Shown here: positions 1 to 64,000 of the stretch, one piece after another
Numbering within the stretch: the stretch's first letter is position 1
How the letters are laid out: each line of letters opens with the position of its first letter
Notes under the pieces: generated by a model
Told to the model about the DNA's origin: nothing
Seen by the model: only the letters and a program-made list of their open reading frames with translations
Database searches by the model: none
Source of the DNA: Candidatus Omnitrophota bacterium
Lineage (GTDB): Bacteria > Omnitrophota > Gorgyraeia > B26-G9
Length of the DNA stretch: 64,000 nt
NCBI GenBank assembly: GCA_043826565.1
Contig: JBDRPX010000019.1
Location: 5,369 to 69,368, forward strand
Direction of reading: 5' to 3'
Position numbers and translations under genes: made by a program

Positions 1-1343
1 TAAAAGGGGCGGTTATCTGCGGCTTGGCCCGGTCATTGAATAAAGATATTGAAGCTGCCGGAGCGGCTTTAAAGCCGGCAAAACGCCGGCGCATTCATGT
101 ATTTTTGGCAACATCAAAAATTCACATGAAATATAAGCTTAAAAAAGCCGAAAGTGAAATTGTAAAAATCGCTCAGTCCGCGGTTAAATACGCGAGTAAA
201 TTTACCGATGATATCCAATTTTCTCCGGAAGATGCATCGCGTACGGAAAGAGATTTTCTCTTTCGGGTAATTGAGAGTGTGATCAAAGCCGGAGCAACTA
301 CGGTAAATATTCCGGATACTGTCGGCTATGCTCAGCCGGCTGAGTTTGGTGATCTGATCGCTTCAATTGGTAATAATGTGCCCAATATTAATAAAGCGAT
401 AATTGCCGTACACTGTCATAATGACTTAGGTCTGGCAGTGGCTAATTCTTTGGCGGCGATTAAAAACGGAGCCGGGCAGGTTGAATGTACGATCAACGGG
501 ATTGGTGAGCGGGCCGGAAATGCGGCTTTAGAAGAAATTGTTATGAGTTTACTTACCCGCAAGGATTTCTTTGCGGGAAAATCAACCCGGATAAAAACTA
601 AAGAGATTTATAAGATAAGCCGCCTGGTTAGTAAGTTAACCGGGTTTACGGTTGCTCCGAACAAGTCGATTGTCGGGGGAAATGCATTTCGGCATGAATC
701 AGGCATTCATCAGGATGGTGTGCTTAAAAAAAGACAGACATATGAAATCATCAGCCCGGAAACAGTTGGTTTTTACGGAGAAGGTTTAGTTTTAGGTAAA
801 CATTCCGGCCGGCACGCTTTATCCGAACGGCTGAAAGGTTTGGGTTTTACCTTGAATAAAAAGCAGCTCGAATCTGCTTTTGCCAGATTTAAAGACTTAG
901 CGGATAAGAAAAAAGAGGTATTTGAAGAGGATTTGATTTCTATTGTTGAAGAGCAGATGAAAGGTTTGCCGGAAGTCTGGAGTCTGGTGGGTTTTGAGTT
1001 CTGCGGGGGTATGCAGGTGAACCCAAAGGCGACCGTGACCCTGAAAATGAAAGATAAAACCTTTGAAGCAACCTCTTGCGGCGATGGACCGGTAGATGCC
1101 AGTTATAAAGCGATCGAAAAGATAACTAAAATAGATGCCCGGCTCAGAGATTATTCTATCCAGGCGATAACCCGGGGCAAAGATGCTTTAGGTGAGGTAA
1201 ATTTGAAACTTGAAATTAAAAAAGCGGAAGTTCCCGGACGGGGGGCAAGTACAGATATTATCGAAGCATCGGCTAAAGCTTATCTTAATGCTATTAACCG
1301 GTTTTTATTTAAGACAAAGAAAGCGCATAAAGTGAGGTTGTAA
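1..1343 (+). CDS. 2-isopropylmalate synthase / citramalate synthase family (LeuA/CimA), 5'-partial; the reading frame is open to the window edge
   Basis: HCHNDLGLAVANSL motif of the HMGL-like aldolase family. C-terminal LeuA-dimerisation-type regulatory domain. No in-frame stop upstream of position 24, so the N-terminus lies outside the window. Confidence 0.75.
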   Translation, partial: KGAVICGLARSLNKDIEAAGAALKPAKRRRIHVFLATSKIHMKYKLKKAESEIVKIAQSAVKYASKFTDDIQFSPEDASRTERDFLFRVIESVIKAGATTVNIPDTVGYAQPAEFGDLIASIGNNVPNINKAIIAVHCHNDLGLAVANSLAAIKNGAGQVECTINGIGERAGNAALEEIVMSLLTRKDFFAGKSTRIKTKEIYKISRLVSKLTGFTVAPNKSIVGGNAFRHESGIHQDGVLKKRQTYEIISPETVGFYGEGLVLGKHSGRHALSERLKGLGFTLNKKQLESAFARFKDLADKKKEVFEEDLISIVEEQMKGLPEVWSLVGFEFCGGMQVNPKATVTLKMKDKTFEATSCGDGPVDASYKAIEKITKIDARLRDYSIQAITRGKDALGEVNLKLEIKKAEVPGRGASTDIIEASAKAYLNAINRFLFKTKKAHKVRL

Positions 1344-1346
1344 TAC

Positions 1347-2204
1347 ATGGATCATGGGGGAGTTAAGCAGCGATACGGACTTATCGGATATCCGGTTAAA
1401 CACAGTTTCTCAGCGGCAATGCATAATGCCGCTTTTGCTCATTTAGGCATGAACGCGCAATATGAATTATTTGAAGTTAAGCCTTATGAATTACATGATT
1501 TTTTGATTTCTTTACGCGATCAGGGGGTTTTAGGAGTTAATATTACGATTCCTTATAAAGAAAAGGTCGTTACTTTTTTGGATGATGCGTCTATCGAGGT
1601 TAATGAAATAGGAGCAACTAATACTCTTGTGGTTGATAATAATGGAAAACTCAAAGGGTTTAATACCGATAGTGCCGGGTTTGCTTTCCATATCGCAAAG
1701 TTAGGGGTAAAGGTCAGCCATACGGCAATTATCGGTGCCGGCGGCGCGGCAAAAGCAGTGGCCATGGCTTTATTAAAAAACGGCGCCCGGGAAATCGCGA
1801 TTTATGATATAGATCAAAAAAAGAGCCTGGAATTAGTTAATAGAGTTAAGAGAATAAATTTTCAATGCAATGCTTATATGGTGGAGTCCATTCAGGAGTT
1901 ACAGATAAAAGATAAAAATTTCGTGGTAAATACAACTCCGGTGGGCATGAAGAAGGAAGATCCGTGTCTTCTGGAAAAAAATATGATTCATCCGGAGCTT
2001 TTTATCTATGATGTGATTTATAATCCTCCGGTTACTAAGATGTTAGAGCTTGCTAAAAATAATGGCGTGCAGTTTAGTAATGGGTTAAGGATGCTTTTAT
2101 ACCAGGGGATGCTGGCTTTTGAGCAATGGACCGGTAAGCCGGCTCCGGAAAAAGTAATGTTTGAAGCATTACAGAAAGAAGTCGGAAAATGCCAGAATTC
2201 TTAA
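1347..2204 (+). CDS. aroE: shikimate dehydrogenase
   Basis: N-terminal 'GYPVKHSFSAAMHNAAF' shikimate-binding motif. Rossmann 'IIGAGGAAKAV'. About 285 aa. Confidence 0.85.
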   Translation: MDHGGVKQRYGLIGYPVKHSFSAAMHNAAFAHLGMNAQYELFEVKPYELHDFLISLRDQGVLGVNITIPYKEKVVTFLDDASIEVNEIGATNTLVVDNNGKLKGFNTDSAGFAFHIAKLGVKVSHTAIIGAGGAAKAVAMALLKNGAREIAIYDIDQKKSLELVNRVKRINFQCNAYMVESIQELQIKDKNFVVNTTPVGMKKEDPCLLEKNMIHPELFIYDVIYNPPVTKMLELAKNNGVQFSNGLRMLLYQGMLAFEQWTGKPAPEKVMFEALQKEVGKCQNS

Positions 2205-2977
2205 TTAAGGTTTGTGTGTTTATCTTCGGTTCGATAATCGGAAGTTTTTTGAATGTTTGTATCTATCGGATGCCGCGGGAGCTTTCGGTAAATAAACCAA
2301 AGCGTTCTTTTTGTCCGAATTGCAATAAGCAGATCGTCTGGTATGATAATATTCCGTTTTTAAGTTATTTGCTGCTTGGCGGCAAATGCCGGTTTTGCAA
2401 AAAACATATCTCTTTTAATTATTTTTTTGTAGAATTTCTTACGGCGATCCTTTTAGTTTTTTTATATGGTTTTTTCGGAATGTCGGTCAAGTTTTTTGTT
2501 TACGGAGTTTTAAGCTGCGCATTAGTTGTCGCGACGTTTATTGATTTTGATTTTCAGATTATTCCTGATGAAATAACCCTTGGGGGTTTGGTTATCGGGA
2601 TTGTTTTAAGTATTATATTCCCGGTTTTACATGGGGCGGAATCGCGTATTGCGGCATTATTTCAGTCTGTTCTCGGAGTGCTGGCCGGAGGCGGCAGTAT
2701 TTATATGATCGGCAAAGTCGGAGAGATGACTTTTAAGAAAGAGAGTATGGGTGGCGGGGATGTTAAATTTCTGGCTATGATCGGTTCTATTCTGGGCTGG
2801 AAAATGGCTTTACTGATATTCTTTATTGCTCCGTTTTTCGGAGCTATTGTCGGAATAATTATGAAATTAAAAAAAGGCGCGGAAGTTATTCCCTATGGGC
2901 CCTATTTGTCTTTAGCAACGTTTTTAGTGATTTTATGGGGAAAAGAGATATTAAAATATCTATTCCCTATTTACTAG
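2189..2977 (+). CDS. pilD: type IV prepilin leader peptidase (A24 family)
   Basis: Zinc-binding CPNC...CRFC tetracysteine motif. Polytopic membrane protein with the conserved Asp-containing loops. Overlaps the aroE stop by 16 nt. Confidence 0.8.
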   Translation: MPEFLIKVCVFIFGSIIGSFLNVCIYRMPRELSVNKPKRSFCPNCNKQIVWYDNIPFLSYLLLGGKCRFCKKHISFNYFFVEFLTAILLVFLYGFFGMSVKFFVYGVLSCALVVATFIDFDFQIIPDEITLGGLVIGIVLSIIFPVLHGAESRIAALFQSVLGVLAGGGSIYMIGKVGEMTFKKESMGGGDVKFLAMIGSILGWKMALLIFFIAPFFGAIVGIIMKLKKGAEVIPYGPYLSLATFLVILWGKEILKYLFPIY

Positions 2978-2990
2978 CGGAGGTAGAGAA

Positions 2991-4013
2991 ATGTTAAGAT
3001 TTATAAGTGCGGGAGAGTCTCACGGAGAATGTATTATGGCTATTCTGGAAGGACTGCCTGCGGGATTGAGGGTAAAAGAAGATGTGATTAATAAAGATCT
3101 TTATCGTCGTCAGCAGGGATATGGCCGCGGCGGGAGAATGAAGATTGAGACAGACAAAGTAAAGATACTTTCCGGGATAAAAGGCGGGTTGACCCTCGGC
3201 AGTCCGGTAGCCTTAATGGTCAAAAACAAGGATTTTAAAATTAATGAATTGCCTCCGATCACGGAGCCTCGTCCCGGGCACGCGGATTTGGCCGGTGCGA
3301 TTAAGTATGGATTTTCGGATATCCGGTGTGTTTTAGAAAGAGCTTCCGCCCGCGAAACAGTTATTCGGGTGGCTGCCGGAGCCTTATGTAAAATTTTTCT
3401 AAATGAATTCAATATAAATATAAACAGTAAGGTAATTAGTGTCGGCGGGCAGACAAGCAATAAAAAAATTAAAGAATTGATTGATCAAGCTAAGAAAAAG
3501 GGAGATACCTTAGGCGGGGTATTTGAAGTCATTGCGGATAATGTGCCTGTAGGCCTGGGCACTCATGTTCATTATGACCGCCGTTTGGACGCGCGTCTTG
3601 CCGGGGCGTTGATGTCTATCCAGGGTATCAAGGGAGTTGAATTTGGTCTGGGTTTTGAAGCTGCTGACCGGCCGGGTTCAAAAGTGCATGACCAGATTTT
3701 TTATTCGCAGGAAAAAAGGTTTTTTAGAAAAACAAATAATGCCGGCGGATTAGAAGGCGGAATGAGTAACGGCGAGCCGATCATTGCGCGCTGCGCGATG
3801 AAGCCGATCGCGACACTGCAAAAACCGCTGCCGACTATTGATATGAAGACCAAAAAGGAAGTTCTTGCGTCGATACAGCGCTCGGACATATCTGCGGTAG
3901 AAGCTGCCGGAGTAGTTGGAGAGGCAATGACCGCGATTGTGCTTACGGATGTGTTTTTGGAAAGATTCGGACAGGATGATTTAAGGAAAATCAAAAAAGC
4001 GTATAAGTTATAA
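2991..4013 (+). CDS. aroC: chorismate synthase
   Basis: 'GESHG' and 'RPGHAD' chorismate synthase signatures. 340 aa. Confidence 0.9.
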   Translation: MLRFISAGESHGECIMAILEGLPAGLRVKEDVINKDLYRRQQGYGRGGRMKIETDKVKILSGIKGGLTLGSPVALMVKNKDFKINELPPITEPRPGHADLAGAIKYGFSDIRCVLERASARETVIRVAAGALCKIFLNEFNININSKVISVGGQTSNKKIKELIDQAKKKGDTLGGVFEVIADNVPVGLGTHVHYDRRLDARLAGALMSIQGIKGVEFGLGFEAADRPGSKVHDQIFYSQEKRFFRKTNNAGGLEGGMSNGEPIIARCAMKPIATLQKPLPTIDMKTKKEVLASIQRSDISAVEAAGVVGEAMTAIVLTDVFLERFGQDDLRKIKKAYKL

Positions 4014-4081
4014 TTGAAAATTTAAAAATAATTTATATTTTGTATTTTAACAAAGTAATACTGAAATAATAAAACATGATC

Positions 4082-4218
4082 TTTGATATCACAAAAACAC
4101 GTCTTTGAACTAAGTCCGCTGCGGCATCGTGCCTTGCGGCCGCGCGTTCTTACTATTTTGACATCCTTGTCAAAATTACGTTCGAAAGCGCCGTTCAAAG
4201 AGAATTTTTGTGTTATCT
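4082..4218. ncRNA. candidate structured RNA / repeat element, copy 1 (homologous to 63331-63466)
   Basis: About 85% identity to the second copy. Compensatory changes preserve three stems (GGCAtcgTGCC vs GTCATccATGAC; TTTTGACAtcctTGTCAAAA vs TTTTTGCAtcgTGCAAAAA; a closing stem gatatcAcaaaaa/tttttgTgttatc vs gatatcGcaaaaa/tttttgCgctatc). GC-rich relative to its surroundings. Confidence 0.4.
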
Positions 4219-4266
4219 ATAGGGTATTGTTTGTAATTTGTCTATTGTATATTGGAATTTACAATT

Positions 4267-4779
4267 ATGGGTATTCCGTTAAAGCATGAAAAAGTTAGAC
4301 TGATAATCGGACTTATTGGCAAAGAGTCTTTGTTTGATGATGTAAAAAAAGTTCTTATTAAAAAATTCGGTTCAATTGATTATGAAAGCGAATGTCTGAA
4401 CTTTAATTTCACGGATTACTATAATGCGGAAATTGGTACTGATCTTAAACGAAAATTCCTGAGTTTTAAAAAATATTTCCTGCCTGAAGAACTTTCCGAC
4501 ATTAAACTTTTCACGAATAAAGTTGAGGAAAAATTTCAAGAAATGCCGGGAAAACGCCGGGTAAATATTGACCCCGGATACCTTAATTTATCCAAACTGG
4601 TTTTAGCGACCACAAAAGATCATCAGCATCGTTTATATGTGGGTAAAGGTATATTTGCCGAAGTGACCCTGCGCTACCGGGGGAAGACTTTTATGGGCTG
4701 GGATTGGACCTATCCTGATTACCAAAGCGTTGAATATATAAAAATATTTAATCATATACGCAATAATTTATTAAAGTAA
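4267..4779 (+). CDS. DUF4416-family hypothetical protein
   Basis: About 170 aa with the 'IGLIG...LFD....L...FG.ID..S....F..TDYY..E.G' pattern typical of DUF4416. The ORF-track start at 4252 is a TTG; the ATG at 4267 is more likely. Confidence 0.5.
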   Translation: MGIPLKHEKVRLIIGLIGKESLFDDVKKVLIKKFGSIDYESECLNFNFTDYYNAEIGTDLKRKFLSFKKYFLPEELSDIKLFTNKVEEKFQEMPGKRRVNIDPGYLNLSKLVLATTKDHQHRLYVGKGIFAEVTLRYRGKTFMGWDWTYPDYQSVEYIKIFNHIRNNLLK

Positions 4780-4794
4780 AGAGTGATAAATGGT

Positions 4795-4950
4795 AAAAAA
4801 TAAACAATATACAATGGACAAATTACAACCAAATTCCAATATACAAATCAACAAACTGAAATAATGCTGTGAAGTGAAATAAGTAAATTTTTTGAGTATT
4901 GGGAATTGTATATTGTTTGTAATTTGGATTTTGTTTATTGTAATTTAATA
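4795..4950. repeat. ~150-bp intergenic element with internal inverted symmetry, copy 1 (paralog of 34388-34553)
   Basis: Shares the blocks 'caaattccaatatacaaat' and 'ttgggaattgtatattgYttgtaatttggattttgtttattgtaa' with the second copy. It ends 5-10 bp before the start codon of the M48 protease gene. Confidence 0.5.
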
Positions 4951-4954
4951 AAAT

Positions 4955-6151
4955 ATGGCAGGGCAAGAAAAATGGTTAACTGTTGAAAAAGAGGTAAATA
5001 AAGTGAAGGATGACACTCGAGCGTATTACTCCAAGAAAAAAAATAACTTATTGTTTGTGAAAGCTGGGCTTACTTTTCTGTTTTTACTGTTAATGGTGTT
5101 TAGTTTTGCAATTCCACTGCGTAATTTTATTACGGCATTCACGGAGAATTCAGTTATTGTTATTACGGTATACTCATTATTGGTTTGCTTGTTTTATGTT
5201 GTTTTTACCGGCGGAGTAAAATATTACGAAGAATTTTTTCTAAAAACTAAACTAGATCTTTCCGACCAATCCCTGACCGAATGGTTAAGGCAGGCTGCTA
5301 TTGACGAAACAATTTTTTTCAGCATTTTTTTTGTCAGCGCTCAAATGATATATTTTTTAATGGAAACACATTCCCGCTGGTGGTGGCTCTCGGCAGCGGT
5401 AATCTGGGTGTTTTTTAGAATTATCATGGTTAAGCTGGTGCCGGAATTTATCACGCCTTTATTTGCGCGGTTTCTTCCGATTAGTGATGAGGGATTAAAA
5501 AAAAGGCTTATTTTTTTAGCGGATTCTGTTAATATAAAAATTGATGATGTTTATATTATAAAAAGAGAAAAAAATGATCCGCAGGAACAAACGGTTTTTG
5601 TTGACCCCGGGGTTAAACGCCGGATCGTTTTAGGGGAGGGTGTATTAGGATATGCGCCGGAAGAAATTGAGGTTATGGCAGCGCATGAGTTAGCCCATCA
5701 TTATTATGGCCATGTTTGGAAGAAGTTAATGATAAAAGGGCTGGGAGTAGTTGTGATCTTTTTTCTTGTCGGAGTATTGTTCGGTCCGATAGCCAGGGCA
5801 TTAGGGTATGTACCGGTTACCAGTGTGGCAACACTACCGCTTTTGGCAGCTTTATTTTTTATTTTTAGTTTTCTGGCCATGCCTGTATTTAATATGTTTA
5901 GCCGGGATATGGATGCTGAGGCGGATAGTTTCGCGCTGCAATTAACCAAATCTCCGGATGCTTTTGTTTCGGTAATGATCAGAATAAGTCAGCAGGGATT
6001 TGTTGATCCAAATCCGAATCGCTTTATTGAGATGTTCTTATTTGCCGAGCCGTCGATAAATAAACGTATATTTATGGCTGAAGACTATGCTCAGGAATTA
6101 ACCTTTCATCAGAAGCGCAATCAAACTTTGGGTGAAGGTGGTCTATTATAG
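4955..6151 (+). CDS. M48-family integral-membrane zinc metalloprotease (HtpX/Ste24-like)
   Basis: HExxH motif 'HELAHHYYGH' plus a downstream 'EADSFAL' third ligand. Multiple TM helices. Confidence 0.75.
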   Translation: MAGQEKWLTVEKEVNKVKDDTRAYYSKKKNNLLFVKAGLTFLFLLLMVFSFAIPLRNFITAFTENSVIVITVYSLLVCLFYVVFTGGVKYYEEFFLKTKLDLSDQSLTEWLRQAAIDETIFFSIFFVSAQMIYFLMETHSRWWWLSAAVIWVFFRIIMVKLVPEFITPLFARFLPISDEGLKKRLIFLADSVNIKIDDVYIIKREKNDPQEQTVFVDPGVKRRIVLGEGVLGYAPEEIEVMAAHELAHHYYGHVWKKLMIKGLGVVVIFFLVGVLFGPIARALGYVPVTSVATLPLLAALFFIFSFLAMPVFNMFSRDMDAEADSFALQLTKSPDAFVSVMIRISQQGFVDPNPNRFIEMFLFAEPSINKRIFMAEDYAQELTFHQKRNQTLGEGGLL

Positions 6152-6271
6152 GATGTCTTTGGTGATGCAAAGACCTTGACAGAAAAATATTTAATATGAT
6201 ACACTGCATTTATAGTTAAAATCACAAAACAATGAAAATTTTAGATATAAAATATATTAATAATTTTTGGG

Positions 6272-6301
6272 ATAAAGACGCTTTATCCCTTTTTTATTAG
6301 T
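6272..6301 (+). terminator. rho-independent terminator
   Basis: Stem gggataaag/ctttatccc followed by TTTTTTATT. Confidence 0.5.
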
Positions 6302-6370
6302 AATTTTAAGCATATATTAAGTATATATTAAGAAGACAAAATTGCGTAACTGATTGTGTTGTAAAATGAT

Positions 6371-7417
6371 ATGGGGGCGGGGTTGAAAATAGCACTTATT
6401 TATAATTTAAAGCGCAAAGTTGAAGACGGGATAGCTATTGATTATTTCTCCGAATTTGACAGCAAAAATACAGTAGATTCTTTATTTAATGCTCTTTGTT
6501 CTTTAGGGCATGAAGTGTCTCTTGTGGAAGCTGATAGAAATATGTTGTCCTGGCTGGGAGCGAATAAAGTTGATATTGTTTTTAATATTGCGGAATGTTT
6601 TGGCCGGGACAGGGAAGCTCAAGTTCCGGCAATCTGTGATTTTTTAAAAATTCCTTGTGTCGGCTCCGGAGCTTTAGGTCAGGCATTATCTTTGGATAAG
6701 GCCATGACGAAAAAAATATTATCTTATGAAAACATTCCTACTCCAAAATTTCAATTGTTTAAGTCTGCTCAAGAAAGCCTTAATGCTGACTTTAAATTCC
6801 CCCTGATTGTTAAGCCTAATGCGGAAGGTTCGGCAAAAGGAATAAATGTTTGTAATCTCGTAAATAACCGGGATGATCTGTTCCGGGAAATTGCCCGGAT
6901 AATCAGCCGATACAGACAGCCTGCGCTGGTCGAGGAATTTATTAACGGCCGGGAATTGACGGTTGGGGTTATCGGAAATAATGAATTAACCGTGCTGCCT
7001 ATTTTAGAAATTGATTTTAAAGGCTGCCAAAAAAGCGGTGAGCATTTTTATTCCTGGCGGATGAAAGAGTATCAGGGAAATGTTGAATTAGGACTTAATC
7101 CGGCTTTTTATTGTCCGGCGGTATTGGATCTTGAACTTAAGGCAGAAATTGAGAATATTGCCCGGCGTGTGCATGAGGTGATTAATTGCTGCGATTTTTC
7201 GCGGGTGGATATCCGTTTGCAGGAGCACACAAATATTCCCTATGTTTTAGAAACTAATTCATTGCCGGGACTGGATCCGGTAGAAAGCAATCTGACGATG
7301 ATGGCGCAAGCGGCGGGGATAGGATATTCTTCGCTGATCAGAATGATTTTAGAAAGTGCTTTAAGCCGATATCAATCAGAAAATATATATGTGCAGGCAG
7401 GGAGGGAAAACCAGTAA
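6371..7417 (+). CDS. ATP-grasp ligase of the D-alanine--D-alanine ligase family
   Basis: Ddl-like N- and C-domains (KIALIYN...; ELTVGVIGN; LETNSLPG). The stop lies 1 nt before the likely start of the downstream kamA-like gene. Confidence 0.7.
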   Translation: MGAGLKIALIYNLKRKVEDGIAIDYFSEFDSKNTVDSLFNALCSLGHEVSLVEADRNMLSWLGANKVDIVFNIAECFGRDREAQVPAICDFLKIPCVGSGALGQALSLDKAMTKKILSYENIPTPKFQLFKSAQESLNADFKFPLIVKPNAEGSAKGINVCNLVNNRDDLFREIARIISRYRQPALVEEFINGRELTVGVIGNNELTVLPILEIDFKGCQKSGEHFYSWRMKEYQGNVELGLNPAFYCPAVLDLELKAEIENIARRVHEVINCCDFSRVDIRLQEHTNIPYVLETNSLPGLDPVESNLTMMAQAAGIGYSSLIRMILESALSRYQSENIYVQAGRENQ

Positions 7418-7418
7418 A

Positions 7419-8588
7419 ATGAGAACTGATCATAGCTGGCGAAAGATGGATCTGTGGAATAATGTAGCGGAAAAAGATTGGCAAAACTGGCGCTGGCAGA
7501 TCCAAAACAGAATTACCACTAAAGAGCAGCTTAAAAAAGTTATTTGCCTTACCCCGGAAGAGGAATCGGGAGTTGATGTTTTAAGCGGCCGGCTTTCTAT
7601 GGCGATCACGCCTTATTTTTCTCAGTTAATGGATCCGGAAAAAAATTATTGCGCGATAAGAAGGCAGGCGGTTCCTTTAATTGATGAGACTTTTGCCAGT
7701 TCGAATGAAAGTATTGATCCTTTGGCTGAAGACAGATATTCTCCCATACCCGGGCTTGTCCATCGTTATCCGGACAGAGTATTGCTTTTGGTCACGGACC
7801 AGTGCGCGGCATACTGCCGTCATTGTACGCGCCGGCGTTTAGTAGGGACAGAAGAAGCGGTAATAAAAGGGAAAAATTTAATCAGAGCTTATGATTATAT
7901 TCGTTCGCATAAAAATATCCGGGATGTTTTGATCTCCGGAGGGGATCCCTTATTACTTGATGATGAACGCTTAGAAGAAATTCTTATCGCGGTTCGTTCA
8001 ATTCCCCATGTTGAATTTTTGCGGATCGGGACCCGTGTTCCGGTTACTTTGCCGCAGCGCATTACTCCGGAACTTGTTGCGGTATTAAAAAAATATACTC
8101 CGTGGATATCCATACATTTTAATCATCCTAAAGAGATAACCAAAAGCTGTCAAAAAGCCTGCGGCATGCTTGCTGATGCCGGACTTCCTTTAGGCAGTCA
8201 GACGGTATTATTAAAAGGGATAAATGATCGTTTGTATATTGTAAAAAAACTTATGCATGAACTATTGAAAATCAGAGTAAGGCCTTACTATATTTATCAT
8301 TGTGATCTGGTTAAAGGTATTAGTCATTTTCGTACTCCGCTTGCTGTGGGAATTTCAATTATGGAAAAATTGAGAGGATATACTTCCGGGTATGCTGTTC
8401 CCACTTATGTATTGGATTCCCCGGGCGGCGGCGGTAAAATACCCATAGTGCCTAACTGTATAATTCGCCAGGAAAAAGGAATTTTTGTTTTACGCAACTA
8501 TGAGGGGAAAATATTTACTTACGATGATACTGCCAGCTGTAGTGAGCGAATTAATGTAAAGCCGGATATTATTTCAGAAATGGATTAA
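7419..8588 (+). CDS. lysine 2,3-aminomutase family radical-SAM protein (KamA/EpmB-like)
   Basis: 'CAAYCRHCTRRR' CxxxCxxC motif and overall KamA-family layout. RBS 'gggaggg' about 10 nt upstream of the ATG at 7419; the alternative track start is 7389. Confidence 0.8.
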   Translation: MRTDHSWRKMDLWNNVAEKDWQNWRWQIQNRITTKEQLKKVICLTPEEESGVDVLSGRLSMAITPYFSQLMDPEKNYCAIRRQAVPLIDETFASSNESIDPLAEDRYSPIPGLVHRYPDRVLLLVTDQCAAYCRHCTRRRLVGTEEAVIKGKNLIRAYDYIRSHKNIRDVLISGGDPLLLDDERLEEILIAVRSIPHVEFLRIGTRVPVTLPQRITPELVAVLKKYTPWISIHFNHPKEITKSCQKACGMLADAGLPLGSQTVLLKGINDRLYIVKKLMHELLKIRVRPYYIYHCDLVKGISHFRTPLAVGISIMEKLRGYTSGYAVPTYVLDSPGGGGKIPIVPNCIIRQEKGIFVLRNYEGKIFTYDDTASCSERINVKPDIISEMD

Positions 8589-8665
8589 TCCTGAGCCTGC
8601 CGCGGCTTTACTTAAAAAAGAAGGAATTCGGGTTTTAAATGTTGAGGAATTTCTCGGGATAAAAA

Positions 8666-9901
8666 ATGACTAAGATGAATATCACGGATTTCTTAATTAA
8701 AAAAGCAGAGCTTAATGATCAGGATATAAATGATCCGCAGATACGCGCGCGTTACGGAAGCTTGGAGGGCTGGGTTAGCGTGCTGGCTAATCTGGTGCTT
8801 TTTATTACTAAACTTAGCGTGGGTCTTTTTAGCGGAAGTATCAGTATTATTGCCGATGCTATACATACTCTCTCTGATGTTGCTACATCAGCAGTGGTTA
8901 TTTGGGGTTTTAAAGTAGCCCGAAAACCGGCAGACAAAGAACATCCTTTCGGGCACGGCCGCATGGAAGATATAACTACTTTGATCATTGCTGTTCTTTT
9001 ATGTGTTGTCGGAGTGGAAATATTATTACAATGTGTGGAAAGGATTTCCCAGCCTCCGGAAGTTAAAGCTAATATTTTTATATTCATTGTTCTGGCGGGG
9101 TCGGCAGTGGTAAAAGAGTGGATGGCCCGGTTTTCGTTTTCACTCGGAGGAAAAATAGATTCCTCGGCGCTTAATGCCGACGGATGGCATCACCGAAGTG
9201 ATGCTATATCAACTATTTTAGTAATTATTGCGGTTATTTGTTCGATGTTTAAGCTGTTTATTTTTGATGCGCTGCTTGGCGGTGTAGTTGCCGCTTATAT
9301 AATATATACCGGGATAAGATTGGTTAAAGAGGCAAGTACTCATCTTTTGGGTAAAGGTATTGATGAGAGTCTGCGGGATAAGATCAGGACTATTGCGGTG
9401 TCTGTAGACGGAGTTGAAGGAGTCCATGATATTGTGGCCCATGATTATGGTACGCATAAAGCGATTTCTTTGCATGTGGAAGTAGCGCGTTCTTTAAATT
9501 CTGTAGCCGCGCATCGCATCGCGGCTACTGTGGAAACCCGGCTGGCAAAAAATATAGTATCGAGTCCGATCGTGCATATTGACTTAAAGCGTAAAAAAGG
9601 AAAAAATGTTACCTCGGAAATGATGACTTTAAAGTCGGTTATTAAGAAATATCCGAAAATAATTCATTATCACGGAGTGCAGATGTCCAGCACCGAAAGC
9701 GGGGATTTTCTAAACTTACATATTGTTATTCCCCGGGATATGAATATTGAACAATCCCATGAACTGGAGCATCAGGTAAGAGAGTCTTTACAGCCGTATT
9801 TTAAAGATTTTACTATTAACATGCATGTAGAGCCTTGTAATGCAAAATGCGCTTTGTGCTCTCAGTCGTGTAAACAGTCAGTCAGAGAGCAGAGGGCATA
9901 A
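8666..9901 (+). CDS. cation diffusion facilitator (CDF) family metal efflux transporter with a Cys-rich C-terminal extension
   Basis: Six TM helices. 'HTLSDV...HPFGHGRME' CDF signature. The C-terminus carries 'CNAKCALCSQSCKQS'. Confidence 0.8.
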   Translation: MTKMNITDFLIKKAELNDQDINDPQIRARYGSLEGWVSVLANLVLFITKLSVGLFSGSISIIADAIHTLSDVATSAVVIWGFKVARKPADKEHPFGHGRMEDITTLIIAVLLCVVGVEILLQCVERISQPPEVKANIFIFIVLAGSAVVKEWMARFSFSLGGKIDSSALNADGWHHRSDAISTILVIIAVICSMFKLFIFDALLGGVVAAYIIYTGIRLVKEASTHLLGKGIDESLRDKIRTIAVSVDGVEGVHDIVAHDYGTHKAISLHVEVARSLNSVAAHRIAATVETRLAKNIVSSPIVHIDLKRKKGKNVTSEMMTLKSVIKKYPKIIHYHGVQMSSTESGDFLNLHIVIPRDMNIEQSHELEHQVRESLQPYFKDFTINMHVEPCNAKCALCSQSCKQSVREQRA

Positions 9902-9903
9902 TT

Positions 9904-10824
9904 GTGAAAAAAAAGTTTAAATCAGGGTATGTGGCTTTTCTTGGTAAGCCTAATGTCGGCAAATCAACGCTTTTGAACCATTTTTTAAAAGAAAAGCTTT
10001 GCATAATATCTCCCAAGCCTCAGACGACCCGGGACAGTATTCAGGGAATACTCTCAGAACCCGGATATCAGATCATTTTTGTCGATACTCCGGGTATACA
10101 CCAGCCTAAAACCGCGCTGGGAAAGCATATGAATGATTTGGCCCAGGACGCGGGTATTGACGCGGATGTGATGATCTTAATTGTCGATGCCTCAACCGGC
10201 ATAACCTATGAGGACCGGCAGATATTTAACTGGTTAAAGTCAAAGTATAAAGCCATTGAAAATAAAAGAGTTATGATTTTGATTAATAAGATTGACCTTA
10301 TTGAAAAGAACGAAGTTTTGCCGATAATTGCCAAATGCCAGAGAGAATTAGCCCAGATCAAGATAAGTGATTATATCCCGGTTTCCGCAATAGACGGAGA
10401 TAATCTTGACCTGATATTCGGGAAAATGCTGGAATATTTGCCTTTTGGCCCGGTTTATTACCCCGAAGACCAGCTTACCGATAAAAATGAGCGGTATGTG
10501 GTCGCGGAATTGATCCGGGAGCAGGTATTGGGCTGCTGCCGGGAAGAAGTTCCTCATTCTGTGGCTGTTCTGGTGCAGGCCATGCAGGATAATCCCGGGC
10601 GTAAGACCTTGATCCAGGCCACAGTGTATGTCGAGAAAAAAACCCAGAAAGGTATTATAATCGGAGAAAAAGGCCAAATGCTTAAAACCATCGGCAGTTT
10701 GGCCCGGGAGCAGATCGAGGGATTTTTGGGCCGAAAAGTATATCTTGAGCTTTGGGTTAGGGTGCAGGATAATTGGCGTAAGGACGAGGCTTTCTTAAAA
10801 AAGCTGGGTTACGGAGATAAATAG
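9904..10824 (+). CDS. era: GTPase Era
   Basis: G1 'GKPNVGKSTLLN', G3 'DTPG', G4 'NKID', and a C-terminal KH domain. Confidence 0.9.
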   Translation: MKKKFKSGYVAFLGKPNVGKSTLLNHFLKEKLCIISPKPQTTRDSIQGILSEPGYQIIFVDTPGIHQPKTALGKHMNDLAQDAGIDADVMILIVDASTGITYEDRQIFNWLKSKYKAIENKRVMILINKIDLIEKNEVLPIIAKCQRELAQIKISDYIPVSAIDGDNLDLIFGKMLEYLPFGPVYYPEDQLTDKNERYVVAELIREQVLGCCREEVPHSVAVLVQAMQDNPGRKTLIQATVYVEKKTQKGIIIGEKGQMLKTIGSLAREQIEGFLGRKVYLELWVRVQDNWRKDEAFLKKLGYGDK

Positions 10825-10865
10825 TCAAAGCCTCATGTCTCAAGCCGCAAGTCTCAAGTTAAGAA

Positions 10866-10912
10866 GAATACAGAAGGCAGAAAACAGAGGACAGATAGAA
10901 AACTAGAAGATA
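10866..10912 (+). repeat. purine-rich 'ACAGAAGRCAGAAAACAGAGGACAGA' dispersed repeat, copy at the era 3' end
   Basis: Near-identical to the minus-strand sequence at 58030-58072. Related to the AGAAGAC x4 array at 51817-51850. Confidence 0.5.
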
Positions 10913-11064
10913 AAAGCAAAACAGATGCTCGACAACTGATCCCATATCTGAAGGGCAAACGCGCCGCTCAAACCTCAAGGGTTCCACGAGCATAGCGAAG
11001 TGCAAGAGAATTTCTGATCTTTCTAATTTAAAGTTTATATATGGACGAAGATTTGAAATTCTTA

Positions 11065-11092
11065 TTGACATTACATTTTGGTATAGTATAAT
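11065..11092 (+). promoter_or_regulatory. consensus sigma70-type promoter (TTGACA-16-TATAAT)
   Basis: Perfect -35 at 11065-11070 and perfect -10 at 11087-11092, about 410 nt upstream of the major OMP gene. Confidence 0.4.
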
Positions 11093-11503
11093 AAGCATCA
11101 GGGAAGAAAACTGGTAAAATTGTATAATTTTGCCGGGCTAAGGGGGCGGGAAAATATGTTGATTTCAGACGATAACACCATCCAGCTAGCCTCTTAATAA
11201 AAAGATTTCCCCATAAAATATTATTGACAAGAAAAGCGGTTTATGCTAGTCTGGTCATAGTATAAAATTCACAAAGATTTTGCAATTGTGAATAGGTGAT
11301 TTGATATATTCATCATAAATAACTTCAAATCCGGCACAAAAGGAGGTGGTGGAAAAGATTGCCAGAGGTTATGACAATTATGGTGATAATTGCAGTACAT
11401 AAAAAGGTAACTTCTGGGTAACTATAGGAACACTAATTTCTATAGCCCTGGTTTAAAGAATAAAGAGAAAATAGTTTTACAATTTACTAGGAGGTAAAAG
11501 ATT

Positions 11504-12811
11504 ATGAGACGTTTGTTAACAATAGTATGTGCCTTAAGCATAGTTGCTTTAATGGCAATGCCTGCGCTTGCTGAAGTGCAGAACATTAAGATAAGTGGTG
11601 GAATTGATATTAGAGCTATTGCCCGTGATAATATGGCTCCGTCAGATTCTGGTGCGGGAAGAGCATTAGGAACTTTCGCGGAAACAACAACACAGGACCT
11701 TTATAACAGCGTAGTTACTTTAAATGTTGACGCGGACCTTACAGACAATGTAGCTGCTCACATTGGATTATTCAATGAAAGAGATTGGGGAGTAACTGGT
11801 GCTGGTATTTGGTCAAATTCTGCATACATCACTTTAAAAGAAATGATGTATTCTCCGTTGACCGTAGTTGCCGGTAGAACTTCTGTTGTTATTGCTGACG
11901 GATTAGTAGTTGGTGATGGAGTTACCAATGAAAATACTGGTGGTTTATTGGCCGCAGCAGAGCTTTCTCCGCAGAATGAATTTGACACAATTCACGCGAT
12001 TTTGGATTATGATCCATTAACATTGATCATCGGAACTTTAAAGCTTGCTGAAGGTTTAGCCGGTACATTTGGTGACGATATTGATGGATACTTAGTTGAT
12101 GGTATTTACAAATTCGAAGATTACAATGCTGTATTAGATACTTATTTAGTTGCTGCTCATTATGCTTCTCCGGGAGTTGGTTTAACCGGGCCTGATGGCA
12201 CCAGTAATAAAACTTGTGATGTTTATGCATTAGCTACCAGATTGACCATGGAACCAACAGAAGGCTTAATGCTTGATGCCGGTATTGCTATTCAGAGTGG
12301 TGACTATATGACCTCAAGAACTGTTGGTGTTGCCGACAGAGGTCTTGATGCCATGGCGTTCAATGTTGGCTTAGACTATGCTGTTGACGCGGAATATTCT
12401 CCAAAAGTTGGTGTGAAATACATCTATCGTTCTGGAGATAGTGGAGATGGCGTTGGCGATTTCGAAGGATGGTTACCGTTGGCCGAAGGCCAGGTGCTGA
12501 GTGTTATTGTTGATCCAAATACCAATACCAATTCTTTTAATTTGAATGCCAGCATTGTTCCGGCAGACAGATTGACTCTTGGCGTTGATGTATGGTTCTT
12601 CAACTTAGCAAAAGCATTAGCTACTCAGACAGCAGCAATGTCAACAAAGAAAGATGTTGGTACAGAAATTGACCTTGCTCTGAAGTATGCTTATACAGAA
12701 GATGTTAGCATGGGTTTAACTTTAGCTTATTTCATGCCTGGCGATTATTACAGAAACGGGTTTGATAAGACAGCAACAGAAATTATTGGTTCTGTAGGCG
12801 TAAAGTTCTAA
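11504..12811 (+). CDS. secreted outer-membrane protein (putative major porin / β-barrel OMP)
   Basis: Signal peptide 'MRRLLTIVCALSIVALMAMPALA'. No Cys; Gly/Asp/Thr-rich with alternating β-strand pattern. C-terminal '...GVKF' aromatic terminus. Strong RBS 'aggaggt'. Strong terminator immediately downstream. Confidence 0.6.
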   Translation: MRRLLTIVCALSIVALMAMPALAEVQNIKISGGIDIRAIARDNMAPSDSGAGRALGTFAETTTQDLYNSVVTLNVDADLTDNVAAHIGLFNERDWGVTGAGIWSNSAYITLKEMMYSPLTVVAGRTSVVIADGLVVGDGVTNENTGGLLAAAELSPQNEFDTIHAILDYDPLTLIIGTLKLAEGLAGTFGDDIDGYLVDGIYKFEDYNAVLDTYLVAAHYASPGVGLTGPDGTSNKTCDVYALATRLTMEPTEGLMLDAGIAIQSGDYMTSRTVGVADRGLDAMAFNVGLDYAVDAEYSPKVGVKYIYRSGDSGDGVGDFEGWLPLAEGQVLSVIVDPNTNTNSFNLNASIVPADRLTLGVDVWFFNLAKALATQTAAMSTKKDVGTEIDLALKYAYTEDVSMGLTLAYFMPGDYYRNGFDKTATEIIGSVGVKF

Positions 12812-12827
12812 TCAAGTCTTAAGCGTT

Positions 12828-12871
12828 AAAAAAGCCCTTACCCTTTTTGGGTAAGGGCTTTTCTTTTTTCT
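12828..12871 (+). terminator. rho-independent terminator
   Basis: gcccttaccc-ttttt-gggtaagggc stem followed by TTTTCTTTTTT. Confidence 0.7.
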
Positions 12872-13141
12872 AGGGACTTTTGCAAAACGTCCATCTGCGG
12901 CGTTTTCTCCTCATTCGCTTGTGCGACGTCCTAGGAGAAGGACGCCTCCGCACTCATTCGTCAAGGCCTTGCATCTGTAATCAGGGACTGTTGTTCCATT
13001 TTCTACTTGACAGTTTAGGGTTTTTTTTGTAGTATAGAATAAAACTGTAAATGTAGTTTTATCAGGTTGTTCAGTTAAATATCCTATGGGTTCCCGTGGG
13101 GGGGATTTAATTTATCCAATACATTATGGGGGTAATCGGAA

Positions 13142-13657
13142 ATGCCGGAAGAACACAGTGTTAAAGAAGAAGTTCAGATGGTAATATTCAGGATCCAGGA
13201 TGAGGAGTTCGGGGTAGAGATAAGCCAGGTAAAAGAAATTCTAAAACTCGTTCCCATAACGCGAATGCCTAAAGCTCCGGTATTTATTGAAGGAGTAATA
13301 AATTTAAGAGGGCAGATAATCACAGTTGTTGATCTGGCAAAAAGATTTGATCTGGATTCTCTGGGGAGAACGGAAACAACCCGGATAATGGTTGTGGAAG
13401 TCGGAGAGAATACCGTAGGGATGATTGTTGATTCGGTTTCGGAAGTTATCAGGCTTTCAGCGAATAATATTGAAAAAACTCCCGCTCTTATTCAAAGCGG
13501 AATTCATGAACGGTATTTAAGAGGGGTGGGGAAAATTGCCGACCGTTTGTTGATATTACTGGATTTAAATGAAGTTCTTAGTACCGAGGAGCTGCATAAT
13601 ATCAATAAGCATATTGAGTCGGCAAGCGAAATAACAGAAAAAGACGAGATAAGTTAA
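13142..13657 (+). CDS. cheW: chemotaxis coupling protein CheW
   Basis: CheW-like domain: 'FRIQDEEFGVEISQVKEI...INLRGQIITVVDL'. Confidence 0.85.
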   Translation: MPEEHSVKEEVQMVIFRIQDEEFGVEISQVKEILKLVPITRMPKAPVFIEGVINLRGQIITVVDLAKRFDLDSLGRTETTRIMVVEVGENTVGMIVDSVSEVIRLSANNIEKTPALIQSGIHERYLRGVGKIADRLLILLDLNEVLSTEELHNINKHIESASEITEKDEIS

Positions 13658-13680
13658 GCGGAAAGGAAGGAGCGTAGATT

Positions 13681-14055
13681 ATGGCAGTAAAAGTGCTGGT
13701 GGTTGACGATGCGGTTTTTATGCGCAAGATGATCGGAGATATTCTCAAAAAAGAGGGGTATGAGATCATCGGTGAGGCAGAAAACGGGCAGGAGGCAGTT
13801 GATAAATATGGAGAGCTTGCTCCTGATCTGGTGACCATGGATATCGTTATGCCTAAGGTAAACGACATGGATGGTATCGGAGCAGTGAAACAGATAATGG
13901 AAAAAGACGGCGAGGCCAAGATTCTTATGGTAAGTGCTATGGGTCAGCACGCGTTAGTTGTCGAAGCTATTCAGGCTGGGGCAAAAGATTTTGTTACTAA
14001 ACCTTTTCAGCCATCTCGTGTACTGGAAGCGGCAAAGAGAGTTTTAGAAAGCTGA
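13681..14055 (+). CDS. cheY: chemotaxis response regulator CheY
   Basis: Single REC domain, 124 aa, with the DD...D...T...K pattern. Confidence 0.85.
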   Translation: MAVKVLVVDDAVFMRKMIGDILKKEGYEIIGEAENGQEAVDKYGELAPDLVTMDIVMPKVNDMDGIGAVKQIMEKDGEAKILMVSAMGQHALVVEAIQAGAKDFVTKPFQPSRVLEAAKRVLES

Positions 14056-14113
14056 GTAATAGATTAAGCAGTGTTTTGTTTTAAATTGATTTTTAAAACA
14101 GAGGCTTTGAAAT

Positions 14114-14734
14114 TTGCTAAAAAAAATAATTGTTTTAACTGCCCAGCAGGAGGATGTATTAAAAGAGCTGGGGAATATATGTGCGGGTAATGCTGCCACC
14201 GCACTTTCTCAATTACTTAATAAAAAAATTATAGTCAATATTCCACATGTGCATCTGGTGCGTATTAAAGAGGTGCCCGCAATTGTGGGCGGTCCCCAAA
14301 AAATAATGGCTGGGGTTGTTTCTCAGGTGTTTGGAGATGCGCAGGGAATTATACTTTTATTATTTCCGCAACAGAGTGCTCATGTTTTATCAGAAATGTT
14401 CCATGGCCGGCAGGATGAGAGAGGGATCTTTACAGAAACTGATCAGTGGGCAATAAGAGAGACGGGCAGTTTATTATCTGCGGTGTATCTCAATACGCTT
14501 ACCAAATTTACAAGATTAAATCTTATCCCATCTACCCCGGGAATCATAATTGATATGGCCGGTGCGCTTATAGATTATCTGCTTATTGAACTTTCAGCTG
14601 TTACAGAATATGCTTTATTAATTGATTCTGAATTTAATGATGCCGGAAGGCTTCTTCAGGGGCATTTTTTATTATTACCTAATGCCGGAAGCCTGGAAGC
14701 CATCTTGGATACAATAAAGGAATATAATGGATAA
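14114..14734 (+). CDS. cheC: CheC-family CheY-P phosphatase
   Basis: 'ELGNICAGNAATALSQLL' CheC signature. The track start is TTG. Confidence 0.75.
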   Translation: MLKKIIVLTAQQEDVLKELGNICAGNAATALSQLLNKKIIVNIPHVHLVRIKEVPAIVGGPQKIMAGVVSQVFGDAQGIILLLFPQQSAHVLSEMFHGRQDERGIFTETDQWAIRETGSLLSAVYLNTLTKFTRLNLIPSTPGIIIDMAGALIDYLLIELSAVTEYALLIDSEFNDAGRLLQGHFLLLPNAGSLEAILDTIKEYNG

Positions 14735-15215
14735 GCCAGAAATTCATATTGGAATCGCGGATATGAAGGTTGCCAAAGCTCCGGCGGTATTAACTTCTTT
14801 AGGTATTGGTTCATGTGTAGGAATTATATTATTTGATAAGCATTCCAAAATCGGCGGGATGGCTCATATCATGCTTCCCGATCAGGATATTGTTAGAAAT
14901 AAAACAAATCGTGCTAAATTCGCGAATACGGCAATCCCGGATATGGTCGAGGATATGGTTAAAAAAGGAGCGGACCGGAAATTTATTAAAGCTAAAATCA
15001 TGGGCGGGGCACATATGTTTAAGTTTTCCCGGGAAACCGCGATCTCCAATATTGGCAAACGGAATGTGGAAGAAGTAAAGAAAGTTTTAGGTGAAATGAA
15101 AATAAAAATTATTGCTGAAGATACCGGCAAGGATTACGGCCGTTCATTATTTTTTGATTTAGATACCGGAGAAGTTAAAATAAGAACTACAACTCATGGA
15201 GTAATGATATTATGA
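14727..15215 (+). CDS. cheD: chemoreceptor glutamine deamidase CheD
   Basis: 'GIADMKVAKAPAVLTSLGIGSCVGIILFD' CheD motif with catalytic Cys. Confidence 0.85.
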   Translation: MDKPEIHIGIADMKVAKAPAVLTSLGIGSCVGIILFDKHSKIGGMAHIMLPDQDIVRNKTNRAKFANTAIPDMVEDMVKKGADRKFIKAKIMGGAHMFKFSRETAISNIGKRNVEEVKKVLGEMKIKIIAEDTGKDYGRSLFFDLDTGEVKIRTTTHGVMIL

Positions 15216-16264
15216 TAAGAGCGCTGGTTGTTGATGATTCCGCATTAATGCGTAAGCGTATAAGTGATATTCTTAATTCCGATAAGGATATTGAAGTTAT
15301 TGATACCGCAAAAACCGGGGCTAGTGCTATGGAAAAAGTAGCGGCTTTGCGTCCGGATGTTGTGACTATGGATCTGGTAATGCCGGATGTGGATGGATTG
15401 ACAGCACTTAATTATATTATGCATGAAGTGCCGACTCCGGTGGTAGTTATCAGTGCCAACGCCTCTCCGAATAGCCGAAATGCTATAAGAGCTTTGAAAT
15501 TAGGCGCGGTTGATGTTATTGCTAAACCGGGAGGGGAGATATCGATTAATATCAGCATAATTGATCATCAAATTATCAATAAGGTAAAGGCGGCGAGTAA
15601 GGTTGATGTAAAGCATATCCAGTCAGTATTGCGCAAAATCGGCGGCAAAGGCCCTAATTTAGCCCGCAAACCGAAAGTAGGGGTTACCCAGGTTATTGCG
15701 ATCGGGGCTTCTACCGGAGGACCTAAAGCGATCAAGGAAATTTTACCGTATTTTGCCCCGGATATCCATGCGGCGTTTTTAATTGTCCAGCATATGCCGG
15801 CGGTTTTTACTAAAGCCATGGCGGAGCGTATTAATTCTGATTCTAAAATTGCCATAAAAGAAGCTGAGGATGGAGATGTTCTCTGTGATGGATGCGGATA
15901 TGTCGCGCCCGGCGGTTATCATATGGTAGTTGTAAAACACGGCGATGATATGTTAATTAGGCTTACAAAAGATCCGCCGGTGAACAGTGTTCGTCCGTCA
16001 ATTACGGTGATGATGAATTCCGCGGCTAAGGAATTTGGTGCAAAATGTACTGGTGTTTTATTAACCGGTATGGGCCAGGATGGTGTTGAGGGTATGAGGA
16101 GTATCCATGATGCCGGAGGAAAAACATTAGCGGAAGATGAATCTACTTGTGTGGTTTTCGGTATGCCGAAAGTAGCAATTAAAGAAGGTGTAGTTGATAA
16201 AGTTGTTCCATTACACCATATGGGCATTGAATTAATGAAGATTATCCGGGATAGGGGACTGTAA
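15212..16264 (+). CDS. cheB: protein-glutamate methylesterase CheB (REC + methylesterase domains)
   Basis: N-terminal receiver domain. C-terminal 'IAIGASTGGPKAI' methylesterase motif. Confidence 0.85.
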   Translation: MIRALVVDDSALMRKRISDILNSDKDIEVIDTAKTGASAMEKVAALRPDVVTMDLVMPDVDGLTALNYIMHEVPTPVVVISANASPNSRNAIRALKLGAVDVIAKPGGEISINISIIDHQIINKVKAASKVDVKHIQSVLRKIGGKGPNLARKPKVGVTQVIAIGASTGGPKAIKEILPYFAPDIHAAFLIVQHMPAVFTKAMAERINSDSKIAIKEAEDGDVLCDGCGYVAPGGYHMVVVKHGDDMLIRLTKDPPVNSVRPSITVMMNSAAKEFGAKCTGVLLTGMGQDGVEGMRSIHDAGGKTLAEDESTCVVFGMPKVAIKEGVVDKVVPLHHMGIELMKIIRDRGL

Positions 16265-16266
16265 AT

Positions 16267-18285
16267 ATGAGTATGGAGCAGTATCGAACTTTATTTGTGG
16301 CTGAATCAGAAGAGCACTTGCAGTTTATCAGCAATGCGATACTGCGTCTGGAAAAAGATCCGGAAGATACGGAGACTTTAAATACGATCTTTCGCAGCGC
16401 GCATACATTAAAGGGTATGGCGGCAACAATGGGGTTTAAGAAGTTTACGGAATTGACCCATAAGATGGAAGATATGCTGGAAACATTCCGGACAGAAAAA
16501 ATCCCGGTTACTTCGGAAATGATCGATCGTTTGTTTAAATGTATGGATATGTTGGAGATGCTTTTAGAAGAGGTAAGATCCCGGAAAGATCTGAATCTGG
16601 ACGTAGATGTGCTTATTGCAGAACTGGAAACAATCTCTCCGGCATCAGTATCCGAAGAAAGCGCTGTAAAAAAAATAAAGAAGGCAAAACCAATAGCTCT
16701 GAGTAAGCTTGAAAAGCACAATTTATCCAATGTGATAAGTGCTCGGGGATTATCTGTCTATCAGATTGATGTTTGTCTGTCGGAAGATTGCCAATTAAAA
16801 TCAGTCCGTGTATATATGATATTTAATAAATTAGAAGAGTTTGGCGAGGTGGTTAAGTCGGTGCCGTCTCCGGAAGATTTAGAGCAGAACAGAGTTGACC
16901 GCATTGTTTCGTTATTGTTTTTAACAAAGACATCGAAAAAGAAAATTGAAGATATTTTAAGTATCATCTTAGAAATAGACAGCATTGAGTTCAAGGAAAT
17001 AACTGATATTGACAGCTTGCCGGAAGGGCAGACTATTGAATCGGCAAGGAATATTAATGAGGGAAAGACAAAAGAAGGAAAAGAACAATCCGGGGAAGCT
17101 GCCCGCCAGAGTACGGAAATACGAAAAATAAAGAATATCAGGATTAGTACTAAACGCCTTGATAAATTAATGAATCTGGTCGGAGAATTAGTTATTGCTA
17201 AAATCAGATTGATGCAGGTCGCTCAGATACAGAAAATTCAGTCTCTGCATGAAGTTTTAACGATTATTGACCGGCTTACCGGGGAATTGCAGGATGAGGT
17301 AATGCAGGCCCGATTAGTGCCGATTTCGCATGTATTTGACCGTTTTCCGCGGATGGTCAGGGACTTGGCTCGTAAAGAGAATAAACAGGTGTTTTTGGAG
17401 CTTTCCGGTGGAGAAATCGAATTAGATCGTACTATCCTCGATGAGATCGCTGATCCTTTAGTCCATCTTTTGCGTAATAGTGTGGATCATGGAATAGAAT
17501 TGCCTAAAGAAAGAAAAAACTATGGGAAAAATCCCAGCGGAACTATAAAATTGCGGGCGGAAAGGGAAAGAACCCATATTTTAATTGAGGTTTCTGATGA
17601 CGGAAAAGGAATAAATCCGGACATGTTGAGGCAGAAGGCATTAGAAAAAGGCTTTTTAACCGAGGAAGAGATAAATAAAAGCAGTGATAAAGATATATTG
17701 AAAGTAATAACTCTTCCCGGATTTAGTTCGGCAAATGTTGTTACCGATACGTCGGGACGCGGTGTCGGGATGGATGTCGTAAAAATGAAGATAGAATCAT
17801 TAGGCGGTTTTCTTTCTTTTGATTCTCAGCTTGGTGCCGGCAGTAAGTTTAGTTTAAGACTGCCGGTTTCGGTAGCGATTATCCGCGCTATGCTTGTCGA
17901 GGTCAGCGGGGAAATCTACGCGGCGCCGATCGCGAATATAGCCGAAACTGTAAAAGTAGCGCAAAGTCAGATAAAGCATATTGAAAAATTTGAAGTTATT
18001 AATTTAAGAGATGAGGTTCTTCCGCTGGTAAGGTTAAGCCAGGCTTTGGAAAGCCGCTTGGAGATAGAGCTTAAACCTAAAAAAAGTAAAGAAATTTCAA
18101 TTTTGGTTGTCGAAGGAAACGGGAAGAAAGCCGGATTGATTGTGGATAGATTTTTGGGACAGCAGGAAGTGGTTATTAAGTCTATAGGCAGTTTATTAAA
18201 AGGGATTAAAGGATTTTCCGGCGCAACGATATTAGGAGACGGACGCGTAGCGCTTATTTTAGATGTGGTAAGTATGGTCGGATGA
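16267..18285 (+). CDS. cheA: chemotaxis histidine kinase CheA
   Basis: Hpt 'HTLKGMAATMGF', dimerisation domain, HATPase_c, and C-terminal CheW-like domain. Confidence 0.9.
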   Translation: MSMEQYRTLFVAESEEHLQFISNAILRLEKDPEDTETLNTIFRSAHTLKGMAATMGFKKFTELTHKMEDMLETFRTEKIPVTSEMIDRLFKCMDMLEMLLEEVRSRKDLNLDVDVLIAELETISPASVSEESAVKKIKKAKPIALSKLEKHNLSNVISARGLSVYQIDVCLSEDCQLKSVRVYMIFNKLEEFGEVVKSVPSPEDLEQNRVDRIVSLLFLTKTSKKKIEDILSIILEIDSIEFKEITDIDSLPEGQTIESARNINEGKTKEGKEQSGEAARQSTEIRKIKNIRISTKRLDKLMNLVGELVIAKIRLMQVAQIQKIQSLHEVLTIIDRLTGELQDEVMQARLVPISHVFDRFPRMVRDLARKENKQVFLELSGGEIELDRTILDEIADPLVHLLRNSVDHGIELPKERKNYGKNPSGTIKLRAERERTHILIEVSDDGKGINPDMLRQKALEKGFLTEEEINKSSDKDILKVITLPGFSSANVVTDTSGRGVGMDVVKMKIESLGGFLSFDSQLGAGSKFSLRLPVSVAIIRAMLVEVSGEIYAAPIANIAETVKVAQSQIKHIEKFEVINLRDEVLPLVRLSQALESRLEIELKPKKSKEISILVVEGNGKKAGLIVDRFLGQQEVVIKSIGSLLKGIKGFSGATILGDGRVALILDVVSMVG

Positions 18286-18319
18286 TATCGCAAGCAATAC
18301 TGTCCTAAGGAGGAAAAAT

Positions 18320-18916
18320 ATGGCAGACTTGAGTGATGCTCAACTCGATGCACTGAAAGAAATGGGGAATATTGGTTCCGGTAACGCGGCTACCGCACTT
18401 TCCCAATTAATATCTTCACAAATAGATATTAGTGTCCCTTCTGTAAACTTTTTGCCTTTAGAAAATGTGGCAGATGTTCTGGGAGGCCCGGAAAAAATTG
18501 TTTATGTTATTTATCTTGAAGTTATGAGCCGAATGAACGGAACAATGGTTACAATTATTACTCCGGAGAGTGCGGAATTTTTGGTCAGTAAACTTATTAC
18601 AAATGAGAAGCTGGATAAGGATTCCGAGTTATATCAATCGGCATTAAAAGAAGTAGGATCGATTCTCTGTGGTTCTTATTTAAGTGCTTTAAGTCAGGTT
18701 GTCGGTGAAACTTTTATTGCTTCAGTTCCGGCAATGGCCTGCGATATGATGGGCGCGCTTCTCGACTTTGTTCTCACTGAGATCGGCCAGGTTGCCGAGG
18801 AAGCTCTCTTGATAGAGACAGAGTTATTTGTTTCGGATACTAAGGTGGAATGCTCGCAATTGTTTCTTCCTAAGCCCGGCTCTCTGGAAACATTGCTCGC
18901 TGCAGTTGGCATGTAA
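18320..18916 (+). CDS. second CheC/CheX-family phosphatase
   Basis: 'LKEMGNIGSGNAATALSQLI' CheC-type motif. 198 aa. Confidence 0.7.
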   Translation: MADLSDAQLDALKEMGNIGSGNAATALSQLISSQIDISVPSVNFLPLENVADVLGGPEKIVYVIYLEVMSRMNGTMVTIITPESAEFLVSKLITNEKLDKDSELYQSALKEVGSILCGSYLSALSQVVGETFIASVPAMACDMMGALLDFVLTEIGQVAEEALLIETELFVSDTKVECSQLFLPKPGSLETLLAAVGM

Positions 18917-18924
18917 TTTGTTAA

Positions 18925-19100
18925 AAAGTTAAAATGCAAAAATCAAAACTCAAAAATACAAGTCAAAAATCAGAATTGATAAAAAATTATTATAAAGAAA
19001 TGATTTTTAAATATTTTATAACACATAATAATAGATTAATTAATGAGTTTTAAATTTTGAATTGCAATTTTGACTTTTGAATTTTAAGTTTTGACATAAG
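18925..19100. repeat. inverted pair of A-rich 'TCAAAA/TTTTGA' heptamer arrays flanking an AT-rich core
   Basis: Left arm 'gcaaaaatcaaaactcaaaaatacaagtcaaaaatcag', right arm 'caattttgacttttgaattttaagttttgac'. Confidence 0.5.
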
Positions 19101-19153
19101 GTTGAATTTATTAAAAATATTGTTTAACATTAGATAGTTTCGGGAGATAGTTA

Positions 19154-21301
19154 ATGTTTGATAAAAAAGATCTCATATTTTCGTTAGATATCGGAACCCG
19201 CAAAGTAGTCGGTATTGTTGCGCAAAAAAATGAAAGCTCTATTCAGGTAATTGATGTGGAAGTCGTAGAGCATTCTTCCCGGACAATGCTTGACGGACAA
19301 ATACATAATATTAATGAAGTTGCCAAGATCGTCGATATTATTAAGGGAAGATTGGAAAAGAGACTGGATATCTCTTTGCACAAGGTCGGAGTTGCTGTTG
19401 CCGGCCGCGCCTTACGTACAGTGCATGCGAAAATTGCCAAAGATCTTTCCTTGGATGAAGAAATAACCGAAGACGCGGTGCGCAATCTTGAATTAGAGGC
19501 AGTAAGCAGTGTCCTTCATGAAGCGAATCATGATTTTGGCCAGGGGGATTATTATTGTGTGGGATATAGTGTGGTGTATTATGAGCTTGATTCGGCGGTT
19601 ATGGGAAATCTGGTCGGGCATTTTGGCCGGAATATGGCGGTTGAAGTTATTGCTACTTTTCTGCCCCGGGTTGTTTTAGACAGTATGTTAAGCGTATTGC
19701 GTAAGACCGGACTGGAAGTGATTAATCTTACCTTAGAGCCGATCGCGGCAATTAATATTATGATTCCGCAGGATATGCGGCGCTTGAACCTGGTGCTTGT
19801 TGATATCGGCGCCGGGACTTCTGATATAGCCTTGACCCGGGGGGGCAGTGTTGTTGCTTATGGTATGGTCCCGGAAGCCGGAGATGAAATCACCGAGCTG
19901 ATTTGTGAGAAATTCATTCTGGATTTTACTTCCGCGGAAAAAATAAAAAGATTAGTTTCCAGCCAGGCCAAAGTGGAATTCCAGGATATTTTGGGGAAAT
20001 CCTATAGGCTTGATTCTCAGGATATTATCGAGGTTATCCATGATCGTGTGCAGGCATTGGCGCGTTCTATATCAGATTGTATCCTGGAACTTAACCAGAA
20101 TGTGCCGCATGCGGTTATTTTAGTCGGAGGGGGCAGCCTTACTCCTCTATTAAATAAAGCTATTGCCTGTGCTTTGCCATTGGATGAGAATAAAGTCGGG
20201 ATTCGTATGCCGGAAATGATCCAAGGAGTGCAGGATAAAACCGGAAAGTTAAAAGGTCCGGATATGGTTACTCCGATAGGGATAAGTGTTATGACCGCCC
20301 AGTCTCGCGGTTTAAAATTTATTGATTTGTATGTAAATGAAAAGCGGATCCACGTTTTGGACATGCAGCAAAATATGGATATTATAAGTGCGCTGGTTGC
20401 TGCCGGGGTAGACAAATATAAATTATATGGAAAAATAGGAAAAGCTATTTGTGTTGAACTTAATGGCCAATTAAAGATAATTAAAGGCAAGACGGGAAGA
20501 CCCGCCCGGTTTAAGCTTAATGATAAACCGGCAGAACTAACCGATAGTGTAAAAAATCAAGACCGGATTACTTTTGAAGGAGCCCAAGACGGTGAAGATG
20601 CGATGGCGAAAGTTAAAGATATTATTGATGTTACAACTATTAGGGTTATGGTCAATGAAGAGCCTGTGGAAATCAAGCCCAGAATATTTATTAATGATGT
20701 TTTAGTAACCGAAGAAGAGGATTTAGTTGACCGGGCTTGTATTGAATTTGATCCGGAATTTGAAGTAAGAGAAGTTTTGGAAAAAGCCGGGATTAATACC
20801 CTGTCTTTAGAGGATAGAGAGATTGTTGTCCGGGTTAATAAAGAGCCGCGGATTTTAACCCAAAGCAACTATAATTTAATGATCGAGGGTAAGCGCGCTA
20901 CTTTAAACTCAAAAGTTATCGATGGAAGTGTTATTGAATTTGATAAAGAGCATGCTCAGTTCTACCGGGTAAAGGATGTCGTGGAAGTCCCGGAGAATGG
21001 CCGGAATATAAGGGTTGTATTTAATGACAAGCAATGTATGTTAGATGGAAATCACGGGAAGATTTTTATGAACGGACAGAAGGTCGATGCCGATGAATTT
21101 CTTATTGACCGGGCGGAGATTATTACCAAGCCTGGAGGAAATATGCTGCCGACTGTATCTCATTTGTTAAAATATTTCCCGGTTGATTCTGATGAATATA
21201 AGGGGAAAATCCTAAAGATTGCTGTCAACGGAGAGCCGGGAGGTTTTACAACACAGCTTTCCGAAGGAGCAGAAGTAACGATTTGTTTTGTCCACAGATA
21301 A
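19154..21301 (+). CDS. FtsA-like actin-fold (ASKHA) ATPase with a ~330-aa C-terminal extension of tandem ~60-aa repeats
   Basis: 'LDIGTRKVVGIVA', 'LVLVDIGAGTSDIALTRGGSVVAYGMVPEAGDEIT' and 'ILVGGGSLTP' align to the FtsA phosphate-1, phosphate-2 and adenosine motifs. The C-terminal half contains repeated 'V.VN.EP' units (IRVMVNEEPV / VVRVNKEPR / IRVVFNDKQ / IAVNGEPGG). Confidence 0.65.
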   Translation: MFDKKDLIFSLDIGTRKVVGIVAQKNESSIQVIDVEVVEHSSRTMLDGQIHNINEVAKIVDIIKGRLEKRLDISLHKVGVAVAGRALRTVHAKIAKDLSLDEEITEDAVRNLELEAVSSVLHEANHDFGQGDYYCVGYSVVYYELDSAVMGNLVGHFGRNMAVEVIATFLPRVVLDSMLSVLRKTGLEVINLTLEPIAAINIMIPQDMRRLNLVLVDIGAGTSDIALTRGGSVVAYGMVPEAGDEITELICEKFILDFTSAEKIKRLVSSQAKVEFQDILGKSYRLDSQDIIEVIHDRVQALARSISDCILELNQNVPHAVILVGGGSLTPLLNKAIACALPLDENKVGIRMPEMIQGVQDKTGKLKGPDMVTPIGISVMTAQSRGLKFIDLYVNEKRIHVLDMQQNMDIISALVAAGVDKYKLYGKIGKAICVELNGQLKIIKGKTGRPARFKLNDKPAELTDSVKNQDRITFEGAQDGEDAMAKVKDIIDVTTIRVMVNEEPVEIKPRIFINDVLVTEEEDLVDRACIEFDPEFEVREVLEKAGINTLSLEDREIVVRVNKEPRILTQSNYNLMIEGKRATLNSKVIDGSVIEFDKEHAQFYRVKDVVEVPENGRNIRVVFNDKQCMLDGNHGKIFMNGQKVDADEFLIDRAEIITKPGGNMLPTVSHLLKYFPVDSDEYKGKILKIAVNGEPGGFTTQLSEGAEVTICFVHR

Positions 21302-21334
21302 TCCGCCAAGTGGCCGCTGAAAGCGGACAATGGC

Positions 21335-21395
21335 GAGACCTCCCGCCTAGCCATCTTTAGAATGAGCTTCTTGGGCGGCGAGGCTGGCGCCGAGG
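21335..21395. repeat. GC-rich hairpin motif 'CCCGCCTAGC...TGAGCT...GGCGAGGCTGGC' (second copy at 28085-28125)
   Basis: Shared 10-12-nt arms in two intergenic regions with a variable loop. Embedded in a ~120-nt GC-rich island (21300-21420). Confidence 0.35.
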
Positions 21396-21546
21396 GCAAC
21401 TTCGGAGAAGTATCCCGGCGGGAAAATAATTAGAGGGGATCTAACCTGATAGATAGTGGTCTGATCCCTTGATTTTTAGTAAAAAGGTTGACGCCTGGAT
21501 TTAAATACGATATTATATCTGCAATCATTACACAGGATATGTTATT

Positions 21547-23559
21547 ATGAAAAAATTAGTTATTGTTGAATCTCCCACAAAGGCCAGAACCATTGGAAGA
21601 ATTTTGGGCAAGGATTATGTTGTTTATTCCTCCATGGGGCATGTTATTGATCTTCCGCGCCGAAAAATCGGGGTAGATATAGAACAGGATTTTAAGCCGA
21701 CCTATTCCATAATTACCGGGAAAAAGAAAATTCTCACCCAACTTAAGAAAGAGGCAAAAAACACAGATGTTGTTTATCTGGCCACAGACCCTGATCGCGA
21801 GGGAGAGGCGATAAGCTGGCATCTTAAGGATCAATTGCGTGATAAAGCTAATAATCGCAGCTTCTTGCGTGTTGTTTTTCATGAGATTACTCCGCAGGCG
21901 ATTGAAGAGGCGTTTAACCATCCTCATGAGGTAGATCAGAGTAAAGTATATGCGCAGCAGGCCCGGAGGATCTTAGACCGGATCGTCGGTTACTTTTTAA
22001 GCCCGCTGCTTTGGAAAAAGGTGGCAAAGGGGTTAAGTGCCGGTAGAGTGCAATCTGTAGCTTTAAAGATAATTGTTCAAAGAGAAAGACAAATAGAGGA
22101 GTTTAATCCGGAGGAATACTGGAAGGTTGAGGCTGAGCTAAAAAGAAGAGAAGGTAATAAAGAGATTTTTACTGCCGAACTGATAAAGTGCGGCCAGGAA
22201 AAAATAAAGGTTCAAAAGCAGGAAGAAGCGGATAAAATCATCGAAGAACTTAAAGTTCAAAGCTATGCTGTTTCCGCAGTCAATAAAAGAGAGAAAAAAA
22301 GAAACCCCTATCCGCCGTTTATTACCAGTACGCTTCAGCAGGACGCGTTTAATAAGCTTAAATTTACTGCCCGCAAGACCATGATGATCGCTCAACAGCT
22401 TTATGAAGGGATAGAACTCGGGGAAGAAGGCCCGATAGGGCTGATTACTTATATGAGAACTGATTCGGTTAAGATTGCTGATTCAGCTTTGGCAAAGGTC
22501 AGAAAGTTTATCCAGGATGAATACGGTAAACAATATTTACCAGCTAAACCTAATGTGTATCGCTCTAAAGGATCGGCGCAGGAAGCTCATGAAGCGATCC
22601 GGCCGACTGCGGTAGAACGTATTCCGGCGCAGGTAATGGGGTATCTAAGCGATGACCAATATAAGCTATATGAATTGATCTGGAAAAGAACAGTGGCCAG
22701 CCAGATGCTGCCGGCGCGTTATTTAGCCATTACTATTGAGATTGCCGCGGGCCGGTTTTTATTTTCTACCAGCGGGGCTGTGCCATTATTCGATGGTTTT
22801 TTAAAGATATATAATCGGGAAGATATTAAAGAGAAAGAAAATTCTTTGCCGGAGTTTAATCAGGGCGAGGGGCTTGATCTTCTGAACCTTTTACCTTCTC
22901 AGCATTTCACGCGTCCTCCGGCCAGGTATTCGGAAGCATCTCTGGTAAAAGCACTGGAAGAAAAAGGGATTGGCCGGCCGAGTACTTATGCGCCGATTAT
23001 CCATACCCTGGTATTGCGCAACTATGTGCGTCGTGAAAAGGGATATTTAATGTGTACAGAACTGGGAATGAAAGTCAGCGATATTTTAACCGAATATTTT
23101 CCGAAAATTATTAATGTGACGTTTACGGCGACAATGGAAACCGAACTTGACAAGGTCGAAGAAGGAGAACTTGACTGGGTAACTGTTTTAAGGGATTTTT
23201 ATACGCCGTTTGAAAAAAAGCTTAGTTTTGCCCAGGATAATATCAAGAAAGAGGTTATCGAGACTGACGAGGTATGTACTTTATGCGGCCGGCCCATGGT
23301 GATCAAGTGGTCCCGCAGAGGTAAGTTTTTAAGTTGTTCCGGGTTTCCGGAATGCCGCCATGCTAAGTCTATTTCCAGCGGAGTGAAGTGTCCGAATGAA
23401 GGCTGTGACGGTGAGTTGATTCAGCGCAGTTCAAAAAGAGGAATGCGTTTTTACGGATGCAGTAAATATCCGGAATGCCGTTATGTGTCAAGATATCTGC
23501 CGAAAGAGGGCAAAGAAGGGCCGCAAGAGGATGAAGAGCAATCAGAAACCAGTGACTAA
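21547..23559 (+). CDS. topA: DNA topoisomerase I
   Basis: TOPRIM N-terminus 'LVIVESPTKARTI'. Active-site Tyr region. C-terminal C4 zinc ribbons (CTLCGRPM..C..C; CPNEGCDG..C..C). Confidence 0.9.
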   Translation: MKKLVIVESPTKARTIGRILGKDYVVYSSMGHVIDLPRRKIGVDIEQDFKPTYSIITGKKKILTQLKKEAKNTDVVYLATDPDREGEAISWHLKDQLRDKANNRSFLRVVFHEITPQAIEEAFNHPHEVDQSKVYAQQARRILDRIVGYFLSPLLWKKVAKGLSAGRVQSVALKIIVQRERQIEEFNPEEYWKVEAELKRREGNKEIFTAELIKCGQEKIKVQKQEEADKIIEELKVQSYAVSAVNKREKKRNPYPPFITSTLQQDAFNKLKFTARKTMMIAQQLYEGIELGEEGPIGLITYMRTDSVKIADSALAKVRKFIQDEYGKQYLPAKPNVYRSKGSAQEAHEAIRPTAVERIPAQVMGYLSDDQYKLYELIWKRTVASQMLPARYLAITIEIAAGRFLFSTSGAVPLFDGFLKIYNREDIKEKENSLPEFNQGEGLDLLNLLPSQHFTRPPARYSEASLVKALEEKGIGRPSTYAPIIHTLVLRNYVRREKGYLMCTELGMKVSDILTEYFPKIINVTFTATMETELDKVEEGELDWVTVLRDFYTPFEKKLSFAQDNIKKEVIETDEVCTLCGRPMVIKWSRRGKFLSCSGFPECRHAKSISSGVKCPNEGCDGELIQRSSKRGMRFYGCSKYPECRYVSRYLPKEGKEGPQEDEEQSETSD

Positions 23560-23611
23560 CTTGTCCCTCTAAGGGGGATCTGGTTTTTGGCAACTGGTAG
23601 CTGGTGTTATA

Positions 23612-24484
23612 ATGGAACGTTATATAGATAAGTTTTTGAGTTATTTAAAAGTAGAAAAAGATTCTTCTATCCATACTGTAATAAACTATAGTGTGGATTT
23701 AAAAGATTTTGCTTCCTTTATCCAGGATAAAGATATCAATGATATCGATGTCCTGGATGTCCGAAAATTTTTAGTTTCTTTACGCCAAAAGAATTTCAAG
23801 AAAGTAAGTATCGCCCGGAAGATGGCTTGTTTGCGTTCATTTTTTAAGTTCTTATGCCGGGAAGGTCATTGTAAATCCAATCCGATGGTGGGGTTAGTCG
23901 GACCTAAACTGGATAAAAAACTGCCGATTTTCTTAGGTGAAGATGATGTCAGCAAGCTTTTGGATACTCCGGTAGAAAAGGATTTGCCGGGGTTAAGGGA
24001 TAAAGCGATATTGGAAACATTATACAGTACCGGGATCCGGGTTAGTGAGCTGGTGGGGCTGAATATTGAAAATGTGGATTTTATCGGAGGAGTTATTAAA
24101 GTATTCGGCAAGGGCCGGAAAGAACGGCTTGCTCCGATCGGAGATAAGGCTTTGCGGGCGATTAAAAATTATATTGATAAGCGCAACAAGGCTGCTCCTT
24201 CATCCGGCCGGGCTTTATTTTTGAATAAAGATAAAAAACGCCTTACAGATAGAAGTATCCGGAATATAGTCGAGAAATATATAAAAGTTGCCAGTCTGAG
24301 AAATGATATTTCGCCGCATAGCTTGAGACATTCTTTTGCTACGCATCTTCTGAACCGGGGAGCAGATTTGCGTGCGGTTCAGGAGTTGCTGGGACACGCT
24401 AATTTATCCACAACTCAGATATACACGCATCTTTCCACGGAAAAATTAAAGAATGTTTATGAAAAAACACATCCGAGGGCATAG
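23612..24484 (+). CDS. tyrosine site-specific recombinase XerC/XerD
   Basis: 'LRHSFATHLLNRGADLRAVQELLGHANLSTTQIYTHL' catalytic R-H-R-Y region. Confidence 0.85.
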   Translation: MERYIDKFLSYLKVEKDSSIHTVINYSVDLKDFASFIQDKDINDIDVLDVRKFLVSLRQKNFKKVSIARKMACLRSFFKFLCREGHCKSNPMVGLVGPKLDKKLPIFLGEDDVSKLLDTPVEKDLPGLRDKAILETLYSTGIRVSELVGLNIENVDFIGGVIKVFGKGRKERLAPIGDKALRAIKNYIDKRNKAAPSSGRALFLNKDKKRLTDRSIRNIVEKYIKVASLRNDISPHSLRHSFATHLLNRGADLRAVQELLGHANLSTTQIYTHLSTEKLKNVYEKTHPRA

Positions 24485-24494
24485 CCTAAAGTTA

Positions 24495-24550
24495 AAAATC
24501 AAAAATCAAAAGTCAAAAGTCAAAATGACAAATCAAAATTCAAAAATAAT
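24495..24550. repeat. 'AAAATCAAAAGTCAAAAGTCAAAATGACAAATCAAAATTCAAAA' heptamer array
   Basis: Tandem (A/G)TCAAAA units between xerC and the likely waaA start. Confidence 0.5.
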
Positions 24551-25859
24551 AGAGAAAAACAATCCGGTAGGTATCCCTCGTGCTGGAGCCGTTATTCTGG
24601 ATATATTATATGTAATACTTTCGGTTTTTTACTTGCCTACTTTTCTGTTTAACGGTAAGCATCGTCCGGGAATCGTTGAGCGTTGCGGAATTTATCCACA
24701 TGATGTGCTAAGGTTTTTAGCTAATAGCCGTCAGGTTATTTGGCTGCATGCAGTCAGTGTGGGTGAAATAAGAGCAGCGGTTCCTTTAATTGAAGCCCTT
24801 AGAGAAAAATATCCCGAAGCTCAGTTATTAATCTCGACAATTACTCCTACGGGGAATGCTGTTGCCCGGCAAATTGCCGTAGAGGGGGAACTTGTTATAT
24901 ATTTTCCGTTTGATTTAAGTCCGATTGTGCGAAAAGCAATTTCGATTATTAGGCCTAAAATGATTTTGATTATGGAAACAGAACTATGGCCAAATTTTAT
25001 TACCGAAGCATTCCGACAAGATATTCCCATAGCGATCATTAACGGACGCATTTCGGACAATGCTTTTTTGCGTTACAAAAAGGCCGGGTGGTTTTTTCGG
25101 CCGATCTTGAAAAACATAGATTTGTTTTGCATGCAGACACCGACTGACGCAAAAAGGATAGAGGCGATCGGTGCCCGGAAAAATAATATCCGGGTTACGG
25201 GGAACCTGAAATTTGACCAAATTATCCAGCCGGGAGAGGAAAATACCCTGGATCTTGGCCTGACCAAGAACCAACGTCTTATTGTTGCCGGAAGCACTCA
25301 TGATCAGGAGGAGCAGATTATTACGCAGGTGTTCATAAAATTAAAAGCTAAATATCCGGATATCCGTCTTTTGATTGCTCCCCGGCATCCGCATCGGGCC
25401 AAGGCCGTAGAGCAGGTCATTAAAGACTGTGGACTGACGGCTTTTTGTCTTAGTCAGATCAAACAGCAGGAAACAGCACCGGGTAATCAGGAAGTGCTTA
25501 TTCTTGATACGATGGGTATGCTTAATAATATTTACGCATTAGCGGATATTGTATTTATCGGCGGAAGCCTGGTCCCTCATGGCGGGCATAATCCTATTGA
25601 ACCGGCGGTTTGCGGTAAGCCGGTTGTTTTTGGTAAGCATATGTTTAACTTTGCGGAAATTGCCGGTATTTTTCTAAGCAACCAGGCGGCTGTTAGCGTT
25701 AAAGATGAGCAGGAACTGTATGATACTTTGCATAGTTTGCTTAAAGACGCAGATAAAAGAAGGGATCTTGCCCGGCGGGCACAGAAAGTTATTTCCGATA
25801 ATCGGGGCAGTGTGAAAAGGGTGATGGATATTATTACAGAGCAGTTTAAAATTGACTAG
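24525..25859 (+). CDS. waaA: 3-deoxy-D-manno-octulosonic acid (Kdo) transferase
   Basis: N-terminal TM helix, then 'VIWLHAVSVGEIRAAVPLIEAL' matching the WaaA/KdtA N-domain. The track start at 24453 lies inside the repeat array; the ATG at 24525 is preferred. Confidence 0.8.
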   Translation: MTNQNSKIIEKNNPVGIPRAGAVILDILYVILSVFYLPTFLFNGKHRPGIVERCGIYPHDVLRFLANSRQVIWLHAVSVGEIRAAVPLIEALREKYPEAQLLISTITPTGNAVARQIAVEGELVIYFPFDLSPIVRKAISIIRPKMILIMETELWPNFITEAFRQDIPIAIINGRISDNAFLRYKKAGWFFRPILKNIDLFCMQTPTDAKRIEAIGARKNNIRVTGNLKFDQIIQPGEENTLDLGLTKNQRLIVAGSTHDQEEQIITQVFIKLKAKYPDIRLLIAPRHPHRAKAVEQVIKDCGLTAFCLSQIKQQETAPGNQEVLILDTMGMLNNIYALADIVFIGGSLVPHGGHNPIEPAVCGKPVVFGKHMFNFAEIAGIFLSNQAAVSVKDEQELYDTLHSLLKDADKRRDLARRAQKVISDNRGSVKRVMDIITEQFKID

Positions 25860-25994
25860 AAAATTTTTTTAGTATAATGTTAACCATAAAGCAATAATAG
25901 GTTGACAATGATATAAAATAGCGTATAGCGGGCAGCGTTTAGTGTGTAGGGGCGGATCTCCGTATCCGCCCGAAATAGAAATGAAAGGATAACA

Positions 25995-27821
25995 ATGTTT
26001 AATTCTAATAATGGGTTAAGGGTAACCTGGTTAATAATTTTAAGCGTAATGATTATTGTTGTTCCGGCTCAGGCAGAGACAGAGGTTTATGACCTAGACC
26101 CGGTATTTGTGCGTCCGGCTTTGCTTGATAGCGCTTATGATGATTCGTTTCTTCGGACAGAATATATTGTAAATCCGGAGCGGGAATATGAGCAGGCGCT
26201 TACAGAAGTTATCCAAAATAATTCTTTGATAGATATGCAGCGGCGCGGCTCCTTTGGTACTCAAGCTGATGTTCAGATAAGAGGAGGAAGCTTTGAGCAA
26301 ACCGATGTTCTGATTGACGGGGTAAAGGTTAATGACCCGCAAACCGGGCATTTTAATATGGATATACCTTTATTTATCTCTGATATCGATAGAGTTGTTA
26401 TTGTGTCCGGATCAGCAGCAAGTGCTTATGGTGCCGGCAGACAGGGGGGCTCTATTCATATTGTTACCAAGAGGCCCGAAGAAAAGGCAATTAAAGCACA
26501 GGCAATCTTTGGTGCCAACTCTTTTTCCAGCCAATCGGTATCCTCCAGTTATGCGTTGGGCGAAGCTAATTTCAGAAGCTCTCTTGGCAGGGCCTCTTCC
26601 GGCGGATATCGTCATAATACCGGATTTGAGAGTCTGCAGTTTTCTCAGAGCGCTTTTTGGAAAAGCGGATATGGAGATGTGGATTTTACTTTGGGAGTAC
26701 TGGATAAAGAATTCGGGGCCAATGGATTTTATTCAGAATTTTTCCCCGAGCAGTTTGAACAGACCAAGACATTATTCAGCAGTATGGGAATTAAATCCCA
26801 AGCAGGTGATTTGCAGTTTAATCCGAAAGTATATGTAAGACGTCATAAAGACCGTTTTTTACTTGATCAGACAAGACCGAATTGGTATGAAAATCGGCAT
26901 ACTAGTTATGTGACCGGAGCAAAGATAGATTGCTTAAGGGATTTATCTAAAGGAAAGTTATTTTTCGGTACAGATACCGCCCAGGAGAGTATTAAAAGTA
27001 CTAATCTGGGGAAGCAAAAACGATTGAAAAATACAGTTTATTCAGAATATAGTCTTTCGCAAGACCGGGTTATTTTTGCTATTGGTTTAACCGGATGTTT
27101 TTATGAGGATTACAAAGATTATGTCTCCCCGGATATTAGTGCGGGATATTGGTTGAACGATGATTTTAAAGCAAGAGCATCATTTAATCGTTCATTCAGA
27201 GTCCCAACGTTTACTGAACTTTATTACGTGAGTCCGGCAAATATGGGTAATGCTAATCTTGTTCCAGAGCGTTCAAGTAACTATGAAGCCGGAATTGATT
27301 ATATTCGTCATGATTTTTCTTCCTCAGTAACCGCTTTTACACGAAGAGGGAAAAATTTAATTGATTGGGTCAGAGCTCCGGCAGCAACTGTTTATCAGAT
27401 CCAGAATGTAGCTGATGTTGATACTGAAGGTATTGAAGTAAAGTTAACTGTTTATCCGGAAAAAAAGAATAGTTGTTTGCCCGGGTGTCAGGAGTTATTT
27501 TTTGGGTATTCTTATTTGGATAAACAAAGAAAAGAGAACGGGCTTGTTTCTAAATACGTATTTGATTATTTAAAACATAAATTTGTATTGGGAACAGAGG
27601 TCAAGTTGCCGGCGGATATGACGGCGGGTTTAAATCTTAATTATTTGCAGAGAATATATCAGGCGGGTGATTTTGTATTAAACGCAAAGCTGTCCAAAAA
27701 ATTTGAAGAATATAATGTGTTTTTAAAAGCAGACAATATATTAAACCACGGATATTCCGAAAGAAGTAATATTCCGATGCCCGGCAGATGGCTGTTTTTA
27801 GGTGTAGAAACGCAGTGGTGA
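25995..27821 (+). CDS. TonB-dependent outer-membrane receptor (small, BtuB-like size)
   Basis: Signal peptide. Plug domain. C-terminal '...LGVETQW' aromatic terminus. 608 aa. Confidence 0.75.
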   Translation: MFNSNNGLRVTWLIILSVMIIVVPAQAETEVYDLDPVFVRPALLDSAYDDSFLRTEYIVNPEREYEQALTEVIQNNSLIDMQRRGSFGTQADVQIRGGSFEQTDVLIDGVKVNDPQTGHFNMDIPLFISDIDRVVIVSGSAASAYGAGRQGGSIHIVTKRPEEKAIKAQAIFGANSFSSQSVSSSYALGEANFRSSLGRASSGGYRHNTGFESLQFSQSAFWKSGYGDVDFTLGVLDKEFGANGFYSEFFPEQFEQTKTLFSSMGIKSQAGDLQFNPKVYVRRHKDRFLLDQTRPNWYENRHTSYVTGAKIDCLRDLSKGKLFFGTDTAQESIKSTNLGKQKRLKNTVYSEYSLSQDRVIFAIGLTGCFYEDYKDYVSPDISAGYWLNDDFKARASFNRSFRVPTFTELYYVSPANMGNANLVPERSSNYEAGIDYIRHDFSSSVTAFTRRGKNLIDWVRAPAATVYQIQNVADVDTEGIEVKLTVYPEKKNSCLPGCQELFFGYSYLDKQRKENGLVSKYVFDYLKHKFVLGTEVKLPADMTAGLNLNYLQRIYQAGDFVLNAKLSKKFEEYNVFLKADNILNHGYSERSNIPMPGRWLFLGVETQW

Positions 27822-27924
27822 AAAATAAAGCGTATAGCGTTTAGCGGATAGGGAAAATCGGTAAGGGGAAAGATTGAGTCTTTTTTGAAAAATGTGATTG
27901 CAGACATATTAACATATTAAATAT

Positions 27925-28165
27925 CAAGAAGTTACAGATAGCTCAAAAGTTAAAATTCAAAATTCAAAATTGCAATTAAAAAATCAAAAGTTTAAAGATA
28001 CAATTGTTGAATATTATTGCGTATAAAATTATTGAAAACAAGAATGCTAAGTGTAAAAATGACATTAAGATGAATAACTTTTTAATTTTGCCTTGCCCGC
28101 CTAGCTGAGCTGGCGAGGCTGGCATTTTTGACATTTGCCTTTTGAGTTTTGATTTGGCAACTGGT
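27925..28165. repeat. inverted 'TCAAAA' heptamer arrays plus an embedded GC-rich hairpin motif (28085-28125)
   Basis: 'ctcaaaagttaaaattcaaaattcaaaattgcaattaaaaaatcaaaag' ... 'ttttgacatttgccttttgagttttgatttggc'. The core 'cccgcctagctgagctggcgaggctggc' matches 21335-21395. Confidence 0.5.
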
Positions 28166-28441
28166 TATAAAATAAAAACAAAGAAAATATTACAAAGTCT
28201 GAGAAAGAACCGAAAGATTTATAGAAAAAGCGAACCGTAGCGGTGCGCTTTTTTGTTATAGGATTTTAACTGTAGTAATATTAATGAGTTACAAAAATAA
28301 ATTTTTTGCAGAAATTTTTGCAAAAAATAATAATATGTGGTAAACTTTAAAGATTTTTTATAACTTAGCAAAGACAATTTTAAAAGTTAATTAAAAAAAG
28401 TTTTAATTTTTGATACAACTATAGGAAAAGGGTATTTACAG

Positions 28442-31400
28442 ATGTTTAAATCAAGAAAAATTACAAAGGTAATTGCTGGCATTGTTCTGCAGGTGTTTTT
28501 CTTTTCAAATTTTGCTTTGTGCGGGGATATGAATATGTCTCCTGATAGGGTGCGGAAATCAGATACCCTTGCCCCCCATATCGCGATAGGAATATCTTCG
28601 ATGCAGCAGATGTTTGCAGATACAGTATATCCTAGATGGTCAGCCGGCCGGCAGCAGCTTTCCGTAAATACCGGTGCTAGCGAGAAAGTTTCAACAATAC
28701 ATACCATAGATAATTTAAAACAAAAAGTTAAAGCCGGTAAATCAAAAGGAGTTATTTTGGTAGCCGGAGGCGCCGGATATATCGGAGGGCATACTGACCG
28801 TGCTTTAATGCAATCCGGTTATGATATTGTAATTTTGGATAACCTGGTAAATGGCCGGCGTTTTGTAGTTGAGCGTAATCAGGCTTATGCTCAGGATAAT
28901 GATAAAATTTGTGTTTTTGAACAAGCAGATTTAAAAAATAGTGAAGATGTTCTCAAAAAATATAAAGAAGCGGGAATACCGATTGTCGGAACAATTCATT
29001 TTGCGGCATACATTGAAGTGGGAGTGTCCGTAGAGCGTCCGTGTGTTTATGCTTTAAATAATATTATTAATACTCTCCGGCTGCTTTATGCCGCAAAGAA
29101 ATATGGAGTTAAAAATATTGTATTTTCTTCGTCAGCCGCTGTATATGGGACTCAGAAGAAAATGCCTCTAGAGGAAGGCCGAAGAAAGCACCCCACCAGC
29201 CCTTATGGATTTAATAAATGGGTTATGGAATTAATGATTAAATCATTCCAGAAGCTGGGTATGTCTTGGATTGCCTTGCGTTATTTTAATGCTGCCGGGG
29301 CTGCTTCCGACGGAGCTTTAGGAGAATCTCATCCTCTTCCGGATTCACATGTAATCAGAGCGGTTTTTCGTAGATTTTTAGATGGATTGGCCGCGGCAAT
29401 ATTCGGCCGGGATTATCCCACGGCTGACGGTACTTGTGAACGTGATTATATCCATGTTGAGGATTTGGCAGACGCGCATGTCCGGGCAATTGAAGCTTTA
29501 ATTAACGGAAAAAACCAGGAAGCAATTAACCGAGCATATAATGTCGGAACCGGTGAAGGTCTTTCTGTGTTGGAGATGATTGGTCTGATTACTAAACTAA
29601 TGGGTAAGGTAGTTAAAAAATTCTTTGTCCGGGAAGAAGCCCGTCGAGCTGGTGATCCGCCGGCTTTGGTCGCCGATTCCAGTGATATTCAAAGGAACCT
29701 GGGATGGAAAGCAATGCGTGATCCGCAGGTAATTGTAAAATCAGCGATTAAATGGGATATTTCTCCCCGTCAGCCGGAAGAAATTTATGAACCAAAGCCG
29801 CTTCCGAATATCTCAGAGTATGATGCTTATCAGGAAATCAAAAAAGTTTTAGCAGAAGATAAATTGCTGCCTTTGGGAGTAAAACTTTATATTAAGTGGA
29901 AACTTTTATGGGAGATTAGAACGGCATTAAAGCAGCGTTATGCTAAGGCGGTTAAGTTACTTAAGGCCAAACAGAAAATATATGCGGATAATTCTGACCT
30001 GCAGAAGATGATCAGTGCAAATCTTTTCTTGTTAGAAAAATATAAATGGATTAGCATTGCTGACTTAAGTTTGTTTGGTAAAGGATCAGCTTTTGAAAGA
30101 ATGGATTCTCTGCTTCGTTTTATCGAAAAAGTTCAATGGCCTAAATTAGATAAACTTCCGGAAGATAAAGCTGAGCGTGAGCAATATATTCTTCAAGATC
30201 CGATAGTTGCTGATTGTAAAGCCCAAGAAGCTGTAAAAAATACTTTTTCTTATGATCAGGGGCATGTATTTGATTATTGGCTTCAGTTAAGCAGTGAGGG
30301 AAAAAAGGAATTGTTGGGTTGTCTTACGGTGATTAATTTTGAAGAAGCGTTTAGGCTTTATCAGGAAAACGTAAAAAATAAACAGGATATTAAAGTTGAT
30401 TTCGAATCATTGCATGCGCCGTCAAATATGATGACTGCCGAAGAGGCATTGGCAAGTAATCAGCATTTAATGGCAAATGCTTTACGCATGGGTAAAGTCG
30501 CGGTTTATTTACTTGCCGGAGGCAGCGGAACGCGTTTAGATTATGACCATCCTAAAGGGATGTTTGAGTCCAGCCCATTAAGCGGAGCTTCTTTATATCA
30601 GCAGTTTGCGGATGAGGTTAGGGAGTTGGGTAATCGTTACGAAGCAAAAATACCTTTACTTGTGCAGACTAGTGAAGGCACGGATGAAGAAACAAAAGTA
30701 TTCTTTGCCAATAATAATGATTTTGGGATCCAGGATTCTACCCGGTTTGAACAGCAGCGGAGTTTTCCGGTATTTGATAAAGACGGAAAATTTATTCTGA
30801 CGACAAAGAGTTCTATTCAGATCGGCGGTTTTGGTCATGGAGATGTTACGGATTTTGTTTTACGGAAAAACGACGTGCGCGGCTGGCTGCAGGATAATTT
30901 TGGGACAAAATATGTACTCATGGTTCAGGTGGATAATCCGCTTGCGGTTAAGCAATTAGAGGCAATGTTAGCGGCGCATTTAAAGGATGAACAGCAGCGC
31001 GCATATAATGCTCCGGAAAATGCCGCACATATCAGTTATGGGCTTATTGAAAAACTGGCCCCGGATGACCGGTTGGGAAATCTGGCGGAAACTGAAGAGG
31101 GTTTGTGGCAGATGGTTGAGTATTCGGAAGTCGATCAGCTAAGTGAAGCGGCAAAAAAGAAGATTGTTTCTGATGTGGGCAGTCCGAATATTTTAATGAT
31201 AAGTTTAGACGGTTTAGATAAATTGCCGGCACTTTCAGTGCATGTTGACCGCGGCAAAAAAGTTTTTTCAATGCAGGCCGAGGGAAAGGTTCCCGGAGAT
31301 AAAATGGAAACATTTGTTTTTGATACCCGGGCTTATGGCGCGGCAGTGGTCTTACCTAGATACAGCTCGTTTGCTCCGACTAAGAAAAGAGAGCGTGATG

Positions 31401-33169
31401 CTGCCGGTGTTTTAGCTGATGAAAGCAGGCTTACTGCTGTGGCGGTGCAGTCATATCATCATGCTAAGCAGTTAGAGAAAAAAGGCTGGATAATGCCTGA
31501 TATAGTGGTAGAAGAGGTAGAGGGTAAGTTTGTCCAAAGATATTCGGCACTTGTAGAAATGACTCCGGAGTTTTCCATTGGACAGATTGGCAGTAACGGA
31601 TTTTTAAATCCAGATGGAGGAACTCTTTTCTTAAGCGGAAACAGAACACATATTGGAGATAATTGTCGGATAGAGGGTGGATTATATATTGATGTAAAAA
31701 AGACCGGGGGGCCGCTGGTTGGCGGCGTAGTAAATATCGGTGATAATGTAACTTTTAAAGGTAATGTAAAAATTACTGTGCATGGACATGGAGTAATTCA
31801 TATCCCTGCCGGAGTAACTGTTGATCATGATATTACGGTTTTTGACGGAGAAGTTGTAACCTTATTTAATGAGTCTTTTGAGGGAAGACGGAATAAGGAA
31901 GCGCTGCAGTTTGCCGAGATGATGTTTAAAGACAGCGCGTCTAGTCAGGCAGCGTATGAATTCTTAAAAACCAATAAAACCATTATTAATACTTTTGCCG
32001 GAACATTAAAGGTAGAGTTAGTTCCGGATACTGATCGTATTTCCTATTCCGTGATTATTTCCGCCCGGAATAAAAACAATGACGGCTGGCAAAGAGTCGG
32101 CAATCTGCCGTTTACTTATTTTAGTTCTTTTGAAAATGGCCGGCAAATGGTTACTTTTCCTGATGCAAATGATATTGTTGATGAAAAATGGGTGGGAGTG
32201 GTCGAAGATTATTTGATGATGTTTGCGCTTACTTTTGGAGCGTTTAACGGGGTGAGGTCGCAGGATATTGTTAATGACAGTATTGATCGTAATTTTCTTA
32301 TGCGTTTAGGCTATGATCAGGCAAATAAAATATCTAAGGCCGGAGAAAAGATTGAAGTGATCAGATTTAATCTGCGCGAATTTTCCGCGCTTATGGATCG
32401 AGAACGTTTAACCGAAAGCTCTGTACTGCCTCAACAGAAAAAACTAGGCAGAGTCGATGATGGTTTTGAGGTAGTCGATGAGGTAAAAGCAGTATTTATT
32501 GATATCGGCGGTGTTTTAATCGCGCATGATTTCAGGAAACAGGCAAAAAATCTTAAACAGGCAGCGGGAGATACTAAATATTCGGTTGAGTGGATTGAAG
32601 AACAGTTAAGAGATGAGAGATTTTTAGCGCCTTATGAAAGCGGGGTTATAGACACTCAGGAGTTTTATCGTAGAGTAAAAGCTTTGTTTGGTTGGAATAA
32701 GTTGAGCTATGAAGATTTTGTTAAAGCTTATTTGGATATATATAGTCCGAATCGGGATAATATTGCTGCCTTGCGCAGATTAAAATACGCAGGTTATGAA
32801 ATTTATCTGGTGACCAATGCTGGCCCTTTGGTAAAAGAATTTTGGATGGAAACTTTTCCGGAGATGCATAACTTAGCCGACGGTGTTATTGCTTCCTGTG
32901 AGGTCGGGGTAATGAAGCCGGTTAGAGCGATTTATAAAGGAGCATTAAGAGTTGCCGGAATAGCCGATCCCCGACAGGTTATTTATATTGATGATGTCTA
33001 TGCTAATATTATCGGTGCTGAATTAGAGAAGATGAATGCACTTAAGTATAATCGAGGAAGTGACCTGGGAAATCTGATAAACACTGAGTTTACGAGAATA
33101 ATAACGCATAGTACTGTGGCCCTGCAGCGTATTAAGCTGGCGGTCCAGCTGATCAGCCAGTCAATTTAA
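28442..33169 (+). CDS. 1575-aa multidomain protein: signal/anchor peptide + NAD-dependent UDP-sugar 4-epimerase (GalE-like) + eukaryotic-type UDP-sugar pyrophosphorylase (UAP1/AGX family) + left-handed β-helix + HAD-like hydrolase domain
   Basis: GalE region: 'VAGGAGYIGGHT' Rossmann motif and the 'YGFNKW' YxxxK catalytic motif. UAP1 region: 'VAVYLLAGGSGTRLDYDHPKGMFE' matches the UAP1/UGP 'L(L/N)GG(Q/L)GTRLG..PKG' signature. β-helix region: imperfect hexapeptide repeats around 'IGDNCRIEGG...VNIGDNVTFKGNVKI'. HAD region: 'VFIDIGGVLI', 'YLVTNAG', 'IYIDDV' HAD-like motifs. Confidence 0.75.
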   Translation: MFKSRKITKVIAGIVLQVFFFSNFALCGDMNMSPDRVRKSDTLAPHIAIGISSMQQMFADTVYPRWSAGRQQLSVNTGASEKVSTIHTIDNLKQKVKAGKSKGVILVAGGAGYIGGHTDRALMQSGYDIVILDNLVNGRRFVVERNQAYAQDNDKICVFEQADLKNSEDVLKKYKEAGIPIVGTIHFAAYIEVGVSVERPCVYALNNIINTLRLLYAAKKYGVKNIVFSSSAAVYGTQKKMPLEEGRRKHPTSPYGFNKWVMELMIKSFQKLGMSWIALRYFNAAGAASDGALGESHPLPDSHVIRAVFRRFLDGLAAAIFGRDYPTADGTCERDYIHVEDLADAHVRAIEALINGKNQEAINRAYNVGTGEGLSVLEMIGLITKLMGKVVKKFFVREEARRAGDPPALVADSSDIQRNLGWKAMRDPQVIVKSAIKWDISPRQPEEIYEPKPLPNISEYDAYQEIKKVLAEDKLLPLGVKLYIKWKLLWEIRTALKQRYAKAVKLLKAKQKIYADNSDLQKMISANLFLLEKYKWISIADLSLFGKGSAFERMDSLLRFIEKVQWPKLDKLPEDKAEREQYILQDPIVADCKAQEAVKNTFSYDQGHVFDYWLQLSSEGKKELLGCLTVINFEEAFRLYQENVKNKQDIKVDFESLHAPSNMMTAEEALASNQHLMANALRMGKVAVYLLAGGSGTRLDYDHPKGMFESSPLSGASLYQQFADEVRELGNRYEAKIPLLVQTSEGTDEETKVFFANNNDFGIQDSTRFEQQRSFPVFDKDGKFILTTKSSIQIGGFGHGDVTDFVLRKNDVRGWLQDNFGTKYVLMVQVDNPLAVKQLEAMLAAHLKDEQQRAYNAPENAAHISYGLIEKLAPDDRLGNLAETEEGLWQMVEYSEVDQLSEAAKKKIVSDVGSPNILMISLDGLDKLPALSVHVDRGKKVFSMQAEGKVPGDKMETFVFDTRAYGAAVVLPRYSSFAPTKKRERDAAGVLADESRLTAVAVQSYHHAKQLEKKGWIMPDIVVEEVEGKFVQRYSALVEMTPEFSIGQIGSNGFLNPDGGTLFLSGNRTHIGDNCRIEGGLYIDVKKTGGPLVGGVVNIGDNVTFKGNVKITVHGHGVIHIPAGVTVDHDITVFDGEVVTLFNESFEGRRNKEALQFAEMMFKDSASSQAAYEFLKTNKTIINTFAGTLKVELVPDTDRISYSVIISARNKNNDGWQRVGNLPFTYFSSFENGRQMVTFPDANDIVDEKWVGVVEDYLMMFALTFGAFNGVRSQDIVNDSIDRNFLMRLGYDQANKISKAGEKIEVIRFNLREFSALMDRERLTESSVLPQQKKLGRVDDGFEVVDEVKAVFIDIGGVLIAHDFRKQAKNLKQAAGDTKYSVEWIEEQLRDERFLAPYESGVIDTQEFYRRVKALFGWNKLSYEDFVKAYLDIYSPNRDNIAALRRLKYAGYEIYLVTNAGPLVKEFWMETFPEMHNLADGVIASCEVGVMKPVRAIYKGALRVAGIADPRQVIYIDDVYANIIGAELEKMNALKYNRGSDLGNLINTEFTRIITHSTVALQRIKLAVQLISQSI

Positions 33170-33352
33170 TTAAATAGAGAGAAAAAATAAGAAAAGTTTT
33201 ACTGATTTTTGATCGCTGTCTTCTGATTTTTGGAGTTTGACATATCCGGGGGATTTTGGGATAATCAGAAGGGGGACAGCACCTTTAAATTCACCGCTCC
33301 CGTTTTGGTTGATTACTAGTCGAGGAGCGGTTTTCTTATTTCTGAGGATAAT

Positions 33353-34384
33353 ATGAAAGAAGCGATAACAGGTTTTTTATTAGATGATTTAAAACAGCGC
33401 ATTATTGGTCTGGGACAGCCGGGGTACCGGGCTAAGCAGGTCTTAGAATGGGTATATAAGAAGAATGTGATTTCTTTTTCCCAAATGAAAAATATTCCTG
33501 CTGACTTAAAGCAGTTAATGGATGAAAAGTTTTGTGTAACCGATCTGATCACACAGGAGAAACTTGTTTCTAAAGACAAGACAGCAAAGTATCTTTTTCG
33601 GACGCATGATGGAGAACTTATTGAAGCAGTACTAATCCCTACGCAAAAAAGAACAACAGTGTGTATTTCTACACAAGCCGGCTGCGGGTACGGATGTACG
33701 TTTTGTGCCAGCGGTATCGGCGGTTTAAAACGTAATCTTTTTGTATCGGAGATTGTCAGTCAGGTGCTTTTAATAGAGCAGGATAATCCTCACCGGTCAA
33801 TTACCAATATTGTGATTATGGGTATGGGAGAGCCTTTGGCAAATTATGAGAATACGCTTAAGGCAGTGAGGATTATGAATAGCCCGGACGGGATAGGGAT
33901 CGCCGCGCGTAAAATAACTATCTCCACTTGCGGATTGCCGGAACAAATACTGCATCTTGCGCAGGAAGGGATTCAGGTGGAGTTATCGGTTTCTTTACAT
34001 GCGGCAAATGATGCTTTAAGAGATGACTTAATGCCGATAAATAAAAAATACAATATCGCGAAATTAATAAAGACTGTAAAAGAATACACCAAGCTTACGC
34101 ATCGGATAGTAACCTTTGAATATATAGTAATCGGCGGGGTTAATGACAGTAAAATAGATGCCCAGGGATTAGCCTCATTATTAAAGGGGGTTAGATGTAA
34201 GGTCAATCTTATTCCGTTTAACCCGGTTGAGGGATTAGCTTTCGATCCGCCGCGTCCGCTTAACATCGCGCAAATCGACCAGATGCTTAAAGACAGTTTA
34301 ATAAATGTAACGATAAGGCGTTCCCGCGGAGTAGATATTAAAGGTGCCTGCGGGCAATTACGAGCCGAAGTAGAGAGTAGATAG
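33353..34384 (+). CDS. rlmN: 23S rRNA m2A2503 methyltransferase (radical SAM)
   Basis: 'CISTQAGCGYGCTFCASG' radical-SAM motif and RlmN/Cfr family layout. Confidence 0.85.
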   Translation: MKEAITGFLLDDLKQRIIGLGQPGYRAKQVLEWVYKKNVISFSQMKNIPADLKQLMDEKFCVTDLITQEKLVSKDKTAKYLFRTHDGELIEAVLIPTQKRTTVCISTQAGCGYGCTFCASGIGGLKRNLFVSEIVSQVLLIEQDNPHRSITNIVIMGMGEPLANYENTLKAVRIMNSPDGIGIAARKITISTCGLPEQILHLAQEGIQVELSVSLHAANDALRDDLMPINKKYNIAKLIKTVKEYTKLTHRIVTFEYIVIGGVNDSKIDAQGLASLLKGVRCKVNLIPFNPVEGLAFDPPRPLNIAQIDQMLKDSLINVTIRRSRGVDIKGACGQLRAEVESR

Positions 34385-34387
34385 AAT

Positions 34388-34553
34388 ATATGAAAATTAT
34401 AAATTACAAATTACAACTGCCAAATTACAAACAAATTCCAATATACAAATAACAATAAACAAAAATATTTTGTGTTTTGAAATTTGGGAATTGTATATTG
34501 CTTGTAATTTGGATTTTGTTTATTGTAAATTAACAATTGCACTATTTATGAGG
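34388..34553. repeat. ~150-bp intergenic element, copy 2 (paralog of 4795-4950)
   Basis: Near-identical 45-nt block 'ttgggaattgtatattgcttgtaatttggattttgtttattgtaa', ending about 25 nt before the start codon of the NYN/YacP-like gene. Confidence 0.5.
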
Positions 34554-34558
34554 TTTTT

Positions 34559-35050
34559 ATGTCCCTCCACTATATAATTGATGGATATAATGTTATCAAG
34601 CAGGTTACTTTTTTAACCGGTAAAAAACTTAGAGACGGAAGAGACGGGCTGGTAAGATTTATTGAGAAATACCGTCCTCAGGGAAGCGCGAAGAATGAAG
34701 TAACGATTGTTTTTGACGGTAAAGCGGAGATCAGCAGCCCGGCGATACAATCATCCGTACAGGTTATCTTTAGTAAGAATGAGACCGCGGATGATAAGAT
34801 AAAAAGGATGGTAGAGTCTGCCGGTAATTCCCGGCAGATGGTTATTGTCAGTGATGATAAGGAAATCATGTTTTACTGCCGTTCTTTAGGGGCGAATGTA
34901 AAATCCGTAAAGGAGTTTTTAGATAGTTCTTTTGCGGCTAAGAACAGGCTCAAACCTGCGGAAAAAATAGAGAAGGCAGAATTAAGCAGTGATATAGCGG
35001 ATAAAATTACTGAAGATCTAAAAAAACTTTGGCTGAATAAAGAAAATTGA
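34559..35050 (+). CDS. NYN/YacP-like (PIN-related) putative ribonuclease
   Basis: 'LHYIIDGYNVI' N-terminal motif typical of the YacP/NYN domain. 163 aa. Confidence 0.6.
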   Translation: MSLHYIIDGYNVIKQVTFLTGKKLRDGRDGLVRFIEKYRPQGSAKNEVTIVFDGKAEISSPAIQSSVQVIFSKNETADDKIKRMVESAGNSRQMVIVSDDKEIMFYCRSLGANVKSVKEFLDSSFAAKNRLKPAEKIEKAELSSDIADKITEDLKKLWLNKEN

Positions 35051-35180
35051 AAGTTGAATATTGAAAGTAGATAGGCGAAAAAATATTTTTTTAATTTTAC
35101 AATTTTCAATGTTTAATTTTCTATAGTCAGTTTTTATTTTTTTACAATTCTCAACTTTCAACTGTCAATATTCATATTAT
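35050..35180. repeat. inverted 'TTGAAAGTTGA' repeat pair
   Basis: 'ttgaaagttgaatattgaaagt' ... 'caattctcaactttcaactgtcaatattc'. Confidence 0.45.
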
Positions 35181-36429
35181 GAATAAAACATATGACGTTA
35201 TTGTTGTTGGCGCTGGAGCATCCGGGATGATGGCTGCGGTACAGGCCGCGGAAAACGGTAATCGGGTTTTACTGTTGGAGAGAAATAAATCTCTGGGAAA
35301 AAAAGTTTTACTTACCGGGAACGGCCGCTGTAATCTTACCAATACCGCAGAACTTGGGGGATTTATTGAGCAAATCCCGGATTCCGGGAAGTTTCTTTAT
35401 AATGTTTTCAGCCAATTTTTTTCTGATGATCTTATTGGTTTTTTAAATAAATTCGGCCTAAAAACAAAAGTAGAAAATAATGGGAGAGTATTTCCGGTTA
35501 CGGATAATGCCGGGGATGTCGTTGATGTTTTTAAAGCTTCTCTTAAAAAAAATAATGTAACAATTAAGTTTAGCCGGCATGTAAGCGGCCTGATAATCGC
35601 GGATGGTTGTGCGCAGGGAGTTAAAACGGATTCCGGAGAAATATTTTCCGCACCGAGTGTAATAATTGCTGTTGGAGGGATGAGTTACCCGGAAACCGGT
35701 TCAACAGGTGATGGCTATGTTCTGGCTAAACAGGCACAGCATAAAATTATCCCGCCGTATCCGGGTTTAGTCGGATTGGATATAAAAGAATCATTTGTTA
35801 AGGAAGTGCAGGGAATCAGTCTGGATAAGGTGCAAATAACTCTAGTGGTAAAGGGAAAAAAGAAAGTTAGTAAATTTGGAGAGATGATCTTTACCCATTT
35901 TGGTGTTTCCGGGCCAATGATTTTGGATATTAGCACGTATATTCTAAAGGATGATTGCCCGGAACTGGTAATTGATTTTATGCCGGGATTTTCCCGGGAA
36001 GAGCTGTCTGCGTATATTGATGCGGCGATAAAAATTTCGCCGATTCAATTTTGCCGGAATTGTTTTAAGGAATTATTGCCGAAAAAATTTATTTACGCTT
36101 TAACTGATTATTTGGGGATTGCTGAAAGCAGAAAATTAAATCAGCTTACTAAAAAAGAAAAAACTTGCTTGATAAGTTCTTTGAAAGCGTTACAATTAAC
36201 AGTGAGAAGAACTCGCCCCTTAAAATATGCCATGGTTACCCGGGGAGGAGTATGTGTAAAAGAGATTGATCCGAAAACCATGGAATCAAAGAAGGTAAAA
36301 GGTTTATATTTTTGCGGCGAAGTGCTGGATATTGCCGGTTTGACCGGAGGGTATAACCTTCAGGCAGCTTTTTCAACAGGATATGCCGCGGGTAATGCCC
36401 AACTTAGGAGAGAATATAATGGGAAATAA
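35179..36429 (+). CDS. HI0933/BaiN-family NAD(FAD)-utilising flavoprotein
   Basis: 'YDVIVVGAGASGMMAA' dinucleotide fold and the 'GNGRCNLTN' family motif. Confidence 0.75.
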   Translation: MNKTYDVIVVGAGASGMMAAVQAAENGNRVLLLERNKSLGKKVLLTGNGRCNLTNTAELGGFIEQIPDSGKFLYNVFSQFFSDDLIGFLNKFGLKTKVENNGRVFPVTDNAGDVVDVFKASLKKNNVTIKFSRHVSGLIIADGCAQGVKTDSGEIFSAPSVIIAVGGMSYPETGSTGDGYVLAKQAQHKIIPPYPGLVGLDIKESFVKEVQGISLDKVQITLVVKGKKKVSKFGEMIFTHFGVSGPMILDISTYILKDDCPELVIDFMPGFSREELSAYIDAAIKISPIQFCRNCFKELLPKKFIYALTDYLGIAESRKLNQLTKKEKTCLISSLKALQLTVRRTRPLKYAMVTRGGVCVKEIDPKTMESKKVKGLYFCGEVLDIAGLTGGYNLQAAFSTGYAAGNAQLRREYNGK

Positions 36430-36700
36430 TTTTAATTCATTGATGATTGTAGGTAAGTTGACCCGTTTTTTCTGGTCTTTATTTACTTTTAATTTCTTTT
36501 TTGGCTGGATACTGTTTGGTTTTGTGCGCTGGATTATGTTCGGAGGAATTTTGCTGGGATTATTGATGATCCCGATGTTACTGGGAAAAAACATTATTTT
36601 TAAATCGGCTCAGAGCCGGCCGGAACAGCCATATCAACACCGGCGTAATAAAACGACAAGTGATATTATCGATGTAGAAGCGGAAGTTGTCGACGAATAA
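36419..36700 (+). CDS. small hydrophobic membrane protein (hypothetical)
   Basis: Two predicted TM helices. Start ATG overlaps the upstream stop (ATGGGAAATAA). Confidence 0.35.
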   Translation: MGNNFNSLMIVGKLTRFFWSLFTFNFFFGWILFGFVRWIMFGGILLGLLMIPMLLGKNIIFKSAQSRPEQPYQHRRNKTTSDIIDVEAEVVDE

Positions 36701-36799
36701 ATATTATCCTGTAGGGGCCGGGCTTGCCTCGGCCCGTTAAGAGGATTGACAAATATCCAATCTGCGTATACTATAGAGAAAAAAAGGAACTTTTTATCC

Positions 36800-37483
36800 A
36801 TGGGACGGACTTTAGCACTTATTATTGCCGCGCTGTTTTTATTAAGTAATTCTGTTTTTGCTATTCCTGCTGAAGGAGAATTCCTGCCGATAGCACATAA
36901 GAGTATATGGGGTGTGCAATTTAACAATATCTTTGCGCGTGATTTTAATAAAGTTGAAGGCAAAGCCGGAACCACGCAGTATTTTGTTAAGGCAAGTTAT
37001 GGTCTGAGTGAACGCCTGTTTATCGATGGTAAAATCGGTCTGGGCAAGGTGGTATTTAAGCGTAATGACGGCCTGAAATTAAATTTTCCCACGGGGTTTG
37101 CCGGAGGTTATGGATTCCGTTACTTATGCTATGACGATGCTCAAAAGAAAATAAAAGTTATTGCCGGGTTTCAGCATATCAGCTGTCATCCGTTTAAAGA
37201 TATCATAAGCAATATTAATCACCGGGTGATTTGGGATGAATGGCAGGGAACATTGTTATTAAAAAAAGATTTTGGTAAAACCGCAGTATATGCGGGGCCG
37301 CAATTAAGCTTAGCGCAGTTAAAATATAAGGTGGATGATTTTCGCCGGAGATTAAAGTCTGAAGATTCTCTCGGAGCGCTTTTAGGAATTGATTATCAGA
37401 TCGCGGAAAATGCCAGTGTGAATTTAGAATCCCGGATGTTTGATGAATGGGCGGTCAATATGGGTATGAGTTATCGGTTCTAG
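36800..37483 (+). CDS. small outer-membrane β-barrel protein (hypothetical)
   Basis: Signal peptide 'MGRTLALIIAALFLLSNSVFA'. Alternating amphipathic strands. C-terminal '...MSYRF'. Confidence 0.5.
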   Translation: MGRTLALIIAALFLLSNSVFAIPAEGEFLPIAHKSIWGVQFNNIFARDFNKVEGKAGTTQYFVKASYGLSERLFIDGKIGLGKVVFKRNDGLKLNFPTGFAGGYGFRYLCYDDAQKKIKVIAGFQHISCHPFKDIISNINHRVIWDEWQGTLLLKKDFGKTAVYAGPQLSLAQLKYKVDDFRRRLKSEDSLGALLGIDYQIAENASVNLESRMFDEWAVNMGMSYRF

Positions 37484-37524
37484 AGGGAGAACTTATTGTG
37501 AACAGTATATTTAGGTTTAAAAAA

Positions 37525-38154
37525 ATGCGTTTATATGCGGCATATCCGTTTGCGGCAATATATCTTTTTCTGGGGTATTGGTATGGAATGAGTTTTAGTA
37601 TCGGGGTATGGTGTATTATTTTAGGATTGATTATCCGTCTTTGGGCGGCCGGGTTTATTAAGAAGAAAAGAGAGCTGGCTGTTGCCGGGCCTTATGCAAT
37701 GGTGCGTAACCCTTTATATCTGGGGAATTTTTTGATGGGATTGGGGTTTTGTTTTTTTATCAGTAATCTGCTTGTTTCGCTGATTTATATAGCGTTATTT
37801 TTTGTTTTTTATACGGGAACGATACGGGATGAAGAGCTTCTTTTGACCCAGCTTTTTGGACAGGAATATCTTGATTATAAAGATAAAGTTCCTTCTTTAT
37901 TTCCGATGTTTAAGTCATATAAATCAAATCAGCCGGCGGCATATAGTGTTGCTCAGGTCGTGCGGAATGGGGAATTTATCCGGGTGGCGGCGACAGCGGT
38001 TGTGTTTTTCGCTCTTTATTTGCTGGAGTATTGCTGGCGCGGAGCGATCGTAAAAGATAAGTTGATAATACTTTGTTTGATGTTTGCGGCTGTTTTTGGA
38101 TTGCTGGTTCTAAGTATAATCCATCGCAAGAAATTTTCGAACAACCAACAATAG
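37525..38154 (+). CDS. isoprenylcysteine carboxyl methyltransferase (ICMT/PEMT) family membrane methyltransferase
   Basis: 'PYAMVRNPLYLGNFL' matches the RHPxYxG family motif. Polytopic. Start uncertain: ATG 37525 or GTG 37498. Confidence 0.55.
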   Translation: MRLYAAYPFAAIYLFLGYWYGMSFSIGVWCIILGLIIRLWAAGFIKKKRELAVAGPYAMVRNPLYLGNFLMGLGFCFFISNLLVSLIYIALFFVFYTGTIRDEELLLTQLFGQEYLDYKDKVPSLFPMFKSYKSNQPAAYSVAQVVRNGEFIRVAATAVVFFALYLLEYCWRGAIVKDKLIILCLMFAAVFGLLVLSIIHRKKFSNNQQ

Positions 38155-38173
38155 TAATAGTCGAAATGAGATC

Positions 38174-39859
38174 ATGCAGAAAATTTGGAATTTCCGGGAA
38201 TTAGATTTACAAAAACAAAAAACCCTGGCAGCTCAGCTGGGGATATCTCCGATAATTGCTCAGATCCTGATCAATCGCGGGATAACTGACGCGGAAGCTG
38301 CGGCGGCTTTTCTTGACTGTGATATGGGAAATTGCCATGATCCTTTTCTGCTTAAAGATATGAGTAAAGCTGTCGAGAGAATAAAAAAGGCGATTGCTTA
38401 TAAAGAAAAGATTGTTGTTTACGGGGATTATGATGTTGATGGGTTGACCAGCTGCTCGCTTTTATTTTATGCGCTTTCGGCATTAGGCGCGGATGTGTCC
38501 TGTTATATCCCGCATCGAATAGAAGAGGGGTATGGAGTAAATCTCCAGGCCTGTGCCGGATTAAAAGAGCAAAAGACAGCTTTAGTGATAACTGTCGATT
38601 GCGGAATAAGTAGTTTTCAGGAAGTAGAATATCTGAATGCTTCCGGAATAGATATTATTATTACCGACCATCATCAGCCTTTAGATGATAAAGTTCCTCA
38701 GGCTCTATGTGTGATTAATCCTCAGCAGAAAGACTGCAAATATCCCTATAAAGAATTAGCCGGGGTCGGCATAGCGTATAAGTTGGCTCAGGGGATTTCC
38801 CGCGGCAGTTTGGATGTCTCGGAACATTTGGACCTGGTTGCCTTAGGAACAATTAGTGATGTTGCGCAATTAACCGGAGAAAACAGGATTTTGGTTAAAC
38901 ACGGATTAAAAGTACTTAGCCAGACAAAGAAAATCGGGCTGAGGGCTTTAATGGATGTAACCGGAATAAAAAAAGGAGCATTGTCTACTTATCATGTTGG
39001 TTTTATCCTGGGGCCGCGTTTAAATGCGATGGGACGGATGGGGTCAGCAGAAAAATCATTGCATCTTTTGCTAAGTAACAGCTATAAACAATCCTATGAA
39101 TTAGCTCTGGCTCTTGATCTTGAGAACAAGCAGCGTCAGAAGACAGAACAGAGGATTTTAAAAGAAGCTATGGCCATGGTCGATACAGAGATCAATTTTA
39201 AACATCACCGGACAGTGGTCTTACACAAGGATACCTGGCATCCCGGAGTTATCGGAATTGTTGCTTCCCGTATCGCGGAAAGATTTTACCGGCCGACTAT
39301 TTTAATTGCCACACAAGAGGGTGTAGGTAAAGGATCGGGCCGGTCTATCCGGGATTTTCACCTTTTTGACACTTTATCAAAATGTAATCATTTACTTGAA
39401 GAATTCGGCGGGCATGAAAATGCTGCCGGTATTAGTATTTTAGAAAAAAACCTGCAAAACTTTAAAGATATTTTTAATCAGGAAGCCTGCAAAGTGCTTA
39501 CTCCGGAAAAATTGCGTCCGGTGGTGGATATTGATATGGAAATTACTTTGGGTGCGCTTTCAGAAAAGCTGATCGAAGAATTAGAAAAATGCGCACCGTT
39601 CGGTATGGGGAATCCCCGTCCGGTATTTGCTTCCCGTAACTTGAAACTTAAACAAAAACCCCGTGTTCTTCGCAATAGTACATTCAAACTTTGGCTGACC
39701 GATGAAACGGTTACCTGTGAAGCTTTGGGAAGCCGTATGGGTGATATTGATGTTGCGTCTATTACCGACGGTCTTTCCATTGTCTATTCGCCCTCAATCA
39801 ATAATTGGCAGGGTATTTCCACTATCCAGCTGCAATTAAAAGACATACAGCTAATTTAA
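38174..39859 (+). CDS. recJ: single-stranded-DNA-specific exonuclease RecJ
   Basis: DHH motifs 'VYGDYDVDGLTS' and 'ITDHHQP', plus the DHHA1 domain. Confidence 0.85.
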   Translation: MQKIWNFRELDLQKQKTLAAQLGISPIIAQILINRGITDAEAAAAFLDCDMGNCHDPFLLKDMSKAVERIKKAIAYKEKIVVYGDYDVDGLTSCSLLFYALSALGADVSCYIPHRIEEGYGVNLQACAGLKEQKTALVITVDCGISSFQEVEYLNASGIDIIITDHHQPLDDKVPQALCVINPQQKDCKYPYKELAGVGIAYKLAQGISRGSLDVSEHLDLVALGTISDVAQLTGENRILVKHGLKVLSQTKKIGLRALMDVTGIKKGALSTYHVGFILGPRLNAMGRMGSAEKSLHLLLSNSYKQSYELALALDLENKQRQKTEQRILKEAMAMVDTEINFKHHRTVVLHKDTWHPGVIGIVASRIAERFYRPTILIATQEGVGKGSGRSIRDFHLFDTLSKCNHLLEEFGGHENAAGISILEKNLQNFKDIFNQEACKVLTPEKLRPVVDIDMEITLGALSEKLIEELEKCAPFGMGNPRPVFASRNLKLKQKPRVLRNSTFKLWLTDETVTCEALGSRMGDIDVASITDGLSIVYSPSINNWQGISTIQLQLKDIQLI

Positions 39860-39943
39860 AGATCTTCCCGCGACTTGCATCAGCCCATCTATTATGGTAT
39901 ACTTTATTACTTTTTGTAACTGAAAGGAAAGTAGTGAAGCCGA

Positions 39944-42030
39944 AACGATCATACTTTTTCATAATATTTATTCTGGCCCAAATATTAATTGTAAGTCCTT
40001 TGCGCGGGGAGACCGGATGTTTATCTCCCGCGCTTAGCCTCAAAGATATATCAAATTGGGTTGCCTATTCTGTTGATAATCATCTTATTCCCAAAGATAC
40101 TGCTGCCGGAGAGCAAGATAGATTTAACGCAATAGCCCGGAATCCTCAGGAACTGCTGGCTTTGGTAAAACAGGAGATGGCTTTTTCCGGCAGTGCGGAA
40201 TTGCCGAAAGTTGTCGTCATGTCTGATTTTCACGGAGCAATAAAAATATTTTTAGATTACATCAGCGATGCCTTATCCCGTAAACTGGGAGTTCCGGTGG
40301 TGCTTGACCATACGGAATTTCCGCGGAAGTCAATACAGCAGCAGCTTGCGGAACAGGGAATTGATATCCGTTCGATAAAGAATTTCCAATTTTATCTGCT
40401 GGGAGATTTCATGGATCGGGGTGAATACGGAGTCAAATGTTTTCTGGCCGCGGAAGAACTTGATTCTCTGGGGCTGGCCAAAATTGTTTTTGGTAATCAT
40501 GATGTTTTTTCTATACTTGCCTGTGTGGGATATCATCTGCCTATATATAAAGGATATAATTTTTACGGACATTATGAATCCGAACAGCTGGTGTTTTCCG
40601 AACACTGGGATGATTTGGAAATCAGCCCAGACCGTTTTGGCTGGTGGCAGGAAAAACTTGTTGAATATATTACGGAGCAAAAAAAACTGCAGGATAACTT
40701 TATTATAGTAAATAACACTCAGGTATCATTCGGGCAGATTCGCGAACAATTAAAAGACATTTGTAAACAGGTGCAGTCCCAGGGAGGGATACCCCAGGAA
40801 CAGATGGAAGTTCTGGGTGATTTAGCGGGATTTTATTTCGGCACGACAGATGTTTATACCGGGTTTAATGCGGTCGGGATGATGTCGGTCCAGTGGTGGG
40901 AAGAACGGCTTGCCAGTGTGGATAAATTTTGTTCTGAAGCGATAGATAAGGAACTTATGCATCAGTTATCCATCTGGGGGCATATTAAACAGTGTATTGA
41001 AGAGGTGATCCCGGTTGTCGGCAGACAATTGCAGGAGAAAAAAGCTCAAGGTAAGTGGTGGTGGCAGGTTTTTAATGATATTAATGATCAGGCTTATAGT
41101 TCTCCGGAATGGTACGCGCAGGACTGGATTTTTCATAACGGATGGGGAGGAAGCGTGTTTAAAGAATTAAATGAGCTTGACTCTGATTTAGAAGATCAAA
41201 AATGGAATGCTTCGAATTTCTTTCGTAATCCTTATCTTAAAAAGTTTACTCGTTTTGGGCATGATAAATTTACTCTTGCCCGGGAAGACCCCTACGGGTT
41301 TTTTTATTCTCATGGATGGTTTCCGGTTAATCGGCAAAGCGGGGTTCCGGGGTTTGTTTATCAAAACACCATATATTCCGGGGAGTATTTATTTTCCGGG
41401 CTGCAAATAGTTGAACAAGATTTTCGTTCGGTTCTGGCGATGCGGATGGATGATAGGCAGGATGATGCGGAAGTTACCCGTCAGCTTAGAGACTCGGTTA
41501 GCCTGGTTATTTCCTGGTACGCGGATAAGACCATTCGTATCAAGCCGGCGCACATTCGTGCTTATTTGGACGGGTTTGGATTAGAAGCTATTCAAAAATC
41601 AATCGGCCGGCATGTCTGGTTTACTTGTCATAATCCGTTGAATACTTTAATTCCCCTGGGAATAGGCTTTAGTATGCAGGAAGGTGATTATGTCCATATT
41701 TCTGTTGATAAAGGGATGAGCTGGGAAAAATTCCGAGATGTCGGCGGATATGTGGAAGTCGATGCCTCTTCCGGAATTGTTTTACGCGGCTATAGCGGCA
41801 ATGATTTTACTCAGATTATTGATACCCCTCCGGCAATGGTTATGTCAAAGGATCAATATGGCCAATGGTACCATGAGTCGCTTTGGGAAAATAAATCAGT
41901 TAGCCGGGAGACTCTTTTACCGATAGCTGCTGCCCAGCTTGCTGAAAAATTGTATGCTCCGGAAGTTGCCGGTTCAGTAGAGGCTAAAAACCTGCCGCCG
42001 GCTTTATCCCTTATTGAGCAGGCAATTTAG
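39944..42030 (+). CDS. fbp: fructose-1,6-bisphosphatase class 3 (metallophosphoesterase-type, Firmicutes Fbp/YydE-like) with an N-terminal signal/anchor peptide
   Basis: 'VMSDFHG', 'LLGDFMDRGEYG' and 'VFGNHDVFSILACVG' align with B. subtilis Fbp 'FVSDLHG', 'VVGDIYDRGPQP' and 'QWGNHDVLWIGAYSG'. C-terminal matches include 'NTIYSGEYLFSG' vs 'WTGEYSSLFG'. Likely GTG start at 39944 (RBS 'aggaaag'), giving 'MKPKRSYFFIIFILAQILIVSPLRGETGCLSP'. Confidence 0.7.
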
Positions 42031-42263
42031 CGTGTTTTGCCCCCAAGCTTAAATATTAGTAATTTTAAAATGAGTTGATTTTCTAATACCTTCCTACACA
42101 ATAAGTTACATCTGCGAAAAAAATCAAAGCCACCTTGCGAGATTTTATTTTATATGGTATACTTTTAGGAATTTTGTAAACTTTTTAAAGCTGATTTTTA
42201 AACATTACTAAAATAAGTTTGGCAAATTAAGCGATTTTGTAACTATGAAAGGAGTAGCGCCAT

Positions 42264-45200
42264 ATGTTTATGTCTTCAAAAACCAACCTGTTTTTCAAAG
42301 TCATTTCTTTTATTATCATGCAGTCGTTTTTAATCACTAATATTTCCTTTGCTGCGGGAGGTAATTTTTTTGTTAATTCAGAAGAAAGGGGTTGTTTGTC
42401 ACCAGAGATGCAGATACCTAACCAAATAATGATGAGAGATTTTAAAAACCAGACGATTATTAAAGGAGATTTATCCCAACTTACTTCTATTTTACCTAAA
42501 GCTATCATTGGTGAAGATGAGGCATATGAACAGTTAAAACGTTTAGCTTTAACTACTCCTGAAACTTTGATCGAATATTTTGAAGCTCAGTTACCTGAGG
42601 CTATTGAAGCGATGACAGAATCTATGTTTGGTAAGGGATTTGGTTATGATGTGCGCGGAAATGCCTGGGAAGTAGCTTCCGGTGAAGTAGATTTAACTCC
42701 TTTGAGTTGTTATTTGATCGGAAAAGCGCTGGCCACAAGATATGCCGAACAGGGAGAAGGTGTCGAATTTACCGGAGACCAGAGAATACATACGCCGATG
42801 TTAAGACTGGCATTATCTCTCGGAGCGCAGTCTGCCGGAGCAAAGCTGTTTTTTAGTGATGAGATTGTCGGTACCGGTGAACATGGGATATTATCCGGAG
42901 AGAATCCTAATAATGTTAAGGTTATGGGGCAGGTTTCCGGATCTCACGGTATTCCGGCAAAGAATGGTTTTAAACTAAAAGTAATAGATCCTAAAACCGG
43001 CCAGTTAGAACCGCTGTATGGGAAAGAATTAGCTAATCTGTATACTTTGATTAAAAGCGGGAATTTAAGAACAGTAGAAAGTTTTATTCCGCTGACAGAG
43101 CAGAATGATCTTATTGAAAAAGCAGTAGATGCTTATGATAAGACATTACCCCAGGTGTCAGTTGATCAGCCGGTAGTTTTTGATTGCCGTAATTCAGCAT
43201 TAACTACAGTATTAAAAAAGATAGTTGAAAAAAGAGGATTGAAGAATGTATTCTGGCTGAATGATACCCCGGATGGAAGAATGCCGGGTGGAATTTGGGA
43301 CCCTTCTAAACCGGAAGCTTTGGTTGCTTGCCAGAATAAAGTTCTGGAGATTAATGCTTCAGGACAGTTTAAGAAAAAAGCCATAGGATTTGTGTTTGAT
43401 GGAGATGGAGACCGGGCGGCAGCGATTTTAGAGGATGGAAGAGCAGTTCCTTCTTTTGAAATGACCCTTCCTTTTTATCAGAGATTGTTCTCTGATCCGA
43501 TTAATCAGGAAGTAATGAATACACTGATTAATGCCGGATTTGATAAGATATGGGCAATAACCGATATTCGCGCTAATTCCCGTTTAAAAAATATGTTTCG
43601 CAGGTATTCTGACTGGATAACCGGTAAATATATTACTACGGGATATCCGCCGCAAAGAGCGGTTGTACGTCATATATTTAGTGAAATAGAAAAATATGTT
43701 GCCGCCAACCCAAGCAAGTTTGATGCTGGTTTTGCGGAAAAGCTTAGACATTTTAAGACCACATATTTTACGGCAGAAGCATCCGGCCATCAGTTTTTTC
43801 ATATTTGTCCAAATTATCCGGAAAAAGTAATTGATGCGGGTATCGCCGTAGCTTTTAATTTATTGCATATTAAAGAAACAATTCAGGATGTAGAAGCTAA
43901 GGATGAAAAAGTCGGATTATCGGCAGGACAAGATTCTTATTTACTGACAGAACTTTTTGATCATTTTCCTCCGGCGATCAGTTCCGGAGAAGTCAGGATC
44001 GTTGTGCCGAATTCAATTAAGTTTGAAGTAACCGATGCGATGATTGTTAAATTAAAAGAAAAATATGCGGATGATTTTTTACCGACCCCTCTGGGAACAG
44101 TTGATATGGGGGATTACTTATTGCAGGATATGGATGAAGGAAAAGTAGAAGTTGCCGGATTTTTGGGGTTACTTAAGACCGGCGGCAGCTTTTTGTTTCG
44201 CGTATCAAATACCGGTGAGCAGTGTACATTGATATTTGAAGGCGGAGATATTCAGGAGCTTATTAGGCTGATGGAAGAAATGAAACAGTTGGTTTTAGAT
44301 ACTAAAGCTGAATTTGAAGCAGACGCATCAACTGCGGAAGCGGCAAAAAATATTAAAGTCGATGATTTGGAAAAGGAAATTCAAATGACAATTGAAGCGG
44401 CTGAAGAAATAACTCCGGCAGCTCCGATAGTTATTAATACTGCTACTCTACAGGCTGATTCTTTAGGTGCTTTAAGCCTGAGTAATGGCGAAATTGCCGA
44501 TGTTAATAGGACGATGGAAGGTATCCAAAGAACAATGCAATTTGAAGATAATGATGTGACTACCGAGCTTGGCCGTCAGAGGTTGTTAAAGAACTGGCGC
44601 GGTTGGGTGTTTGGAGAACAGGAATGGGCAAACCAGGGAATTGAAGATACTGTTACGGTAGCTCAGAAAGTTCGTGATGATAATCCTGAGGCATTTGTGG
44701 TTGTTGGTGTCGGCGGATCAGATCAGACAACAAAGGGAATTGTTAATGCCAATATCAGTACTCAGCATAATCTGCTTTCTAAAGAAGCTAGAGGCGGGGC
44801 TCCGATGTTATTCTACACCGGTGATGGTTTTGATCCGAATAGTACCTATGATACATTACAGGTTCTTGATGAAAAAGGGATTTTGTTTAAAACAAAATTC
44901 AATATAATTTCTAAATCCGGAACTACCGGGGAAACAGCGCATGCTTTCCTGGTTATTAAAAGTTATCTTGAAGTTAGATTAGAACAGCTTGCTGTGCAAT
45001 ACGCGGCACGTCAGATAAAGGACAAAGACTTAGAAGCTATGGGTTTAACTGCTAAAGATCTAGAGAAAGTAACATTGAATTATACAGTAAAATTAGATGC
45101 CGGAGAAGAAGCTGTCACAGAAGAAACTTTCCGTACCGGGCGTTTCTTTGTCTTTACCACAGGCTTAAATGATAAGAGCGCATTGTATAATTATGTTCAG

Positions 45201-46103
45201 CTTATTCGTGAACAGGCAGGTGATGATGTGTTTGGATTATTGCCGGTTCCGGATGGTACCGGAGGAAGATACTCTTTTGGTACAGCCGTGGGTATGCTGG
45301 CGATGGGAGTAATGGCAAATACAAGCAAGGGAGAAACTCCGGAAAGCAGAATAAGACAGGTATTAGAGGCGATAAAAGATGTGCGTAACGAAATTTTAAA
45401 CGGTAGTGTTGAAGGTGATAATGTTCCTTCATTTGCTATTGCCCGGGCTAATTATTTAGCAGAAAAACACGGCTTAGGAACAGTGGCGATATATCCGTTT
45501 GCAAATATGTTACAGGAATTTGCTAATCTGATGATGCAGCTTTCTACAGAATCAATTCGGGAAAAGGGTCAGGGACAGAATATTCTTCCGTTGGTTGGTC
45601 CTTCACGTAACCACTCTGTAGTGAATGGAATTATTAATGGGCCCAGAGATACCATCATATGTTTTATTGAAGTTGCTGCTTTTGACCCGGCAAAAGATGC
45701 AACTATTACTGGTGGAAAAGTACTTGGCGGAAGCTTAATGCAGCTGGAGCAATTAAAACAGTCTGATATCCAGAAGGCATCTTTGGATGGGACTCTTAAG
45801 GATGCGATTGAAAAGGGTGTGCCGGCTTACAAGATTACAATTCCGGCTTTAACTCCGTATTATGTAGCTAAGTTAATTGCTTATTTTGAGCATGAAGTAG
45901 CTATTGAAGGAATGCTTAGAGGACTTAGAGAGCCTTCGAATGCAGAAGGTGTTTATGTTGATTTAACCTATTTGCAGTCTAGTGTTGAAGGATATAAGGC
46001 TCAGACCCGTGCTATCTTAAGTGAGATAAGAGCAGCTAAGTTTGGACCTGTCCAGACATCAGCTAATCGTGACATGGTTAGTGTAGTCGGTAGTTCCATA
46101 TAA
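42264..46103 (+). CDS. 1279-aa fusion: signal peptide + α-D-phosphohexomutase (PGM/PMM/AGM family) + glucose-6-phosphate isomerase (PGI)
   Basis: Phosphohexomutase region: active-site-loop-like 'VSGSHGIPAKNGFK' and Mg-binding 'FDGDGDRAA'. PGI region: SIS 'VVVGVGGSDQT' and signature 'PDGTGGRYSFGTAVGM'. N-terminal 'MFMSSKTNLFFKVISFIIMQSFLITNISFA|AGG...ERGCLSPEM'. Confidence 0.75.
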   Translation: MFMSSKTNLFFKVISFIIMQSFLITNISFAAGGNFFVNSEERGCLSPEMQIPNQIMMRDFKNQTIIKGDLSQLTSILPKAIIGEDEAYEQLKRLALTTPETLIEYFEAQLPEAIEAMTESMFGKGFGYDVRGNAWEVASGEVDLTPLSCYLIGKALATRYAEQGEGVEFTGDQRIHTPMLRLALSLGAQSAGAKLFFSDEIVGTGEHGILSGENPNNVKVMGQVSGSHGIPAKNGFKLKVIDPKTGQLEPLYGKELANLYTLIKSGNLRTVESFIPLTEQNDLIEKAVDAYDKTLPQVSVDQPVVFDCRNSALTTVLKKIVEKRGLKNVFWLNDTPDGRMPGGIWDPSKPEALVACQNKVLEINASGQFKKKAIGFVFDGDGDRAAAILEDGRAVPSFEMTLPFYQRLFSDPINQEVMNTLINAGFDKIWAITDIRANSRLKNMFRRYSDWITGKYITTGYPPQRAVVRHIFSEIEKYVAANPSKFDAGFAEKLRHFKTTYFTAEASGHQFFHICPNYPEKVIDAGIAVAFNLLHIKETIQDVEAKDEKVGLSAGQDSYLLTELFDHFPPAISSGEVRIVVPNSIKFEVTDAMIVKLKEKYADDFLPTPLGTVDMGDYLLQDMDEGKVEVAGFLGLLKTGGSFLFRVSNTGEQCTLIFEGGDIQELIRLMEEMKQLVLDTKAEFEADASTAEAAKNIKVDDLEKEIQMTIEAAEEITPAAPIVINTATLQADSLGALSLSNGEIADVNRTMEGIQRTMQFEDNDVTTELGRQRLLKNWRGWVFGEQEWANQGIEDTVTVAQKVRDDNPEAFVVVGVGGSDQTTKGIVNANISTQHNLLSKEARGGAPMLFYTGDGFDPNSTYDTLQVLDEKGILFKTKFNIISKSGTTGETAHAFLVIKSYLEVRLEQLAVQYAARQIKDKDLEAMGLTAKDLEKVTLNYTVKLDAGEEAVTEETFRTGRFFVFTTGLNDKSALYNYVQLIREQAGDDVFGLLPVPDGTGGRYSFGTAVGMLAMGVMANTSKGETPESRIRQVLEAIKDVRNEILNGSVEGDNVPSFAIARANYLAEKHGLGTVAIYPFANMLQEFANLMMQLSTESIREKGQGQNILPLVGPSRNHSVVNGIINGPRDTIICFIEVAAFDPAKDATITGGKVLGGSLMQLEQLKQSDIQKASLDGTLKDAIEKGVPAYKITIPALTPYYVAKLIAYFEHEVAIEGMLRGLREPSNAEGVYVDLTYLQSSVEGYKAQTRAILSEIRAAKFGPVQTSANRDMVSVVGSSI

Positions 46104-46124
46104 GCACTAAATTACGAATTAAAA

Positions 46125-46165
46125 CCCCGTTAGGCTAGGTCCCTGGCGGGGTTTTTTTATTACCC
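46125..46165 (+). terminator. rho-independent terminator
   Basis: aaccccg...cggggtt stem followed by TTTTTTATT. Confidence 0.65.
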
Positions 46166-46343
46166 GGATATTTAATTCTATGATCTACTTTGAATCCAAA
46201 TTGCTACCCAACTGCTTCGTTATGCTCGGTCGGATTTCCTCGACGTGCCTCAGAGGGCACGCCTGTGGAATCCTTGGTCGCAAGCCTTGCATTTGGGCAA
46301 CACTTTGAATTCTCGCTACGATAATAGTATTAAATATCCGGGT
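46163..46343. other. GC-rich structured element bounded by 14-bp perfect inverted repeats (candidate ncRNA or MITE)
   Basis: 'cccggatatttaat' at 46163 and 'attaaatatccggg' at 46330. The interior has nested hairpins (ggatttcc.../ggaatcc; gtgcc-tcagag-ggcac) and far higher GC than the flanks. Confidence 0.35.
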
Positions 46344-46436
46344 TAAAACAATTGATTTTTCGACTTAATAAGGATATACTAACTGGAAAAGGGTTATATT
46401 CCCGGATGCGGGATTTAAAAGGTATAAGTTTAAGCT

Positions 46437-46742
46437 ATGTTTGTTATTATATATATTTTGGAAGGCTTGGCTGTAGTCGTGGGCATGGGATTAACCATTT
46501 TATATTGGTTGATCTTGATCCGGGTTTTGATCTCCTGGGTAAGCCCGGATCCGAGAAATCCGCTGGTGCAGTTTTTAAGAGCAGCAACAGATCCGATACT
46601 GGAGCCTTTTAGACAGCTGTTAATGCCGTTAACATATAAGATCCGGGTAGACTTATCACCGATACTTGCGTTTTTTCTTATTTCTTTTTTACGCCGGGAG
46701 TTAGTCAGCATATTATTACATTTAGCAGATACATTTAAATAG
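46437..46742 (+). CDS. yggT: YggT-family small membrane protein
   Basis: 'LISWVSPDPRNPLVQFL...TDPILEPFRQL' YggT/Ycf19 motif. Confidence 0.6.
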   Translation: MFVIIYILEGLAVVVGMGLTILYWLILIRVLISWVSPDPRNPLVQFLRAATDPILEPFRQLLMPLTYKIRVDLSPILAFFLISFLRRELVSILLHLADTFK

Positions 46743-46830
46743 TAAGAAGTAAATAAAGTAGCGAGTAGCAAGTAGAGAGTAGCGAGATAAAAAATAATAA
46801 GAAGCCCGAGAAAAGAGGTAGAGAAGAAAA

Positions 46831-48531
46831 ATGGCTTTTAAGAGAGAAGTGTTTGATAAGTTTTTAGATGCGATAATTAAAATTGCGGCCAGTGTATCTT
46901 TTATCCTATTGGTTTTCCAGTGGGGAGTGCATGTTAATGAGATGCCTTTGGAGCTGTTTAATAGAGTAGATACAATTGTGCTGTATACTTTTTTGACTAC
47001 AGTGGCCTTAAGATTTTTATTATCTCCGTCGAAACTGCAGCATTTTAAGAAAAACTGGCTGGATCTTATTGTGATTATCCCGGCAGTGCAGTTTTTTGCG
47101 CATGGGTTAAGAACCGCGTGTCTTTTTATTGTTATTCGTCAGAGTTTTCTGCTTTTTAAAAGGCTATTCCGCAGCGGTATGCTCCAGAAATTAATCAACT
47201 TATTAGGTTTAAAACCGGCACAGCTGCTGGTTGTGAGTTTTGGCATGACCATACTTGTGGGAGCATTTTTACTTACCTTACCCATTGCCACGCAAGACGG
47301 CAGCGGAGCTGATTTTATCGACGCGCTGTTTACCGCGACTTCCGCGACCTGTGTTACCGGTTTGATCGTTCAGGATACCGGAACTTTTTTCTCTACTTTT
47401 GGACAGATAGTAATTCTGGCCTTGATCCAGGTCGGAGCTTTGGGGATCATGACCTTTTCGGTAACTTTATTTTTAGCTGTGGGCCGTCAGGTTTCCAGCA
47501 AAGAGAGAATGGCCATGCAGGAAGTACTGGATCAGGATAGCGCGGCGGATATTTTGGGACTGGTTAAGTTTATTGTTGGAATGACCATATCGGTTGAACT
47601 TATCGGTGCGGCTTTTTTGTACTTCTCATTTACCCCGTATATTTCTGATCCGCTAAACAGATTATATGCAGCGGTATTTCATTCGATATCCGCGTTTTGT
47701 AATGCGGGATTTTCCGTATTTTCGGATAATCTGATGGCTTATGTAACTGATCCAAAAATCAATCTGTGTATTTGTTTTTTGATTATCTTCGGCGGGATCG
47801 GATTTATCGTTGTTAAAGATCTTTGGGATAAATACATAATACGTAAACGTTCCCGGGCCTTACGCTTGAAACTGCATACAAAACTGGTTTTGACCATGAG
47901 TCTGGCATTACTGATCATCGGTACGGTTTGTATTTATTTTGCCGAAAGTAATGCCGCGTTAAAAGGCATGCCGTTAAAAGACCAAATATTGGTCAGCTTT
48001 TTCCAGTCGACATCGGCAAGAACTGCCGGATTTAATACCATTGATATCGGAAAGATGACTAATTCCAGTGTGTTTATTATGATTGTGCTGATGTTTATCG
48101 GAGCGTCTGCCGGTTCTACAGGCGGCGGTATTAAAACCACGACATTTTGGATCATCCTCAAGGCATTTACCAGTCATATGAAAAATAAAGAAGATATCAG
48201 CGCGTTTAAGCGCAAAATCCCGGATGTGATCCTGGGCAAGGCAATTACGGTTGTGGTATTATCTACCGGCCTGGTGATTTTATTTACTTATCTTTTGGGA
48301 GTATTTGAGCAGTTACCTTTTCGTGATCTGGTATTTGAAGTAGTTTCGGCTTTCGGTACCGTAGGCTTATCCTGCGGTATAACCTTTGACCTTAATCTGG
48401 CCGGGAAAGTCTTGATTACGATATTGATGTTTTTAGGCAGGCTGGGGCCGTTAACTGTGGTACTGGCATTTTCACGTTATACCCGTAAGATAAATTATAC
48501 ATATGCGGAAGAAAAAATTATGGTAGGATAA
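46831..48531 (+). CDS. trkH: TrkH/KtrB-family potassium transporter with an N-terminal two-helix extension
   Basis: Repeated M-P-M units with selectivity-filter-like 'TATSATCVTGL' and 'TARTAGFNT' loops. 566 aa. Confidence 0.75.
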   Translation: MAFKREVFDKFLDAIIKIAASVSFILLVFQWGVHVNEMPLELFNRVDTIVLYTFLTTVALRFLLSPSKLQHFKKNWLDLIVIIPAVQFFAHGLRTACLFIVIRQSFLLFKRLFRSGMLQKLINLLGLKPAQLLVVSFGMTILVGAFLLTLPIATQDGSGADFIDALFTATSATCVTGLIVQDTGTFFSTFGQIVILALIQVGALGIMTFSVTLFLAVGRQVSSKERMAMQEVLDQDSAADILGLVKFIVGMTISVELIGAAFLYFSFTPYISDPLNRLYAAVFHSISAFCNAGFSVFSDNLMAYVTDPKINLCICFLIIFGGIGFIVVKDLWDKYIIRKRSRALRLKLHTKLVLTMSLALLIIGTVCIYFAESNAALKGMPLKDQILVSFFQSTSARTAGFNTIDIGKMTNSSVFIMIVLMFIGASAGSTGGGIKTTTFWIILKAFTSHMKNKEDISAFKRKIPDVILGKAITVVVLSTGLVILFTYLLGVFEQLPFRDLVFEVVSAFGTVGLSCGITFDLNLAGKVLITILMFLGRLGPLTVVLAFSRYTRKINYTYAEEKIMVG

Positions 48532-48534
48532 ATA

Positions 48535-48732
48535 AATTAAAAGTCAAAAATCAAAGGTCAAAAGGCAAAAGTGCAACTCAAAATTCAAAACTAGTTAAAC
48601 AGTAGGAAAGATAACTGAGATTAGTGAAATATTGAGGATGCTTACTGCAGGAAGATTACAATCGAAGAACAAAAAGTTTTTATTTTTAAATTATATTTTT
48701 GAGTTTTGAATTCTAAATTTTGAGTTTTAACA
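48535..48732. repeat. inverted pair of 'TCAAAA' heptamer arrays
   Basis: 'aaagtcaaaaatcaaaggtcaaaaggcaaaagtgcaactcaaaattcaaaac' ... 'tttgagttttgaattctaaattttgagttttaac'. Confidence 0.5.
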
Positions 48733-48743
48733 GGAGGTTTATA

Positions 48744-49796
48744 ATGCAATATCCCATAACAAGATTAAGGCGGCTGCGCAAAAGCCAGGTATTAAGGAAC
48801 ATGTTTCAGGAAACGGAATTAAATGTAAAATCGCTTATTTATCCGGTATTTGTCGTCGAAGGCAAAGAGGTTAAAGATCCGATTGAATCAATGCCGGGTC
48901 ATTACCGGATGTCTGTAGATGTATTATTAAAAGAACTAAAAGAAATTAGTGATTTGCGTGTTCCGGGAATAATGTTATTCGGGCTTCCGGAGAAAAAAGA
49001 CGAGCGGGCAACAACAGCATATGCTAAAAACGGGATTGTTCAGACAGCAATTCGGGCGATAAAAGAAAAATTTCCCAGTTTAATGGTTATTACGGATGTC
49101 TGTTTATGCGCGTATACTCCTTCCGGACATTGCGGTATTGTTAAAAACTGGGGTGTGGGGAATAAGGAAGAGGCGCAGTCGGAACAGGCAAATGACGAGT
49201 CCCGGGCCCAGGAAATGGTTATCTATAACGATGCCAGCTGTGAATTATTAGCTAAGACAGCGCTTTCCCATGCTGAAGCCGGAGCAGATATGGTTGCGCC
49301 CAGCAGTATGATGGACGGACAGGTAAATGCCATACGTACAGCTTTAGACGCGAATAATTTTAAGCATATTCCGATTATGTCGTACAGCGTGAAATATGCG
49401 TCGGCTTTTTACGGGCCTTTTCGGGAAGCGGCACAATCTGCGCCGGAATTTGGGGACCGGACGACATATCAGCTGAACCCGGGAAATTCCGAAGAAGCCA
49501 TGCGGGAGATTGAATTAGATATCCAGGAAGGCGCGGATATTGTTATGGTTAAACCTGGACTGGCGTATTTAGATATCGTGGTTCGGGCCAAACAGCGTTT
49601 TAACCGGCCGGTTGCCGCGTATAATGTCAGCGGTGAGTTTTCCATGGTTAAAGCAGCAGCGGCACAGGAATGGATAGATGAAAAACAGGTTGTATTGGAA
49701 ATTTTGACCAGTATGAAACGGGCGGGAGCGGATGTGATTATTACTTACCATGCTAAAGATGTCGCCCGGTGGCTGAGTGGGAAGTTTCTTTTGTAG
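48744..49796 (+). CDS. hemB: porphobilinogen synthase (ALA dehydratase)
   Basis: 'RLRRLRKSQVLRNMFQET' N-terminus, Zn-binding Cys cluster 'CLCAYTPSGHCG', and the Schiff-base Lys region. RBS 'aggagg' upstream of ATG 48744. Confidence 0.85.
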   Translation: MQYPITRLRRLRKSQVLRNMFQETELNVKSLIYPVFVVEGKEVKDPIESMPGHYRMSVDVLLKELKEISDLRVPGIMLFGLPEKKDERATTAYAKNGIVQTAIRAIKEKFPSLMVITDVCLCAYTPSGHCGIVKNWGVGNKEEAQSEQANDESRAQEMVIYNDASCELLAKTALSHAEAGADMVAPSSMMDGQVNAIRTALDANNFKHIPIMSYSVKYASAFYGPFREAAQSAPEFGDRTTYQLNPGNSEEAMREIELDIQEGADIVMVKPGLAYLDIVVRAKQRFNRPVAAYNVSGEFSMVKAAAAQEWIDEKQVVLEILTSMKRAGADVIITYHAKDVARWLSGKFLL

Positions 49797-49894
49797 CACT
49801 TCATAGGAGAGTTCCAGGTTTCATGTCCCAGGTAGCAGGAAAAACCTGAGACATGCGGCTTGTGACCTGTAACTAACTTTAAAAGGGAACATTA

Positions 49895-50911
49895 ATGCTC
49901 ATCTCTTGGAATATTACTAAAGCATGTAATTTAAAGTGTCAGCATTGTTATCGTGATGCCGGAGACTGCGCGCAAAATGAATTAACGCTTGAAGAAGGGA
50001 AGAAGCTTTTAACTGATCTTAAATCTCTTAATTTCAGATTAGTGATCTTTTCCGGGGGAGAGCCGCTACTGCGCAATGAATTATATGATTGGATACGTTT
50101 TGCCGGGAATCTCGGCCTGATCAGTGTCTTAGGCTCTAATGGTACACTTATTGATAAAGAGACTGCTCTAAAGCTGAAACAGACCGGCCTTAAACGCGCG
50201 GGCATAAGCCTTGACTCAGTTGATCCGGAAACTCACGATATATTCCGCTGTGCGGGAGGTTCCTGGGAGAAAGCTGTCGCCGGAATGAACAATTGTACGG
50301 CGGCCGGACTTGAATTTCAAATACATACTACGGTTACGAAAAAGAATATTGATGAAGTATTGAAGATCTCGGATTTTGCGGAAAGTATCGGTGCTTGTGC
50401 GCATCATATATTTTTCTTAGTCCCGACGGGCCGGGGTAAGGATATCGACGGAGTTACTCCTTCTGCGGCTGAATATGAAGAGCTTCTGGGAAAAATACTG
50501 GAAAAACAAAAGACTTTAAGTATTGAATTAAAACCGGTGTGTGCGCCTCATTTTATGAGAATTGCCCGGCAAAAGCAGATAAATATGCGCTTTGATAAAG
50601 GCTGCTTAGCGGGAGTAAGTTACTGTTGTATCCTGCCGGACGGCACCGTGCATCCGTGTCCGTATCTGCCGATTGATTTGGGGAATGTAAGAGAAGAGGG
50701 GTTTGTTAAAATCTGGCAGGAGAATAAGGTGTTTAATGATTTGCGCGCTTTAGACCTAAAAGGCAAGTGCGGGATTTGTGAATTTAAAAAGATTTGCTCC
50801 GGCTGTCGTGCAGCGGCGTTTTACACTTCAGACGGAGATTATTTAGCGGAGGATCTGAATTGCAGTTATGAACCAAAAAGAAAAACAGCTCTTAGAGATA
50901 CTTCAATCTGA
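49895..50911 (+). CDS. radical-SAM/SPASM enzyme of the alternative heme biosynthesis pathway (AhbC/AhbD, NirJ-like)
   Basis: 'KACNLKCQHCY' CxxxCxxC motif. C-terminal SPASM Cys cluster 'GKCGICEFKKICSGCRAAA'. Sits between hemB and the ahbA/ahbB-like genes. Confidence 0.7.
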   Translation: MLISWNITKACNLKCQHCYRDAGDCAQNELTLEEGKKLLTDLKSLNFRLVIFSGGEPLLRNELYDWIRFAGNLGLISVLGSNGTLIDKETALKLKQTGLKRAGISLDSVDPETHDIFRCAGGSWEKAVAGMNNCTAAGLEFQIHTTVTKKNIDEVLKISDFAESIGACAHHIFFLVPTGRGKDIDGVTPSAAEYEELLGKILEKQKTLSIELKPVCAPHFMRIARQKQINMRFDKGCLAGVSYCCILPDGTVHPCPYLPIDLGNVREEGFVKIWQENKVFNDLRALDLKGKCGICEFKKICSGCRAAAFYTSDGDYLAEDLNCSYEPKRKTALRDTSI

Positions 50912-51314
50912 TTTTCCTGAAGGTCAGCGCCCCTTTCGGGTGATTGCCGAGCGGCTTCGGATAAGTGAAGCTGCTTTATTAAAAAAGATCGGGGAGTTAA
51001 AGCGCAGCGGTGTTATCCGCCGCATCGGAGCGACGATCAATTCCCAGAGCATTGGTTATAAAAGTATTCTTATCGCGGCCTGTGTTGATTTAAAAAACCT
51101 GGAGTCAATAGTCTCATTCATTAATGCTTCCGAGAGTGTTTCACATAATTACTTACGCGACTGCGAATATAATATATGGTTTACTTTAAGTAAGCGGACA
51201 AAAAAAGAGATTACTGATTTTATCCGGAAATTTAAAAATAAAAAAGGCGTGCGGAAAGTTTTAGAATTGCCTGCGGAAAAAACAATTAAAATAAAAGCGG
51301 AATTTGTCTTATGA
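50868..51314 (+). CDS. siroheme decarboxylase subunit (AhbA/NirD-L family, AsnC-like HTH)
   Basis: N-terminal HTH 'KQLLEILQSDFPEGQRPFRVIAERLRISEAALLKKIGELKRSGVIRRIGA' typical of NirD/NirL/AhbA/B. Confidence 0.65.
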   Translation: MNQKEKQLLEILQSDFPEGQRPFRVIAERLRISEAALLKKIGELKRSGVIRRIGATINSQSIGYKSILIAACVDLKNLESIVSFINASESVSHNYLRDCEYNIWFTLSKRTKKEITDFIRKFKNKKGVRKVLELPAEKTIKIKAEFVL

Positions 51315-51820
51315 AAAAGTCTCCGGTCACAGGTCACAAGTCACAAGTAAAAAAAATAAACAAAATACAAAAAGAGATTATTTGTTTCTTGCAAGGGGAT
51401 ATTCCCCTAAAGCCTAATCCGTATACTGGCTTAGCAAAAAAACTTGATATTGCCGAGGATGAAATTATCCGGCAGATAAAAGTATTAAAAAAACAAGGAT
51501 ATATCCGGAGGTTTGGCGCGATTTTAAGTCATCACAAGGTCGGCTTAAACAGCAATTGTATGTGTGTCTGGAATGTGCCTAAGCTTAAGATAAACAAAAT
51601 ATCAAAAGGCGCATTCGGAAGACCGGAAATTAGCCATTGTTATCTAAGAAAGACTACCCCGGATTGGCCGTATAATTTTTATACCATGATACACGCTGGT
51701 TCACCGAAGCAGTGTATGCAGATAATCAATGAACTTAGTAAACAGAATGGTGTTAGTGATTATAAGATGCTGTTTACAAAAAAACAATTTAAAAAAACCA
51801 GTCCGGTGTATAAAATATAG
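51311..51820 (+). CDS. siroheme decarboxylase second subunit (AhbB/NirG-H family)
   Basis: 'ICFLQGDIPLKPNPYTGLAKKLDIAEDEIIRQIKVLKKQGYIRRFGAIL' paralogous HTH + ligand-domain layout. ATGA overlap with the upstream gene. Confidence 0.65.
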   Translation: MKKSPVTGHKSQVKKINKIQKEIICFLQGDIPLKPNPYTGLAKKLDIAEDEIIRQIKVLKKQGYIRRFGAILSHHKVGLNSNCMCVWNVPKLKINKISKGAFGRPEISHCYLRKTTPDWPYNFYTMIHAGSPKQCMQIINELSKQNGVSDYKMLFTKKQFKKTSPVYKI

Positions 51821-51905
51821 AAGACAGAAGACAGAAGACAGAAGACAGAAAGAATACTAGATACTAAAATTTTTTAAATTTCTGACCTCTGTTTTCTGAT
51901 ATCTG
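51817..51905. repeat. AGAAGAC x4 tandem heptamer array followed by an inverted copy of the 'CAGAAAACAGAGGNCAGA' motif
   Basis: 'agaagacagaagacagaagacagaagacagaaag' ... 'tctgacctctgttttctgatatctg' (reverse complement 'cagatatcagaaaacagaggtcaga'). Confidence 0.5.
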
Positions 51906-51935
51906 ATTTCTTTAGATTGAAAGGAAGAGAAAGTT

Positions 51936-53222
51936 GTGAACAAAAGATCAAATTCGGCAGAATACTATAAGCAGGCGTTAAAGCTTATGCCCGGCGGAGT
52001 AAATAGCCCGGTACGTGCTTTTGGCGCGGTGGGCGGTAACCCGGTATTTATTAAAAGAGGTAAGGGCTCCCGCATATATGATGTTGACGGGAACGCGTAT
52101 ATTGATTATGTCTTAAGCTGGGGGCCGCTGATCTTAGGACATGCTCATAAAGAGGTTGTTGCCGAGGTAAAGAAGAGTTTATTTTATGGGTTAAGTTTCG
52201 GAGCTCCGACAAAAGCTGAAGTAGATTTTGCTAAAATAATTACCCAGGCAATTCCGAGCATGCAGATGCTTCGGCTGGTTAATTCCGGAACCGAAGCGAC
52301 CATGAGCGCGATCAGATTAGCGCGCGGGTTTACTAAAAAGAATAAAATAATTAAGTTTAGCGGTTGTTATCACGGGCACAATGACGGATTATTAGTAAAA
52401 GCCGGCAGTGGAACTGCTACTTTTGGGATTCCCTCAAGCAAAGGAGTGCCGCGTGATTTTACTAAAAATACGATCGTTGTTCCGTATAATGACATTGCGG
52501 CTATAAAGAAGGTAATTACTGCGCAGCATAAAGATATTGCCGCGGTTATTTTAGAGCCTGTAGCCGGAAATATGGGTGTTGTAAAACCAAAGAATGAATT
52601 TTTGGCAGAGCTTAGAAAGCTTACGGAAAAAAATAATATATTATTGATCTTTGACGAAGTTATTACCGGATTTAGGTTTTGTTTCGGCGGAGCGCAGAAG
52701 CTGTTTAAGATCAAACCGGATATTACTTGTTTGGGCAAGATAATCGGAGGAGGACTGCCTATTGGCGCTTATGGAGCAAGTAAAGAAATAATGAGCAGTA
52801 TTTGTCCTTTAGGCGAGGTGTATCAGGCCGGGACTTTATCGGGAAATCCGATTGCGGTTAGTTCCGGGTTAAAAACATTACAGATTTTACGCAAATTGGA
52901 CTATAATAGAATTAATAAACTGGCTAAGGTCTTATGTGAACAGATTGAAGAAATATGCCGGGAGCACAAGGTAAAAGCAAAGATTAATCGGATGGGCTCG
53001 ATGTTTACGCTCTTTTTTACAGAAAAGCAAGTTGTTGATTATCGCAGTGCGTCTTTAGCTGATTCTAAGCAATACGCGAAGTTTTTTAATGCCATGCTTG
53101 ACGCCGGGATTTATATGGCGCCTTCACAATTTGAAGCTAATTTTTTATCTTTCGCGCATACGAAACAGGATATCGAAAAAACAGTAAAAGCAGTAGAAAA
53201 AGCTGTAAGCTCTAAGCTGTAA
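51936..53222 (+). CDS. hemL: glutamate-1-semialdehyde 2,1-aminomutase
   Basis: 'YKQALKLMPGGVNSPVRAF' N-terminus and a class-III aminotransferase fold with PLP-Lys region. GTG start. Confidence 0.85.
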   Translation: MNKRSNSAEYYKQALKLMPGGVNSPVRAFGAVGGNPVFIKRGKGSRIYDVDGNAYIDYVLSWGPLILGHAHKEVVAEVKKSLFYGLSFGAPTKAEVDFAKIITQAIPSMQMLRLVNSGTEATMSAIRLARGFTKKNKIIKFSGCYHGHNDGLLVKAGSGTATFGIPSSKGVPRDFTKNTIVVPYNDIAAIKKVITAQHKDIAAVILEPVAGNMGVVKPKNEFLAELRKLTEKNNILLIFDEVITGFRFCFGGAQKLFKIKPDITCLGKIIGGGLPIGAYGASKEIMSSICPLGEVYQAGTLSGNPIAVSSGLKTLQILRKLDYNRINKLAKVLCEQIEEICREHKVKAKINRMGSMFTLFFTEKQVVDYRSASLADSKQYAKFFNAMLDAGIYMAPSQFEANFLSFAHTKQDIEKTVKAVEKAVSSKL

Positions 53223-53374
53223 GCTATAAGGATTAAGAAAAAGTTACGAGTAACAGTTTAAAAGATAAAAGCAGTTTAATCTCAGGATATGCTTTTAAAA
53301 AATTGTTTTTATGTCTTGGATGTTGAGATTTGTTTGTCTGCCGGGAAGCGAGATCTCGCCAAGGGCGGATAATT

Positions 53375-53510
53375 CGGGAATTGCAAATATCAAAATGACA
53401 GAGAAAAATGAAAAAAGAAGTTAAAAAGTACTATAATCAATGTTAATGTTTTTTATTTTTGACTTTTAACTTGTCATTTTGCATTTTGACTTTTGATTTT
53501 TGAGTTAATA
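53375..53510. repeat. inverted pair of 'TCAAAA/ATGACA' A-rich arrays upstream of tatA
   Basis: 'caaatatcaaaatgacagagaaaaatgaaaaaag' ... 'tttttgacttttaacttgtcattttgcattttgacttttgatttttgag'. Confidence 0.5.
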
Positions 53511-53524
53511 ATAGGAGATATTAT

Positions 53525-53773
53525 ATGTTTAGTGTAGGAATGCCGGAGTTAATCTTAGTATTTGTCGTGGCCCTGCTTATCTTCGGTCCGCGAAAACTTC
53601 CTGAAATAGGCAGGACTATGGGCAAAGCCATGCGTGAGTTTAAACGGGCGGCGGAAGATTTTAAAGACGCGATTAATCAGGAGCCTCCGGAAGAGCTGGT
53701 TAAAGATGTAGAAGAAAAGCTTAAGAAAAATGAAGAAAATCTGACCAAAGAAGGGAAGAGTCTTAGTGGATAA
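53525..53773 (+). CDS. tatA: twin-arginine translocase subunit TatA/E
   Basis: '[35 protein letters not shown]'. Confidence 0.8.
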
Positions 53774-54515
53774 AATTTACGATGATGTAGATAAGCCTCT
53801 TTCGATCCTTAAGCATCTGGAAGAATTAAGAAACCGGCTTTTATTTTCGTTATTATTGATCGTTGCGTGTATGTCTATCGGCTATAGTTTTATTCCGCAG
53901 ATAATGGATGTCATCATCAAGCCGATCGGAAAACTATATTTTATGAGTCCGACTGAGGCGTTTTGGGTGCAGATAAAAGTCGCTTTTTTTGTCGGGATTT
54001 ATTTCTCCCTGCCGTTTATTTTTTATCAGATCTGGAAATTCGTGGAAATCGGATTAAAACGCCGGGAAAAACATTTTCTTGTTCCGCTAAGTTTGTGTTC
54101 ATTCCTGCTTTTTACCCTCGGCGGAAGTTTTTGTTATATTATTGTGATCCCGGTAGCGATTAAGTTCCTGCTTTCCTATGGATCGGCTACTTTAGTGCCG
54201 ATTATTTCTGTAAGCAAGTATATCTCGTTCTTAGGAGGTCTGATCTTTGCCTTTGGCATAACCTTTCAGCTTCCTCTGGTTATGATGTTTCTCGCGCGTA
54301 TGGGGGTGGTGAATAATCTGGCCTTGCGCAAGGCCAGGCGGTTTGCTATCCTGGGAGCGTTTATTGTTGCCGCGGCTTTAACCCCGACCCCGGATATGGT
54401 CAATCAAACGCTTTTGGCTTTGCCGATTATTGTTTTATATGAGATAAGTATTTGGTTAGTAAAGATATTTGAAAAGAAGTCCGAAGTTTATGGAGAGGAT
54501 AGTTCTGAGGGCTAA
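53766..54515 (+). CDS. tatC: twin-arginine translocase subunit TatC
   Basis: Six TM helices and TatC family motifs (HLEELRNRL...; FYQIWKFV). Confidence 0.85.
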
Positions 54516-54579
54516 ATAAAGACCTCTCACCTTTACAGGTTCGAGGTTAATTTGCTGTCGCAAATTAAGGAGGATTATT

Positions 54580-54759
54580 ATGGGTAGATTTGGGGTGCCG
54601 GAACTGGCGTTGATTTTAATTATTTTGTTATTACTTTTTGGGGCGAGTAAATTACCGCAGATGGCGCGTGCTCTTGGCGAAAGTATTAAAGAATTTAAAA
54701 AGTCGGTCAATAGTAAAGCTGAGGAACCTCAGGAAGAAAAAAAGGAAGGATCCGAGTAG
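54580..54759 (+). CDS. second TatA/TatB-family subunit (59 aa, below the ORF-track size cutoff)
   Basis: 'MGRFGVPELALILIILLLLFGASKLPQMARALGESIKEFKKS' with an RBS 'aaggagg' 7 nt upstream. Confidence 0.65.
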   Translation: MGRFGVPELALILIILLLLFGASKLPQMARALGESIKEFKKSVNSKAEEPQEEKKEGSE

Positions 54760-54762
54760 GGT

Positions 54763-55941
54763 ATGGCCACAGTTATTCTTAAACCTGATCAAGGACAACG
54801 GATTTACTCCGGATATCCCCGGGTATTTAATTATCAGATTAGCCAGATAAAAGGTGATTTTAAGCCGGGAGATATTGTTTCGGTGACAAATTCCCGCAGT
54901 GAATTTGTCGGCCGGGGATATATAAATCCCGGGTCTAATATTCCGGTACGTATTTTAACTCATGATGATGAGCCGATAAATAAAGAATTCCTGACCCGCC
55001 GGATAAAACAGGCGATTGATTTCCGCAAGAATATTATTTCTGAAGATACAAATGCTTACCGCCTGATTTTTTCCGAATCTGATTTTCTTTCCGGGCTTAT
55101 TGTGGATGTCTACGGAGACTGCTTAGTCATCCAGATGCTCACTTTGGGTATGGAGAATCAAAAGCAGGATATTATTGATATCTTAAAAGAGTTTATCAAG
55201 CCTAAAGGTATTTATTTGCGTAATGATACGCCGCTGCGTTTACAGGAGAATTTATCTTTAGAAAAAAAAGTTGTTTGCGGAAGATTTGGGACCAAGCTGG
55301 AAATAAGAGAGAACGGCGTGCCTTTTGTCGTGGATATCGAAAACGGACAAAGGACAGGATTTTATATTGACCGCCGCGATAACCGTCTTTTACTAAAAGA
55401 GATAACTAAAGGGAAAACAGTACTTGATTGTTTTTGCTATAGCGGAGCATTTTCTGTATATGCCAGCCGCTACGGCGCGTCTAAGGTTGTGGGTATTGAT
55501 ATTTCCGCGCATGCCTTGAAATTCGCTAAAACAAATATGAAGCTTAACCGAATTAACTCCCGGCGTTATGAATTTAAAGAAGATGATGTTTTTAATGCTT
55601 TAAGGGATCTTTGTGACCGCCGGGCTAAATTCGATGTGGTAATGCTTGACCCGCCCAGTTTAGTAAGCTCTAAAAATAAAATTGATAGCGGATTGCGCGG
55701 ATACCGGGAACTGAATTTAAGGGCTTTAACTCTTTTAAATAGAGGAGGCATTTTGGTAACATCAAGCTGTTCTTACCCTGTGCATGACCAGCTTTTTAAA
55801 CAGGTTTTGCAGGAAGTCGCGGATAAAGAAGGCCGGATGCTGCGGGTGATAAAATCCGGAAGCCAGTCTCCGGATCATCCCAAGTTCTTGAATATAAAGG
55901 AAAATTCTTACCTTAAATGCTTGGTCTTAGAGGTGTTGTAA
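54763..55941 (+). CDS. rlmI: 23S rRNA m5C1962 methyltransferase RlmI-like (PUA + class I SAM-MTase)
   Basis: 'RTGFYIDRRDNR', 'FDVVMLDPP' and 'RGGILVTSSCS' align with E. coli RlmI 'KTGYYLDQRDSR', 'FDVIVMDPP' and 'EGGILLTFSCS'. Confidence 0.8.
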   Translation: MATVILKPDQGQRIYSGYPRVFNYQISQIKGDFKPGDIVSVTNSRSEFVGRGYINPGSNIPVRILTHDDEPINKEFLTRRIKQAIDFRKNIISEDTNAYRLIFSESDFLSGLIVDVYGDCLVIQMLTLGMENQKQDIIDILKEFIKPKGIYLRNDTPLRLQENLSLEKKVVCGRFGTKLEIRENGVPFVVDIENGQRTGFYIDRRDNRLLLKEITKGKTVLDCFCYSGAFSVYASRYGASKVVGIDISAHALKFAKTNMKLNRINSRRYEFKEDDVFNALRDLCDRRAKFDVVMLDPPSLVSSKNKIDSGLRGYRELNLRALTLLNRGGILVTSSCSYPVHDQLFKQVLQEVADKEGRMLRVIKSGSQSPDHPKFLNIKENSYLKCLVLEVL

Positions 55942-55946
55942 TTTGC

Positions 55947-56474
55947 TTACCAGTTGAAGTTTTTCGGTTCGGAAGTCAAATCGCTTTTTTTCTTTGTTTC
56001 TTTTTGAATGATTTTTTTTGTTTTTTTTACGTTCTTATATTCCAGTTCTGTTTTGAGGTCCCGGATTTCATTCTGCAAACGCAAAATATTTTCTTTTTCT
56101 CTGGTAAGTTCCTCGCCTAAAGATTTATTTGTATTTTTGAAAATCCGTAATTCTTTTTCTATATTATTATACTTCTGTTCAAAAGCAGTGAGCTTTTTCT
56201 CAAGGGCAAGGCTTTTTCCCTGTGCCGCGGCTAAGTCCTGCTGCGCTTTTTTGGTTGTTTTTTTTAAGTCAGCACATTCATTTGTTGTTTTTTTTAAGTC
56301 GGAAGTAATCACAGTATTTGCTTTAGTTAAGGATTTTAACTTATCGTACAGATCACTGCTTTTATCCAATTCAACTTTCTTCCTGGATGTTGAGCCGATT
56401 GCCCAAAGAAGACTGATTATGCTGATGACAAAAAACACCGCAAGAATCTTTTTTAAAGAAGACTCGTTCATCAT
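55947..56474 (-). CDS. membrane-anchored coiled-coil protein (hypothetical)
   Basis: N-terminal TM helix followed by heptad-rich K/E/L sequence. Confidence 0.4.
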   Translation of the reverse strand: MMNESSLKKILAVFFVISIISLLWAIGSTSRKKVELDKSSDLYDKLKSLTKANTVITSDLKKTTNECADLKKTTKKAQQDLAAAQGKSLALEKKLTAFEQKYNNIEKELRIFKNTNKSLGEELTREKENILRLQNEIRDLKTELEYKNVKKTKKIIQKETKKKSDLTSEPKNFNW

Positions 56475-56504
56475 TGTTTTACTCTTGGTTTAGCAGCAAC
56501 TAGG

Positions 56505-57173
56505 CTATTTCATTTCACTGCTTTTGGGTGTAAGCCTGTCTGCACCTGGTTTTTGTTTAATGATCTTTTCCGGCAAGATCGTAATTTCTACACGCCTGTT
56601 TTGCTGACGGCCTTCCGCAGTATCATTGGACGCAACAGGGTGGTACTCGCCGTATCCTACAGCAGATAACCGCCGAGGATCTGTTCCTTTGTTATCAACC
56701 AGGTAATGCAGTACGCTTGTGGCCCGTGTGGTGGAAAGTTCCCAGTTGGATTTCCAATTAGAACGAGTGATCGGTTGATCATCGGTGTGCCCTTCAATAG
56801 CTATATCGCGGTCTACAACTTGATTATTTAATACCGAAGCTACGCGGTCTAAGACAGAAAAAGCTTTGTCTTTCAAAACTGCTTTCCCGGAATCAAAAAG
56901 AACTTCCGCAACAAAGGTGATCACCAGCCCCCGGTTAAGCATTTCCACGCGGATATCTTTTTCTTCAATTTCTTTTTGAAGCTGCAGCTCGAGTTCTTTC
57001 TTTGCGCGCAATAATTCTTCGCGTGCTCTTTGTTCTGCTTCTAATCTAGTGCTAAGGTCATCAATTTGGTCTAGATCTTTAGGACTTCTTTTTTGCAGAA
57101 TTATCGAACATCCGCAAAGTCCTATAATTACCGGAATAACAACTAAAAATTTTAATTTACCGAACATAGGCAC
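56505..57173 (-). CDS. OmpA/MotB-family peptidoglycan-associated (lipo)protein with a coiled-coil linker
   Basis: N-terminal 'VIIGLCGCS' signal/lipobox-like segment. Coiled coil. C-terminal OmpA-like domain 'IEGHTDDQPI...NWELSTTRA...NRRVEI'. Confidence 0.7.
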   Translation of the reverse strand: MPMFGKLKFLVVIPVIIGLCGCSIILQKRSPKDLDQIDDLSTRLEAEQRAREELLRAKKELELQLQKEIEEKDIRVEMLNRGLVITFVAEVLFDSGKAVLKDKAFSVLDRVASVLNNQVVDRDIAIEGHTDDQPITRSNWKSNWELSTTRATSVLHYLVDNKGTDPRRLSAVGYGEYHPVASNDTAEGRQQNRRVEITILPEKIIKQKPGADRLTPKSSEMK

Positions 57174-57190
57174 CTCCTTAAGTAGGCTGT

Positions 57191-57682
57191 TTACTGATTT
57201 TTACCGGTATCTTTTGATACGAGAAGATACGGCTTTAATATTTCCCAGGTCTTTGGACCAACTACACCATCTATAGTTAATTCATTTACTCTCTGGAATT
57301 CGCGAATAGCCTTTTTTGTTTTATCGCCCAGTCTCCCGTCGATAGGACCGGGGCTTAATCCGGCCGCGCTTAAAGCTTTCTGGATATCCGCGGTACGGAC
57401 CTTCTTAGCTATATCCGCAGAATCTTTTCCTATTGTCGGCAGTACTTCTCTCGGAGATACCCCAACAGAAGGCTTGCGTCTCTGCTTTTTGTCAGAGAGT
57501 AGATCTATATCTTTCTCCGGCTTACTGATGATCTCAATTTCCGGAGAAACAAATTCTTTATGTCCTGTGTTCTTTTGAGTATTTGGACGTTTTCCCATTG
57601 CCATTGCCAAGGGGAGTGACGGCGGGTTTCCTATTGCTGTGTATAACAAAATTACTGCCAGAAAAAAAATAATTCTTTTCAA
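57191..57682 (-). CDS. secreted protein with a C-terminal peptidoglycan-binding (PG_binding_1) domain
   Basis: 'KALSAAGLSPGPIDGRLGDKTKKAIREFQRVNELTIDGVVGPKTWEIL'. Likely TTG start giving the signal peptide 'MKRIIFFLAVILLYTAIG'. Confidence 0.55.
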   Translation of the reverse strand: MKRIIFFLAVILLYTAIGNPPSLPLAMAMGKRPNTQKNTGHKEFVSPEIEIISKPEKDIDLLSDKKQRRKPSVGVSPREVLPTIGKDSADIAKKVRTADIQKALSAAGLSPGPIDGRLGDKTKKAIREFQRVNELTIDGVVGPKTWEILKPYLLVSKDTGKNQ

Positions 57683-57770
57683 TTTGAGGTACCCCTTATA
57701 TAATGAGCGATGAAAATCATCCCTAATATTACCATTTTTAGTTTTTAAAGTCAAGCCTCGACCTGTACCC

Positions 57771-57854
57771 CTAATTACCTCTGGTAGGCTTACTTCCGTG
57801 GTTAGCCTTCTTTGATTTCCATTTCAACTTGCCTTTTCTTGTTCTTTTGGCCAT
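57771..57854 (-). CDS. 27-aa highly basic peptide, ribosomal protein bTHX-like (not in the ORF track)
   Basis: 'MAKRTRKGKLKWKSKKANHGSKPTRGN' resembles the Thermus/Bacteroidetes THX pattern '..RRTRRGKIWRG..'. RBS 'gaggtga' 8 nt upstream. Confidence 0.4.
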   Translation of the reverse strand: MAKRTRKGKLKWKSKKANHGSKPTRGN

Positions 57855-57999
57855 GTTACTTTTCACCTCTTTTCGTGTGTAAAAATTGAAGCTTTTGCTA
57901 ACTGCTAACACTAATCTTTGTTGGATATTATACTATTTTGCCAAAAAATACGGTTTTGTCAATCCCTTTTATAAAACATCTGTTTTCGAGAATATTTAT

Positions 58000-59049
58000 C
58001 TATATTTTATTTTTTGTTTTTTTGTTCTGTTTTCTGTCCTCTGAATTCTGTCTTCTGTGTTTAACTGTAGCCTGGGCGGTAAGTTTATAGTTGGATTTTT
58101 TACCTTTTTTATATAGATGGTAACCTAAAACACCGATCATCGCGGCATTGTCTACGCAAAACTGAGGTTCGGCGAGCAAAACTTTGATATTTTCTTTTTT
58201 TGCCTGGGCCCAGAGAGTTTCTCTTAATAAATTATTGCAGGCTACGCCGCCGCCTACAGATAAGGTATTTACTTTGAGTTTTTTGCACGCGGCAATACTT
58301 TTTGATACCAGGGAATTGATTACTTCCTGTTGAAAAGAATAGGCTAGCTGAGCTTTTTCCTTGGGACTTTTAACTTTTAATTTTTGACTTTTATAGAGGA
58401 CATCTGTTTTAATCCCGCTGAAACTGAAATCAAGCGTATCTTTAAGCTGTGCGCAGTTTAATTTAAAAGGGGAATCACTTACCTGCCGGGACAATTTATC
58501 AATTGCCGGGCCGCCGGGATAACCCAGCCCTAATATTTTTGCGGCTTTATCAAAAGCTTCTCCGGCAGCGTCATCTCTGGTTCTGCCGACAAATTTTATT
58601 TTATCAAAATCACGCACATAAGCTAAGCTGGTATGTCCTCCGGATACAACCAGCCCGATAAACGGAAAAGTGAAGTTTTTCTCTTTTAGAAAAGGGGAGA
58701 ATAAGTGCGCGTTGATATGATTTACTCCGATCAAAGGGATCTTAGATGAAAAACTTAATGCCTTGGCAAAGGAAATCCCCACTAGTAGAGATCCGACTAA
58801 GCCGGGGGTATAGGTTACCGCAATCAGGCTGATATCGGAAATTTTTACTTTGGCTTTTTTTAACGCGGTTTTTACTACCGGCATTATATATTCTAAGTGA
58901 AACCGGGAAGCTATCTCCGGAACAATGCCGCCGAATTTGCTGTGCAGATGAACGCTGGAACTTACCGAAGAGGAAAGTACGGTATTTCCGTTTTCTATGA
59001 CCGCGGCAGCTGTTTCATCACATGAAGTTTCAATGCCTAAAGTTAACAT
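58000..59049 (-). CDS. tsaD: tRNA N6-adenosine threonylcarbamoyltransferase TsaD (Kae1/Gcp family) with a basic C-terminal tail
   Basis: 'LGIETSCDETAAAV' N-terminus and His-His metal site. C-terminal '...RRQNSEDRKQNKKTKNKI' is encoded by the CAGAAGACAGAA-type repeat. Confidence 0.85.
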   Translation of the reverse strand: MLTLGIETSCDETAAAVIENGNTVLSSSVSSSVHLHSKFGGIVPEIASRFHLEYIMPVVKTALKKAKVKISDISLIAVTYTPGLVGSLLVGISFAKALSFSSKIPLIGVNHINAHLFSPFLKEKNFTFPFIGLVVSGGHTSLAYVRDFDKIKFVGRTRDDAAGEAFDKAAKILGLGYPGGPAIDKLSRQVSDSPFKLNCAQLKDTLDFSFSGIKTDVLYKSQKLKVKSPKEKAQLAYSFQQEVINSLVSKSIAACKKLKVNTLSVGGGVACNNLLRETLWAQAKKENIKVLLAEPQFCVDNAAMIGVLGYHLYKKGKKSNYKLTAQATVKHRRQNSEDRKQNKKTKNKI

Positions 59050-59235
59050 ATTAATTCCTAAGCTAAGTTTACTTGTGTTAAAATTCATATTTTTCCACTC
59101 AGGCACAATTTTGCTTATCAGCCGCAAAAAATGGCTAAAAATAGTCTCCCGGCCTAGCGGGCTCGACGATTTTATTAACGCCATTTTTTACTAAAATTGT
59201 GAGTCGTTCCAAAATATGTATTTCAACACTCATTT

Positions 59236-60336
59236 TTAGTCTATGGTTTCTGATTTTTTGTTTGTTGTCTTCTTAAGGAGATCCGATACATACACGAATT
59301 CAATACCGTTCTGTTTAAAGCGCGGAATAACTTCGGCTAATACTTCCAGCGTGCTTTTTTTCGCGTGGCCGATAGCAATAGCTGAGCCGTGTTTTTCCGC
59401 GATATTTTTTGCTTTTTCCAATTCTTTTAAAATTAATTCCTTGTCGTTTTTATCATCTAAGAAAATATCACGTTTTAAAAAAGGGATGTTTATTCCCGCC
59501 GCGACTTTTTCTCCGACGGATTCTGTGCTGACATAACTGTCTAAAAAGAAAAGGCTGTGATTTTTTAGTTCCCGGAGGACTATTTTTAAAGTGGGCTCAT
59601 CGCCGGTTACTTTTGAACCCATATGATTGTTAACACCTTTTATGCCCGGCAGGCTTTTTATGGCCGCGCGCACAGTGTCAATAATTTGTTCTTCGGTCAT
59701 TGAAGTTAAAATTGTTGTTTTTTCTAAAGCGGCGCTGCTGTCATTAGGTTCTAAAGGCAGATGCAGCATATATTCATAGCCCTGTTCTTTTAATTTTTCC
59801 GCGATATTAGAAGAATATGTAAGATGAGGAAGTATGGAGCAGGTTATCGCCGTTTTTAAGGCAATAAATTCATCGAGAACAGCCATGCTGTATCCCCAGT
59901 CATCCAGGATAATCGCCAGCTTCGCTTTGGGTAATTTTTTCTTTAGGATCATTCTGTAGAGCATCAGTTTTTTGTAACTGAATTCCATGGACAGCCGGTG
60001 TTCGGTATTGTTTTTTTGGAATTCAATTTTACTGATCGGGAATTTTTTTAAAAAGTCACTTTCTGTAATATCTTTTTTGATTTCTTCTAAATCCTGTTCG
60101 GCCGGGACCTGGAATTCTTTTTCAACGAATTTTGTTTTGGCCAGAAATTTGCTGTTTTCCCGGGGAGTTTCGCGGGCTATATTTTCGGGTTTAATCCCAT
60201 CTTTCTCTAAAACCTCGCAAACCTTCTTTTCGCATTCTCCGGAAAGGGGAGAATAGTCCTTTTTGGTTAAAAGTACTATGGCGATTAAGATAATTAGTAA
60301 AGATATCCCGGCGTATTTTATTTTTGAATTATTCAT
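59236..60336 (-). CDS. divergent polysaccharide deacetylase family protein (YibQ-like)
   Basis: 'LAIILDDWGYS' and 'GVNNHMGS' motifs of the YibQ/DUF610 family. N-terminal TM anchor. Confidence 0.65.
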   Translation of the reverse strand: MNNSKIKYAGISLLIILIAIVLLTKKDYSPLSGECEKKVCEVLEKDGIKPENIARETPRENSKFLAKTKFVEKEFQVPAEQDLEEIKKDITESDFLKKFPISKIEFQKNNTEHRLSMEFSYKKLMLYRMILKKKLPKAKLAIILDDWGYSMAVLDEFIALKTAITCSILPHLTYSSNIAEKLKEQGYEYMLHLPLEPNDSSAALEKTTILTSMTEEQIIDTVRAAIKSLPGIKGVNNHMGSKVTGDEPTLKIVLRELKNHSLFFLDSYVSTESVGEKVAAGINIPFLKRDIFLDDKNDKELILKELEKAKNIAEKHGSAIAIGHAKKSTLEVLAEVIPRFKQNGIEFVYVSDLLKKTTNKKSETID

Positions 60337-60374
60337 TGTATTTATGGGGCGAGATTTTTAATCCGGCTTTGATC

Positions 60375-60486
60375 CCTTAATCTGTTTTTATCATTGCGCT
60401 TCACTTTGTTCGCGGAATGAATTAATTAGTACACATCATTGCGCTTCACTTTGTTCGCGGAATGAATTAATCTGTTTTTATCATTT
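60375..60486. repeat. tandem direct repeat (2 x 35 bp 'cattgcgcttcactttgttcgcggaatgaattaat', separated by 10 bp, flanked by 'taatctgtttttatcatt' on both sides)
   Basis: Read directly from the sequence. The distal flank encodes the last six residues and the stop codon of ctpA. Confidence 0.6.
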
Positions 60487-61798
60487 CACCGTAAATTTTT
60501 ATGCCGTGCATTAAATGCAGTGCCGCTCTCAGCTGGCTGTCATTTTCCAGCCATTCTCTTTGTTCTTTTTCCTTTAATTCTTTTTCTATTTCCTGCTCAT
60601 TTTTTCCCTGAGGGTTTTCCATATCCTTAAAAACATCTTTCTTTTCGTCTTTTTTTTCCTCAGCAGGTTTAGTCGCGATTTCCCGTTCGACAACAACATC
60701 AGGAATAATTCCGGCTTCATTAATTGTTCTGCCGGAAGGAGTGTAATACTTGGCGGTAGTTAAACGCAGCGCGGACCCGTCACGCAAAGGGATGACTGTC
60801 TGTACTGAGCCTTTACCGAATGATTTTGTACCGACAATAATACCTCTTTTATTGTCTTGTATCGCTCCGGCGACGATTTCGGAAGCGGAAGCGGAACCGC
60901 CGTTTATCAGCACAATAAGCGGAATATTTTTAAAGCCTGTTTTTCCTGTGGAATGATATTCTAAGTCATGCTCTTTATAGCGGCCTTTTGTGTAAACAAT
61001 AAGGTCTCCGGTCGGTAAAAATTCACTGGCTGCTTCCACAGAAGAGATCAGCAGTCCTCCGGGATTATTACGCAGATCAAAGATCAGGCTGTCCATACCT
61101 TGTTTTTCCAGCGTGGATAAAGCGGAGTCCAGATCGTGTTTTGTTTTTTCAGAAAAATCAACGAGTTTAATATAGCCGATATTGTTTTCGAGTATTTCCG
61201 CTTTACGTACAGCCTTGATGTTAATGACGGCCCGGATAATCGTAAAATCCTTTAGTTCTTCTTCATTTTCGCGTATTATCGTCAGTGTAACCGGAGTTCC
61301 CGGTTTACCGCGCATCTTTTTTACGGCTTCGCCAAGAGTAATATCCCGGGTAATTTCTCCGTCTATTTTTACAATTCGATCCATTGCTTCGAGCCCGGCT
61401 TCATCTGCCGGAGTTCCGTCGAGAGGAGTGATGATTGTTAAGAGGCTGTCTTTAAGGGTAATCTCAATGCCTAAACCCCCGAATTCTCCTTCGGTTTCCA
61501 CGCGGAGTTCATTATACATTTCCGGATCCATGAATTGGCTATAGGGATCAAGAGTGGAAAGCATGCCTTTTAAAGCTCCGTAAATAACATCTTTCGGAGT
61601 TACCAAATCCACATAATCATGCTGGATCGCGGTGATTACATCGGAGAAGAGCTCTATTTGACCGTATATTTCATCTTTAGCCGGATTCGTGCGTGCAAGC
61701 ACAGTGCTTTGGAATATTAAAACTAAAGATAAACACAAACAAACTAACAAAGAAAATTTTCTTGAAAACATTTTTACCCCCTTTAATGAGTGTTTCAC
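60467..61798 (-). CDS. ctpA: carboxyl-terminal processing protease (S41, PDZ-containing)
   Basis: Signal peptide. PDZ domain. 'GGSASASEIVAGAIQD' S41 active-site region and 'TAKYYTPSGR'. Confidence 0.8.
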   Translation of the reverse strand: MKHSLKGVKMFSRKFSLLVCLCLSLVLIFQSTVLARTNPAKDEIYGQIELFSDVITAIQHDYVDLVTPKDVIYGALKGMLSTLDPYSQFMDPEMYNELRVETEGEFGGLGIEITLKDSLLTIITPLDGTPADEAGLEAMDRIVKIDGEITRDITLGEAVKKMRGKPGTPVTLTIIRENEEELKDFTIIRAVINIKAVRKAEILENNIGYIKLVDFSEKTKHDLDSALSTLEKQGMDSLIFDLRNNPGGLLISSVEAASEFLPTGDLIVYTKGRYKEHDLEYHSTGKTGFKNIPLIVLINGGSASASEIVAGAIQDNKRGIIVGTKSFGKGSVQTVIPLRDGSALRLTTAKYYTPSGRTINEAGIIPDVVVEREIATKPAEEKKDEKKDVFKDMENPQGKNEQEIEKELKEKEQREWLENDSQLRAALHLMHGIKIYGEMIKTD

Positions 61799-61867
61799 TT
61801 ATGGAGCTTTTAGCGACATAAGTGAACAACGCGAATTAAACCTCGCCATTTTTTTGGCGGGTTAACA

Positions 61868-63301
61868 TTATTTACTTTCTACTTTTTTTGCAATAAGTTC
61901 ATTTACCATTTGAGGATTAGCCTGCCCGCGCGTTTTTTTCATTACCTGTCCCACCAAAAACATTAACGCTTTATCAGTTCCGTTTTTATAATCCTCAACA
62001 ACACTTGAGTTTTCTGTTATAACTTCCGCGATTACCGATTCTAATTGGCTTGTATCGGAGATCTGCATAAGGTTCTTTTCTTTAATCAATTGCGGCGCGG
62101 TTTTCTGCGTGGAGATCATTTCCGGTAAAATCTTCTTGGCAATTTTCCCGCTGACTGTTCCCGCGTCAATAAGCTCGAGCATATTAATCAGATTCTTAAC
62201 AGGTAATAATTCACCCAATCCTGAAGCATCGATCTGATTGGTGTTCATATAATTCATTATATCGCCCATAAGCCAATTAGCAATAGTTTTCGGTGATTTA
62301 TACTTTTGTGCGGCCGCCTCAAAATAAAGAGCTAAATGCTTGCTGCTGCTGATAACACTAGCATCATATTCGGTAATTTCAAATTCGGAAACCAGGCGTG
62401 CTTTTTTTGCCTCCGGGAGTTCCGGCAGATCTTTTTTTACGGCTGTAATAGTTTCGTTTGTGATCGTAAAAGGAACCAGGTCCGGTTCCGGGAAATACCG
62501 GTAGTCGTGAGCTTCTTCTTTGGTGCGCATAGAAAATGTTTTTTGTTTATGATCATCCCAAAGCCTTGTTTCCTGAACGATTGTTTCTCCGGAATTAAGT
62601 ACTCTTTCCTGGCGGATTATTTCATATTCTAAGGCATCGCGTACGCCTTTAAATGAATTCATGTTTTTAAGTTCGGTTTTAACGCCTAATTCTGTTTGTC
62701 CGTCCGGGCGCAGAGAAATATTCGCGTCACAGCGCAAACTTCCTTTTTCCATATCGCAGTCAGATACTTCACAATATTCAATAATACTTTTTAATTTAGT
62801 AAGATATTCATAAGCTTCTGCCGGCGAACTAATGTCCGGCTCAGTAACGATTTCCAAAAGCGGCATACCGGTCCGGTTTAAATCAACAAGGCTGGCAGTT
62901 TGGGTATGAATAAGTTTACCGGCATCTTCTTCCATGTGCGCGCGTTTTATCCGGATTTTCTTTTTCCCTTTATCTGTATCGATCTCAATGTATCCGTCTG
63001 CAGCCAAGGGAATGTCATATTGAGATATCTGATAGTTTTTCGGCAGATCCGGATAATAATAATGCTTTCTGTCGAATTTCATGTAATTGGCAACTTTGCA
63101 GTTTAAGGCCAAAGATGCGCGGATAGCATATTGCAAAAAAGTTTCATTTAAAACCGGCAGTACTCCGGGTAAACCCAGGCAGACCGGACAGGTTTGCGTG
63201 TTTGCCGGCTGGCCGAACTGCGTACTACAGCCGCAAAAGGCCTTAGTATTGGTCTTCATCTGTACGTGAACTTCTAATCCGATTACTGTTTCGTAAGTCA
63301 T
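61868..63301 (-). CDS. gatB: aspartyl/glutamyl-tRNA amidotransferase subunit B
   Basis: 'YETVIGLEVHVQMKTNTKAFCGCST' N-terminus and C-terminal GatB/YqeY domain. Start taken at the internal Met (MTYETVIG). Confidence 0.9.
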   Translation of the reverse strand: MTYETVIGLEVHVQMKTNTKAFCGCSTQFGQPANTQTCPVCLGLPGVLPVLNETFLQYAIRASLALNCKVANYMKFDRKHYYYPDLPKNYQISQYDIPLAADGYIEIDTDKGKKKIRIKRAHMEEDAGKLIHTQTASLVDLNRTGMPLLEIVTEPDISSPAEAYEYLTKLKSIIEYCEVSDCDMEKGSLRCDANISLRPDGQTELGVKTELKNMNSFKGVRDALEYEIIRQERVLNSGETIVQETRLWDDHKQKTFSMRTKEEAHDYRYFPEPDLVPFTITNETITAVKKDLPELPEAKKARLVSEFEITEYDASVISSSKHLALYFEAAAQKYKSPKTIANWLMGDIMNYMNTNQIDASGLGELLPVKNLINMLELIDAGTVSGKIAKKILPEMISTQKTAPQLIKEKNLMQISDTSQLESVIAEVITENSSVVEDYKNGTDKALMFLVGQVMKKTRGQANPQMVNELIAKKVESK

Positions 63302-63330
63302 ATGTGTCCTATAATAAATATGTGTTAATT

Positions 63331-63466
63331 TTTGATATCGCAAAAACATGTCTTTTCACTAAGTCCGCTGCGTCATCCATGACTTGCGGCCGCGCGTTGA
63401 ATCTATTTTTGCATCGTGCAAAAATTACGATTCAAAGCGCCGCTCAAAGAAAATTTTTGCGCTATC
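63331..63466. ncRNA. candidate structured RNA / repeat element, copy 2 (homologous to 4082-4218)
   Basis: See copy 1. Located in the 200-bp gatA-gatB intergenic gap, 30 nt from the gatB start. Confidence 0.4.
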
Positions 63467-63508
63467 TTTTGTTTTTGATTTTTCTCTCTACTTGCTACTT
63501 GTGTCTTG

Positions 63509-64000
63509 CTACTCGCAGACCTGTGGTCTGCGTTGATGCCAATCTGTATTCTGCTGATAAGCGTACGCAACATTAAATAACATTTGTTCATCGAACGGCT
63601 TGCCTAAAAGCTGTAAACCGATCGGTAAATTTTCTTTGGTAAATCCGCAGGGGATAGATAAAGCCGGAATGCCGGCTAAGTTAGCCGAAATCGTAAAGAT
63701 ATCGGATAAATACATTGCCAGCGGATCATTTATTTTTTCTCCGATCTTAAACGCTCCGGTAGGGGAGGTCGGAGTAATAATACAATCGAATTTTTTAAAC
63801 GCGTTTTTAAAATCCTCGGATATTTTAGCGCGTACTTTTAAGGCCTTAAGATAATAAGCATCATAATAGCCGCTCGATAAAGCGTATGTTCCCAGAATAA
63901 CGCGGCGGACCGCTTCCTGTCCGAATCCTTCACCGCGTGTTTTCATATACATATCAATGAGCGCGCTATCTTCAGAAGGCTCTTTATCTTTTGTGCGGTG
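63509..64000 (-). CDS. gatA: glutamyl-tRNA(Gln) amidotransferase subunit A, C-terminal part (gene runs off the window edge)
   Basis: Amidase-signature C-terminal region '...[17 protein letters not shown]...[15 protein letters not shown]'. Reading frame is open to position 64000. Confidence 0.85.

What the first reader, a model, noticed from the sequence alone, without database searches (positions are those of the whole stretch)
18925..19100. Family of intergenic inverted 'TCAAAA' heptamer arrays
At least five intergenic regions carry tandem runs of (A/G/C)TCAAAA: 18925-19100, 24495-24550, 27925-28165, 48535-48732 and 53375-53510. They are usually arranged as two arrays in opposite orientation around an AT-rich core of 60-90 bp, so that each locus can form a long imperfect hairpin. 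They sit between operons (after cheC2, before waaA, before the megaprotein gene, before hemB, before tatA). Possible roles are iterated binding sites for a nucleoid or regulatory protein, intrinsically curved promoter-upstream DNA, or a MITE family.
Basis: seen in the sequence. Interest (0 to 1): 0.6.

Follow-up and report, generated by a model that had tools for sequence, protein, structure and literature searches.

The report
Heptamer-built repeat shared across phyla
The TCAAAA runs are copies of one roughly 50-base repeat unit added between genes of this Omnitrophota genome; the same unit occurs almost unchanged in over a hundred uncultured bacterial species labelled as about ten phyla, sometimes inside essential genes, and how it spreads or whether it does anything is unknown.

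Summary
TCAAAANTCAAAA (up to 1 mismatch) occurs 32 times against 2.7 expected, and 28 of the 32 lie in the five named spacers.

The runs are not loose microsatellites. They are 8-9 copies of one discrete unit of about 50 nt: (TCAAAAN)x4-5, then T(G/T)(A/G)CAA, then (NTCAAAA)x2-3. Units sit alone or as facing pairs.

The window comes from a Candidatus Omnitrophota MAG. Three syntenic relatives have no such unit, and their junctions are 0-23 nt where the window has 174-237 nt. So this is added DNA.

The same unit, with sharp edges, occurs in at least 119 loci of species-level MAGs labelled as about ten phyla, mostly Patescibacteria. About a quarter of copies lie in frame inside housekeeping genes, always with the A-rich strand as sense strand. 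That strand is largely free of stop codons. The T-rich strand has TGA in all three frames.

I found no transposase, no target duplication, no arm covariation, no conserved core and no Rfam match. Predicted hairpins are weak.

Best reading (confidence about 0.5): a non-autonomous interspersed repeat, like a MITE or a Rickettsia palindromic element (RPE), kept only where it is harmless. Rival: a binding array for a protein with a 7-nt footprint. (TTCAAAA)3-4 arrays are reported upstream of 21 Nostoc genes.

The parts
18921..18979 (+). Arm A1. The A-rich strand reads about 5 x TCAAAAN, ATACAA, 2 x NTCAAAA. It starts 5 nt after the cheC stop codon (18916).
   Evidence: Sequence read. Profile hit at 18927-18979, E 1.8e-6. 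Alignment A1.
18980..19044 (.). AT-rich core between arms A1 and A2 (G+C 0.11 over the 72-nt inner loop measured). It is not homologous to the cores of the other loci.
   Evidence: core-to-core alignment scores fall within the range of shuffled sequence.
19045..19100 (-). Arm A2, a unit on the minus strand (4 x TCAAAAN, TTGCAA, 2 x NTCAAAA). Its outer end lies 58 nt upstream of the start of the ftsA-like gene (19154).
   Evidence: Profile hit at 19045-19096, E 1.6e-9. The outer end gives a TTGACA-16-AAAAAT promoter-like match, which is a pattern match only.
24488..24548 (+). Solo arm B1 (5 x TCAAAAN, TGACAA, 2 x NTCAAAA). It lies directly after the xerC stop codon (24484). The ATG at 24525 inside TGACAA is the start NCBI annotated for waaA.
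   Evidence: Profile hit, E 8e-11. The NCBI protein P0121 is 100% identical and 444 aa long, which puts its start at 24525. The WaaA profile match begins about 24 residues downstream of that start.
27940..27993 (+). Arm C1 (4 x TCAAAAN, TTGCAA, about 3 units). It lies 119 nt after the stop of the TonB-dependent receptor gene.
   Evidence: Profile hit, E 4e-7. Sequence read.
28109..28123 (+). G+C-rich stem-loop followed by ATTTTTGACA. This is an intrinsic-terminator-like site that abuts arm C2.
   Evidence: terminator-like scan. Sequence read.
28124..28152 (-). Arm C2, truncated. Only the outer half of a unit is present (model positions 4-28).
   Evidence: E 1.1 over all sequences searched. (E 3.5e-4 in a local search, 9.2 bits).
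48534..48595 (+). Arm D1 (5 x TCAAAAN, GTGCAA, 2 x NTCAAAA). It starts 3 nt after the trkH stop codon (48531).
   Evidence: Profile hit at 48541-48595, E 6e-8. Sequence read.
48673..48732 (-). Arm D2, a degenerate full-length unit. Its outer end lies directly before the AGGAGG ribosome-binding site and the ATG (48744) of hemB.
   Evidence: E 0.076. (model positions 4-58, 14 bits, E 1e-5 in a local search). Sequence read.
53384..53400 (+). Possible remnant of an arm centre (CAAATATCAAAATGACA). It is not significant on its own.
   Evidence: 5.1 bits, model positions 22-38.
53455..53507 (-). Arm E2 (4 x TCAAAAN, TGACAA, about 3 units). Its outer end lies 17 nt upstream of the tatA ATG (53525).
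   Evidence: Profile hit, E 2.8e-7. Sequence read. A short-read contig of the same sample ends inside this arm.

Best explanation
**What it is.** The five loci hold 8-9 copies of one discrete repeat unit of about 50 bp. On its A-rich strand it reads AAA-(TCAAAAN)x4-5, then T(G/T)(A/G)CAA, then (NTCAAAA)x2-3. It belongs to a family of heptamer-built interspersed repeats. I found that family in the window (a Candidatus Omnitrophota MAG) and in more than 100 species-level MAGs labelled as about ten phyla.

**What is shown**
- The unit has fixed length and sharp edges.
- It is multi-copy.
- It is extra DNA relative to syntenic relatives.
- It occurs solo or as a facing pair. In a pair, the A-rich arm lies next to the upstream gene's stop and the T-rich arm next to the downstream gene's start.
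- In other genomes it lies in frame inside conserved genes, only with the A-rich strand as sense strand.

**What is inferred**
- It is a non-autonomous, copy-and-paste (or template-written) selfish repeat whose distribution is shaped by selection.
- Because 7 = 1 mod 3, three consecutive TTTTGAN units put TGA in all three reading frames. The T-rich orientation can therefore survive only between genes.
- The A-rich orientation is open in at least two frames. It can be absorbed into loops of proteins, into C-terminal ends, or into 5' ends. In the window's waaA it supplies the annotated ATG.
- The agent that copies it is unknown.
- Any cis effect is secondary and untested. Candidates are a U-rich leader, a donated start codon, or the uncoupling of formerly adjacent genes.
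For: **Discreteness**
- In 125 exact matches to a 26-nt core, two further heptamers on the 5' side and one on the 3' side are conserved (1.0-1.8 bits at most of their non-N positions). Information content then falls to 0.2-0.5 bits.
- The window arms match this foreign profile at E 1e-6 to 1e-10.

**Added DNA**
- Three syntenic Omnitrophota loci (WaaA 55-59% identical) have no arm and almost no period-7 array.
- Their cheC|ftsA-like spacer is 0-22 nt against 237 nt in the window.
- Their rlmN|yacP spacer is 5 nt or less against 174 nt in the window (two of the three relatives carry this junction).
- Their xerC|waaA spacer is 12-23 nt in two of the three.
- The closest relative found (XerC 80% identical) lacks the arm at xerC|waaA.

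**Multi-copy behaviour**
- Short-read contigs of the same sample end at the arms at about 27.9 kb and 53.47 kb.
- In MAG AUK069 most of the copies examined lie at contig ends.

**Spread**
- 119 loci from genomes labelled Patescibacteria, Omnitrophota, Dehalococcoidia, Nitrospirae, Planctomycetes and others, all MAGs.
- 21 viral-contig loci.
- By contrast, 996 kb of TopA-linked control loci hold arms in only one locus.

**Copies inside genes**
- 29 of the 125 exact matches lie inside long ORFs, in all three frames (16, 7 and 6). Hosts include LeuRS, PolX, CopA-type ATPase, TsaD, MnmA and ProRS.
- The reverse strand is never open.
- The frame in which TGACAA would read as a stop uses only the TTA/TTG variants, 7 of 7.
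- LeuRS carries copies at different sites in different lineages.
- Homologues of TsaD show the native short loop, intact units and decayed units at one site.

**Pair geometry**
- 69 adjacent arm pairs are A-arm followed by T-arm, 64 of them with gaps of -10 to 130 nt.
- The opposite order never occurs closer than 189 nt.

**Lineage subfamilies**
- Identity within a genome is 0.845 against 0.798 between genomes; 0 of 500 permutations reach this.
Against: - No target-site duplication: the longest flanking direct repeat averages 3.71 nt against 3.55 +/- 0.14 in shuffled pairings.
- No transposase or other candidate gene lies between distant facing arms.
- A solo arm has no internal symmetry that a known transposase could act on.
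- The cores between arms are not homologous. A classic MITE with a conserved body is therefore not what is seen.
- At some in-gene sites the unit replaces a native loop of similar length rather than adding a clean 48 nt.
- Window copies are no more alike to each other (0.784) than to copies in other phyla (0.781). Variation concentrates at the seventh position of each heptamer. This looks like constraint towards one consensus rather than neutral decay.
- The same genomes carry period-7 arrays of several other units at the same kinds of junction. At xerC|waaA, three relatives each have a different heptamer array. This hints at a process that makes heptamer arrays in place, not only at insertion of a ready-made element.
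Confidence: 0.5

Rival explanations
1. Functional cis-element. Each heptamer is one binding site for a single-strand nucleic-acid-binding protein with a 7-nt footprint, such as a cold-shock-domain or S1-like OB-fold protein. The U-rich arm in a 5' leader would keep the start region open, or would recruit or occlude ribosomes. The family would spread because it is useful.
For: - The conservation pattern is 6+1: AAAA 1.7-1.8 bits, T about 1.1, C about 0.8, N 0.3-0.4.
- Window copies are as close to copies in other phyla as to each other.
- The outer ends of T-arms lie 2-37 nt from a gene start in about 20 of 137 arms, often leaving no room for a Shine-Dalgarno sequence. In the window this holds for hemB and tatA.
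- (TTCAAAA)3-4 arrays are reported upstream of 21 genes in Nostoc PCC 7120, where a role in transcription or translation of recF is only speculated; the reporter effects in that study came from deleting a different heptamer array upstream of recO (bioRxiv 10.1101/2022.06.06.494920).
- CspB is reported to bind heptamer repeats with one protein per heptamer (as cited in PMC4679880).
Against: - The largest context class is the A-rich strand just after a stop codon: 42 of 137 arms. A T/U-preferring binder would not use that strand.
- A quarter of copies lie inside ORFs.
- The unit is dispensable at the same junctions in relatives.
- No protein was tested, and there is no expression data.
Confidence: 0.22
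2. De novo heptanucleotide microsatellites. These would be long simple-sequence repeats produced by replication slippage in an AT-rich genome, with no common descent among loci.
For: - The window has 25 period-7 arrays of at least 3 copies, with at least six unrelated units. Twenty are non-coding and 22 lie within 25 nt of a gene boundary.
- Some arrays are perfect, such as AGAAGAC x4.6 at 51819-51850.
- Relatives carry different units at the same xerC|waaA junction.
- Heptanucleotide repeats are the commonest long simple-sequence-repeat class in many prokaryotes (Mrazek 2007, as cited in PMC4679880).
Against: - Slippage does not predict a fixed 4+1+2 architecture with a 6-nt central unit and sharp edges, recurring in over 100 genomes from many phyla.
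- It does not predict variation confined to one of the seven positions.
- Chance expectation for even the two-heptamer pattern is 2.7 against 32 observed.
Confidence: 0.1
3. Structured element. The two arms would pair, in RNA or in extruded DNA, into a long hairpin that terminates transcription bidirectionally or serves as an RNase processing or stabilising site.
For: - Minimum-free-energy folds pair the arms at all three paired loci.
- A G+C hairpin followed by a T-run sits at 28109-28133.
- G+C hairpins occur in 6 of 40 loops against 1.1 expected.
- In AUK069 the arms flank a CCTCCCCC...GGGAGGGGG hairpin.
- Only the order A-arm then T-arm is seen.
Against: - Fold z-scores are only -1.7 to -2.1.
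- The arms of a pair do not covary: 0.726 against 0.734 overall, and 0.457 against 0.420 at variable positions.
- The partner arm is often a TGTAAAA-type variant, which mismatches every heptamer.
- Solo arms and in-ORF arms cannot pair.
- 34 of 40 loops have no G+C hairpin.
- There is no Rfam match.
Confidence: 0.08
4. Double-strand DNA sites. The arrays would be iterated operators for a regulator or nucleoid protein, or intrinsically curved upstream DNA.
For: - The motif is iterated and lies at operon junctions.
- T-arms contain -35-like hexamers (TTGACN, TTGAAT) every 7 bp. One gives a 10/12 promoter-like match at 19091-19118.
Against: - A 7-bp spacing puts successive sites about 240 degrees apart around the helix. 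This cancels A-tract bends and does not suit dimeric dsDNA binders (reasoning only).
- Promoter-like matches number 37 against 27.7 +/- 4.3 expected in the region scanned.
- No conserved -10 element follows the arms.
- A regulator shared by about ten phyla and also tolerated inside ORFs is unlikely.
Confidence: 0.05

Closest known systems
(TTCAAAA)n / (TTTTGAA)n heptamer repeats upstream of genes in Nostoc sp. PCC 7120 (Pradhan et al., bioRxiv 10.1101/2022.06.06.494920)
   Same: - The heptamer unit is the same.
- It occurs in 3-4 contiguous copies within about 100 nt of a start codon or -10 box.
- It is seen in both orientations.
- It coexists with other heptamer arrays, such as GAC(C/T)AAT x8 overlapping the recO start.
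- Its function is unresolved and a binding protein is only postulated.
   Different: - The report describes plain 3-4-unit runs in one cyanobacterium.
- It does not describe a fixed 50-nt composite unit with a central TKRCAA, facing pairs, copies inside ORFs, or spread across phyla.
- I could not read the Nostoc loci, so whether they share the composite architecture is untested.
TAACTGA heptamer direct repeats of marine Beggiatoaceae, Cyanobacteria and Bacteroidetes (MacGregor 2015, PMC4679880)
   Same: - These are intergenic heptamer arrays that lie mostly within a few nucleotides upstream of start codons, often replacing a Shine-Dalgarno sequence.
- Their distribution across distant phyla is patchy and suggests horizontal spread with no visible mechanism.
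- The unit gives stop codons in all frames.
   Different: - The unit sequence is different.
- Those arrays are uniform direct repeats of 2-6 copies (up to 43), not a composite unit.
- Only one indirect repeat was reported there. Here inverted pairing is common: 69 facing pairs in the loci examined and three of the window's five loci.
Rickettsia palindromic elements (RPE).
   Same: - They are short selfish repeats found both between genes and in frame inside conserved protein-coding genes, at permissive loops.
- They have no transposase of their own.
- Copies are seen at various stages of decay.
   Different: - RPEs are 100-150 bp and genus-restricted.
- They are not built of heptamers, and they are inserted as whole palindromes.
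- Here only the half-unit (one arm) enters ORFs, and the family spans phyla.
- Sequence relatedness to RPEs was not tested.
Bacterial MITEs, such as Correia/NEMIS elements
   Same: - They are about 100-200 bp in all, non-coding and multi-copy, with inverted terminal arms.
- They lie at gene junctions and show presence/absence polymorphism.
- They can donate promoters, terminators or start signals.
   Different: - This family has no target-site duplication.
- No cognate insertion sequence was found.
- The internal sequence is not conserved.
- Solo arms are common.
Cyanobacterial STRR heptanucleotide repeats and long simple-sequence repeats (Mrazek 2007, as cited in PMC4679880)
   Same: - The period is seven.
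- They are mostly intergenic.
- Several unit types coexist in one genome, and the trait is lineage-specific.
   Different: - STRR units are G+C-richer (CCCCAGT and others, from my own knowledge) and form uniform arrays.
- No composite unit conserved across phyla has been described for them.

Membership tests
MITE | Short, non-coding, multi-copy and interspersed | tested here: met
   There are 8-9 arms in 64 kb at five loci. Short-read contigs break at arms.
MITE | Terminal inverted repeats | tested here: met
   Facing arms of about 50 nt are about 73% identical to each other's reverse complement. 69 facing pairs were found across loci.
MITE | Target-site duplication flanking the element | tested here: not met
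   The longest direct repeat across the two boundaries averages 3.71 nt against 3.55 +/- 0.14 in shuffled pairings.
MITE | Cognate autonomous element, meaning a transposase gene between matching ends | tested here: inconclusive
   Five facing pairs lie 338-2698 nt apart. The three that enclose ORFs hold housekeeping, pilin-like or four-helix-bundle genes and no transposase; two enclose no ORF. Only 8-kb loci were searched, not whole genomes.
MITE | Presence/absence polymorphism at orthologous sites | tested here: met
   The arms are absent from L224, L225, L226 and L121 at the same gene junctions. The relatives are distant, however (55-80% protein identity).
Rickettsia-palindromic-element-like selfish repeat | In-frame presence inside conserved protein-coding genes | tested here: met
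   29 of the 125 exact copies in other genomes lie inside long ORFs. No copy lies inside a gene in this window, apart from the 5' end of waaA.
Rickettsia-palindromic-element-like selfish repeat | Sequence homology to RPE families and restriction to Rickettsia | not tested
The host range here is clearly different.
Heptanucleotide tandem repeats (STRR, long simple-sequence repeats, TAACTGA type) | Head-to-tail copies of a 7-nt unit, mostly intergenic and near gene boundaries | tested here: met
   TRF reports period 7 at all loci. Twenty of 25 period-7 arrays are non-coding.
Heptanucleotide tandem repeats (STRR, long simple-sequence repeats, TAACTGA type) | Uniform array with variable copy number, as expected from slippage | tested here: not met
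   The architecture is a fixed 4-5 + 1 + 2-3 with a 6-nt central unit and sharp edges.
Nostoc (TTCAAAA)n upstream repeats | Same heptamer in at least 3 contiguous copies near a start codon | tested here: met
   Window arms at hemB, tatA and waaA. Paper read.
Nostoc (TTCAAAA)n upstream repeats | Common descent, meaning the same composite unit in Nostoc | not testable with these tools
Intrinsic (Rho-independent) terminator | G+C-rich stem-loop followed directly by a U-run | tested here: not met
   Only one of the window loci has such a site, at 28109-28133. Across genomes, 6 of 40 loops have a G+C hairpin.
Rho utilisation (rut) site | YC dinucleotides separated by spacers of at least 7 nt, in C-rich unstructured RNA of 60-90 nt | tested here: not met
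   The six UC dinucleotides of an arm are separated by 5-nt spacers, and the arm is 47-50 nt long. The spacing criterion comes from PMC5314796.
REP / BIME / REPIN | A unit of 20-40 nt that is itself an imperfect palindrome, with an associated RAYT transposase | tested here: not met
   A single arm has no internal dyad symmetry (sequence read). RAYT presence was not assessed.
Any Rfam RNA family | Covariance-model match | tested here: not met
   No matches at gathering threshold in the whole window. No matches at E <= 1 in 18900-19160.

The most novel reading that the evidence does not exclude
**The reading.** The composite TCAAAA unit and its sister heptamer arrays (ACAGAAN, AAATTAC, GTAACTN, AGTTATA and others) could be the footprint of an undescribed, horizontally transferable 'heptamer-writing' or 'heptamer-driving' system.

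**Candidate agents**
- A template-copying polymerase or reverse transcriptase.
- A new kind of transposase.
- A biased DNA-uptake drive, as with uptake signal sequences.

Such a system would deposit fixed cassettes at gene junctions and in permissive protein loops, or pull sequences there towards a fixed form. It would act in Patescibacteria, Omnitrophota, Chloroflexota, cyanobacteria and others.

**What this would explain**
- The same consensus in every phylum.
- The absence of a target duplication and of a transposase.
- Replacement of native loops rather than clean insertion.
- Different heptamers at one junction in relatives.
- Whole lineages that either carry the arrays or lack them.
Probability: 0.15. 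Interest if true: 0.85.

Novelty: new variant of a known kind. Interest (0 to 1): 0.62.

Why it matters
**If the family is what it appears to be**
- A 50-nt non-coding sequence has kept one consensus across bacteria labelled as about ten phyla, most of them uncultured.
- It expands compact genomes at gene junctions.
- It adds 16-17-residue Lys/Asn/Gln/Ser/Ile-rich inserts to essential enzymes such as LeuRS, TsaD, MnmA and PolX.
- It can supply start codons.

**Practical consequences**
- It breaks short-read assemblies.
- It can mislead gene callers about start sites.
- It inflates apparent low-complexity insertions in proteins of the candidate phyla radiation.

**Link to an open puzzle**
Heptamer arrays next to start codons have been reported in Beggiatoaceae and cyanobacteria, and neither their mechanism nor their function is known. 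This family gives that puzzle a much larger and better-defined data set. It includes natural 'with' and 'without' relatives that could be used to look for the trans-acting factor.

Tried and rejected
1. **Rfam.** The whole window at gathering threshold and one locus at E <= 1 gave nothing.
2. **Autonomous element.** Distant facing arms enclose no transposase.
3. **Target-site duplication.** None beyond chance.
4. **Selected hairpin.** The arms of a pair do not covary, and fold z-scores are only about -2.
5. **Conserved MITE body.** The cores are not homologous.
6. **Terminator module as the rule.** Only 6 of 40 loops carry a G+C hairpin.
7. **Rho loading site.** Six UC dinucleotides looked attractive, but the 5-nt spacers fall below the published minimum of 7 nt.
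8. **Sigma-70 promoter.** The -35-like hexamers are not followed by a conserved -10, and promoter-like matches are only about 2 sd above shuffles (37 against 27.7 +/- 4.3).
9. **Curved DNA.** Rejected on phasing (7 bp per unit); no curvature program was run.
10. **Close relatives for a clean empty site.**
    - The one metagenome scan returned at best 73% TopA identity.
    - Exact-protein look-ups found the window's proteins in a single sample only.
    - The exact boundaries of an insertion could therefore not be read.
11. **Full-text search for the sequence strings.** It returned only unrelated primer hits. A search for MITE together with Patescibacteria found no paper on such repeats.
12. 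**The element's ATG as a start.**
    - In 6 of 9 ORFs that begin at the element, the ATG (or TTG) is in frame with the downstream ORF.
    - In-ORF copies in the frame that would read ATG use the ATG variant 0 of 6 times.
    - This is suggestive, but the numbers are small.
Full report
**1. Checking the observation**

An A-rich run of (A/G/C)TCAAAA heptamers is followed by a very AT-rich stretch and then by the reverse-complement run. The other four loci look alike.

The two-heptamer pattern TCAAAANTCAAAA, with up to one mismatch, occurs 32 times. Dinucleotide shuffles give 2.68 +/- 1.61, and none of 100 reaches 32. Of the 32 hits, 28 lie in the five named spacers. TRF independently reports period-7 arrays at all five.

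With a simple gene map, 90% of the window is coding. Every arm lies in the remaining 10%, except that the 24.5 kb arm overlaps the 5' end of waaA. So this is not compositional noise.

**2. What the repeated thing is**

Aligning the nine arms showed that they are not open-ended runs. They share one architecture: four or five TCAAAAN units, one six-base unit T(G/T)(A/G)CAA, then two or three more heptamers.

I searched one genome per species of GTDB for the 26-nt core TCAAAANTCAAAATKRCAANTCAAAA. In the 125 matches, sequence that I had not required is also conserved:
- Two more heptamers on the 5' side and one more on the 3' side carry 1.0-1.8 bits at most of their non-N positions.
- Beyond these, information content drops to 0.2-0.5 bits.

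The unit is therefore discrete, about 50 nt long, with sharp edges.

A profile built only from those foreign copies finds the window arms:

| Window arm | Strand | E-value |
|---|---|---|
| 18927-18979 | + | 1.8e-6 |
| 19045-19096 | - | 1.6e-9 |
| 24496-24548 | + | 8e-11 |
| 27940-27993 | + | 4e-7 |
| 48541-48595 | + | 6e-8 |
| 53455-53507 | - | 2.8e-7 |

Weaker hits lie at 28124-28148, which is only the outer half of a unit, and at 48673-48726, which is degenerate. The supposed left arm at 53375-53400 is only a 17-nt remnant.

**3. Whose genome this is, and whether the arms are added DNA**

The window's WaaA is 100% identical to an NCBI protein from a Candidatus Omnitrophota MAG. Nearly all named homologues are from Omnitrophota.

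Three relatives (WaaA 55-59% identical) keep the gene order cheD-cheB-cheA-cheC-ftsA-like-topA-xerC-waaA. They hold no arm and almost no period-7 array in 21 kb each.

| Junction | Relatives | Window |
|---|---|---|
| cheC / ftsA-like | 0-22 nt | 237 nt |
| xerC / waaA | 12 and 23 nt (two of the three) | about 40 nt to the annotated start |
| rlmN / yacP | overlapping or 5 nt (two relatives) | 174 nt |

The rlmN/yacP spacer in the window is filled by inverted heptamer arrays of another unit. The closest relative I could find (XerC 80% identical, TopA 73%) has no TCAAAA arm at xerC/waaA. It has GTAACTC x4 directly before the ATG instead.

The arms, and the AT-rich cores between them, are therefore extra DNA in this lineage. 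The relatives are distant, so the exact ends of an insertion could not be read.

**4. Distribution**

All 119 genome loci come from MAGs. Most are labelled Patescibacteria. Others are labelled Dehalococcoidia, Chloroflexia, Omnitrophota, Nitrospirae, Latescibacterota, Zixibacteria, Phycisphaerales (two hits on a 1.17-Mb contig), Spirochaetia, Bdellovibrionales and Gammaproteobacteria. The same pattern occurs in 21 viral-contig loci.

As a control, 80 loci (996 kb) fetched only because they encode a TopA relative contain arms in a single locus, L129. That locus is another Omnitrophota-like contig rich in heptamer arrays.

Copies within one genome are slightly more alike than copies from different genomes: 0.845 against 0.798, with 0 of 500 permutations reaching this. 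Visible lineage-specific extensions occur in Dehalococcoidia and in MAG AUK069. The window's own copies, however, are no closer to each other (0.784) than to copies elsewhere (0.781).

**5. Anatomy and context rules**

*Pair geometry.* Adjacent arms are found 69 times in the order A-rich arm then T-rich arm, 64 of them with gaps of -10 to 130 nt. The opposite order never occurs closer than 189 nt.

*No pairing signal.* The two arms of a pair are no more alike than arms from unrelated loci: 0.726 against 0.734 overall, and 0.457 against 0.420 at variable positions.

*Other negative results on pairs:*
- Their flanks show no target duplication.
- Their loops are mostly short and AT-rich, with a G+C hairpin in 6 of 40 against 1.1 expected.
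- The window's cores are not homologous to one another.
- Five facing pairs lie 338-2698 nt apart; the three that enclose ORFs hold ordinary genes and no transposase, and two enclose no ORF.

*Context of 137 arms with enough flank*:

| Context | Arms |
|---|---|
| Inside a long ORF | 34 |
| Gene end within 30 nt of the outer edge, often with the stop codon touching the unit | 42 |
| Gene start within 40 nt of the outer edge | 29 |
| Other | 32 |

*Reading frames.* Every in-ORF copy has the A-rich strand as sense strand. The T-rich strand is closed in all frames in all 125 cases. This follows from arithmetic: 7 = 1 mod 3, so three TTTTGAN units place TGA in each frame.

In-ORF copies use all three frames (16, 7 and 6). 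The frame in which TGACAA would read TGA uses only the TTA or TTG variants, 7 of 7.

*Host genes.* They are housekeeping genes: LeuRS, PolX, a CopA-type ATPase, TsaD, MnmA and ProRS.
- LeuRS carries the unit at different sites in different lineages.
- One TsaD carries three array-derived inserts.
- At one TsaD loop, homologues show the native short form (RGDVQKYK), intact units in the same frame, or decayed versions.
- At some sites the unit replaces a native loop of similar length rather than adding a clean 48 nt.

**6. Function-oriented tests in the window**

- RNA folds pair the arms, but they are only 1.7-2.1 sd better than shuffles.
- One terminator-like site, a G+C stem followed by ATTTTTGACA, abuts the truncated arm at 28109-28133.
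- Promoter-like matches number 37 against 27.7 +/- 4.3 expected in shuffles.
- NCBI's annotation starts waaA at the ATG inside the unit's TGACAA (24525). This gives a protein about 20 residues longer at the N-terminus than its homologues.
- Across genomes, the unit's ATG or TTG is in frame with the downstream ORF in 6 of 9 cases where an ORF begins at the unit.
- In-ORF copies in the frame that would read ATG use the TGACAA variant 0 of 6 times, although that variant makes up 70% of all copies. The numbers are small.
- A Rho-loading reading fails. The UC dinucleotides have 5-nt spacers, and the published minimum is 7 nt.

**7. A wider phenomenon**

The window holds 25 period-7 arrays of at least three copies, built from at least six unrelated units. 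Twenty are non-coding and 22 lie within 25 nt of a gene boundary.

Several have the same layout as the TCAAAA loci, with a purine- or A-rich arm after a stop and the inverted arm before the next start. One example is (AGAAGAC)n ... (TTTCTGA)n at 51819-51911.

Some of these 'flavours' recur at several window loci and in other phyla or in viral contigs. At xerC/waaA, three related genomes each carry a different heptamer array and three carry none.

**8. Known relatives**

- MacGregor (PMC4679880) described TAACTGA heptamer repeats just upstream of start codons in Beggiatoaceae, cyanobacteria and Bacteroidetes. She found no mechanism for their spread, and proposed cold-shock or S1 proteins as candidate binders.
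- Pradhan et al. (bioRxiv 10.1101/2022.06.06.494920) list (TTCAAAA)3-4, the same heptamer, upstream of 21 genes of Nostoc PCC 7120, with function unresolved.
- Neither paper describes the composite unit, the facing pairs, the in-ORF copies or the spread across many phyla.
- Full-text searches for the sequence strings, and for MITEs in Patescibacteria, found nothing relevant.

**9. Verdict**

I rate a non-autonomous interspersed repeat, like a MITE or a Rickettsia palindromic element and filtered by its reading-frame properties, as most likely (about 0.5).

The main doubts are these:
- No copying machinery or target duplication was found.
- The unit sometimes replaces native sequence rather than inserting cleanly.
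- The 6+1 conservation towards one consensus in every phylum looks like constraint.
- Sister heptamer arrays coexist at the same kinds of junction.

These doubts keep two other readings open: a binding-array function (about 0.2), and an undescribed process that generates heptamer arrays (about 0.15).

Noticed in passing
window 10861-10895, 51819-51911, 58005-58058 (minus strand): A second heptamer family, (A/T/G)CAGAAN, has the same layout. AGAAGAC x4.6 (perfect copies) starts at the stop of the ORF ending at 51820, and the inverted TTTCTGA-type array precedes hemL. At 58005-58058 the array appears to be read as the C-terminal end of the minus-strand ORF 58000-59184. The same flavour occurs in viral contigs L202, L208, L211 and L213, and in L226.
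   Followed up: partly
window 34385-34558 and 35042-35174: The rlmN|yacP spacer (174 nt) and the following spacer are filled by inverted heptamer arrays of other units: AAATTAC-type, and GAAAATT with TTTTCAA. In relatives L224 and L225, rlmN and yacP overlap or lie 5 nt apart. The AAATTAC flavour also occurs in MAG AUK069 (L024, L061).
   Followed up: partly
window 24525 (ATG inside the unit at 24488-24548): NCBI's annotation of the same MAG starts waaA at the ATG of the unit's TGACAA. This gives 444 aa against about 420-428 aa in homologues, so the repeat appears to donate a start codon and about 20 N-terminal residues.
   Followed up: partly
L129 9354-9394 and 13122-13154; L121 3638-3665: Relatives carry different heptamer arrays at or next to start codons. 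AGTTATA x6 fills xerC|waaA, and its last unit (GGTTATG) holds the waaA ATG. ACGAATC x4 ends 2 nt before an ATG. GTAACTC x4 lies just before the waaA ATG.
   Followed up: partly
L026 (a Patescibacteria TsaD gene) and homologues P0002-P0066: One tsaD gene carries three array-derived inserts. At a second site, homologues encode either NSKFKIQNSKF, which I back-translated to (AATTCAA)n, or NFQFSIFNFQF, back-translated to (AATTTTC)n. So related genes appear to hold different heptamer arrays at the same loop.
   Followed up: partly
in-ORF copies in L066, L072, L081, L083, L096, L105: In the reading frame where TGACAA would give an in-frame ATG, none of six in-ORF copies uses that variant, although it makes up 70% of all copies. 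This may reflect selection against an internal start in an A-rich context. The sample is small.
   Followed up: no
L024, L035, L036, L057, L061, L074, L093, L099 (MAG AUK069): Here the arm is part of a longer repeat: further heptamer arrays (AAATCTC, AAATGTC), then the arm, then a CCTCCCCCTCCC...GGGAGGGGGAGG hairpin, then T-rich heptamers. Most of these copies lie at contig ends, as expected for a high-copy repeat that breaks assembly.
   Followed up: partly
window about 55900-56500: Gene orientation switches from the plus strand to the minus strand, and GC skew drops from about +0.2 to about 0 or below. This could be a replication terminus or a rearrangement boundary.
   Followed up: no
window 60377-60485: A 45-bp tandem repeat (2.4 copies, 81% matches) overlaps the 5' end of the minus-strand ORF 60467-61798 and the spacer beyond it. 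It is unrelated to the heptamer arrays.
   Followed up: no
window 53200-53230 and 46757-46786: AAGCTGT x4.4 overlaps the last codons and the stop of hemL, and gives TAA in all frames on the sense strand. AGTAGCG x4.3 lies in the spacer before trkH. These are further period-7 arrays at gene ends.
   Followed up: no
window 28442-33169 and 42264-46103: These are large fused proteins. One is 1575 aa with GalE-like epimerase and HAD phosphatase parts. The other is 1279 aa with PGM/PMM and faint PGI matches. The latter's counterpart in relative L224 is 2185 aa.
   Followed up: no

What the first reader, a model, noticed from the sequence alone, without database searches (positions are those of the whole stretch)
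19154..21301. 715-aa FtsA-like actin-fold protein with tandem β-repeat tail, placed after a chemotaxis operon rather than in a division cluster
The N-terminal ~380 aa align well to FtsA phosphate-1, phosphate-2 and adenosine motifs. FtsA normally ends in a short amphipathic membrane helix and sits beside ftsZ. Here the C-terminal ~330 aa consist of four ~60-residue repeats built around V-x-V-N-x-E-P, and the gene follows cheA-cheC with no ftsQ/ftsZ in the window. This could be a cytoskeletal/scaffold ATPase adapted to chemosensory-array or pilus/flagellar positioning, or a divergent FtsA whose repeats replace the membrane-targeting helix.
Basis: partly seen in the sequence, partly recalled or inferred. 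Interest (0 to 1): 0.6.

Follow-up and report, generated by a model that had tools for sequence, protein, structure and literature searches.

The report
Chemotaxis-operon FtsA-like protein, ubiquitin-like tail
This gene encodes an uncharacterised but widespread protein, an FtsA/PilM-type actin-like ATPase head fused to a string of ubiquitin-like domains, that in several deep bacterial lineages is built into chemotaxis operons next to cheA and cheC, so it is probably an undescribed accessory part of chemosensory signalling rather than the cell-division protein FtsA.

Summary
The 715-aa ORF (19154-21301, +) is real and belongs to a Candidatus Omnitrophota MAG. Residues 1-382 are an FtsA/PilM-class actin fold with invariant ATP-binding motifs. 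They score well below NCBI's FtsA and PilM cut-offs. Residues 386-715 are five (not four) mutually homologous ThiS/ubiquitin-like repeats plus a leading hairpin. There is no membrane helix and no Gly-Gly end. The tail occurs only fused to this head, in at least 500 clusters at 50% identity.

The family spans Omnitrophota, Elusimicrobiota, Goldbacteria, FCPU426, Thermotogae, Clostridia and cultured Bacillales such as Sporosarcina and Anoxybacillus. It is variously annotated 'FtsA', 'PilM' or 'MreB'.

In 69 of 80 species-level loci the gene directly flanks cheA or cheC, in at least five operon arrangements. Of 71 loci with an upstream cheA or cheC, 52 show overlap or a gap of 30 nt or less. The Firmicute clade is not che-linked. 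No ftsZ lies within 10 kb of any member. In Acetoanaerobium, which lacks canonical ftsA, the gene sits 417 kb from ftsZ.

Best reading: a non-divisome, ATP-dependent scaffold or adaptor of the CheA-CheC module. The function is inferred from synteny only. I found no literature on it. It is a new variant of a known kind.

The parts
19154..21301 (+). Complete gene for the 715-aa FtsA-like/poly-ubiquitin-like protein ('X'); the stop codon is 21299-21301.
   Evidence: It is 100% identical to P0001, named 'cell division FtsA domain-containing protein [Candidatus Omnitrophota bacterium]'.
19154..20299 (+). Head, residues 1-382: an FtsA/PilM-class actin fold (1A/1C/2A/2B) with phosphate-1 (D12-T15), phosphate-2 (D217-D224) and adenosine (G325-G327) motifs.
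   Evidence: Pfam FtsA 38.7 bits. TIGR01174 scores 109.6 bits against a cut-off of 175.85. Foldseek gives FtsA TMt 0.82-0.86 and PilM 0.66-0.78. Motif alignment is and invariant columns.
20309..20377 (+). Leading beta-hairpin of the tail (residues 386-408, FIDLYVNEKRIHVLDM).
   Evidence: AF2 strands 387-394 and 397-403. N395 is invariant. In P0112 the ThiS model (HMM positions 18-75) matches residues 431-507. By my estimated numbering offset that is about window 400-475, i.e. repeat 1, which would make this hairpin beta1-beta2 of the first beta-grasp. The mapping is approximate.
20378..20587 (+). Tail repeat 1 (residues 409-478).
   Evidence: hhalign to repeat 3 gives probability 97.6%. It is the most conserved tail unit.
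20603..20758 (+). Tail repeat 2 (residues 484-535), containing VMVNEEP.
   Evidence: hhalign to repeat 4 gives probability 98.7%. NCBIfam thiS gives a weak match at 498-521.
20759..20953 (+). Tail repeat 3 (residues 536-600), containing VRVNKEP.
20960..21139 (+). Tail repeat 4 (residues 603-662).
21143..21298 (+). Tail repeat 5 (residues 664-715). The protein ends ...VTICFVHR, with no Gly-Gly and no amphipathic helix.
   Evidence: Pfam ThiS matches 666-710 against model positions 22-69. The AF2 model ends in a strand at 707-714.
13142..18916 (+). Upstream chemotaxis operon: cheW 13142-13657, cheY 13681-14055, cheC 14114-14734, cheD 14727-15215, cheB 15212-16264, cheA 16267-18285, cheC/X 18320-18916.
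   Evidence: Pfam. A strong terminator at 12830-12862 and a promoter-like site at 13007-13035 precede it.
18917..19153 (+). AT-rich 237-nt spacer between cheC and X, with promoter-like hexamers at 18906-18935 and 19091-19118 and an RBS (GGGAG) at 19142-19146. It is an outlier: 52 of 71 related loci have overlap or a gap of 30 nt or less here.
21434..21479 (+). Hairpin followed by GATTTTTAG, a likely end of the X transcript.
   Evidence: Fold, sequence. The simple terminator scan did not list it.
21488..21516 (+). Promoter-like TTGACG-17-TATTAT in front of topA (21547-23559). It is conserved in sister genomes, so topA is a separate transcription unit.

Best explanation
The gene encodes a member of a large, full-length-conserved, uncharacterised protein family.

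Shown. The protein has an FtsA/PilM-class actin-fold head with an intact nucleotide-binding site. This head is joined directly to a tail of five ThiS/ubiquitin-like (beta-grasp-type) repeats. The tail has no membrane-targeting helix and no conjugatable Gly-Gly end. The tail is found only on this head.

Shown. In Omnitrophota and several other deep lineages the gene is a fixed member of chemotaxis operons. It always lies next to cheA and/or a cheC-family phosphatase gene and is often translationally coupled to it.

Inferred. It is not the divisome FtsA but a paralogous cytoplasmic ATPase. By analogy with FtsA and PilM, it binds ATP, self-associates and captures partner proteins. The multi-domain ubiquitin-like tail would serve as a multivalent docking arm. 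In this organism it would act as an accessory scaffold or adaptor of the CheA-CheC signalling module, for example organising, positioning or turning over that complex.

The Firmicute branch of the family has lost, or never had, this operon link and presumably scaffolds other partners.
For: Architecture. The AF2 models have pLDDT 85.7 (full length) and 89.4 (tail). Foldseek places the head on FtsA (E about 1e-28, TMt 0.82-0.86) and the tail on bacterial multi-ubiquitin proteins, tetra-ubiquitin, USP7 UBLs, ISG15, ThiS and SAMP1. ThiS matches 33 of 43 family members (best E 3.3e-11), and Ub-Mut7C and TGS also match. The ATP motifs are invariant.

Tail-head coupling. About 500 clusters at 50% identity match the tail. 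Nearly all are 700-730 aa with the tail at about 385-715. The short hits are fragments.

Operon membership. 69 of 80 GTDB-species loci have cheA or cheC flanking X, in five arrangements including X flanked by che genes on both sides. All non-Firmicute clades of the family tree are che-linked. Remote members P0141 and P0191 are also che-linked. A minimal triad cheA-cheC-X occurs with no other che gene within 10 kb. Of 71 loci, 25 show stop/start overlaps and 27 show gaps of 0-30 nt. The operons encode membrane MCPs, so they are genuine chemotaxis operons.

Not FtsA. The protein scores below the cut-offs. No ftsZ is found in 1.5 Mb of loci.
Against: The function rests on gene neighbourhood only. 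No interaction, polymerisation or ATPase data exist.

In this window the gene is separated from cheC by a 237-nt AT-rich spacer with promoter-like sites, so here it may be transcribed on its own.

The Firmicute/Thermotogae clade (Sporosarcina, Savagea, Anoxybacillus, Syntrophomonadaceae, Acetoanaerobium) keeps the same architecture with no che neighbours. The core biochemical role is therefore more general than chemotaxis.

The 80 loci analysed are those most similar to the query, so the 69/80 figure over-represents Omnitrophota and their neighbours.

Confidence: 0.5

Rival explanations
1. X is a general-purpose actin-like cytoskeletal or housekeeping protein. Its position beside the che genes is inherited synteny (a che - X - dprA - topA - xerC - hslVU supercluster) with no functional coupling to chemotaxis.
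For: Firmicute members are solitary genes in unrelated contexts: mbl-flgG-like-tagA-X, aroA-X-ytxJ/ytxH, mutS2-X-STAS, X-GGDEF. The dprA/topA/xerC/hslVU block downstream recurs in several lineages. In the window there is a 237-nt spacer with promoter-like sites.
Against: The link to cheA/cheC survives at least five different operon rearrangements, including ones where topA is absent and che genes flank X on both sides. In 52 of 71 loci the coding regions overlap or lie within 30 nt, which is typical of co-translated partners.
Confidence: 0.18
2. X is the output or effector of the chemosensory pathway: a CheY-P/CheC-regulated actin-like polymer that controls non-flagellar motility or cell polarity, for example type IV pilus function or competence.
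For: The head is as much PilM-like as FtsA-like. In clade B a pilin-like (N_methyl) gene precedes the operon in 13 loci, and a ComFB (c-di-NMP receptor) gene directly follows X in 26 loci. ComFB proteins control pilus-dependent competence and motility, and ComFB-CheR fusions occur in Omnitrophota (PMC12448109). dprA directly follows X in clade E. No flagellar gene was seen in the window, and a FlgG-like query hit only its own locus, L067, among the family loci. Only FlgG was searched across the loci.
Against: TIGR01175 scores 61.8 bits against a cut-off of 133. dprA-topA is a common synteny in its own right. I did not establish whether these genomes lack flagella.
Confidence: 0.15
3. X is simply this organism's FtsA, with the ubiquitin-like repeats replacing the membrane-targeting helix.
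For: FtsA is the best sequence and structural match. In Acetoanaerobium noterae X is the only FtsA-like gene detectable in a 2.63 Mb replicon. Presence of a second ftsA in this MAG was not testable.
Against: TIGR01174 scores 109.6 against 175.85, and NF007009 scores 70 against 409. There is no amphipathic C-terminal helix. X is never adjacent to ftsQ/ftsZ. In A. noterae it is 417 kb from a dcw cluster that has ftsQ-DUF881-DUF881-DUF1290-ftsZ without ftsA. That absence matches C. difficile, of the same order, which is reported to lack FtsA (PMC13584725). The family is present in Bacillales, where a canonical ftsA-ftsZ operon is the rule (general knowledge). dcw genes including ftsA are reported as conserved in Ca. 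Omnitrophota (PMC12283558), though that call could be confounded by X itself.
Confidence: 0.07
4. X is a non-polymerising Hsp70/EutJ-like regulatory ATPase or chaperone. Its beta-grasp tail binds a small ligand or RNA (as TGS and ThiS-like domains can) rather than proteins.
For: There are weak matches to EutJ, DDR and TGS/S4 models. Beta-grasp domains are functionally versatile (general knowledge).
Against: The head has the FtsA/PilM-specific 1C insertion and aligns end to end with FtsA. The EutJ, DDR and TGS matches are all below their cut-offs.
Confidence: 0.08

Closest known systems
FtsA (divisome actin homologue; TIGR01174; PDB 7Q6G, 7Q6D, 7Q6I, 1E4G, 3WQT)
   Same: The four-subdomain actin fold including the 1C insertion is shared. 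Phosphate-1, phosphate-2 and adenosine motifs are conserved. FtsA is the best sequence and structure match (TMt 0.82-0.86, 16-25% identity).
   Different: X scores far below the equivalog cut-off. It has no C-terminal amphipathic membrane helix and instead carries a 330-aa ubiquitin-like tail. It is never encoded beside ftsQ/ftsZ and sits in che operons.
PilM (type IV pilus alignment-complex ATP-binding protein; TIGR01175; PDB 2YCH, 5EOU)
   Same: X has the same FtsA-like fold. Like PilM it is a cytoplasmic protein with no membrane anchor of its own. Databases sometimes name X 'PilM'.
   Different: Structural and sequence scores are lower than for FtsA, and below the cut-off. No pilN/O/P/Q or PilB/T neighbours are present. 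PilM has no C-terminal domain array.
ThiS/MoaD/ubiquitin beta-grasp proteins and tandem ubiquitin-like arrays (bacterial multi-ubiquitin-domain proteins PDB 9CD2 and 8U38; linear tetra-ubiquitin 7EB9; USP7 UBL array)
   Same: These are the best fold matches of the tail. ThiS, Ub-Mut7C, TGS and Ub-RnfH profiles match family members. The tail is a tandem array of small ubiquitin-like units.
   Different: X has no Gly-Gly terminus and no E1/E2/ThiF/MoeB or deubiquitinase neighbours. PADLOC gives no defence-system match. The units are shorter (52-70 aa) and some lack the canonical internal helix in the predicted secondary structure. The array is covalently attached to an actin-fold ATPase.
Dedicated chemosensory-array organisers (ParC/ParP of Vibrio, PpfA of Rhodobacter; named from my own knowledge, not tested here)
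   Same: These are nucleotide-dependent cytoskeletal-type ATPases encoded inside che clusters that organise CheA/CheW arrays. This is the kind of role proposed for X.
   Different: They are ParA/MinD-type P-loop ATPases, unrelated in fold to X. No localisation data exist for X.

Membership tests
FtsA (cell-division protein, TIGR01174/NF007009 equivalog) | Actin fold with 1A/1C/2A/2B subdomains and ATP-binding motifs. | tested here: met
   Foldseek TMt 0.82-0.86 over about 390 columns. Motif alignment. Invariant D12/G14/T15, D217/G219/G221/T222 and G325-327.
FtsA (cell-division protein, TIGR01174/NF007009 equivalog) | Whole-protein score at or above the curated equivalog cut-off. | tested here: not met
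   TIGR01174 scores 109.6 bits against 175.85. NF007009 scores 70 against 409.
FtsA (cell-division protein, TIGR01174/NF007009 equivalog) | C-terminal amphipathic membrane-targeting helix after a short linker. | tested here: not met
   Residues 386-715 are a beta-rich repeat array ending in a strand (707-714). No terminal helix is predicted.
FtsA (cell-division protein, TIGR01174/NF007009 equivalog) | Encoded in the dcw cluster next to ftsQ/ftsZ. | tested here: not met
   No FtsZ or FtsQ in the window. No FtsZ within 10 kb in 86 family loci. X lies 417 kb from ftsZ in A. noterae.
FtsA (cell-division protein, TIGR01174/NF007009 equivalog) | Binds the FtsZ C-terminal peptide and localises to the Z ring. 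| not testable with these tools
   This needs biochemistry, microscopy or complex prediction.
FtsA (cell-division protein, TIGR01174/NF007009 equivalog) | Is the sole FtsA-family gene of the genome. | not tested
In A. noterae X is the only FtsA-like hit. In Bacillales a canonical ftsA is expected from general knowledge.
PilM (type IV pilus, TIGR01175) | Score at or above the curated cut-off. | tested here: not met
   61.8 bits against 133.
PilM (type IV pilus, TIGR01175) | Encoded with pilN-pilO-pilP-pilQ or pilus ATPases. | tested here: not met
   Neighbours are che genes and topA. No PilT/PilB-family hit in the window or 86 loci. Only pilD lies in the window, 16 kb away.
PilM (type IV pilus, TIGR01175) | Binds the N-terminal peptide of PilN in the 1A/1C groove. 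| not testable with these tools
   No partner was identified.
ThiS/MoaD/ubiquitin-like beta-grasp superfamily (tail repeats) | Beta-grasp fold or profile match. | tested here: inconclusive
   The window protein scores 21.4 bits on ThiS against a cut-off of 22.5. However, 33 of 43 relatives match ThiS (best 3.3e-11; 50.3 bits in P0222). Foldseek top hits are poly-ubiquitin-like proteins (E 5e-6), with ThiS TMt 0.61. Strand order could not be inspected.
ThiS/MoaD/ubiquitin-like beta-grasp superfamily (tail repeats) | C-terminal Gly-Gly used for adenylation or conjugation. | tested here: not met
   The protein ends ...CFVHR, and the family consensus ends IxFExRx. No conserved GG occurs at repeat ends.
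ThiS/MoaD/ubiquitin-like beta-grasp superfamily (tail repeats) | Partner E1-like (ThiF/MoeB) or E2/DUB genes nearby. | tested here: not met
   None among the annotated neighbours. No meaningful PADLOC match.
Chemotaxis (che) operon component | Conserved co-location and co-orientation with cheA, cheC and other che genes across lineages. | tested here: met
   69 of 80 loci, five arrangements, and 52 of 71 loci with a gap of 30 nt or less or an overlap.
Chemotaxis (che) operon component | Homology to a described Che protein family (CheA/B/C/D/R/V/W/X/Y/Z). | tested here: not met
   Pfam and NCBIfam give only actin-fold and ThiS-type matches.
Chemotaxis (che) operon component | Physical or functional interaction with the chemosensory pathway. 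| not testable with these tools

The most novel reading that the evidence does not exclude
X is a previously unrecognised core partner of CheA and CheC in several uncultivated phyla. It would be an actin-like polymer whose assembly is controlled by the chemosensory pathway (CheY-P/CheC), or which itself positions the CheA-CheC complex, with the ubiquitin-like array acting as the coupling arm. That would make it a new class of chemotaxis component, and possibly the pathway's output to a non-flagellar motility or polarity machine.
Probability: 0.15. Interest if true: 0.85.

Novelty: new variant of a known kind. Interest (0 to 1): 0.6.

Why it matters
Chemotaxis pathways are among the best-catalogued bacterial signalling systems. 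An additional, conserved and often translationally coupled operon member with an actin fold would be a new type of accessory component. It would offer a handle on how CheA/CheC complexes are organised in Omnitrophota, Elusimicrobiota, Goldbacteria and FCPU426.

Independently of chemotaxis, the family is a fourth widespread branch of the FtsA/PilM/MreB-type bacterial actins. It has a unique covalently attached poly-ubiquitin-like arm. It occurs in thousands of genomes, including cultivable Sporosarcina and Anoxybacillus.

It is currently mis-annotated as 'cell division protein FtsA', 'PilM' or 'rod shape-determining protein'. This can corrupt inferences about divisome content, for example presence/absence profiles of ftsA in PVC bacteria and Clostridia.

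Tried and rejected
- Canonical ftsA in the same genome: this could not be searched in the Omnitrophota MAG or in the 1.87 Mb and 708 kb sister contigs. No second FtsA-like hit occurred in any flank.
- Literature: searches for FtsA-like/actin-like plus che operon, beta-grasp plus FtsA, Omnitrophota plus chemotaxis, and ubiquitin-like plus FtsA/PilM found nothing on this family. Two of these were wasted on word-start matching. The supplements of PMC12283558 contain no Omnitrophota ftsA table.
- Conjugatable ubiquitin-like or anti-phage Bub-type system: rejected. There is no Gly-Gly, no E1/E2/DUB genes and no meaningful PADLOC hit.
- Fusion partners: longer family members (741-796 aa) carry no extra Pfam domain that hints at function.
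- Stand-alone tails: the short hits are gene fragments.
- Cytoplasmic receptor array idea: operon-encoded MCPs in sister loci have transmembrane segments.
- GC-rich element downstream of X: no Rfam match, not repeated in the window, and not conserved in sister loci.
- P0272 (Savagea) could not be looked up. P0001 returned only a 3.6 kb Logan contig.
Full report
**Observation.** The ORF at 19154-21301 (+) exists as described. It starts with ATG, preceded by GGGAG 7 nt upstream. It is identical to a protein of a Candidatus Omnitrophota MAG that NCBI names 'cell division FtsA domain-containing protein'. The window is a diderm, ~40% GC genome with kdtA, a TonB-dependent receptor and OMP genes.

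Upstream lies one co-directional chemotaxis operon: cheW, cheY, cheC, cheD, cheB, cheA, cheC/X (13142-18916). Downstream lie topA, xerC and kdtA. No ftsQ, ftsA or ftsZ or other dcw gene is in the 64 kb.

**Head.** Residues 1-382 match Pfam FtsA (38.7 bits), PilM_2 and MreB weakly. They match TIGR01174 ftsA at 109.6 bits, below its 175.85 cut-off, and TIGR01175 pilM at 61.8 bits against 133.

A profile of 43 family members hits FtsA structures best (7Q6G, E 3e-23). It aligns phosphate-1 (LDIGTRKV/LEIGTAKV), phosphate-2 (VDIGAGTSD/VDIGGGTMD) and adenosine (VGGGS/TGGGA). These residues are invariant in the family.

The AF2 model (pLDDT 85.7) superposes on FtsA with TMt 0.82-0.86 over ~390 columns. 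It superposes on PilM with TMt 0.66-0.78. The head is therefore an FtsA/PilM-class actin fold including the 1C insertion. By the curated thresholds it is not an FtsA or PilM equivalog.

**Tail.** Residues 386-715 are beta-rich (tail model pLDDT 89.4). Cutting the family alignment at the predicted helices gives five units: 409-478, 484-535, 536-600, 603-662 and 664-715. They are mutually homologous by hhalign (probabilities 78-99%). Units 1 and 3 pair at 97.6% and units 2 and 4 at 98.7%, giving an A-B-A-B-C pattern. A leading hairpin (386-408) carries the same hydrophobic-x-hydrophobic-N motif.

Foldseek of the tail model against PDB gives poly-ubiquitin-like proteins first:
- bacterial multi-ubiquitin-domain protein 9CD2, E 4.8e-6
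- tetra-ubiquitin 7EB9
- 8U38
- USP7 UBL domains and ISG15
- single beta-grasp proteins: ThiS 3CWI (TMt 0.61), SAMP1 and TGS

At sequence level ThiS matches 33 of 43 relatives (best 3.3e-11). Ub-Mut7C matches 15 and TGS matches 11. ThiS reaches 50.3 bits in P0222. The window protein itself sits just under the cut-off (21.4 against 22.5 bits).

The protein ends ...CFVHR with no Gly-Gly, and no terminal amphipathic helix is predicted. I could not inspect coordinates, so the number of independently folded domains (3-5) and the strand order remain unverified.

**Family.** A full HMMER scan of 1.84 billion representatives with the tail alone found 500 clusters at E<=1e-3. Nearly all are 700-730 aa with the tail at ~385-715. 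The short hits are fragments. The tail therefore occurs only on this head. More than 8000 clusters at 90% identity match the full protein.

A scan of GTDB species genomes gave 398 relatives. They are full length at 34-69% identity in Omnitrophota, Elusimicrobiota, Goldbacteria, FCPU426, Thermotogae, Thermoanaerobacteraceae, Syntrophomonadaceae and other Bacillota. Cultured carriers include Sporosarcina, Savagea, Solibacillus, Rummeliibacillus, Anoxybacillus amylolyticus and Acetoanaerobium noterae. Source names vary between 'cell division protein FtsA', 'PilM', 'rod shape-determining protein', 'ATPase' and 'ubiquitin-like domain-containing protein'. The tail evolves faster than the head (22-39% against 41-55% identity to distant members), but every unit is retained.

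**Context.** Using the window's Che proteins as tblastn queries on 80 species-level loci, 69 have cheA and/or cheC directly flanking the gene. There are at least five arrangements:
- A: cheW-Y-(C)-D-B-A-C-X-topA (the window's clade)
- B: cheY-C-A-C-X-comFB-cheR-cheY-D-B-C/X-W
- C: cheW-Y-B-A-X-C-C-D-Y
- D: cheY-C-D-W-Y-B-A-C-X
- E: cheA-cheC-X-dprA-...-topA-...-xerC-hslVU, with no other che gene in 10 kb

Two much more distant members are also che-linked. In a neighbour-joining tree all non-Firmicute clades are che-linked. One Firmicute/Thermotogae clade is not.

Of 71 loci with an upstream cheA or cheC, 25 have overlapping stop and start codons and 27 have gaps of 0-30 nt. The window, with 237 nt of AT-rich spacer carrying promoter-like sites, is an outlier. 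Sister operons encode membrane-bound MCPs. topA has its own promoter, conserved in the clade.

In Firmicutes the gene is solitary:
- murA-spoIID-spoIIID-mbl-flgG-like-tagA-X in a Syntrophomonadaceae MAG
- ccpA-aroA-X-ytxJ-ytxH in Savagea and Anoxybacillus
- other unrelated contexts

**Is it FtsA?** It fails the equivalog cut-offs and lacks the membrane helix. It is never within 10 kb of ftsZ in 1.5 Mb of family loci.

A 2.63 Mb Acetoanaerobium noterae replicon, filed among plasmids, allowed a whole-replicon test. ftsZ lies 417 kb away, in the cluster murG-ftsQ-DUF881-DUF881-DUF1290-ftsZ-nrdR, with no ftsA. This matches the report that C. difficile, of the same order, lacks FtsA (PMC13584725).

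So even where no canonical ftsA exists, X is not placed with the division genes. Bacillales carriers are expected to have ftsA-ftsZ (general knowledge; not tested). dcw genes including ftsA are reported conserved in Ca. Omnitrophota (PMC12283558), although X itself could confound such orthologue calls. I could not examine the rest of this MAG, so a small probability remains for the FtsA reading.

**Is it PilM?** No pilN/O/P/Q genes and no PilB/PilT-family ATPase are near any member. Some hints keep a pilus or competence-related output role possible. Clade B operons are preceded by a pilin-like gene in 13 loci, and X is followed by a ComFB gene in 26 loci. ComFB proteins are c-di-NMP receptors that affect motility and competence, and ComFB-CheR fusions are noted in Omnitrophota (PMC12448109).

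**Mechanism.**
Shown:
- the architecture
- the intact nucleotide site
- the exclusive head-tail coupling
- the operon membership next to cheA/cheC
- the absence of membrane-anchor and conjugation motifs

Inferred: like FtsA and PilM, the head binds ATP, self-associates and docks partner peptides. The ubiquitin-like array is a multivalent arm. In che-linked lineages the partners are CheA and/or the CheC-family phosphatase, so the protein scaffolds, positions or regulates that module. Confidence is about 0.5.

Rivals:
- synteny without function (0.18)
- pathway output to a non-flagellar machine (0.15)
- non-polymerising regulatory ATPase (0.08)
- true FtsA (0.07)

**Novelty.** I found no paper describing this family or an actin-like member of che operons. 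It belongs to a known superfamily, but the tail fusion and the che-operon membership are undescribed. I rate it a new variant of a known kind, with interest 0.6.

Noticed in passing
window 21300-21470 (+): A GC-rich ~170-nt intergenic stretch between X and topA, in a 40% GC genome. It folds into a multi-stem structure (MFE -69.2 kcal/mol, z = -2.9). It has no Rfam match, is not repeated in the window and is not conserved in sister genomes. Its last hairpin plus T-run (21434-21479) may terminate the X transcript.
   Followed up: partly
window 18917-19153: A 237-nt, very AT-rich spacer between cheC and X with A-rich near-repeats and promoter-like hexamers. Sister genomes have 0-30 nt or overlapping codons at this junction, so this looks like a lineage-specific insertion that may uncouple X from the che transcript.
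   Followed up: partly
L001 12526-13625; 26 clade-B loci (e.g. L027, L029, L037, L040, L043): A small ComFB-domain gene (c-di-NMP receptor family) sits immediately after X and before cheR in clade-B operons. A type IV pilin-like (N_methyl) gene precedes the operon in 13 loci. A published note of ComFB-CheR fusions in Omnitrophota fits this arrangement.
   Followed up: partly
L091 (Acetoanaerobium noterae NZ_CP154629.1 1969241-1988116): This 2.63 Mb record, filed as a plasmid, is evidently the chromosome. Its dcw cluster reads murG-ftsQ-DUF881-DUF881-DUF1290-ftsZ-nrdR with no ftsA. The only FtsA-like gene in the replicon is the X homologue, 417 kb away.
   Followed up: yes
L090 (Anoxybacillus amylolyticus pDSM15939_1) and L085: In Bacillales the X homologue (annotated pilM) sits between aroA and ytxJ-ytxH-DUF948, on a 258 kb 'plasmid' that carries housekeeping genes (ccpA, murC, ftsK), so it is chromid-like. 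YtxH appears in a PDB integrative model with the actin-like Mbl (9A51, seen). This is a curious adjacency to another actin-like gene.
   Followed up: no
L079 and L080 (contigs CAZSAP010000012.1 and CAZSAP010000003.1): Two cheA-cheC-X copies lie on two contigs of one MAG, with near-identical proteins in the tree. This is either a duplication or an assembly or binning redundancy.
   Followed up: no
window 28442-33169 (+): A 1575-aa single ORF fuses an NAD-dependent epimerase/dehydratase, a UTP-glucose-1-phosphate uridylyltransferase-like domain and a HAD hydrolase. This is an unusually large multi-enzyme sugar-nucleotide protein.
   Followed up: no
window 42264-46103 (+) and 39805-42030 (+): A 1279-aa ORF has only weak phosphoglucomutase and phosphoglucose-isomerase domain matches. 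It is preceded by a 741-aa ORF with no Pfam match at all.
   Followed up: no
window 6371-8588 (+): A D-Ala-D-Ala-ligase-like ATP-grasp gene overlaps a lysine-2,3-aminomutase-like radical SAM gene. This is not a dcw ddl. It may be a beta-lysine-type modification pair.
   Followed up: no
window 48720-53222 (+): hemB, a radical SAM/SPASM enzyme, a NirD/L-like (siroheme decarboxylase-type) regulator-like protein and hemL lie together. This suggests the alternative (siroheme-dependent) haem pathway.
   Followed up: no

What the first reader, a model, noticed from the sequence alone, without database searches (positions are those of the whole stretch)
28442..46103. Complete fructose-1,6-bisphosphate to UDP-hexose (epimerised) route encoded on three signal-peptide-bearing megaproteins
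Three large proteins lie within 18 kb, separated by unrelated housekeeping genes. (i) 28442-33169: GalE-like 4-epimerase + UAP1/AGX-type UDP-sugar pyrophosphorylase + β-helix + HAD domain. (ii) 39944-42030: class-3 fructose-1,6-bisphosphatase. (iii) 42264-46103: phosphohexomutase + glucose-6-P isomerase fusion. Together they cover F1,6BP -> F6P -> G6P -> G1P -> UDP-sugar -> 4-epimer. Each begins with a classical n-region/h-region signal (or signal-anchor) peptide. These enzymes are normally soluble and cytoplasmic, and the pathway needs UTP and NAD, so export to a periplasm is hard to rationalise. The arrangement implies either a membrane-tethered metabolon feeding glycan synthesis, targeting to an unusual compartment, or secretion into a host or partner cell. 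I know of no described system with this architecture. The pyrophosphorylase is also eukaryotic-type.
Basis: partly seen in the sequence, partly recalled or inferred. Interest (0 to 1): 0.9.

Follow-up and report, generated by a model that had tools for sequence, protein, structure and literature searches.

The report
Signal-peptide-tagged sugar-nucleotide enzyme fusions in Omnitrophota
Three large genes of an uncultured Omnitrophota bacterium fuse normally cytoplasmic sugar-phosphate and UDP-sugar enzymes behind what look like genuine export signals; the puzzle has been noted before for this phylum's giant proteins, but here it comes in a compact, testable form with shared end-tags that have not been described.

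Summary
The window comes from a Candidatus Omnitrophota MAG. P1 (28442-33169) is GalE + UAP/AGX-type UDP-sugar pyrophosphorylase + a weak beta-helix signal + a YihX-like HAD phosphatase. P3 (42264-46103) is a phosphohexomutase + PGI fusion. P2 really starts at GTG 39934. It is a PPP-type metallophosphoesterase whose only full-length structural match is Bacillus class-3 FBPase; it fails the Pfam threshold, so that step is plausible but unproven.

All catalytic motifs are intact. Each protein has exactly one hydrophobic segment, at the N-terminus, with Sec-signal features. This segment is conserved in more than 30 homologues and preceded by a ribosome-binding site, so it is not a start-codon artefact.

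The claim that no such system has been described is wrong. Two preprints report PGI, FBPase, PGM and related domains in predicted extracellular parts of Omnitrophota giant proteins. These three genes are small, single-signal versions of that class.

New here: all three share a conserved post-signal motif ([C/T]L[S/A]PxΦxΦ…F) and a C-terminal …[Q/S][A/S]I end. Both vary by lineage rather than by enzyme family.

Where the enzymes act is unresolved. The leading candidates are export towards a host or prey cell and tethering to the cytoplasmic membrane.

The parts
28442..33169 (+). P1 gene: signal + GalE + UAP-type UDP-sugar pyrophosphorylase + beta-helix-like stretch + HAD phosphatase, 1575 aa
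   Evidence: ORF; translation; Pfam and NCBIfam; AGGA-type RBS upstream
28442..28522 (+). P1 N-terminal Sec-type signal (MFKSRKITK + VIAGIVLQVFFFSNFALC); likely signal peptidase I site ALC|GD
   Evidence: Charge +4 and a 19-aa uncharged stretch; only hydrophobic segment in the protein
28562..28615 (+). P1 post-signal motif DTLAPHIAIGISSMQQMF (N-tag)
   Evidence: N-tag HMM 23 bits at aa 40-60 (P1 was in the training set)
28754..29764 (+). GalE-type UDP-hexose 4-epimerase domain (aa 105-441); GGAGYIG, SSSAAVYG and YGFNK motifs intact
   Evidence: TIGR01179 325 bits against cutoff 262; motifs
30338..31390 (+). UDPGP domain, UAP1/AGX-like (aa 633-983); LAGGSGTRL and HPKG motifs
   Evidence: Pfam 71 bits; PDB 8yp3, 1vm8, 1jv1 at E 1e-22 to 1e-24; motifs
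31529..31786 (+). Beta-helix-like stretch after UDPGP (about aa 1030-1115), conserved in multi-domain relatives
   Evidence: Weak Hexapep_2 hit, E 0.0036; same stretch seen in P0034 and P0036-39
32483..33064 (+). HAD-IA phosphatase domain, YihX (glucose-1-phosphatase)-like (aa 1348-1541)
   Evidence: Pfam Hydrolase E 1.2e-9; NF006991 E 3.6e-16, below its cutoff; FIDIGGV and IYIDD motifs
33137..33166 (+). P1 C-terminal tag ...LAVQLISQSI-COOH
39934..42030 (+). P2 gene (start corrected to GTG 39934): signal + PPP-type metallophosphoesterase resembling class-3 FBPase, 698 aa
   Evidence: RBS and GTG start; identical 698-aa NCBI call, P0006
39934..40008 (+). P2 N-terminal signal (MKPKR + SYFFIIFILAQILIVSPLRG)
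40009..40071 (+). P2 post-signal motif ETGCLSPALSLKDISNWVAYS (N-tag)
   Evidence: Conserved in 14 P2-family members; pLDDT below 50 in the model
40126..41964 (+). P2 catalytic body (aa 65-677); DFHG, GDFMDRG and GNHD metal-binding motifs
41998..42027 (+). P2 C-terminal tag ...PPALSLIEQAI-COOH
   Evidence...[E/Q]QAI-type ends in P0006-P0019; unpacked in the model
42135..42163 (+). Promoter-like site with extended -10 (TG-TATACT) upstream of P3; similar TGGTATACT upstream of P2 near 39895
   Evidence: sequence. Consensus match only.
42264..46103 (+). P3 gene: signal + alpha-D-phosphohexomutase + PGI fusion, 1279 aa (NCBI starts two codons later, 1277 aa)
   Evidence: GGAG RBS
42264..42353 (+). 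P3 N-terminal signal (…KTNLFFK + VISFIIMQSFLITNISFA | AGG)
   Evidence: the SN..FA c-region resembles the window's OMP signal at 36746
42384..42443 (+). P3 post-signal motif EERGCLSPEMQIPNQIMMRDF (N-tag)
   Evidence: 27.6 bits; P3 in training set. Independent check: its 62%-identical orthologue L041 has DCLSPQLQIQ at the same place
42636..44333 (+). Phosphohexomutase part (about aa 125-690); SGSHG, DGDGDR, AEASGH and RVSNTG loops
   Evidence: Pfam PGM_PMM_I and II; motifs; PDB PMM/PGM
44595..45998 (+). PGI part (about aa 778-1245); GVGGS and SKSGTTGET motifs
   Evidence: Pfam PGI 36 bits against cutoff 22; NF010697 E 2.9e-32, below its cutoff; PDB 2q8n and 3ifs
46071..46100 (+). P3 C-terminal tag ...DMVSVVGSSI-COOH
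46121..46155 (+). Strong intrinsic-terminator-like hairpin (14 bp stem + T run) ending the P3 transcription unit

Best explanation
These are three separately transcribed genes for catalytically competent multi-enzyme fusions. They are small members of an Omnitrophota-specific class of signal- or TM-bearing 'multi-enzyme' proteins, a class otherwise described from this phylum's giant proteins.

Shown:
- The domains are present and their catalytic motifs are intact.
- The N-terminal segments are translated, conserved, and have every sequence property of Sec signal peptides.
- No other membrane segment exists, so each whole enzyme chain lies on one side of the membrane.
- Relatives shuffle the same modules (UDPGP, PGM, PGI, ROK, an FBPase-like phosphatase, a TPI-like stretch seen only by eye, iPGM). 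This ties them to one sugar-phosphate to nucleotide-sugar pathway.
- All three proteins carry the same short post-signal motif and the same type of C-terminal end.

Inferred:
- The signal sends the chains across the cytoplasmic membrane by Sec, probably with cleavage by signal peptidase I.
- The flexible N- and C-terminal tags are then read by a lineage-specific partner, for further sorting or for docking the enzymes together.
- The enzymes work where sugar phosphates, UTP and NAD are available outside the producer's cytoplasm, most plausibly at or in an attached host or prey cell. There they would convert its hexose phosphates into UDP-sugars.
For: - Origin and class: the closest proteins are all Omnitrophota MAG proteins.
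- The literature describes the same domain types behind signals in Omnitrophota giant proteins.
- Signal features: n-region charge +2 to +6 and 17-28 uncharged residues. Many P2-family members have canonical AxA-type sites (SLA|, ASA|, AFA|, AGA|, VYA|, APA|, GYA|). Early mature regions are acidic or neutral. Controls in the same window look alike.
- Every N-complete multi-domain relative of P1 and P3 has such a segment. About 470-aa single-domain UAP homologues have none.
- Single hydrophobic segment and intact motifs.
- The tags sit in low-confidence, unpacked termini of a model that is otherwise confident (pLDDT 84.5).
- The tags follow lineage, not enzyme family.
- In the cultured relative Ca. 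Velamenicoccus archaeovorus, electron micrographs are reported to show open cytoplasmic contact between predator and prey (PMC13153191).
Against: - UTP, NAD, Mg and glucose-1,6-bisphosphate are not expected in a periplasm.
- Sec export of 700-1575-aa cofactor-binding enzymes is unusual.
- Relatives carry ATP-dependent ROK kinases, and a gene neighbouring P0002 fuses TIM, PGK and enolase. These look like core metabolism that should be cytoplasmic.
- No signal-peptide predictor (SignalP, DeepTMHMM) could be run. The topology call rests on heuristics.
- The lifestyle of this particular MAG is unknown.
- No secretion machinery is linked to the genes in the window.
- The P3 orthologue in L041 sits next to a signal-less GH77 amylomaltase. 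That hints at ordinary intracellular alpha-glucan metabolism.
Confidence: 0.45

Rival explanations
1. Membrane-tethered cytoplasmic metabolon. The N-terminal segment is an uncleaved anchor or membrane-association helix. The enzyme chains stay on the cytoplasmic face and channel gluconeogenic carbon into UDP-sugars for envelope glycan or alpha-glucan synthesis. The terminal tags dock the enzymes to each other or to a membrane glycosyltransferase.
For: - The cofactor needs of the enzymes (UTP, NAD) point to the cytoplasm, as do the ATP-dependent kinases in relatives.
- Glycolytic TIM, PGK and enolase domains are fused in the 3050-aa protein encoded next to P0002 in L038.
- The 2026 preprint finds canonical PGI in only 67 of 176 complete genomes. 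Divergent fused copies may therefore be the working ones.
- A Gln is conserved in the middle of the hydrophobic segment in 15 of 18 sequences. That suits a retained, interacting helix better than a discarded signal.
- A cytoplasmic-type GH77 gene neighbours the P3 orthologue.
Against: - By the positive-inside rule, a strongly positive N-flank and a neutral or acidic C-flank place the bulk of the protein outside, not inside.
- The c-regions look like signal peptidase I sites and resemble those of true OMPs in the same window.
- Single-domain homologues manage without any anchor.
Confidence: 0.3
2. Periplasmic or surface pre-processing of scavenged sugar phosphates, as West-Roberts et al. suggested for the giant proteins. 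The proteins are exported. Only the steps that need no nucleotide (phosphatases, PGI, mutase) matter, and they convert captured sugar phosphates before uptake. The pyrophosphorylase and epimerase are idle or run in reverse, for example salvaging UDP-sugars released from lysed cells into hexose-1-phosphate.
For: - The signal features are the same as for the main explanation.
- Two phosphatase modules (P2 and the HAD domain) fit nutrient scavenging.
- The suggestion is already in the literature.
- Both the pyrophosphorylase and GalE reactions are reversible (established enzymology).
Against: - The NAD-binding and UTP-binding motifs are fully conserved.
- Pyrophosphorolysis would need PPi outside the cell.
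- The mutase needs a bisphosphate activator.
- Fusions to ATP-dependent ROK kinases in relatives do not fit an ATP-free compartment.
Confidence: 0.15
3. Annotation artefact. The true starts lie downstream of the hydrophobic segments, and the 'signals' are untranslated or mis-framed sequence.
For: The raw ORF list gave a wrong, overlong start for P2 (TTG 39805). Start calls therefore do need checking.
Against: - RBS-like AGGA or GGAG boxes lie 5-10 nt before the starts that include the hydrophobic segment.
- The segment and the motif after it are conserved in frame across more than 30 homologues down to about 35% identity.
- Independent NCBI calls include it.
Confidence: 0.02
4. Exported but non-catalytic (moonlighting). 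The enzyme folds serve as sugar- or nucleotide-binding adhesins or scaffold modules on the cell surface.
For: - Glycolytic enzymes moonlight on many microbial surfaces (general knowledge).
- The giant relatives carry many binding repeats.
Against: Every catalytic and metal-binding motif tested is intact in all six enzyme modules, and they are invariant across the P2 and PGM families.
Confidence: 0.05

Closest known systems
Omnitrophota giant 'Archaeovorin' and 'multi-enzyme metabolic cluster' proteins (West-Roberts et al. 2023 bioRxiv 10.1101/2023.11.21.568195; 2026 bioRxiv 10.64898/2026.06.07.730766)
   Same: - Same phylum.
- N-terminal signal.
- Many central-carbon and sugar-metabolism domains (PGM/PMM, PGI, FBPase, HAD, ROK) tiled on one chain and predicted to lie outside the cytoplasm.
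- The closest relative of P1's pyrophosphorylase region sits inside a 4802-aa protein (P0034, 40% identity).
   Different: - 0.7-1.6 kaa, compared with more than 10-100 kaa.
- One signal and no further TM helices, so the 'overlooked TM' escape offered in the 2023 preprint does not apply.
- No dockerin, TPR or peptidase modules.
- No giant gene or PilZ gene adjacent.
- As far as I read them, neither preprint mentions the terminal motifs.
Cytoplasmic Leloir / UDP-sugar pathway enzymes (GalE, UAP1/AGX or GalU, PGM/GlmM, PGI, FBPase class 3)
   Same: Same folds and catalytic motifs. GalE passes its equivalog cutoff. UDPGP-PGI fusions also exist without a signal (P0061).
   Different: - The canonical forms are single-domain, soluble and signal-less.
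- Here they are fused, carry signals, and are strongly diverged. PGI scores 112 bits against a cutoff of 443. The mutase scores 71 against 439. FBPase_2 is below the Pfam cutoff.
Secreted hexokinases of microsporidia (PMC6460350)
   Same: A parasite adds a signal peptide to a cytosolic sugar-phosphorylating enzyme so that it acts in or at the host cell.
   Different: - That system is eukaryotic and uses ER-type secretion.
- It involves a single enzyme.
- It has localisation data, which is lacking here. The resemblance is functional analogy only.
Bipartite sorting systems with an N-terminal signal plus a C-terminal tag (T9SS CTD, PEP-CTERM/exosortase, LPXTG/sortase)
   Same: A Sec signal at one end and a family-independent, lineage-specific tag at the other end of otherwise unrelated proteins.
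   Different: - The C-terminal element here is only about 6-10 residues with a free hydrophobic end.
- It is not an 80-aa beta-sandwich and not a motif + TM helix + basic tail.
- No NCBIfam model matches it.
- No cognate sorting enzyme has been identified.

Membership tests
Omnitrophota signal/TM-bearing multi-enzyme proteins (Archaeovorin-like class) | Encoded in Omnitrophota genomes | tested here: met
   A 100%-identical protein is annotated 'Candidatus Omnitrophota bacterium'. The related loci are mostly Omnitrophota MAGs.
Omnitrophota signal/TM-bearing multi-enzyme proteins (Archaeovorin-like class) | N-terminal signal peptide or TM helix | tested here: met
   Heuristic n/h/c analysis. SignalP and DeepTMHMM were not available.
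Omnitrophota signal/TM-bearing multi-enzyme proteins (Archaeovorin-like class) | Several distinct metabolic Pfam domains tiled on one chain (PGM/PMM, PGI, FBPase, HAD and others) | tested here: met
   P1 has three catalytic domains and P3 has two. P2 has a single domain, but its homologues are fused to ROK.
Omnitrophota signal/TM-bearing multi-enzyme proteins (Archaeovorin-like class) | Giant length (thousands to more than 100,000 aa) | tested here: not met
   698, 1279 and 1575 aa.
Omnitrophota signal/TM-bearing multi-enzyme proteins (Archaeovorin-like class) | Neighbouring T2SS/T4P-like secretion genes and PilZ genes | tested here: inconclusive
   Only a prepilin peptidase is present, at 2189-2977, about 26 kb from P1. 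The flanking genes are housekeeping. ORFs under 150 aa were not screened for PilZ.
UDP-glucose 4-epimerase GalE (TIGR01179) | Score above the equivalog cutoff; GxxGxxG, catalytic Ser and YxxxK present | tested here: met
   325.4 bits against 262.3; GGAGYIG, SSSAAVYG, YGFNK.
UDPGP family PF01704 (UAP1/AGX-type) | Pfam gathering score; glycine-rich L(x)2GxGTxM/L loop | tested here: met
   71.3 bits against 22; LAGGSGTRL; the best PDB hits are UDP-GlcNAc pyrophosphorylases.
Class 3 (Firmicute) fructose-1,6-bisphosphatase PF06874 | Pfam gathering score over the roughly 640-aa profile | tested here: not met
   12.6 bits against 27, covering only 57 profile positions. Five of 26 family members hit, best E 1.9e-4, all below the cutoff.
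Class 3 (Firmicute) fructose-1,6-bisphosphatase PF06874 | Full-length fold resemblance to B. subtilis Fbp | tested here: inconclusive
Class 3 (Firmicute) fructose-1,6-bisphosphatase PF06874 | FBPase activity | not testable with these tools
   Needs an enzyme assay.
alpha-D-phosphohexomutase superfamily | Four signature loops (phosphoserine, metal, sugar, phosphate) and Pfam domains I-IV | tested here: met
   All four loops are present. Domains I and II are above their cutoffs. Domains III and IV are not detected by Pfam. No NCBIfam equivalog cutoff is reached, so specificity is unknown.
Glucose-6-phosphate isomerase PF00342 | Pfam gathering score; GxGGS and SKSGTTxET motifs | tested here: met
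   36.4 bits against 22; motifs; far below the NCBIfam equivalog cutoffs.
Sec (signal peptidase I) signal peptide | Positive n-region, 7-20-residue hydrophobic h-region, polar c-region with small residues at -3 and -1 | tested here: met
   The candidate sites in P1 (ALC|G) and P2 (LRG|E) are less canonical than the one in P3 (SFA|A). Cleavage itself cannot be tested here.
Tat signal peptide | Twin-arginine S/T-R-R-x-F-L-K motif | tested here: not met
   No RR in any of the three n-regions, although tatC is in the window.
Bacterial lipoprotein signal | Lipobox [LVI][ASTVI][GAS]C at the end of the h-region | tested here: not met
   No lipobox. The frequent Cys of the CLSP motif lies 4-20 residues beyond the h-region, behind charged residues, and is replaced by Y, H or T in several members.

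The most novel reading that the evidence does not exclude
The shared post-signal motif ([C/Y/T]-L-[S/A]-P-x-Φ-x-Φ-[E/Q]…F) and the C-terminal Φ-x-[E/S]-[Q/S]-[A/S]-I end form an undescribed, lineage-specific sorting or docking code. This code would route a whole nucleotide-sugar pathway out of the producer's cytoplasm or assemble it there: a secreted metabolic pathway that works in or at a host or prey cell. In other lineages the same modules would be joined covalently into giant proteins.
Probability: 0.2. Interest if true: 0.85.

Novelty: new variant of a known kind. Interest (0 to 1): 0.6.

Why it matters
Omnitrophota are widespread, ultra-small and largely uncultured, and many appear to depend on hosts or prey. 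Why their proteins place central-carbon enzymes behind export signals is an open question, raised but not answered in the giant-gene preprints.

These three genes make that question experimentally tractable:
- They are 0.7-1.6 kaa, small enough to clone.
- Each has one signal and no other membrane segment, so the 'overlooked TM' explanation is excluded.
- The catalytic motifs are intact.

If the enzymes are truly exported, this would be a bacterial case of a multi-step nucleotide-sugar pathway operating outside the producing cell. The shared terminal motifs would then point to a new sorting or docking system.

If they are cytoplasmic, standard signal and topology rules mislead for a whole phylum. 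That would affect every 'secretome' and metabolic reconstruction made for it. For example, PGI is scored as absent in most complete genomes.

Tried and rejected
1. Searching the 5.8-billion-protein collection with an alignment of 18 N-terminal tags (A2) found nothing. Only 235 candidates shared words and none scored E<=10. A collection-wide census of tagged proteins therefore failed.
2. The short regex L[SA]P.[LIVMF].[LIVM] hits only the three proteins in the window. Its count is not above chance: 3 observed against 1.85 in shuffles. I therefore rest the tag claim on position and on conservation in orthologues, not on frequency. A terminal Ile alone is also common, ending 7 of 45 genes.
3. I tested whether the tags occur inside giant relatives as module junctions (the polyprotein idea). 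A tag HMM found only N-terminal matches, so I dropped the idea.
4. Conserved synteny: none of the 36 genome loci around P2 homologues holds a P1 or P3 relative. The three genes are not a conserved operon or island.
5. The metagenome scan with the PGM-family alignment gave only 6 loci.
6. Attempts to extend beyond the window returned only short Logan contigs.
7. The afdb50 fold library was unavailable. A PDB profile search did not see class-3 FBPase by sequence.
8. NCBIfam has no model for either tag.
9. I considered a GNAT-like acetyltransferase in P1 at aa 1100-1340, by eye against P0034. Pfam finds none in P1 or P0038, so I do not claim it.
10. Lipoprotein and Tat signals were rejected on motif grounds.

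Full report
**What is in the window.** The region lies in an ordinary chromosomal stretch of a Candidatus Omnitrophota MAG. P3 and P2 are 100% identical to NCBI proteins annotated from such a MAG. The surrounding genes are housekeeping. They include leuA, aroE, aroC, a chemotaxis cluster, a TonB-dependent receptor, rlmN, yacP, recJ, trkH, hemB, hemL, tatC, tsaD and a CtpA-type protease.

The three large ORFs are real. Each has its own ribosome-binding site. P3 has an upstream promoter-like site and is followed by a 14-bp-stem terminator. The ORF listing for P2 starts at TTG 39805, inside recJ. The real start is GTG 39934, behind an AGGA box, which gives the same 698-aa protein that NCBI calls.

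**Domains.**
- *P1* has a GalE domain that passes the NCBIfam equivalog cutoff (325 bits against 262). It also has a UDPGP domain (71 bits against 22) and a HAD-IA domain most like the glucose-1-phosphatase YihX. The pyrophosphorylase is closest to solved UDP-GlcNAc pyrophosphorylases of the UAP1/AGX type (E about 1e-23). The beta-helix is only faintly detectable, but the same stretch follows UDPGP in relatives.
- *P3* has phosphohexomutase domains I and II and a PGI domain above the Pfam cutoffs. PGI and PMM/PGM are its nearest solved structures. It is far below every NCBIfam equivalog cutoff, and its best mutase match is archaeal GlmM. Sugar specificity is therefore open.
- *P2* is a metallophosphoesterase with the DxHG, GDxxDRG and GNHD motifs invariant across its family. 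Pfam FBPase_2 is sub-threshold.
  - An AlphaFold model built on 26 homologues is confident (pLDDT 84.5).
  - Its only significant Foldseek match in the PDB is the integrative model of B. subtilis class-3 FBPase (E 4e-9), which spans the full length but has a low TM-score.
  - The family is fused to ROK sugar kinases in some genomes. One relative contains a stretch with a TPI-like motif, seen by eye and not tested (L019). Both fit a sugar-phosphate substrate.

  I rate 'FBPase-like sugar (bis)phosphatase' as plausible, not shown.

All catalytic motifs I checked in the six enzyme modules are intact.

**Is it one pathway?** The three genes are not a conserved cluster. None of 36 genome loci around P2 homologues contains a P1 or P3 relative. 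Fusion evidence does link the activities:
- UDPGP with PGM (P0043), with PGI (P0061) and with ROK (P0039).
- PGM with PGI again in P0004 and P0005, and PGM with iPGM in P0002.

The proposed F1,6BP to UDP-sugar to 4-epimer sequence is therefore reasonable. It remains an inference from superfamily membership. The sugar may be glucose or an (N-acetyl)hexosamine.

**The N-terminal segments.** Each protein begins with two to four Lys/Arg residues, then 18-19 uncharged, strongly hydrophobic residues, then a c-region with small residues and an acidic or neutral early mature region. True outer-membrane proteins in the same window have signals of the same style, for example FLLSNSVFA|IPA against P3's FLITNISFA|AGG.

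The feature is conserved in almost every homologue with a complete N-terminus. That covers the P2 family and every N-complete PGM-family and multi-domain UDPGP relative recovered. Many of these have canonical AxA sites. By contrast, the ordinary 470-aa UAP homologues have no hydrophobic N-terminus at all.

There is no twin-arginine motif and no lipobox. No other hydrophobic segment exists in any of the three proteins. The 'overlooked transmembrane helix' explanation offered in the literature for giant relatives therefore cannot apply. The mis-called-start refutation fails as well.

**Prior knowledge.**
- West-Roberts et al. (bioRxiv 2023) state that Omnitrophota giant proteins contain TPI, PGI, FBPase, PGM/PMM and aldolase domains 'predicted to be in an extracellular region'. 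They suggest either a topology error or extracellular pre-processing of sugars.
- A 2026 preprint describes 'multi-enzyme metabolic cluster' giants rich in PGM, starch-synthase, GT1, ROK and HAD domains, 94% with signal or TM segments.
- The nearest relative of P1's pyrophosphorylase region is part of a 4802-aa protein.
- In L038, the gene next to P0002 encodes a 3050-aa fusion of cupin-PGI, TIM, PGK and enolase.

The finding is thus a compact variant of a phenomenon that has been reported but not explained. It is not an unknown architecture.

**Shared terminal tags.** I did not find these described in either preprint. Four to twenty residues after the predicted cleavage site, all three proteins carry a related motif:
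- P2: GCLSPALSLKD.
- P3: GCLSPEMQIPNQIMMRDF.
- P1: TLAPHIAIGISSMQQMF.

All three end in a similar C-terminus: LIEQAI, LISQSI and VGSSI.

Evidence that the tags are real:
- In the P2 family, the 14 members with the CLSP-type motif all end in QAI-like residues.
- The 62%-identical P3 orthologue L041 keeps DCLSPQLQIQ.
- An unrelated 284-aa protein in L003, with no Pfam match, has both tags.
- A 3012-aa protein (P0147) has the N-tag.

Other lineages have other matched pairs: ALRIPL with …L; FGLSV with VLxAA; and LRSL, LWSL or LRSA ends in many multi-domain relatives. The tags therefore follow lineage, not enzyme family. That pattern is expected for signals read by a co-evolving partner.

In the P2 model both termini are unpacked, with pLDDT below 50. 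NCBIfam has no matching model.

Caveats:
- The short regex is not rarer than chance in the window.
- The tag HMM was trained on the sequences it recovers.
- A collection-wide search failed.
- Independent support comes from only about five protein families.

**Mechanism.** Sequence rules say the enzyme chains lie on the far side of the cytoplasmic membrane. Biochemistry says they need UTP, NAD and, in relatives, ATP. I see three ways to reconcile this:
- Export to a place where those metabolites exist, meaning an attached host or prey cell. For the cultured relative Ca. Velamenicoccus archaeovorus, open cytoplasmic contact between predator and prey has been reported (PMC13153191). I give this the most weight (0.45 including the shown parts), because every sequence feature supports translocation.
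- A retained anchor with the enzymes on the cytoplasmic face (0.3). The cofactor argument favours this. So do the conserved mid-helix Gln and the apparent lack of canonical PGI in most complete genomes.
- Nucleotide-independent scavenging in the periplasm (0.15).

None of these can be decided with the available tools.

**Verdict.** The finding is a new variant of a known kind, with an added unexplained tag pair. Interest 0.6.

Noticed in passing
window 28562-28615, 40009-40071, 42384-42443 (N-tags); 33137-33166, 41998-42027, 46071-46100 (C-tags): All three megaproteins share a post-signal motif and a ...[Q/S][A/S]I C-terminus. Both vary by lineage rather than by enzyme family. They are absent from NCBIfam and unpacked in the AF2 model.
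   Followed up: partly
window h-regions of P1, P2 and P3; alignment A2: A Gln sits in the middle of the hydrophobic signal segment in 15 of 18 tag-bearing N-termini (…LLIQxCLL…, IIMQSFLI, IVLQVFFF). This is unusual for a signal that is discarded after cleavage.
   Followed up: no
L038:1-4985, 5019-9944 and 10001-14704: In another Omnitrophota contig, three huge genes lie in a row. The first is a 3050-aa protein with cupin-PGI, TIM, PGK and enolase domains. The second is a 1641-aa signal-bearing protein with no Pfam hit. The third is the PGM+iPGM fusion P0002. Much of glycolysis is thus fused into megaproteins.
   Followed up: partly
L041:1597-3108 next to L041:3987-7352: The closest P3 orthologue (62% identity, same N-tag) lies directly downstream of a signal-less GH77 4-alpha-glucanotransferase. 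This hints at a link to alpha-glucan metabolism.
   Followed up: partly
L003:1888-2673: A 262-aa protein with no Pfam match carries both the N-tag (DCLSPRLQIENLSIQGF) and a C-terminal LIELAI. It lies 8 kb from a P2 homologue that has the same tag types.
   Followed up: partly
P0004, P0043, P0045, P0047, P0048, P0052, P0053, P0131; L044, L045: Many multi-enzyme relatives begin, after the signal, with a shared N-terminal domain of several hundred residues. It carries H-x-Q-D-x-H-x-N-x-E-A-Q and (I/L)TGGFHT(E/Q/K/S)G motifs. The function is unknown. It looks Tiki/TraB/ChaN-like by eye, which I did not test.
   Followed up: no
window ~56000: GC skew is strongly positive from 1 to about 56 kb and then turns negative. 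At that same point gene orientation switches from + to -. This looks like convergence of replichores, a terminus-like point, or else an inversion boundary.
   Followed up: no
window 39895-39912 and 42153-42168; also ~28335-28350: Similar extended -10-like elements (TGGTATACT, TGTGGTAAACT) lie upstream of P2, P3 and P1.
   Followed up: no
window 48720-53222: hemB, a radical-SAM/SPASM protein, an AsnC/NirDL-like protein and hemL lie together. This resembles a siroheme-dependent (alternative) haem biosynthesis cluster.
   Followed up: no
window 60467-61798 (- strand): A CtpA/Prc-type S41 protease with a PDZ domain and its own signal peptide. Enzymes of this type read C-terminal residues of exported proteins, so it is a candidate reader of the C-tag. 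This is purely speculative.
   Followed up: no
P0061 (929 aa): A signal-less UDPGP+PGI fusion exists outside this class. It shows that the pyrophosphorylase-isomerase link is not limited to the signal-bearing proteins.
   Followed up: partly
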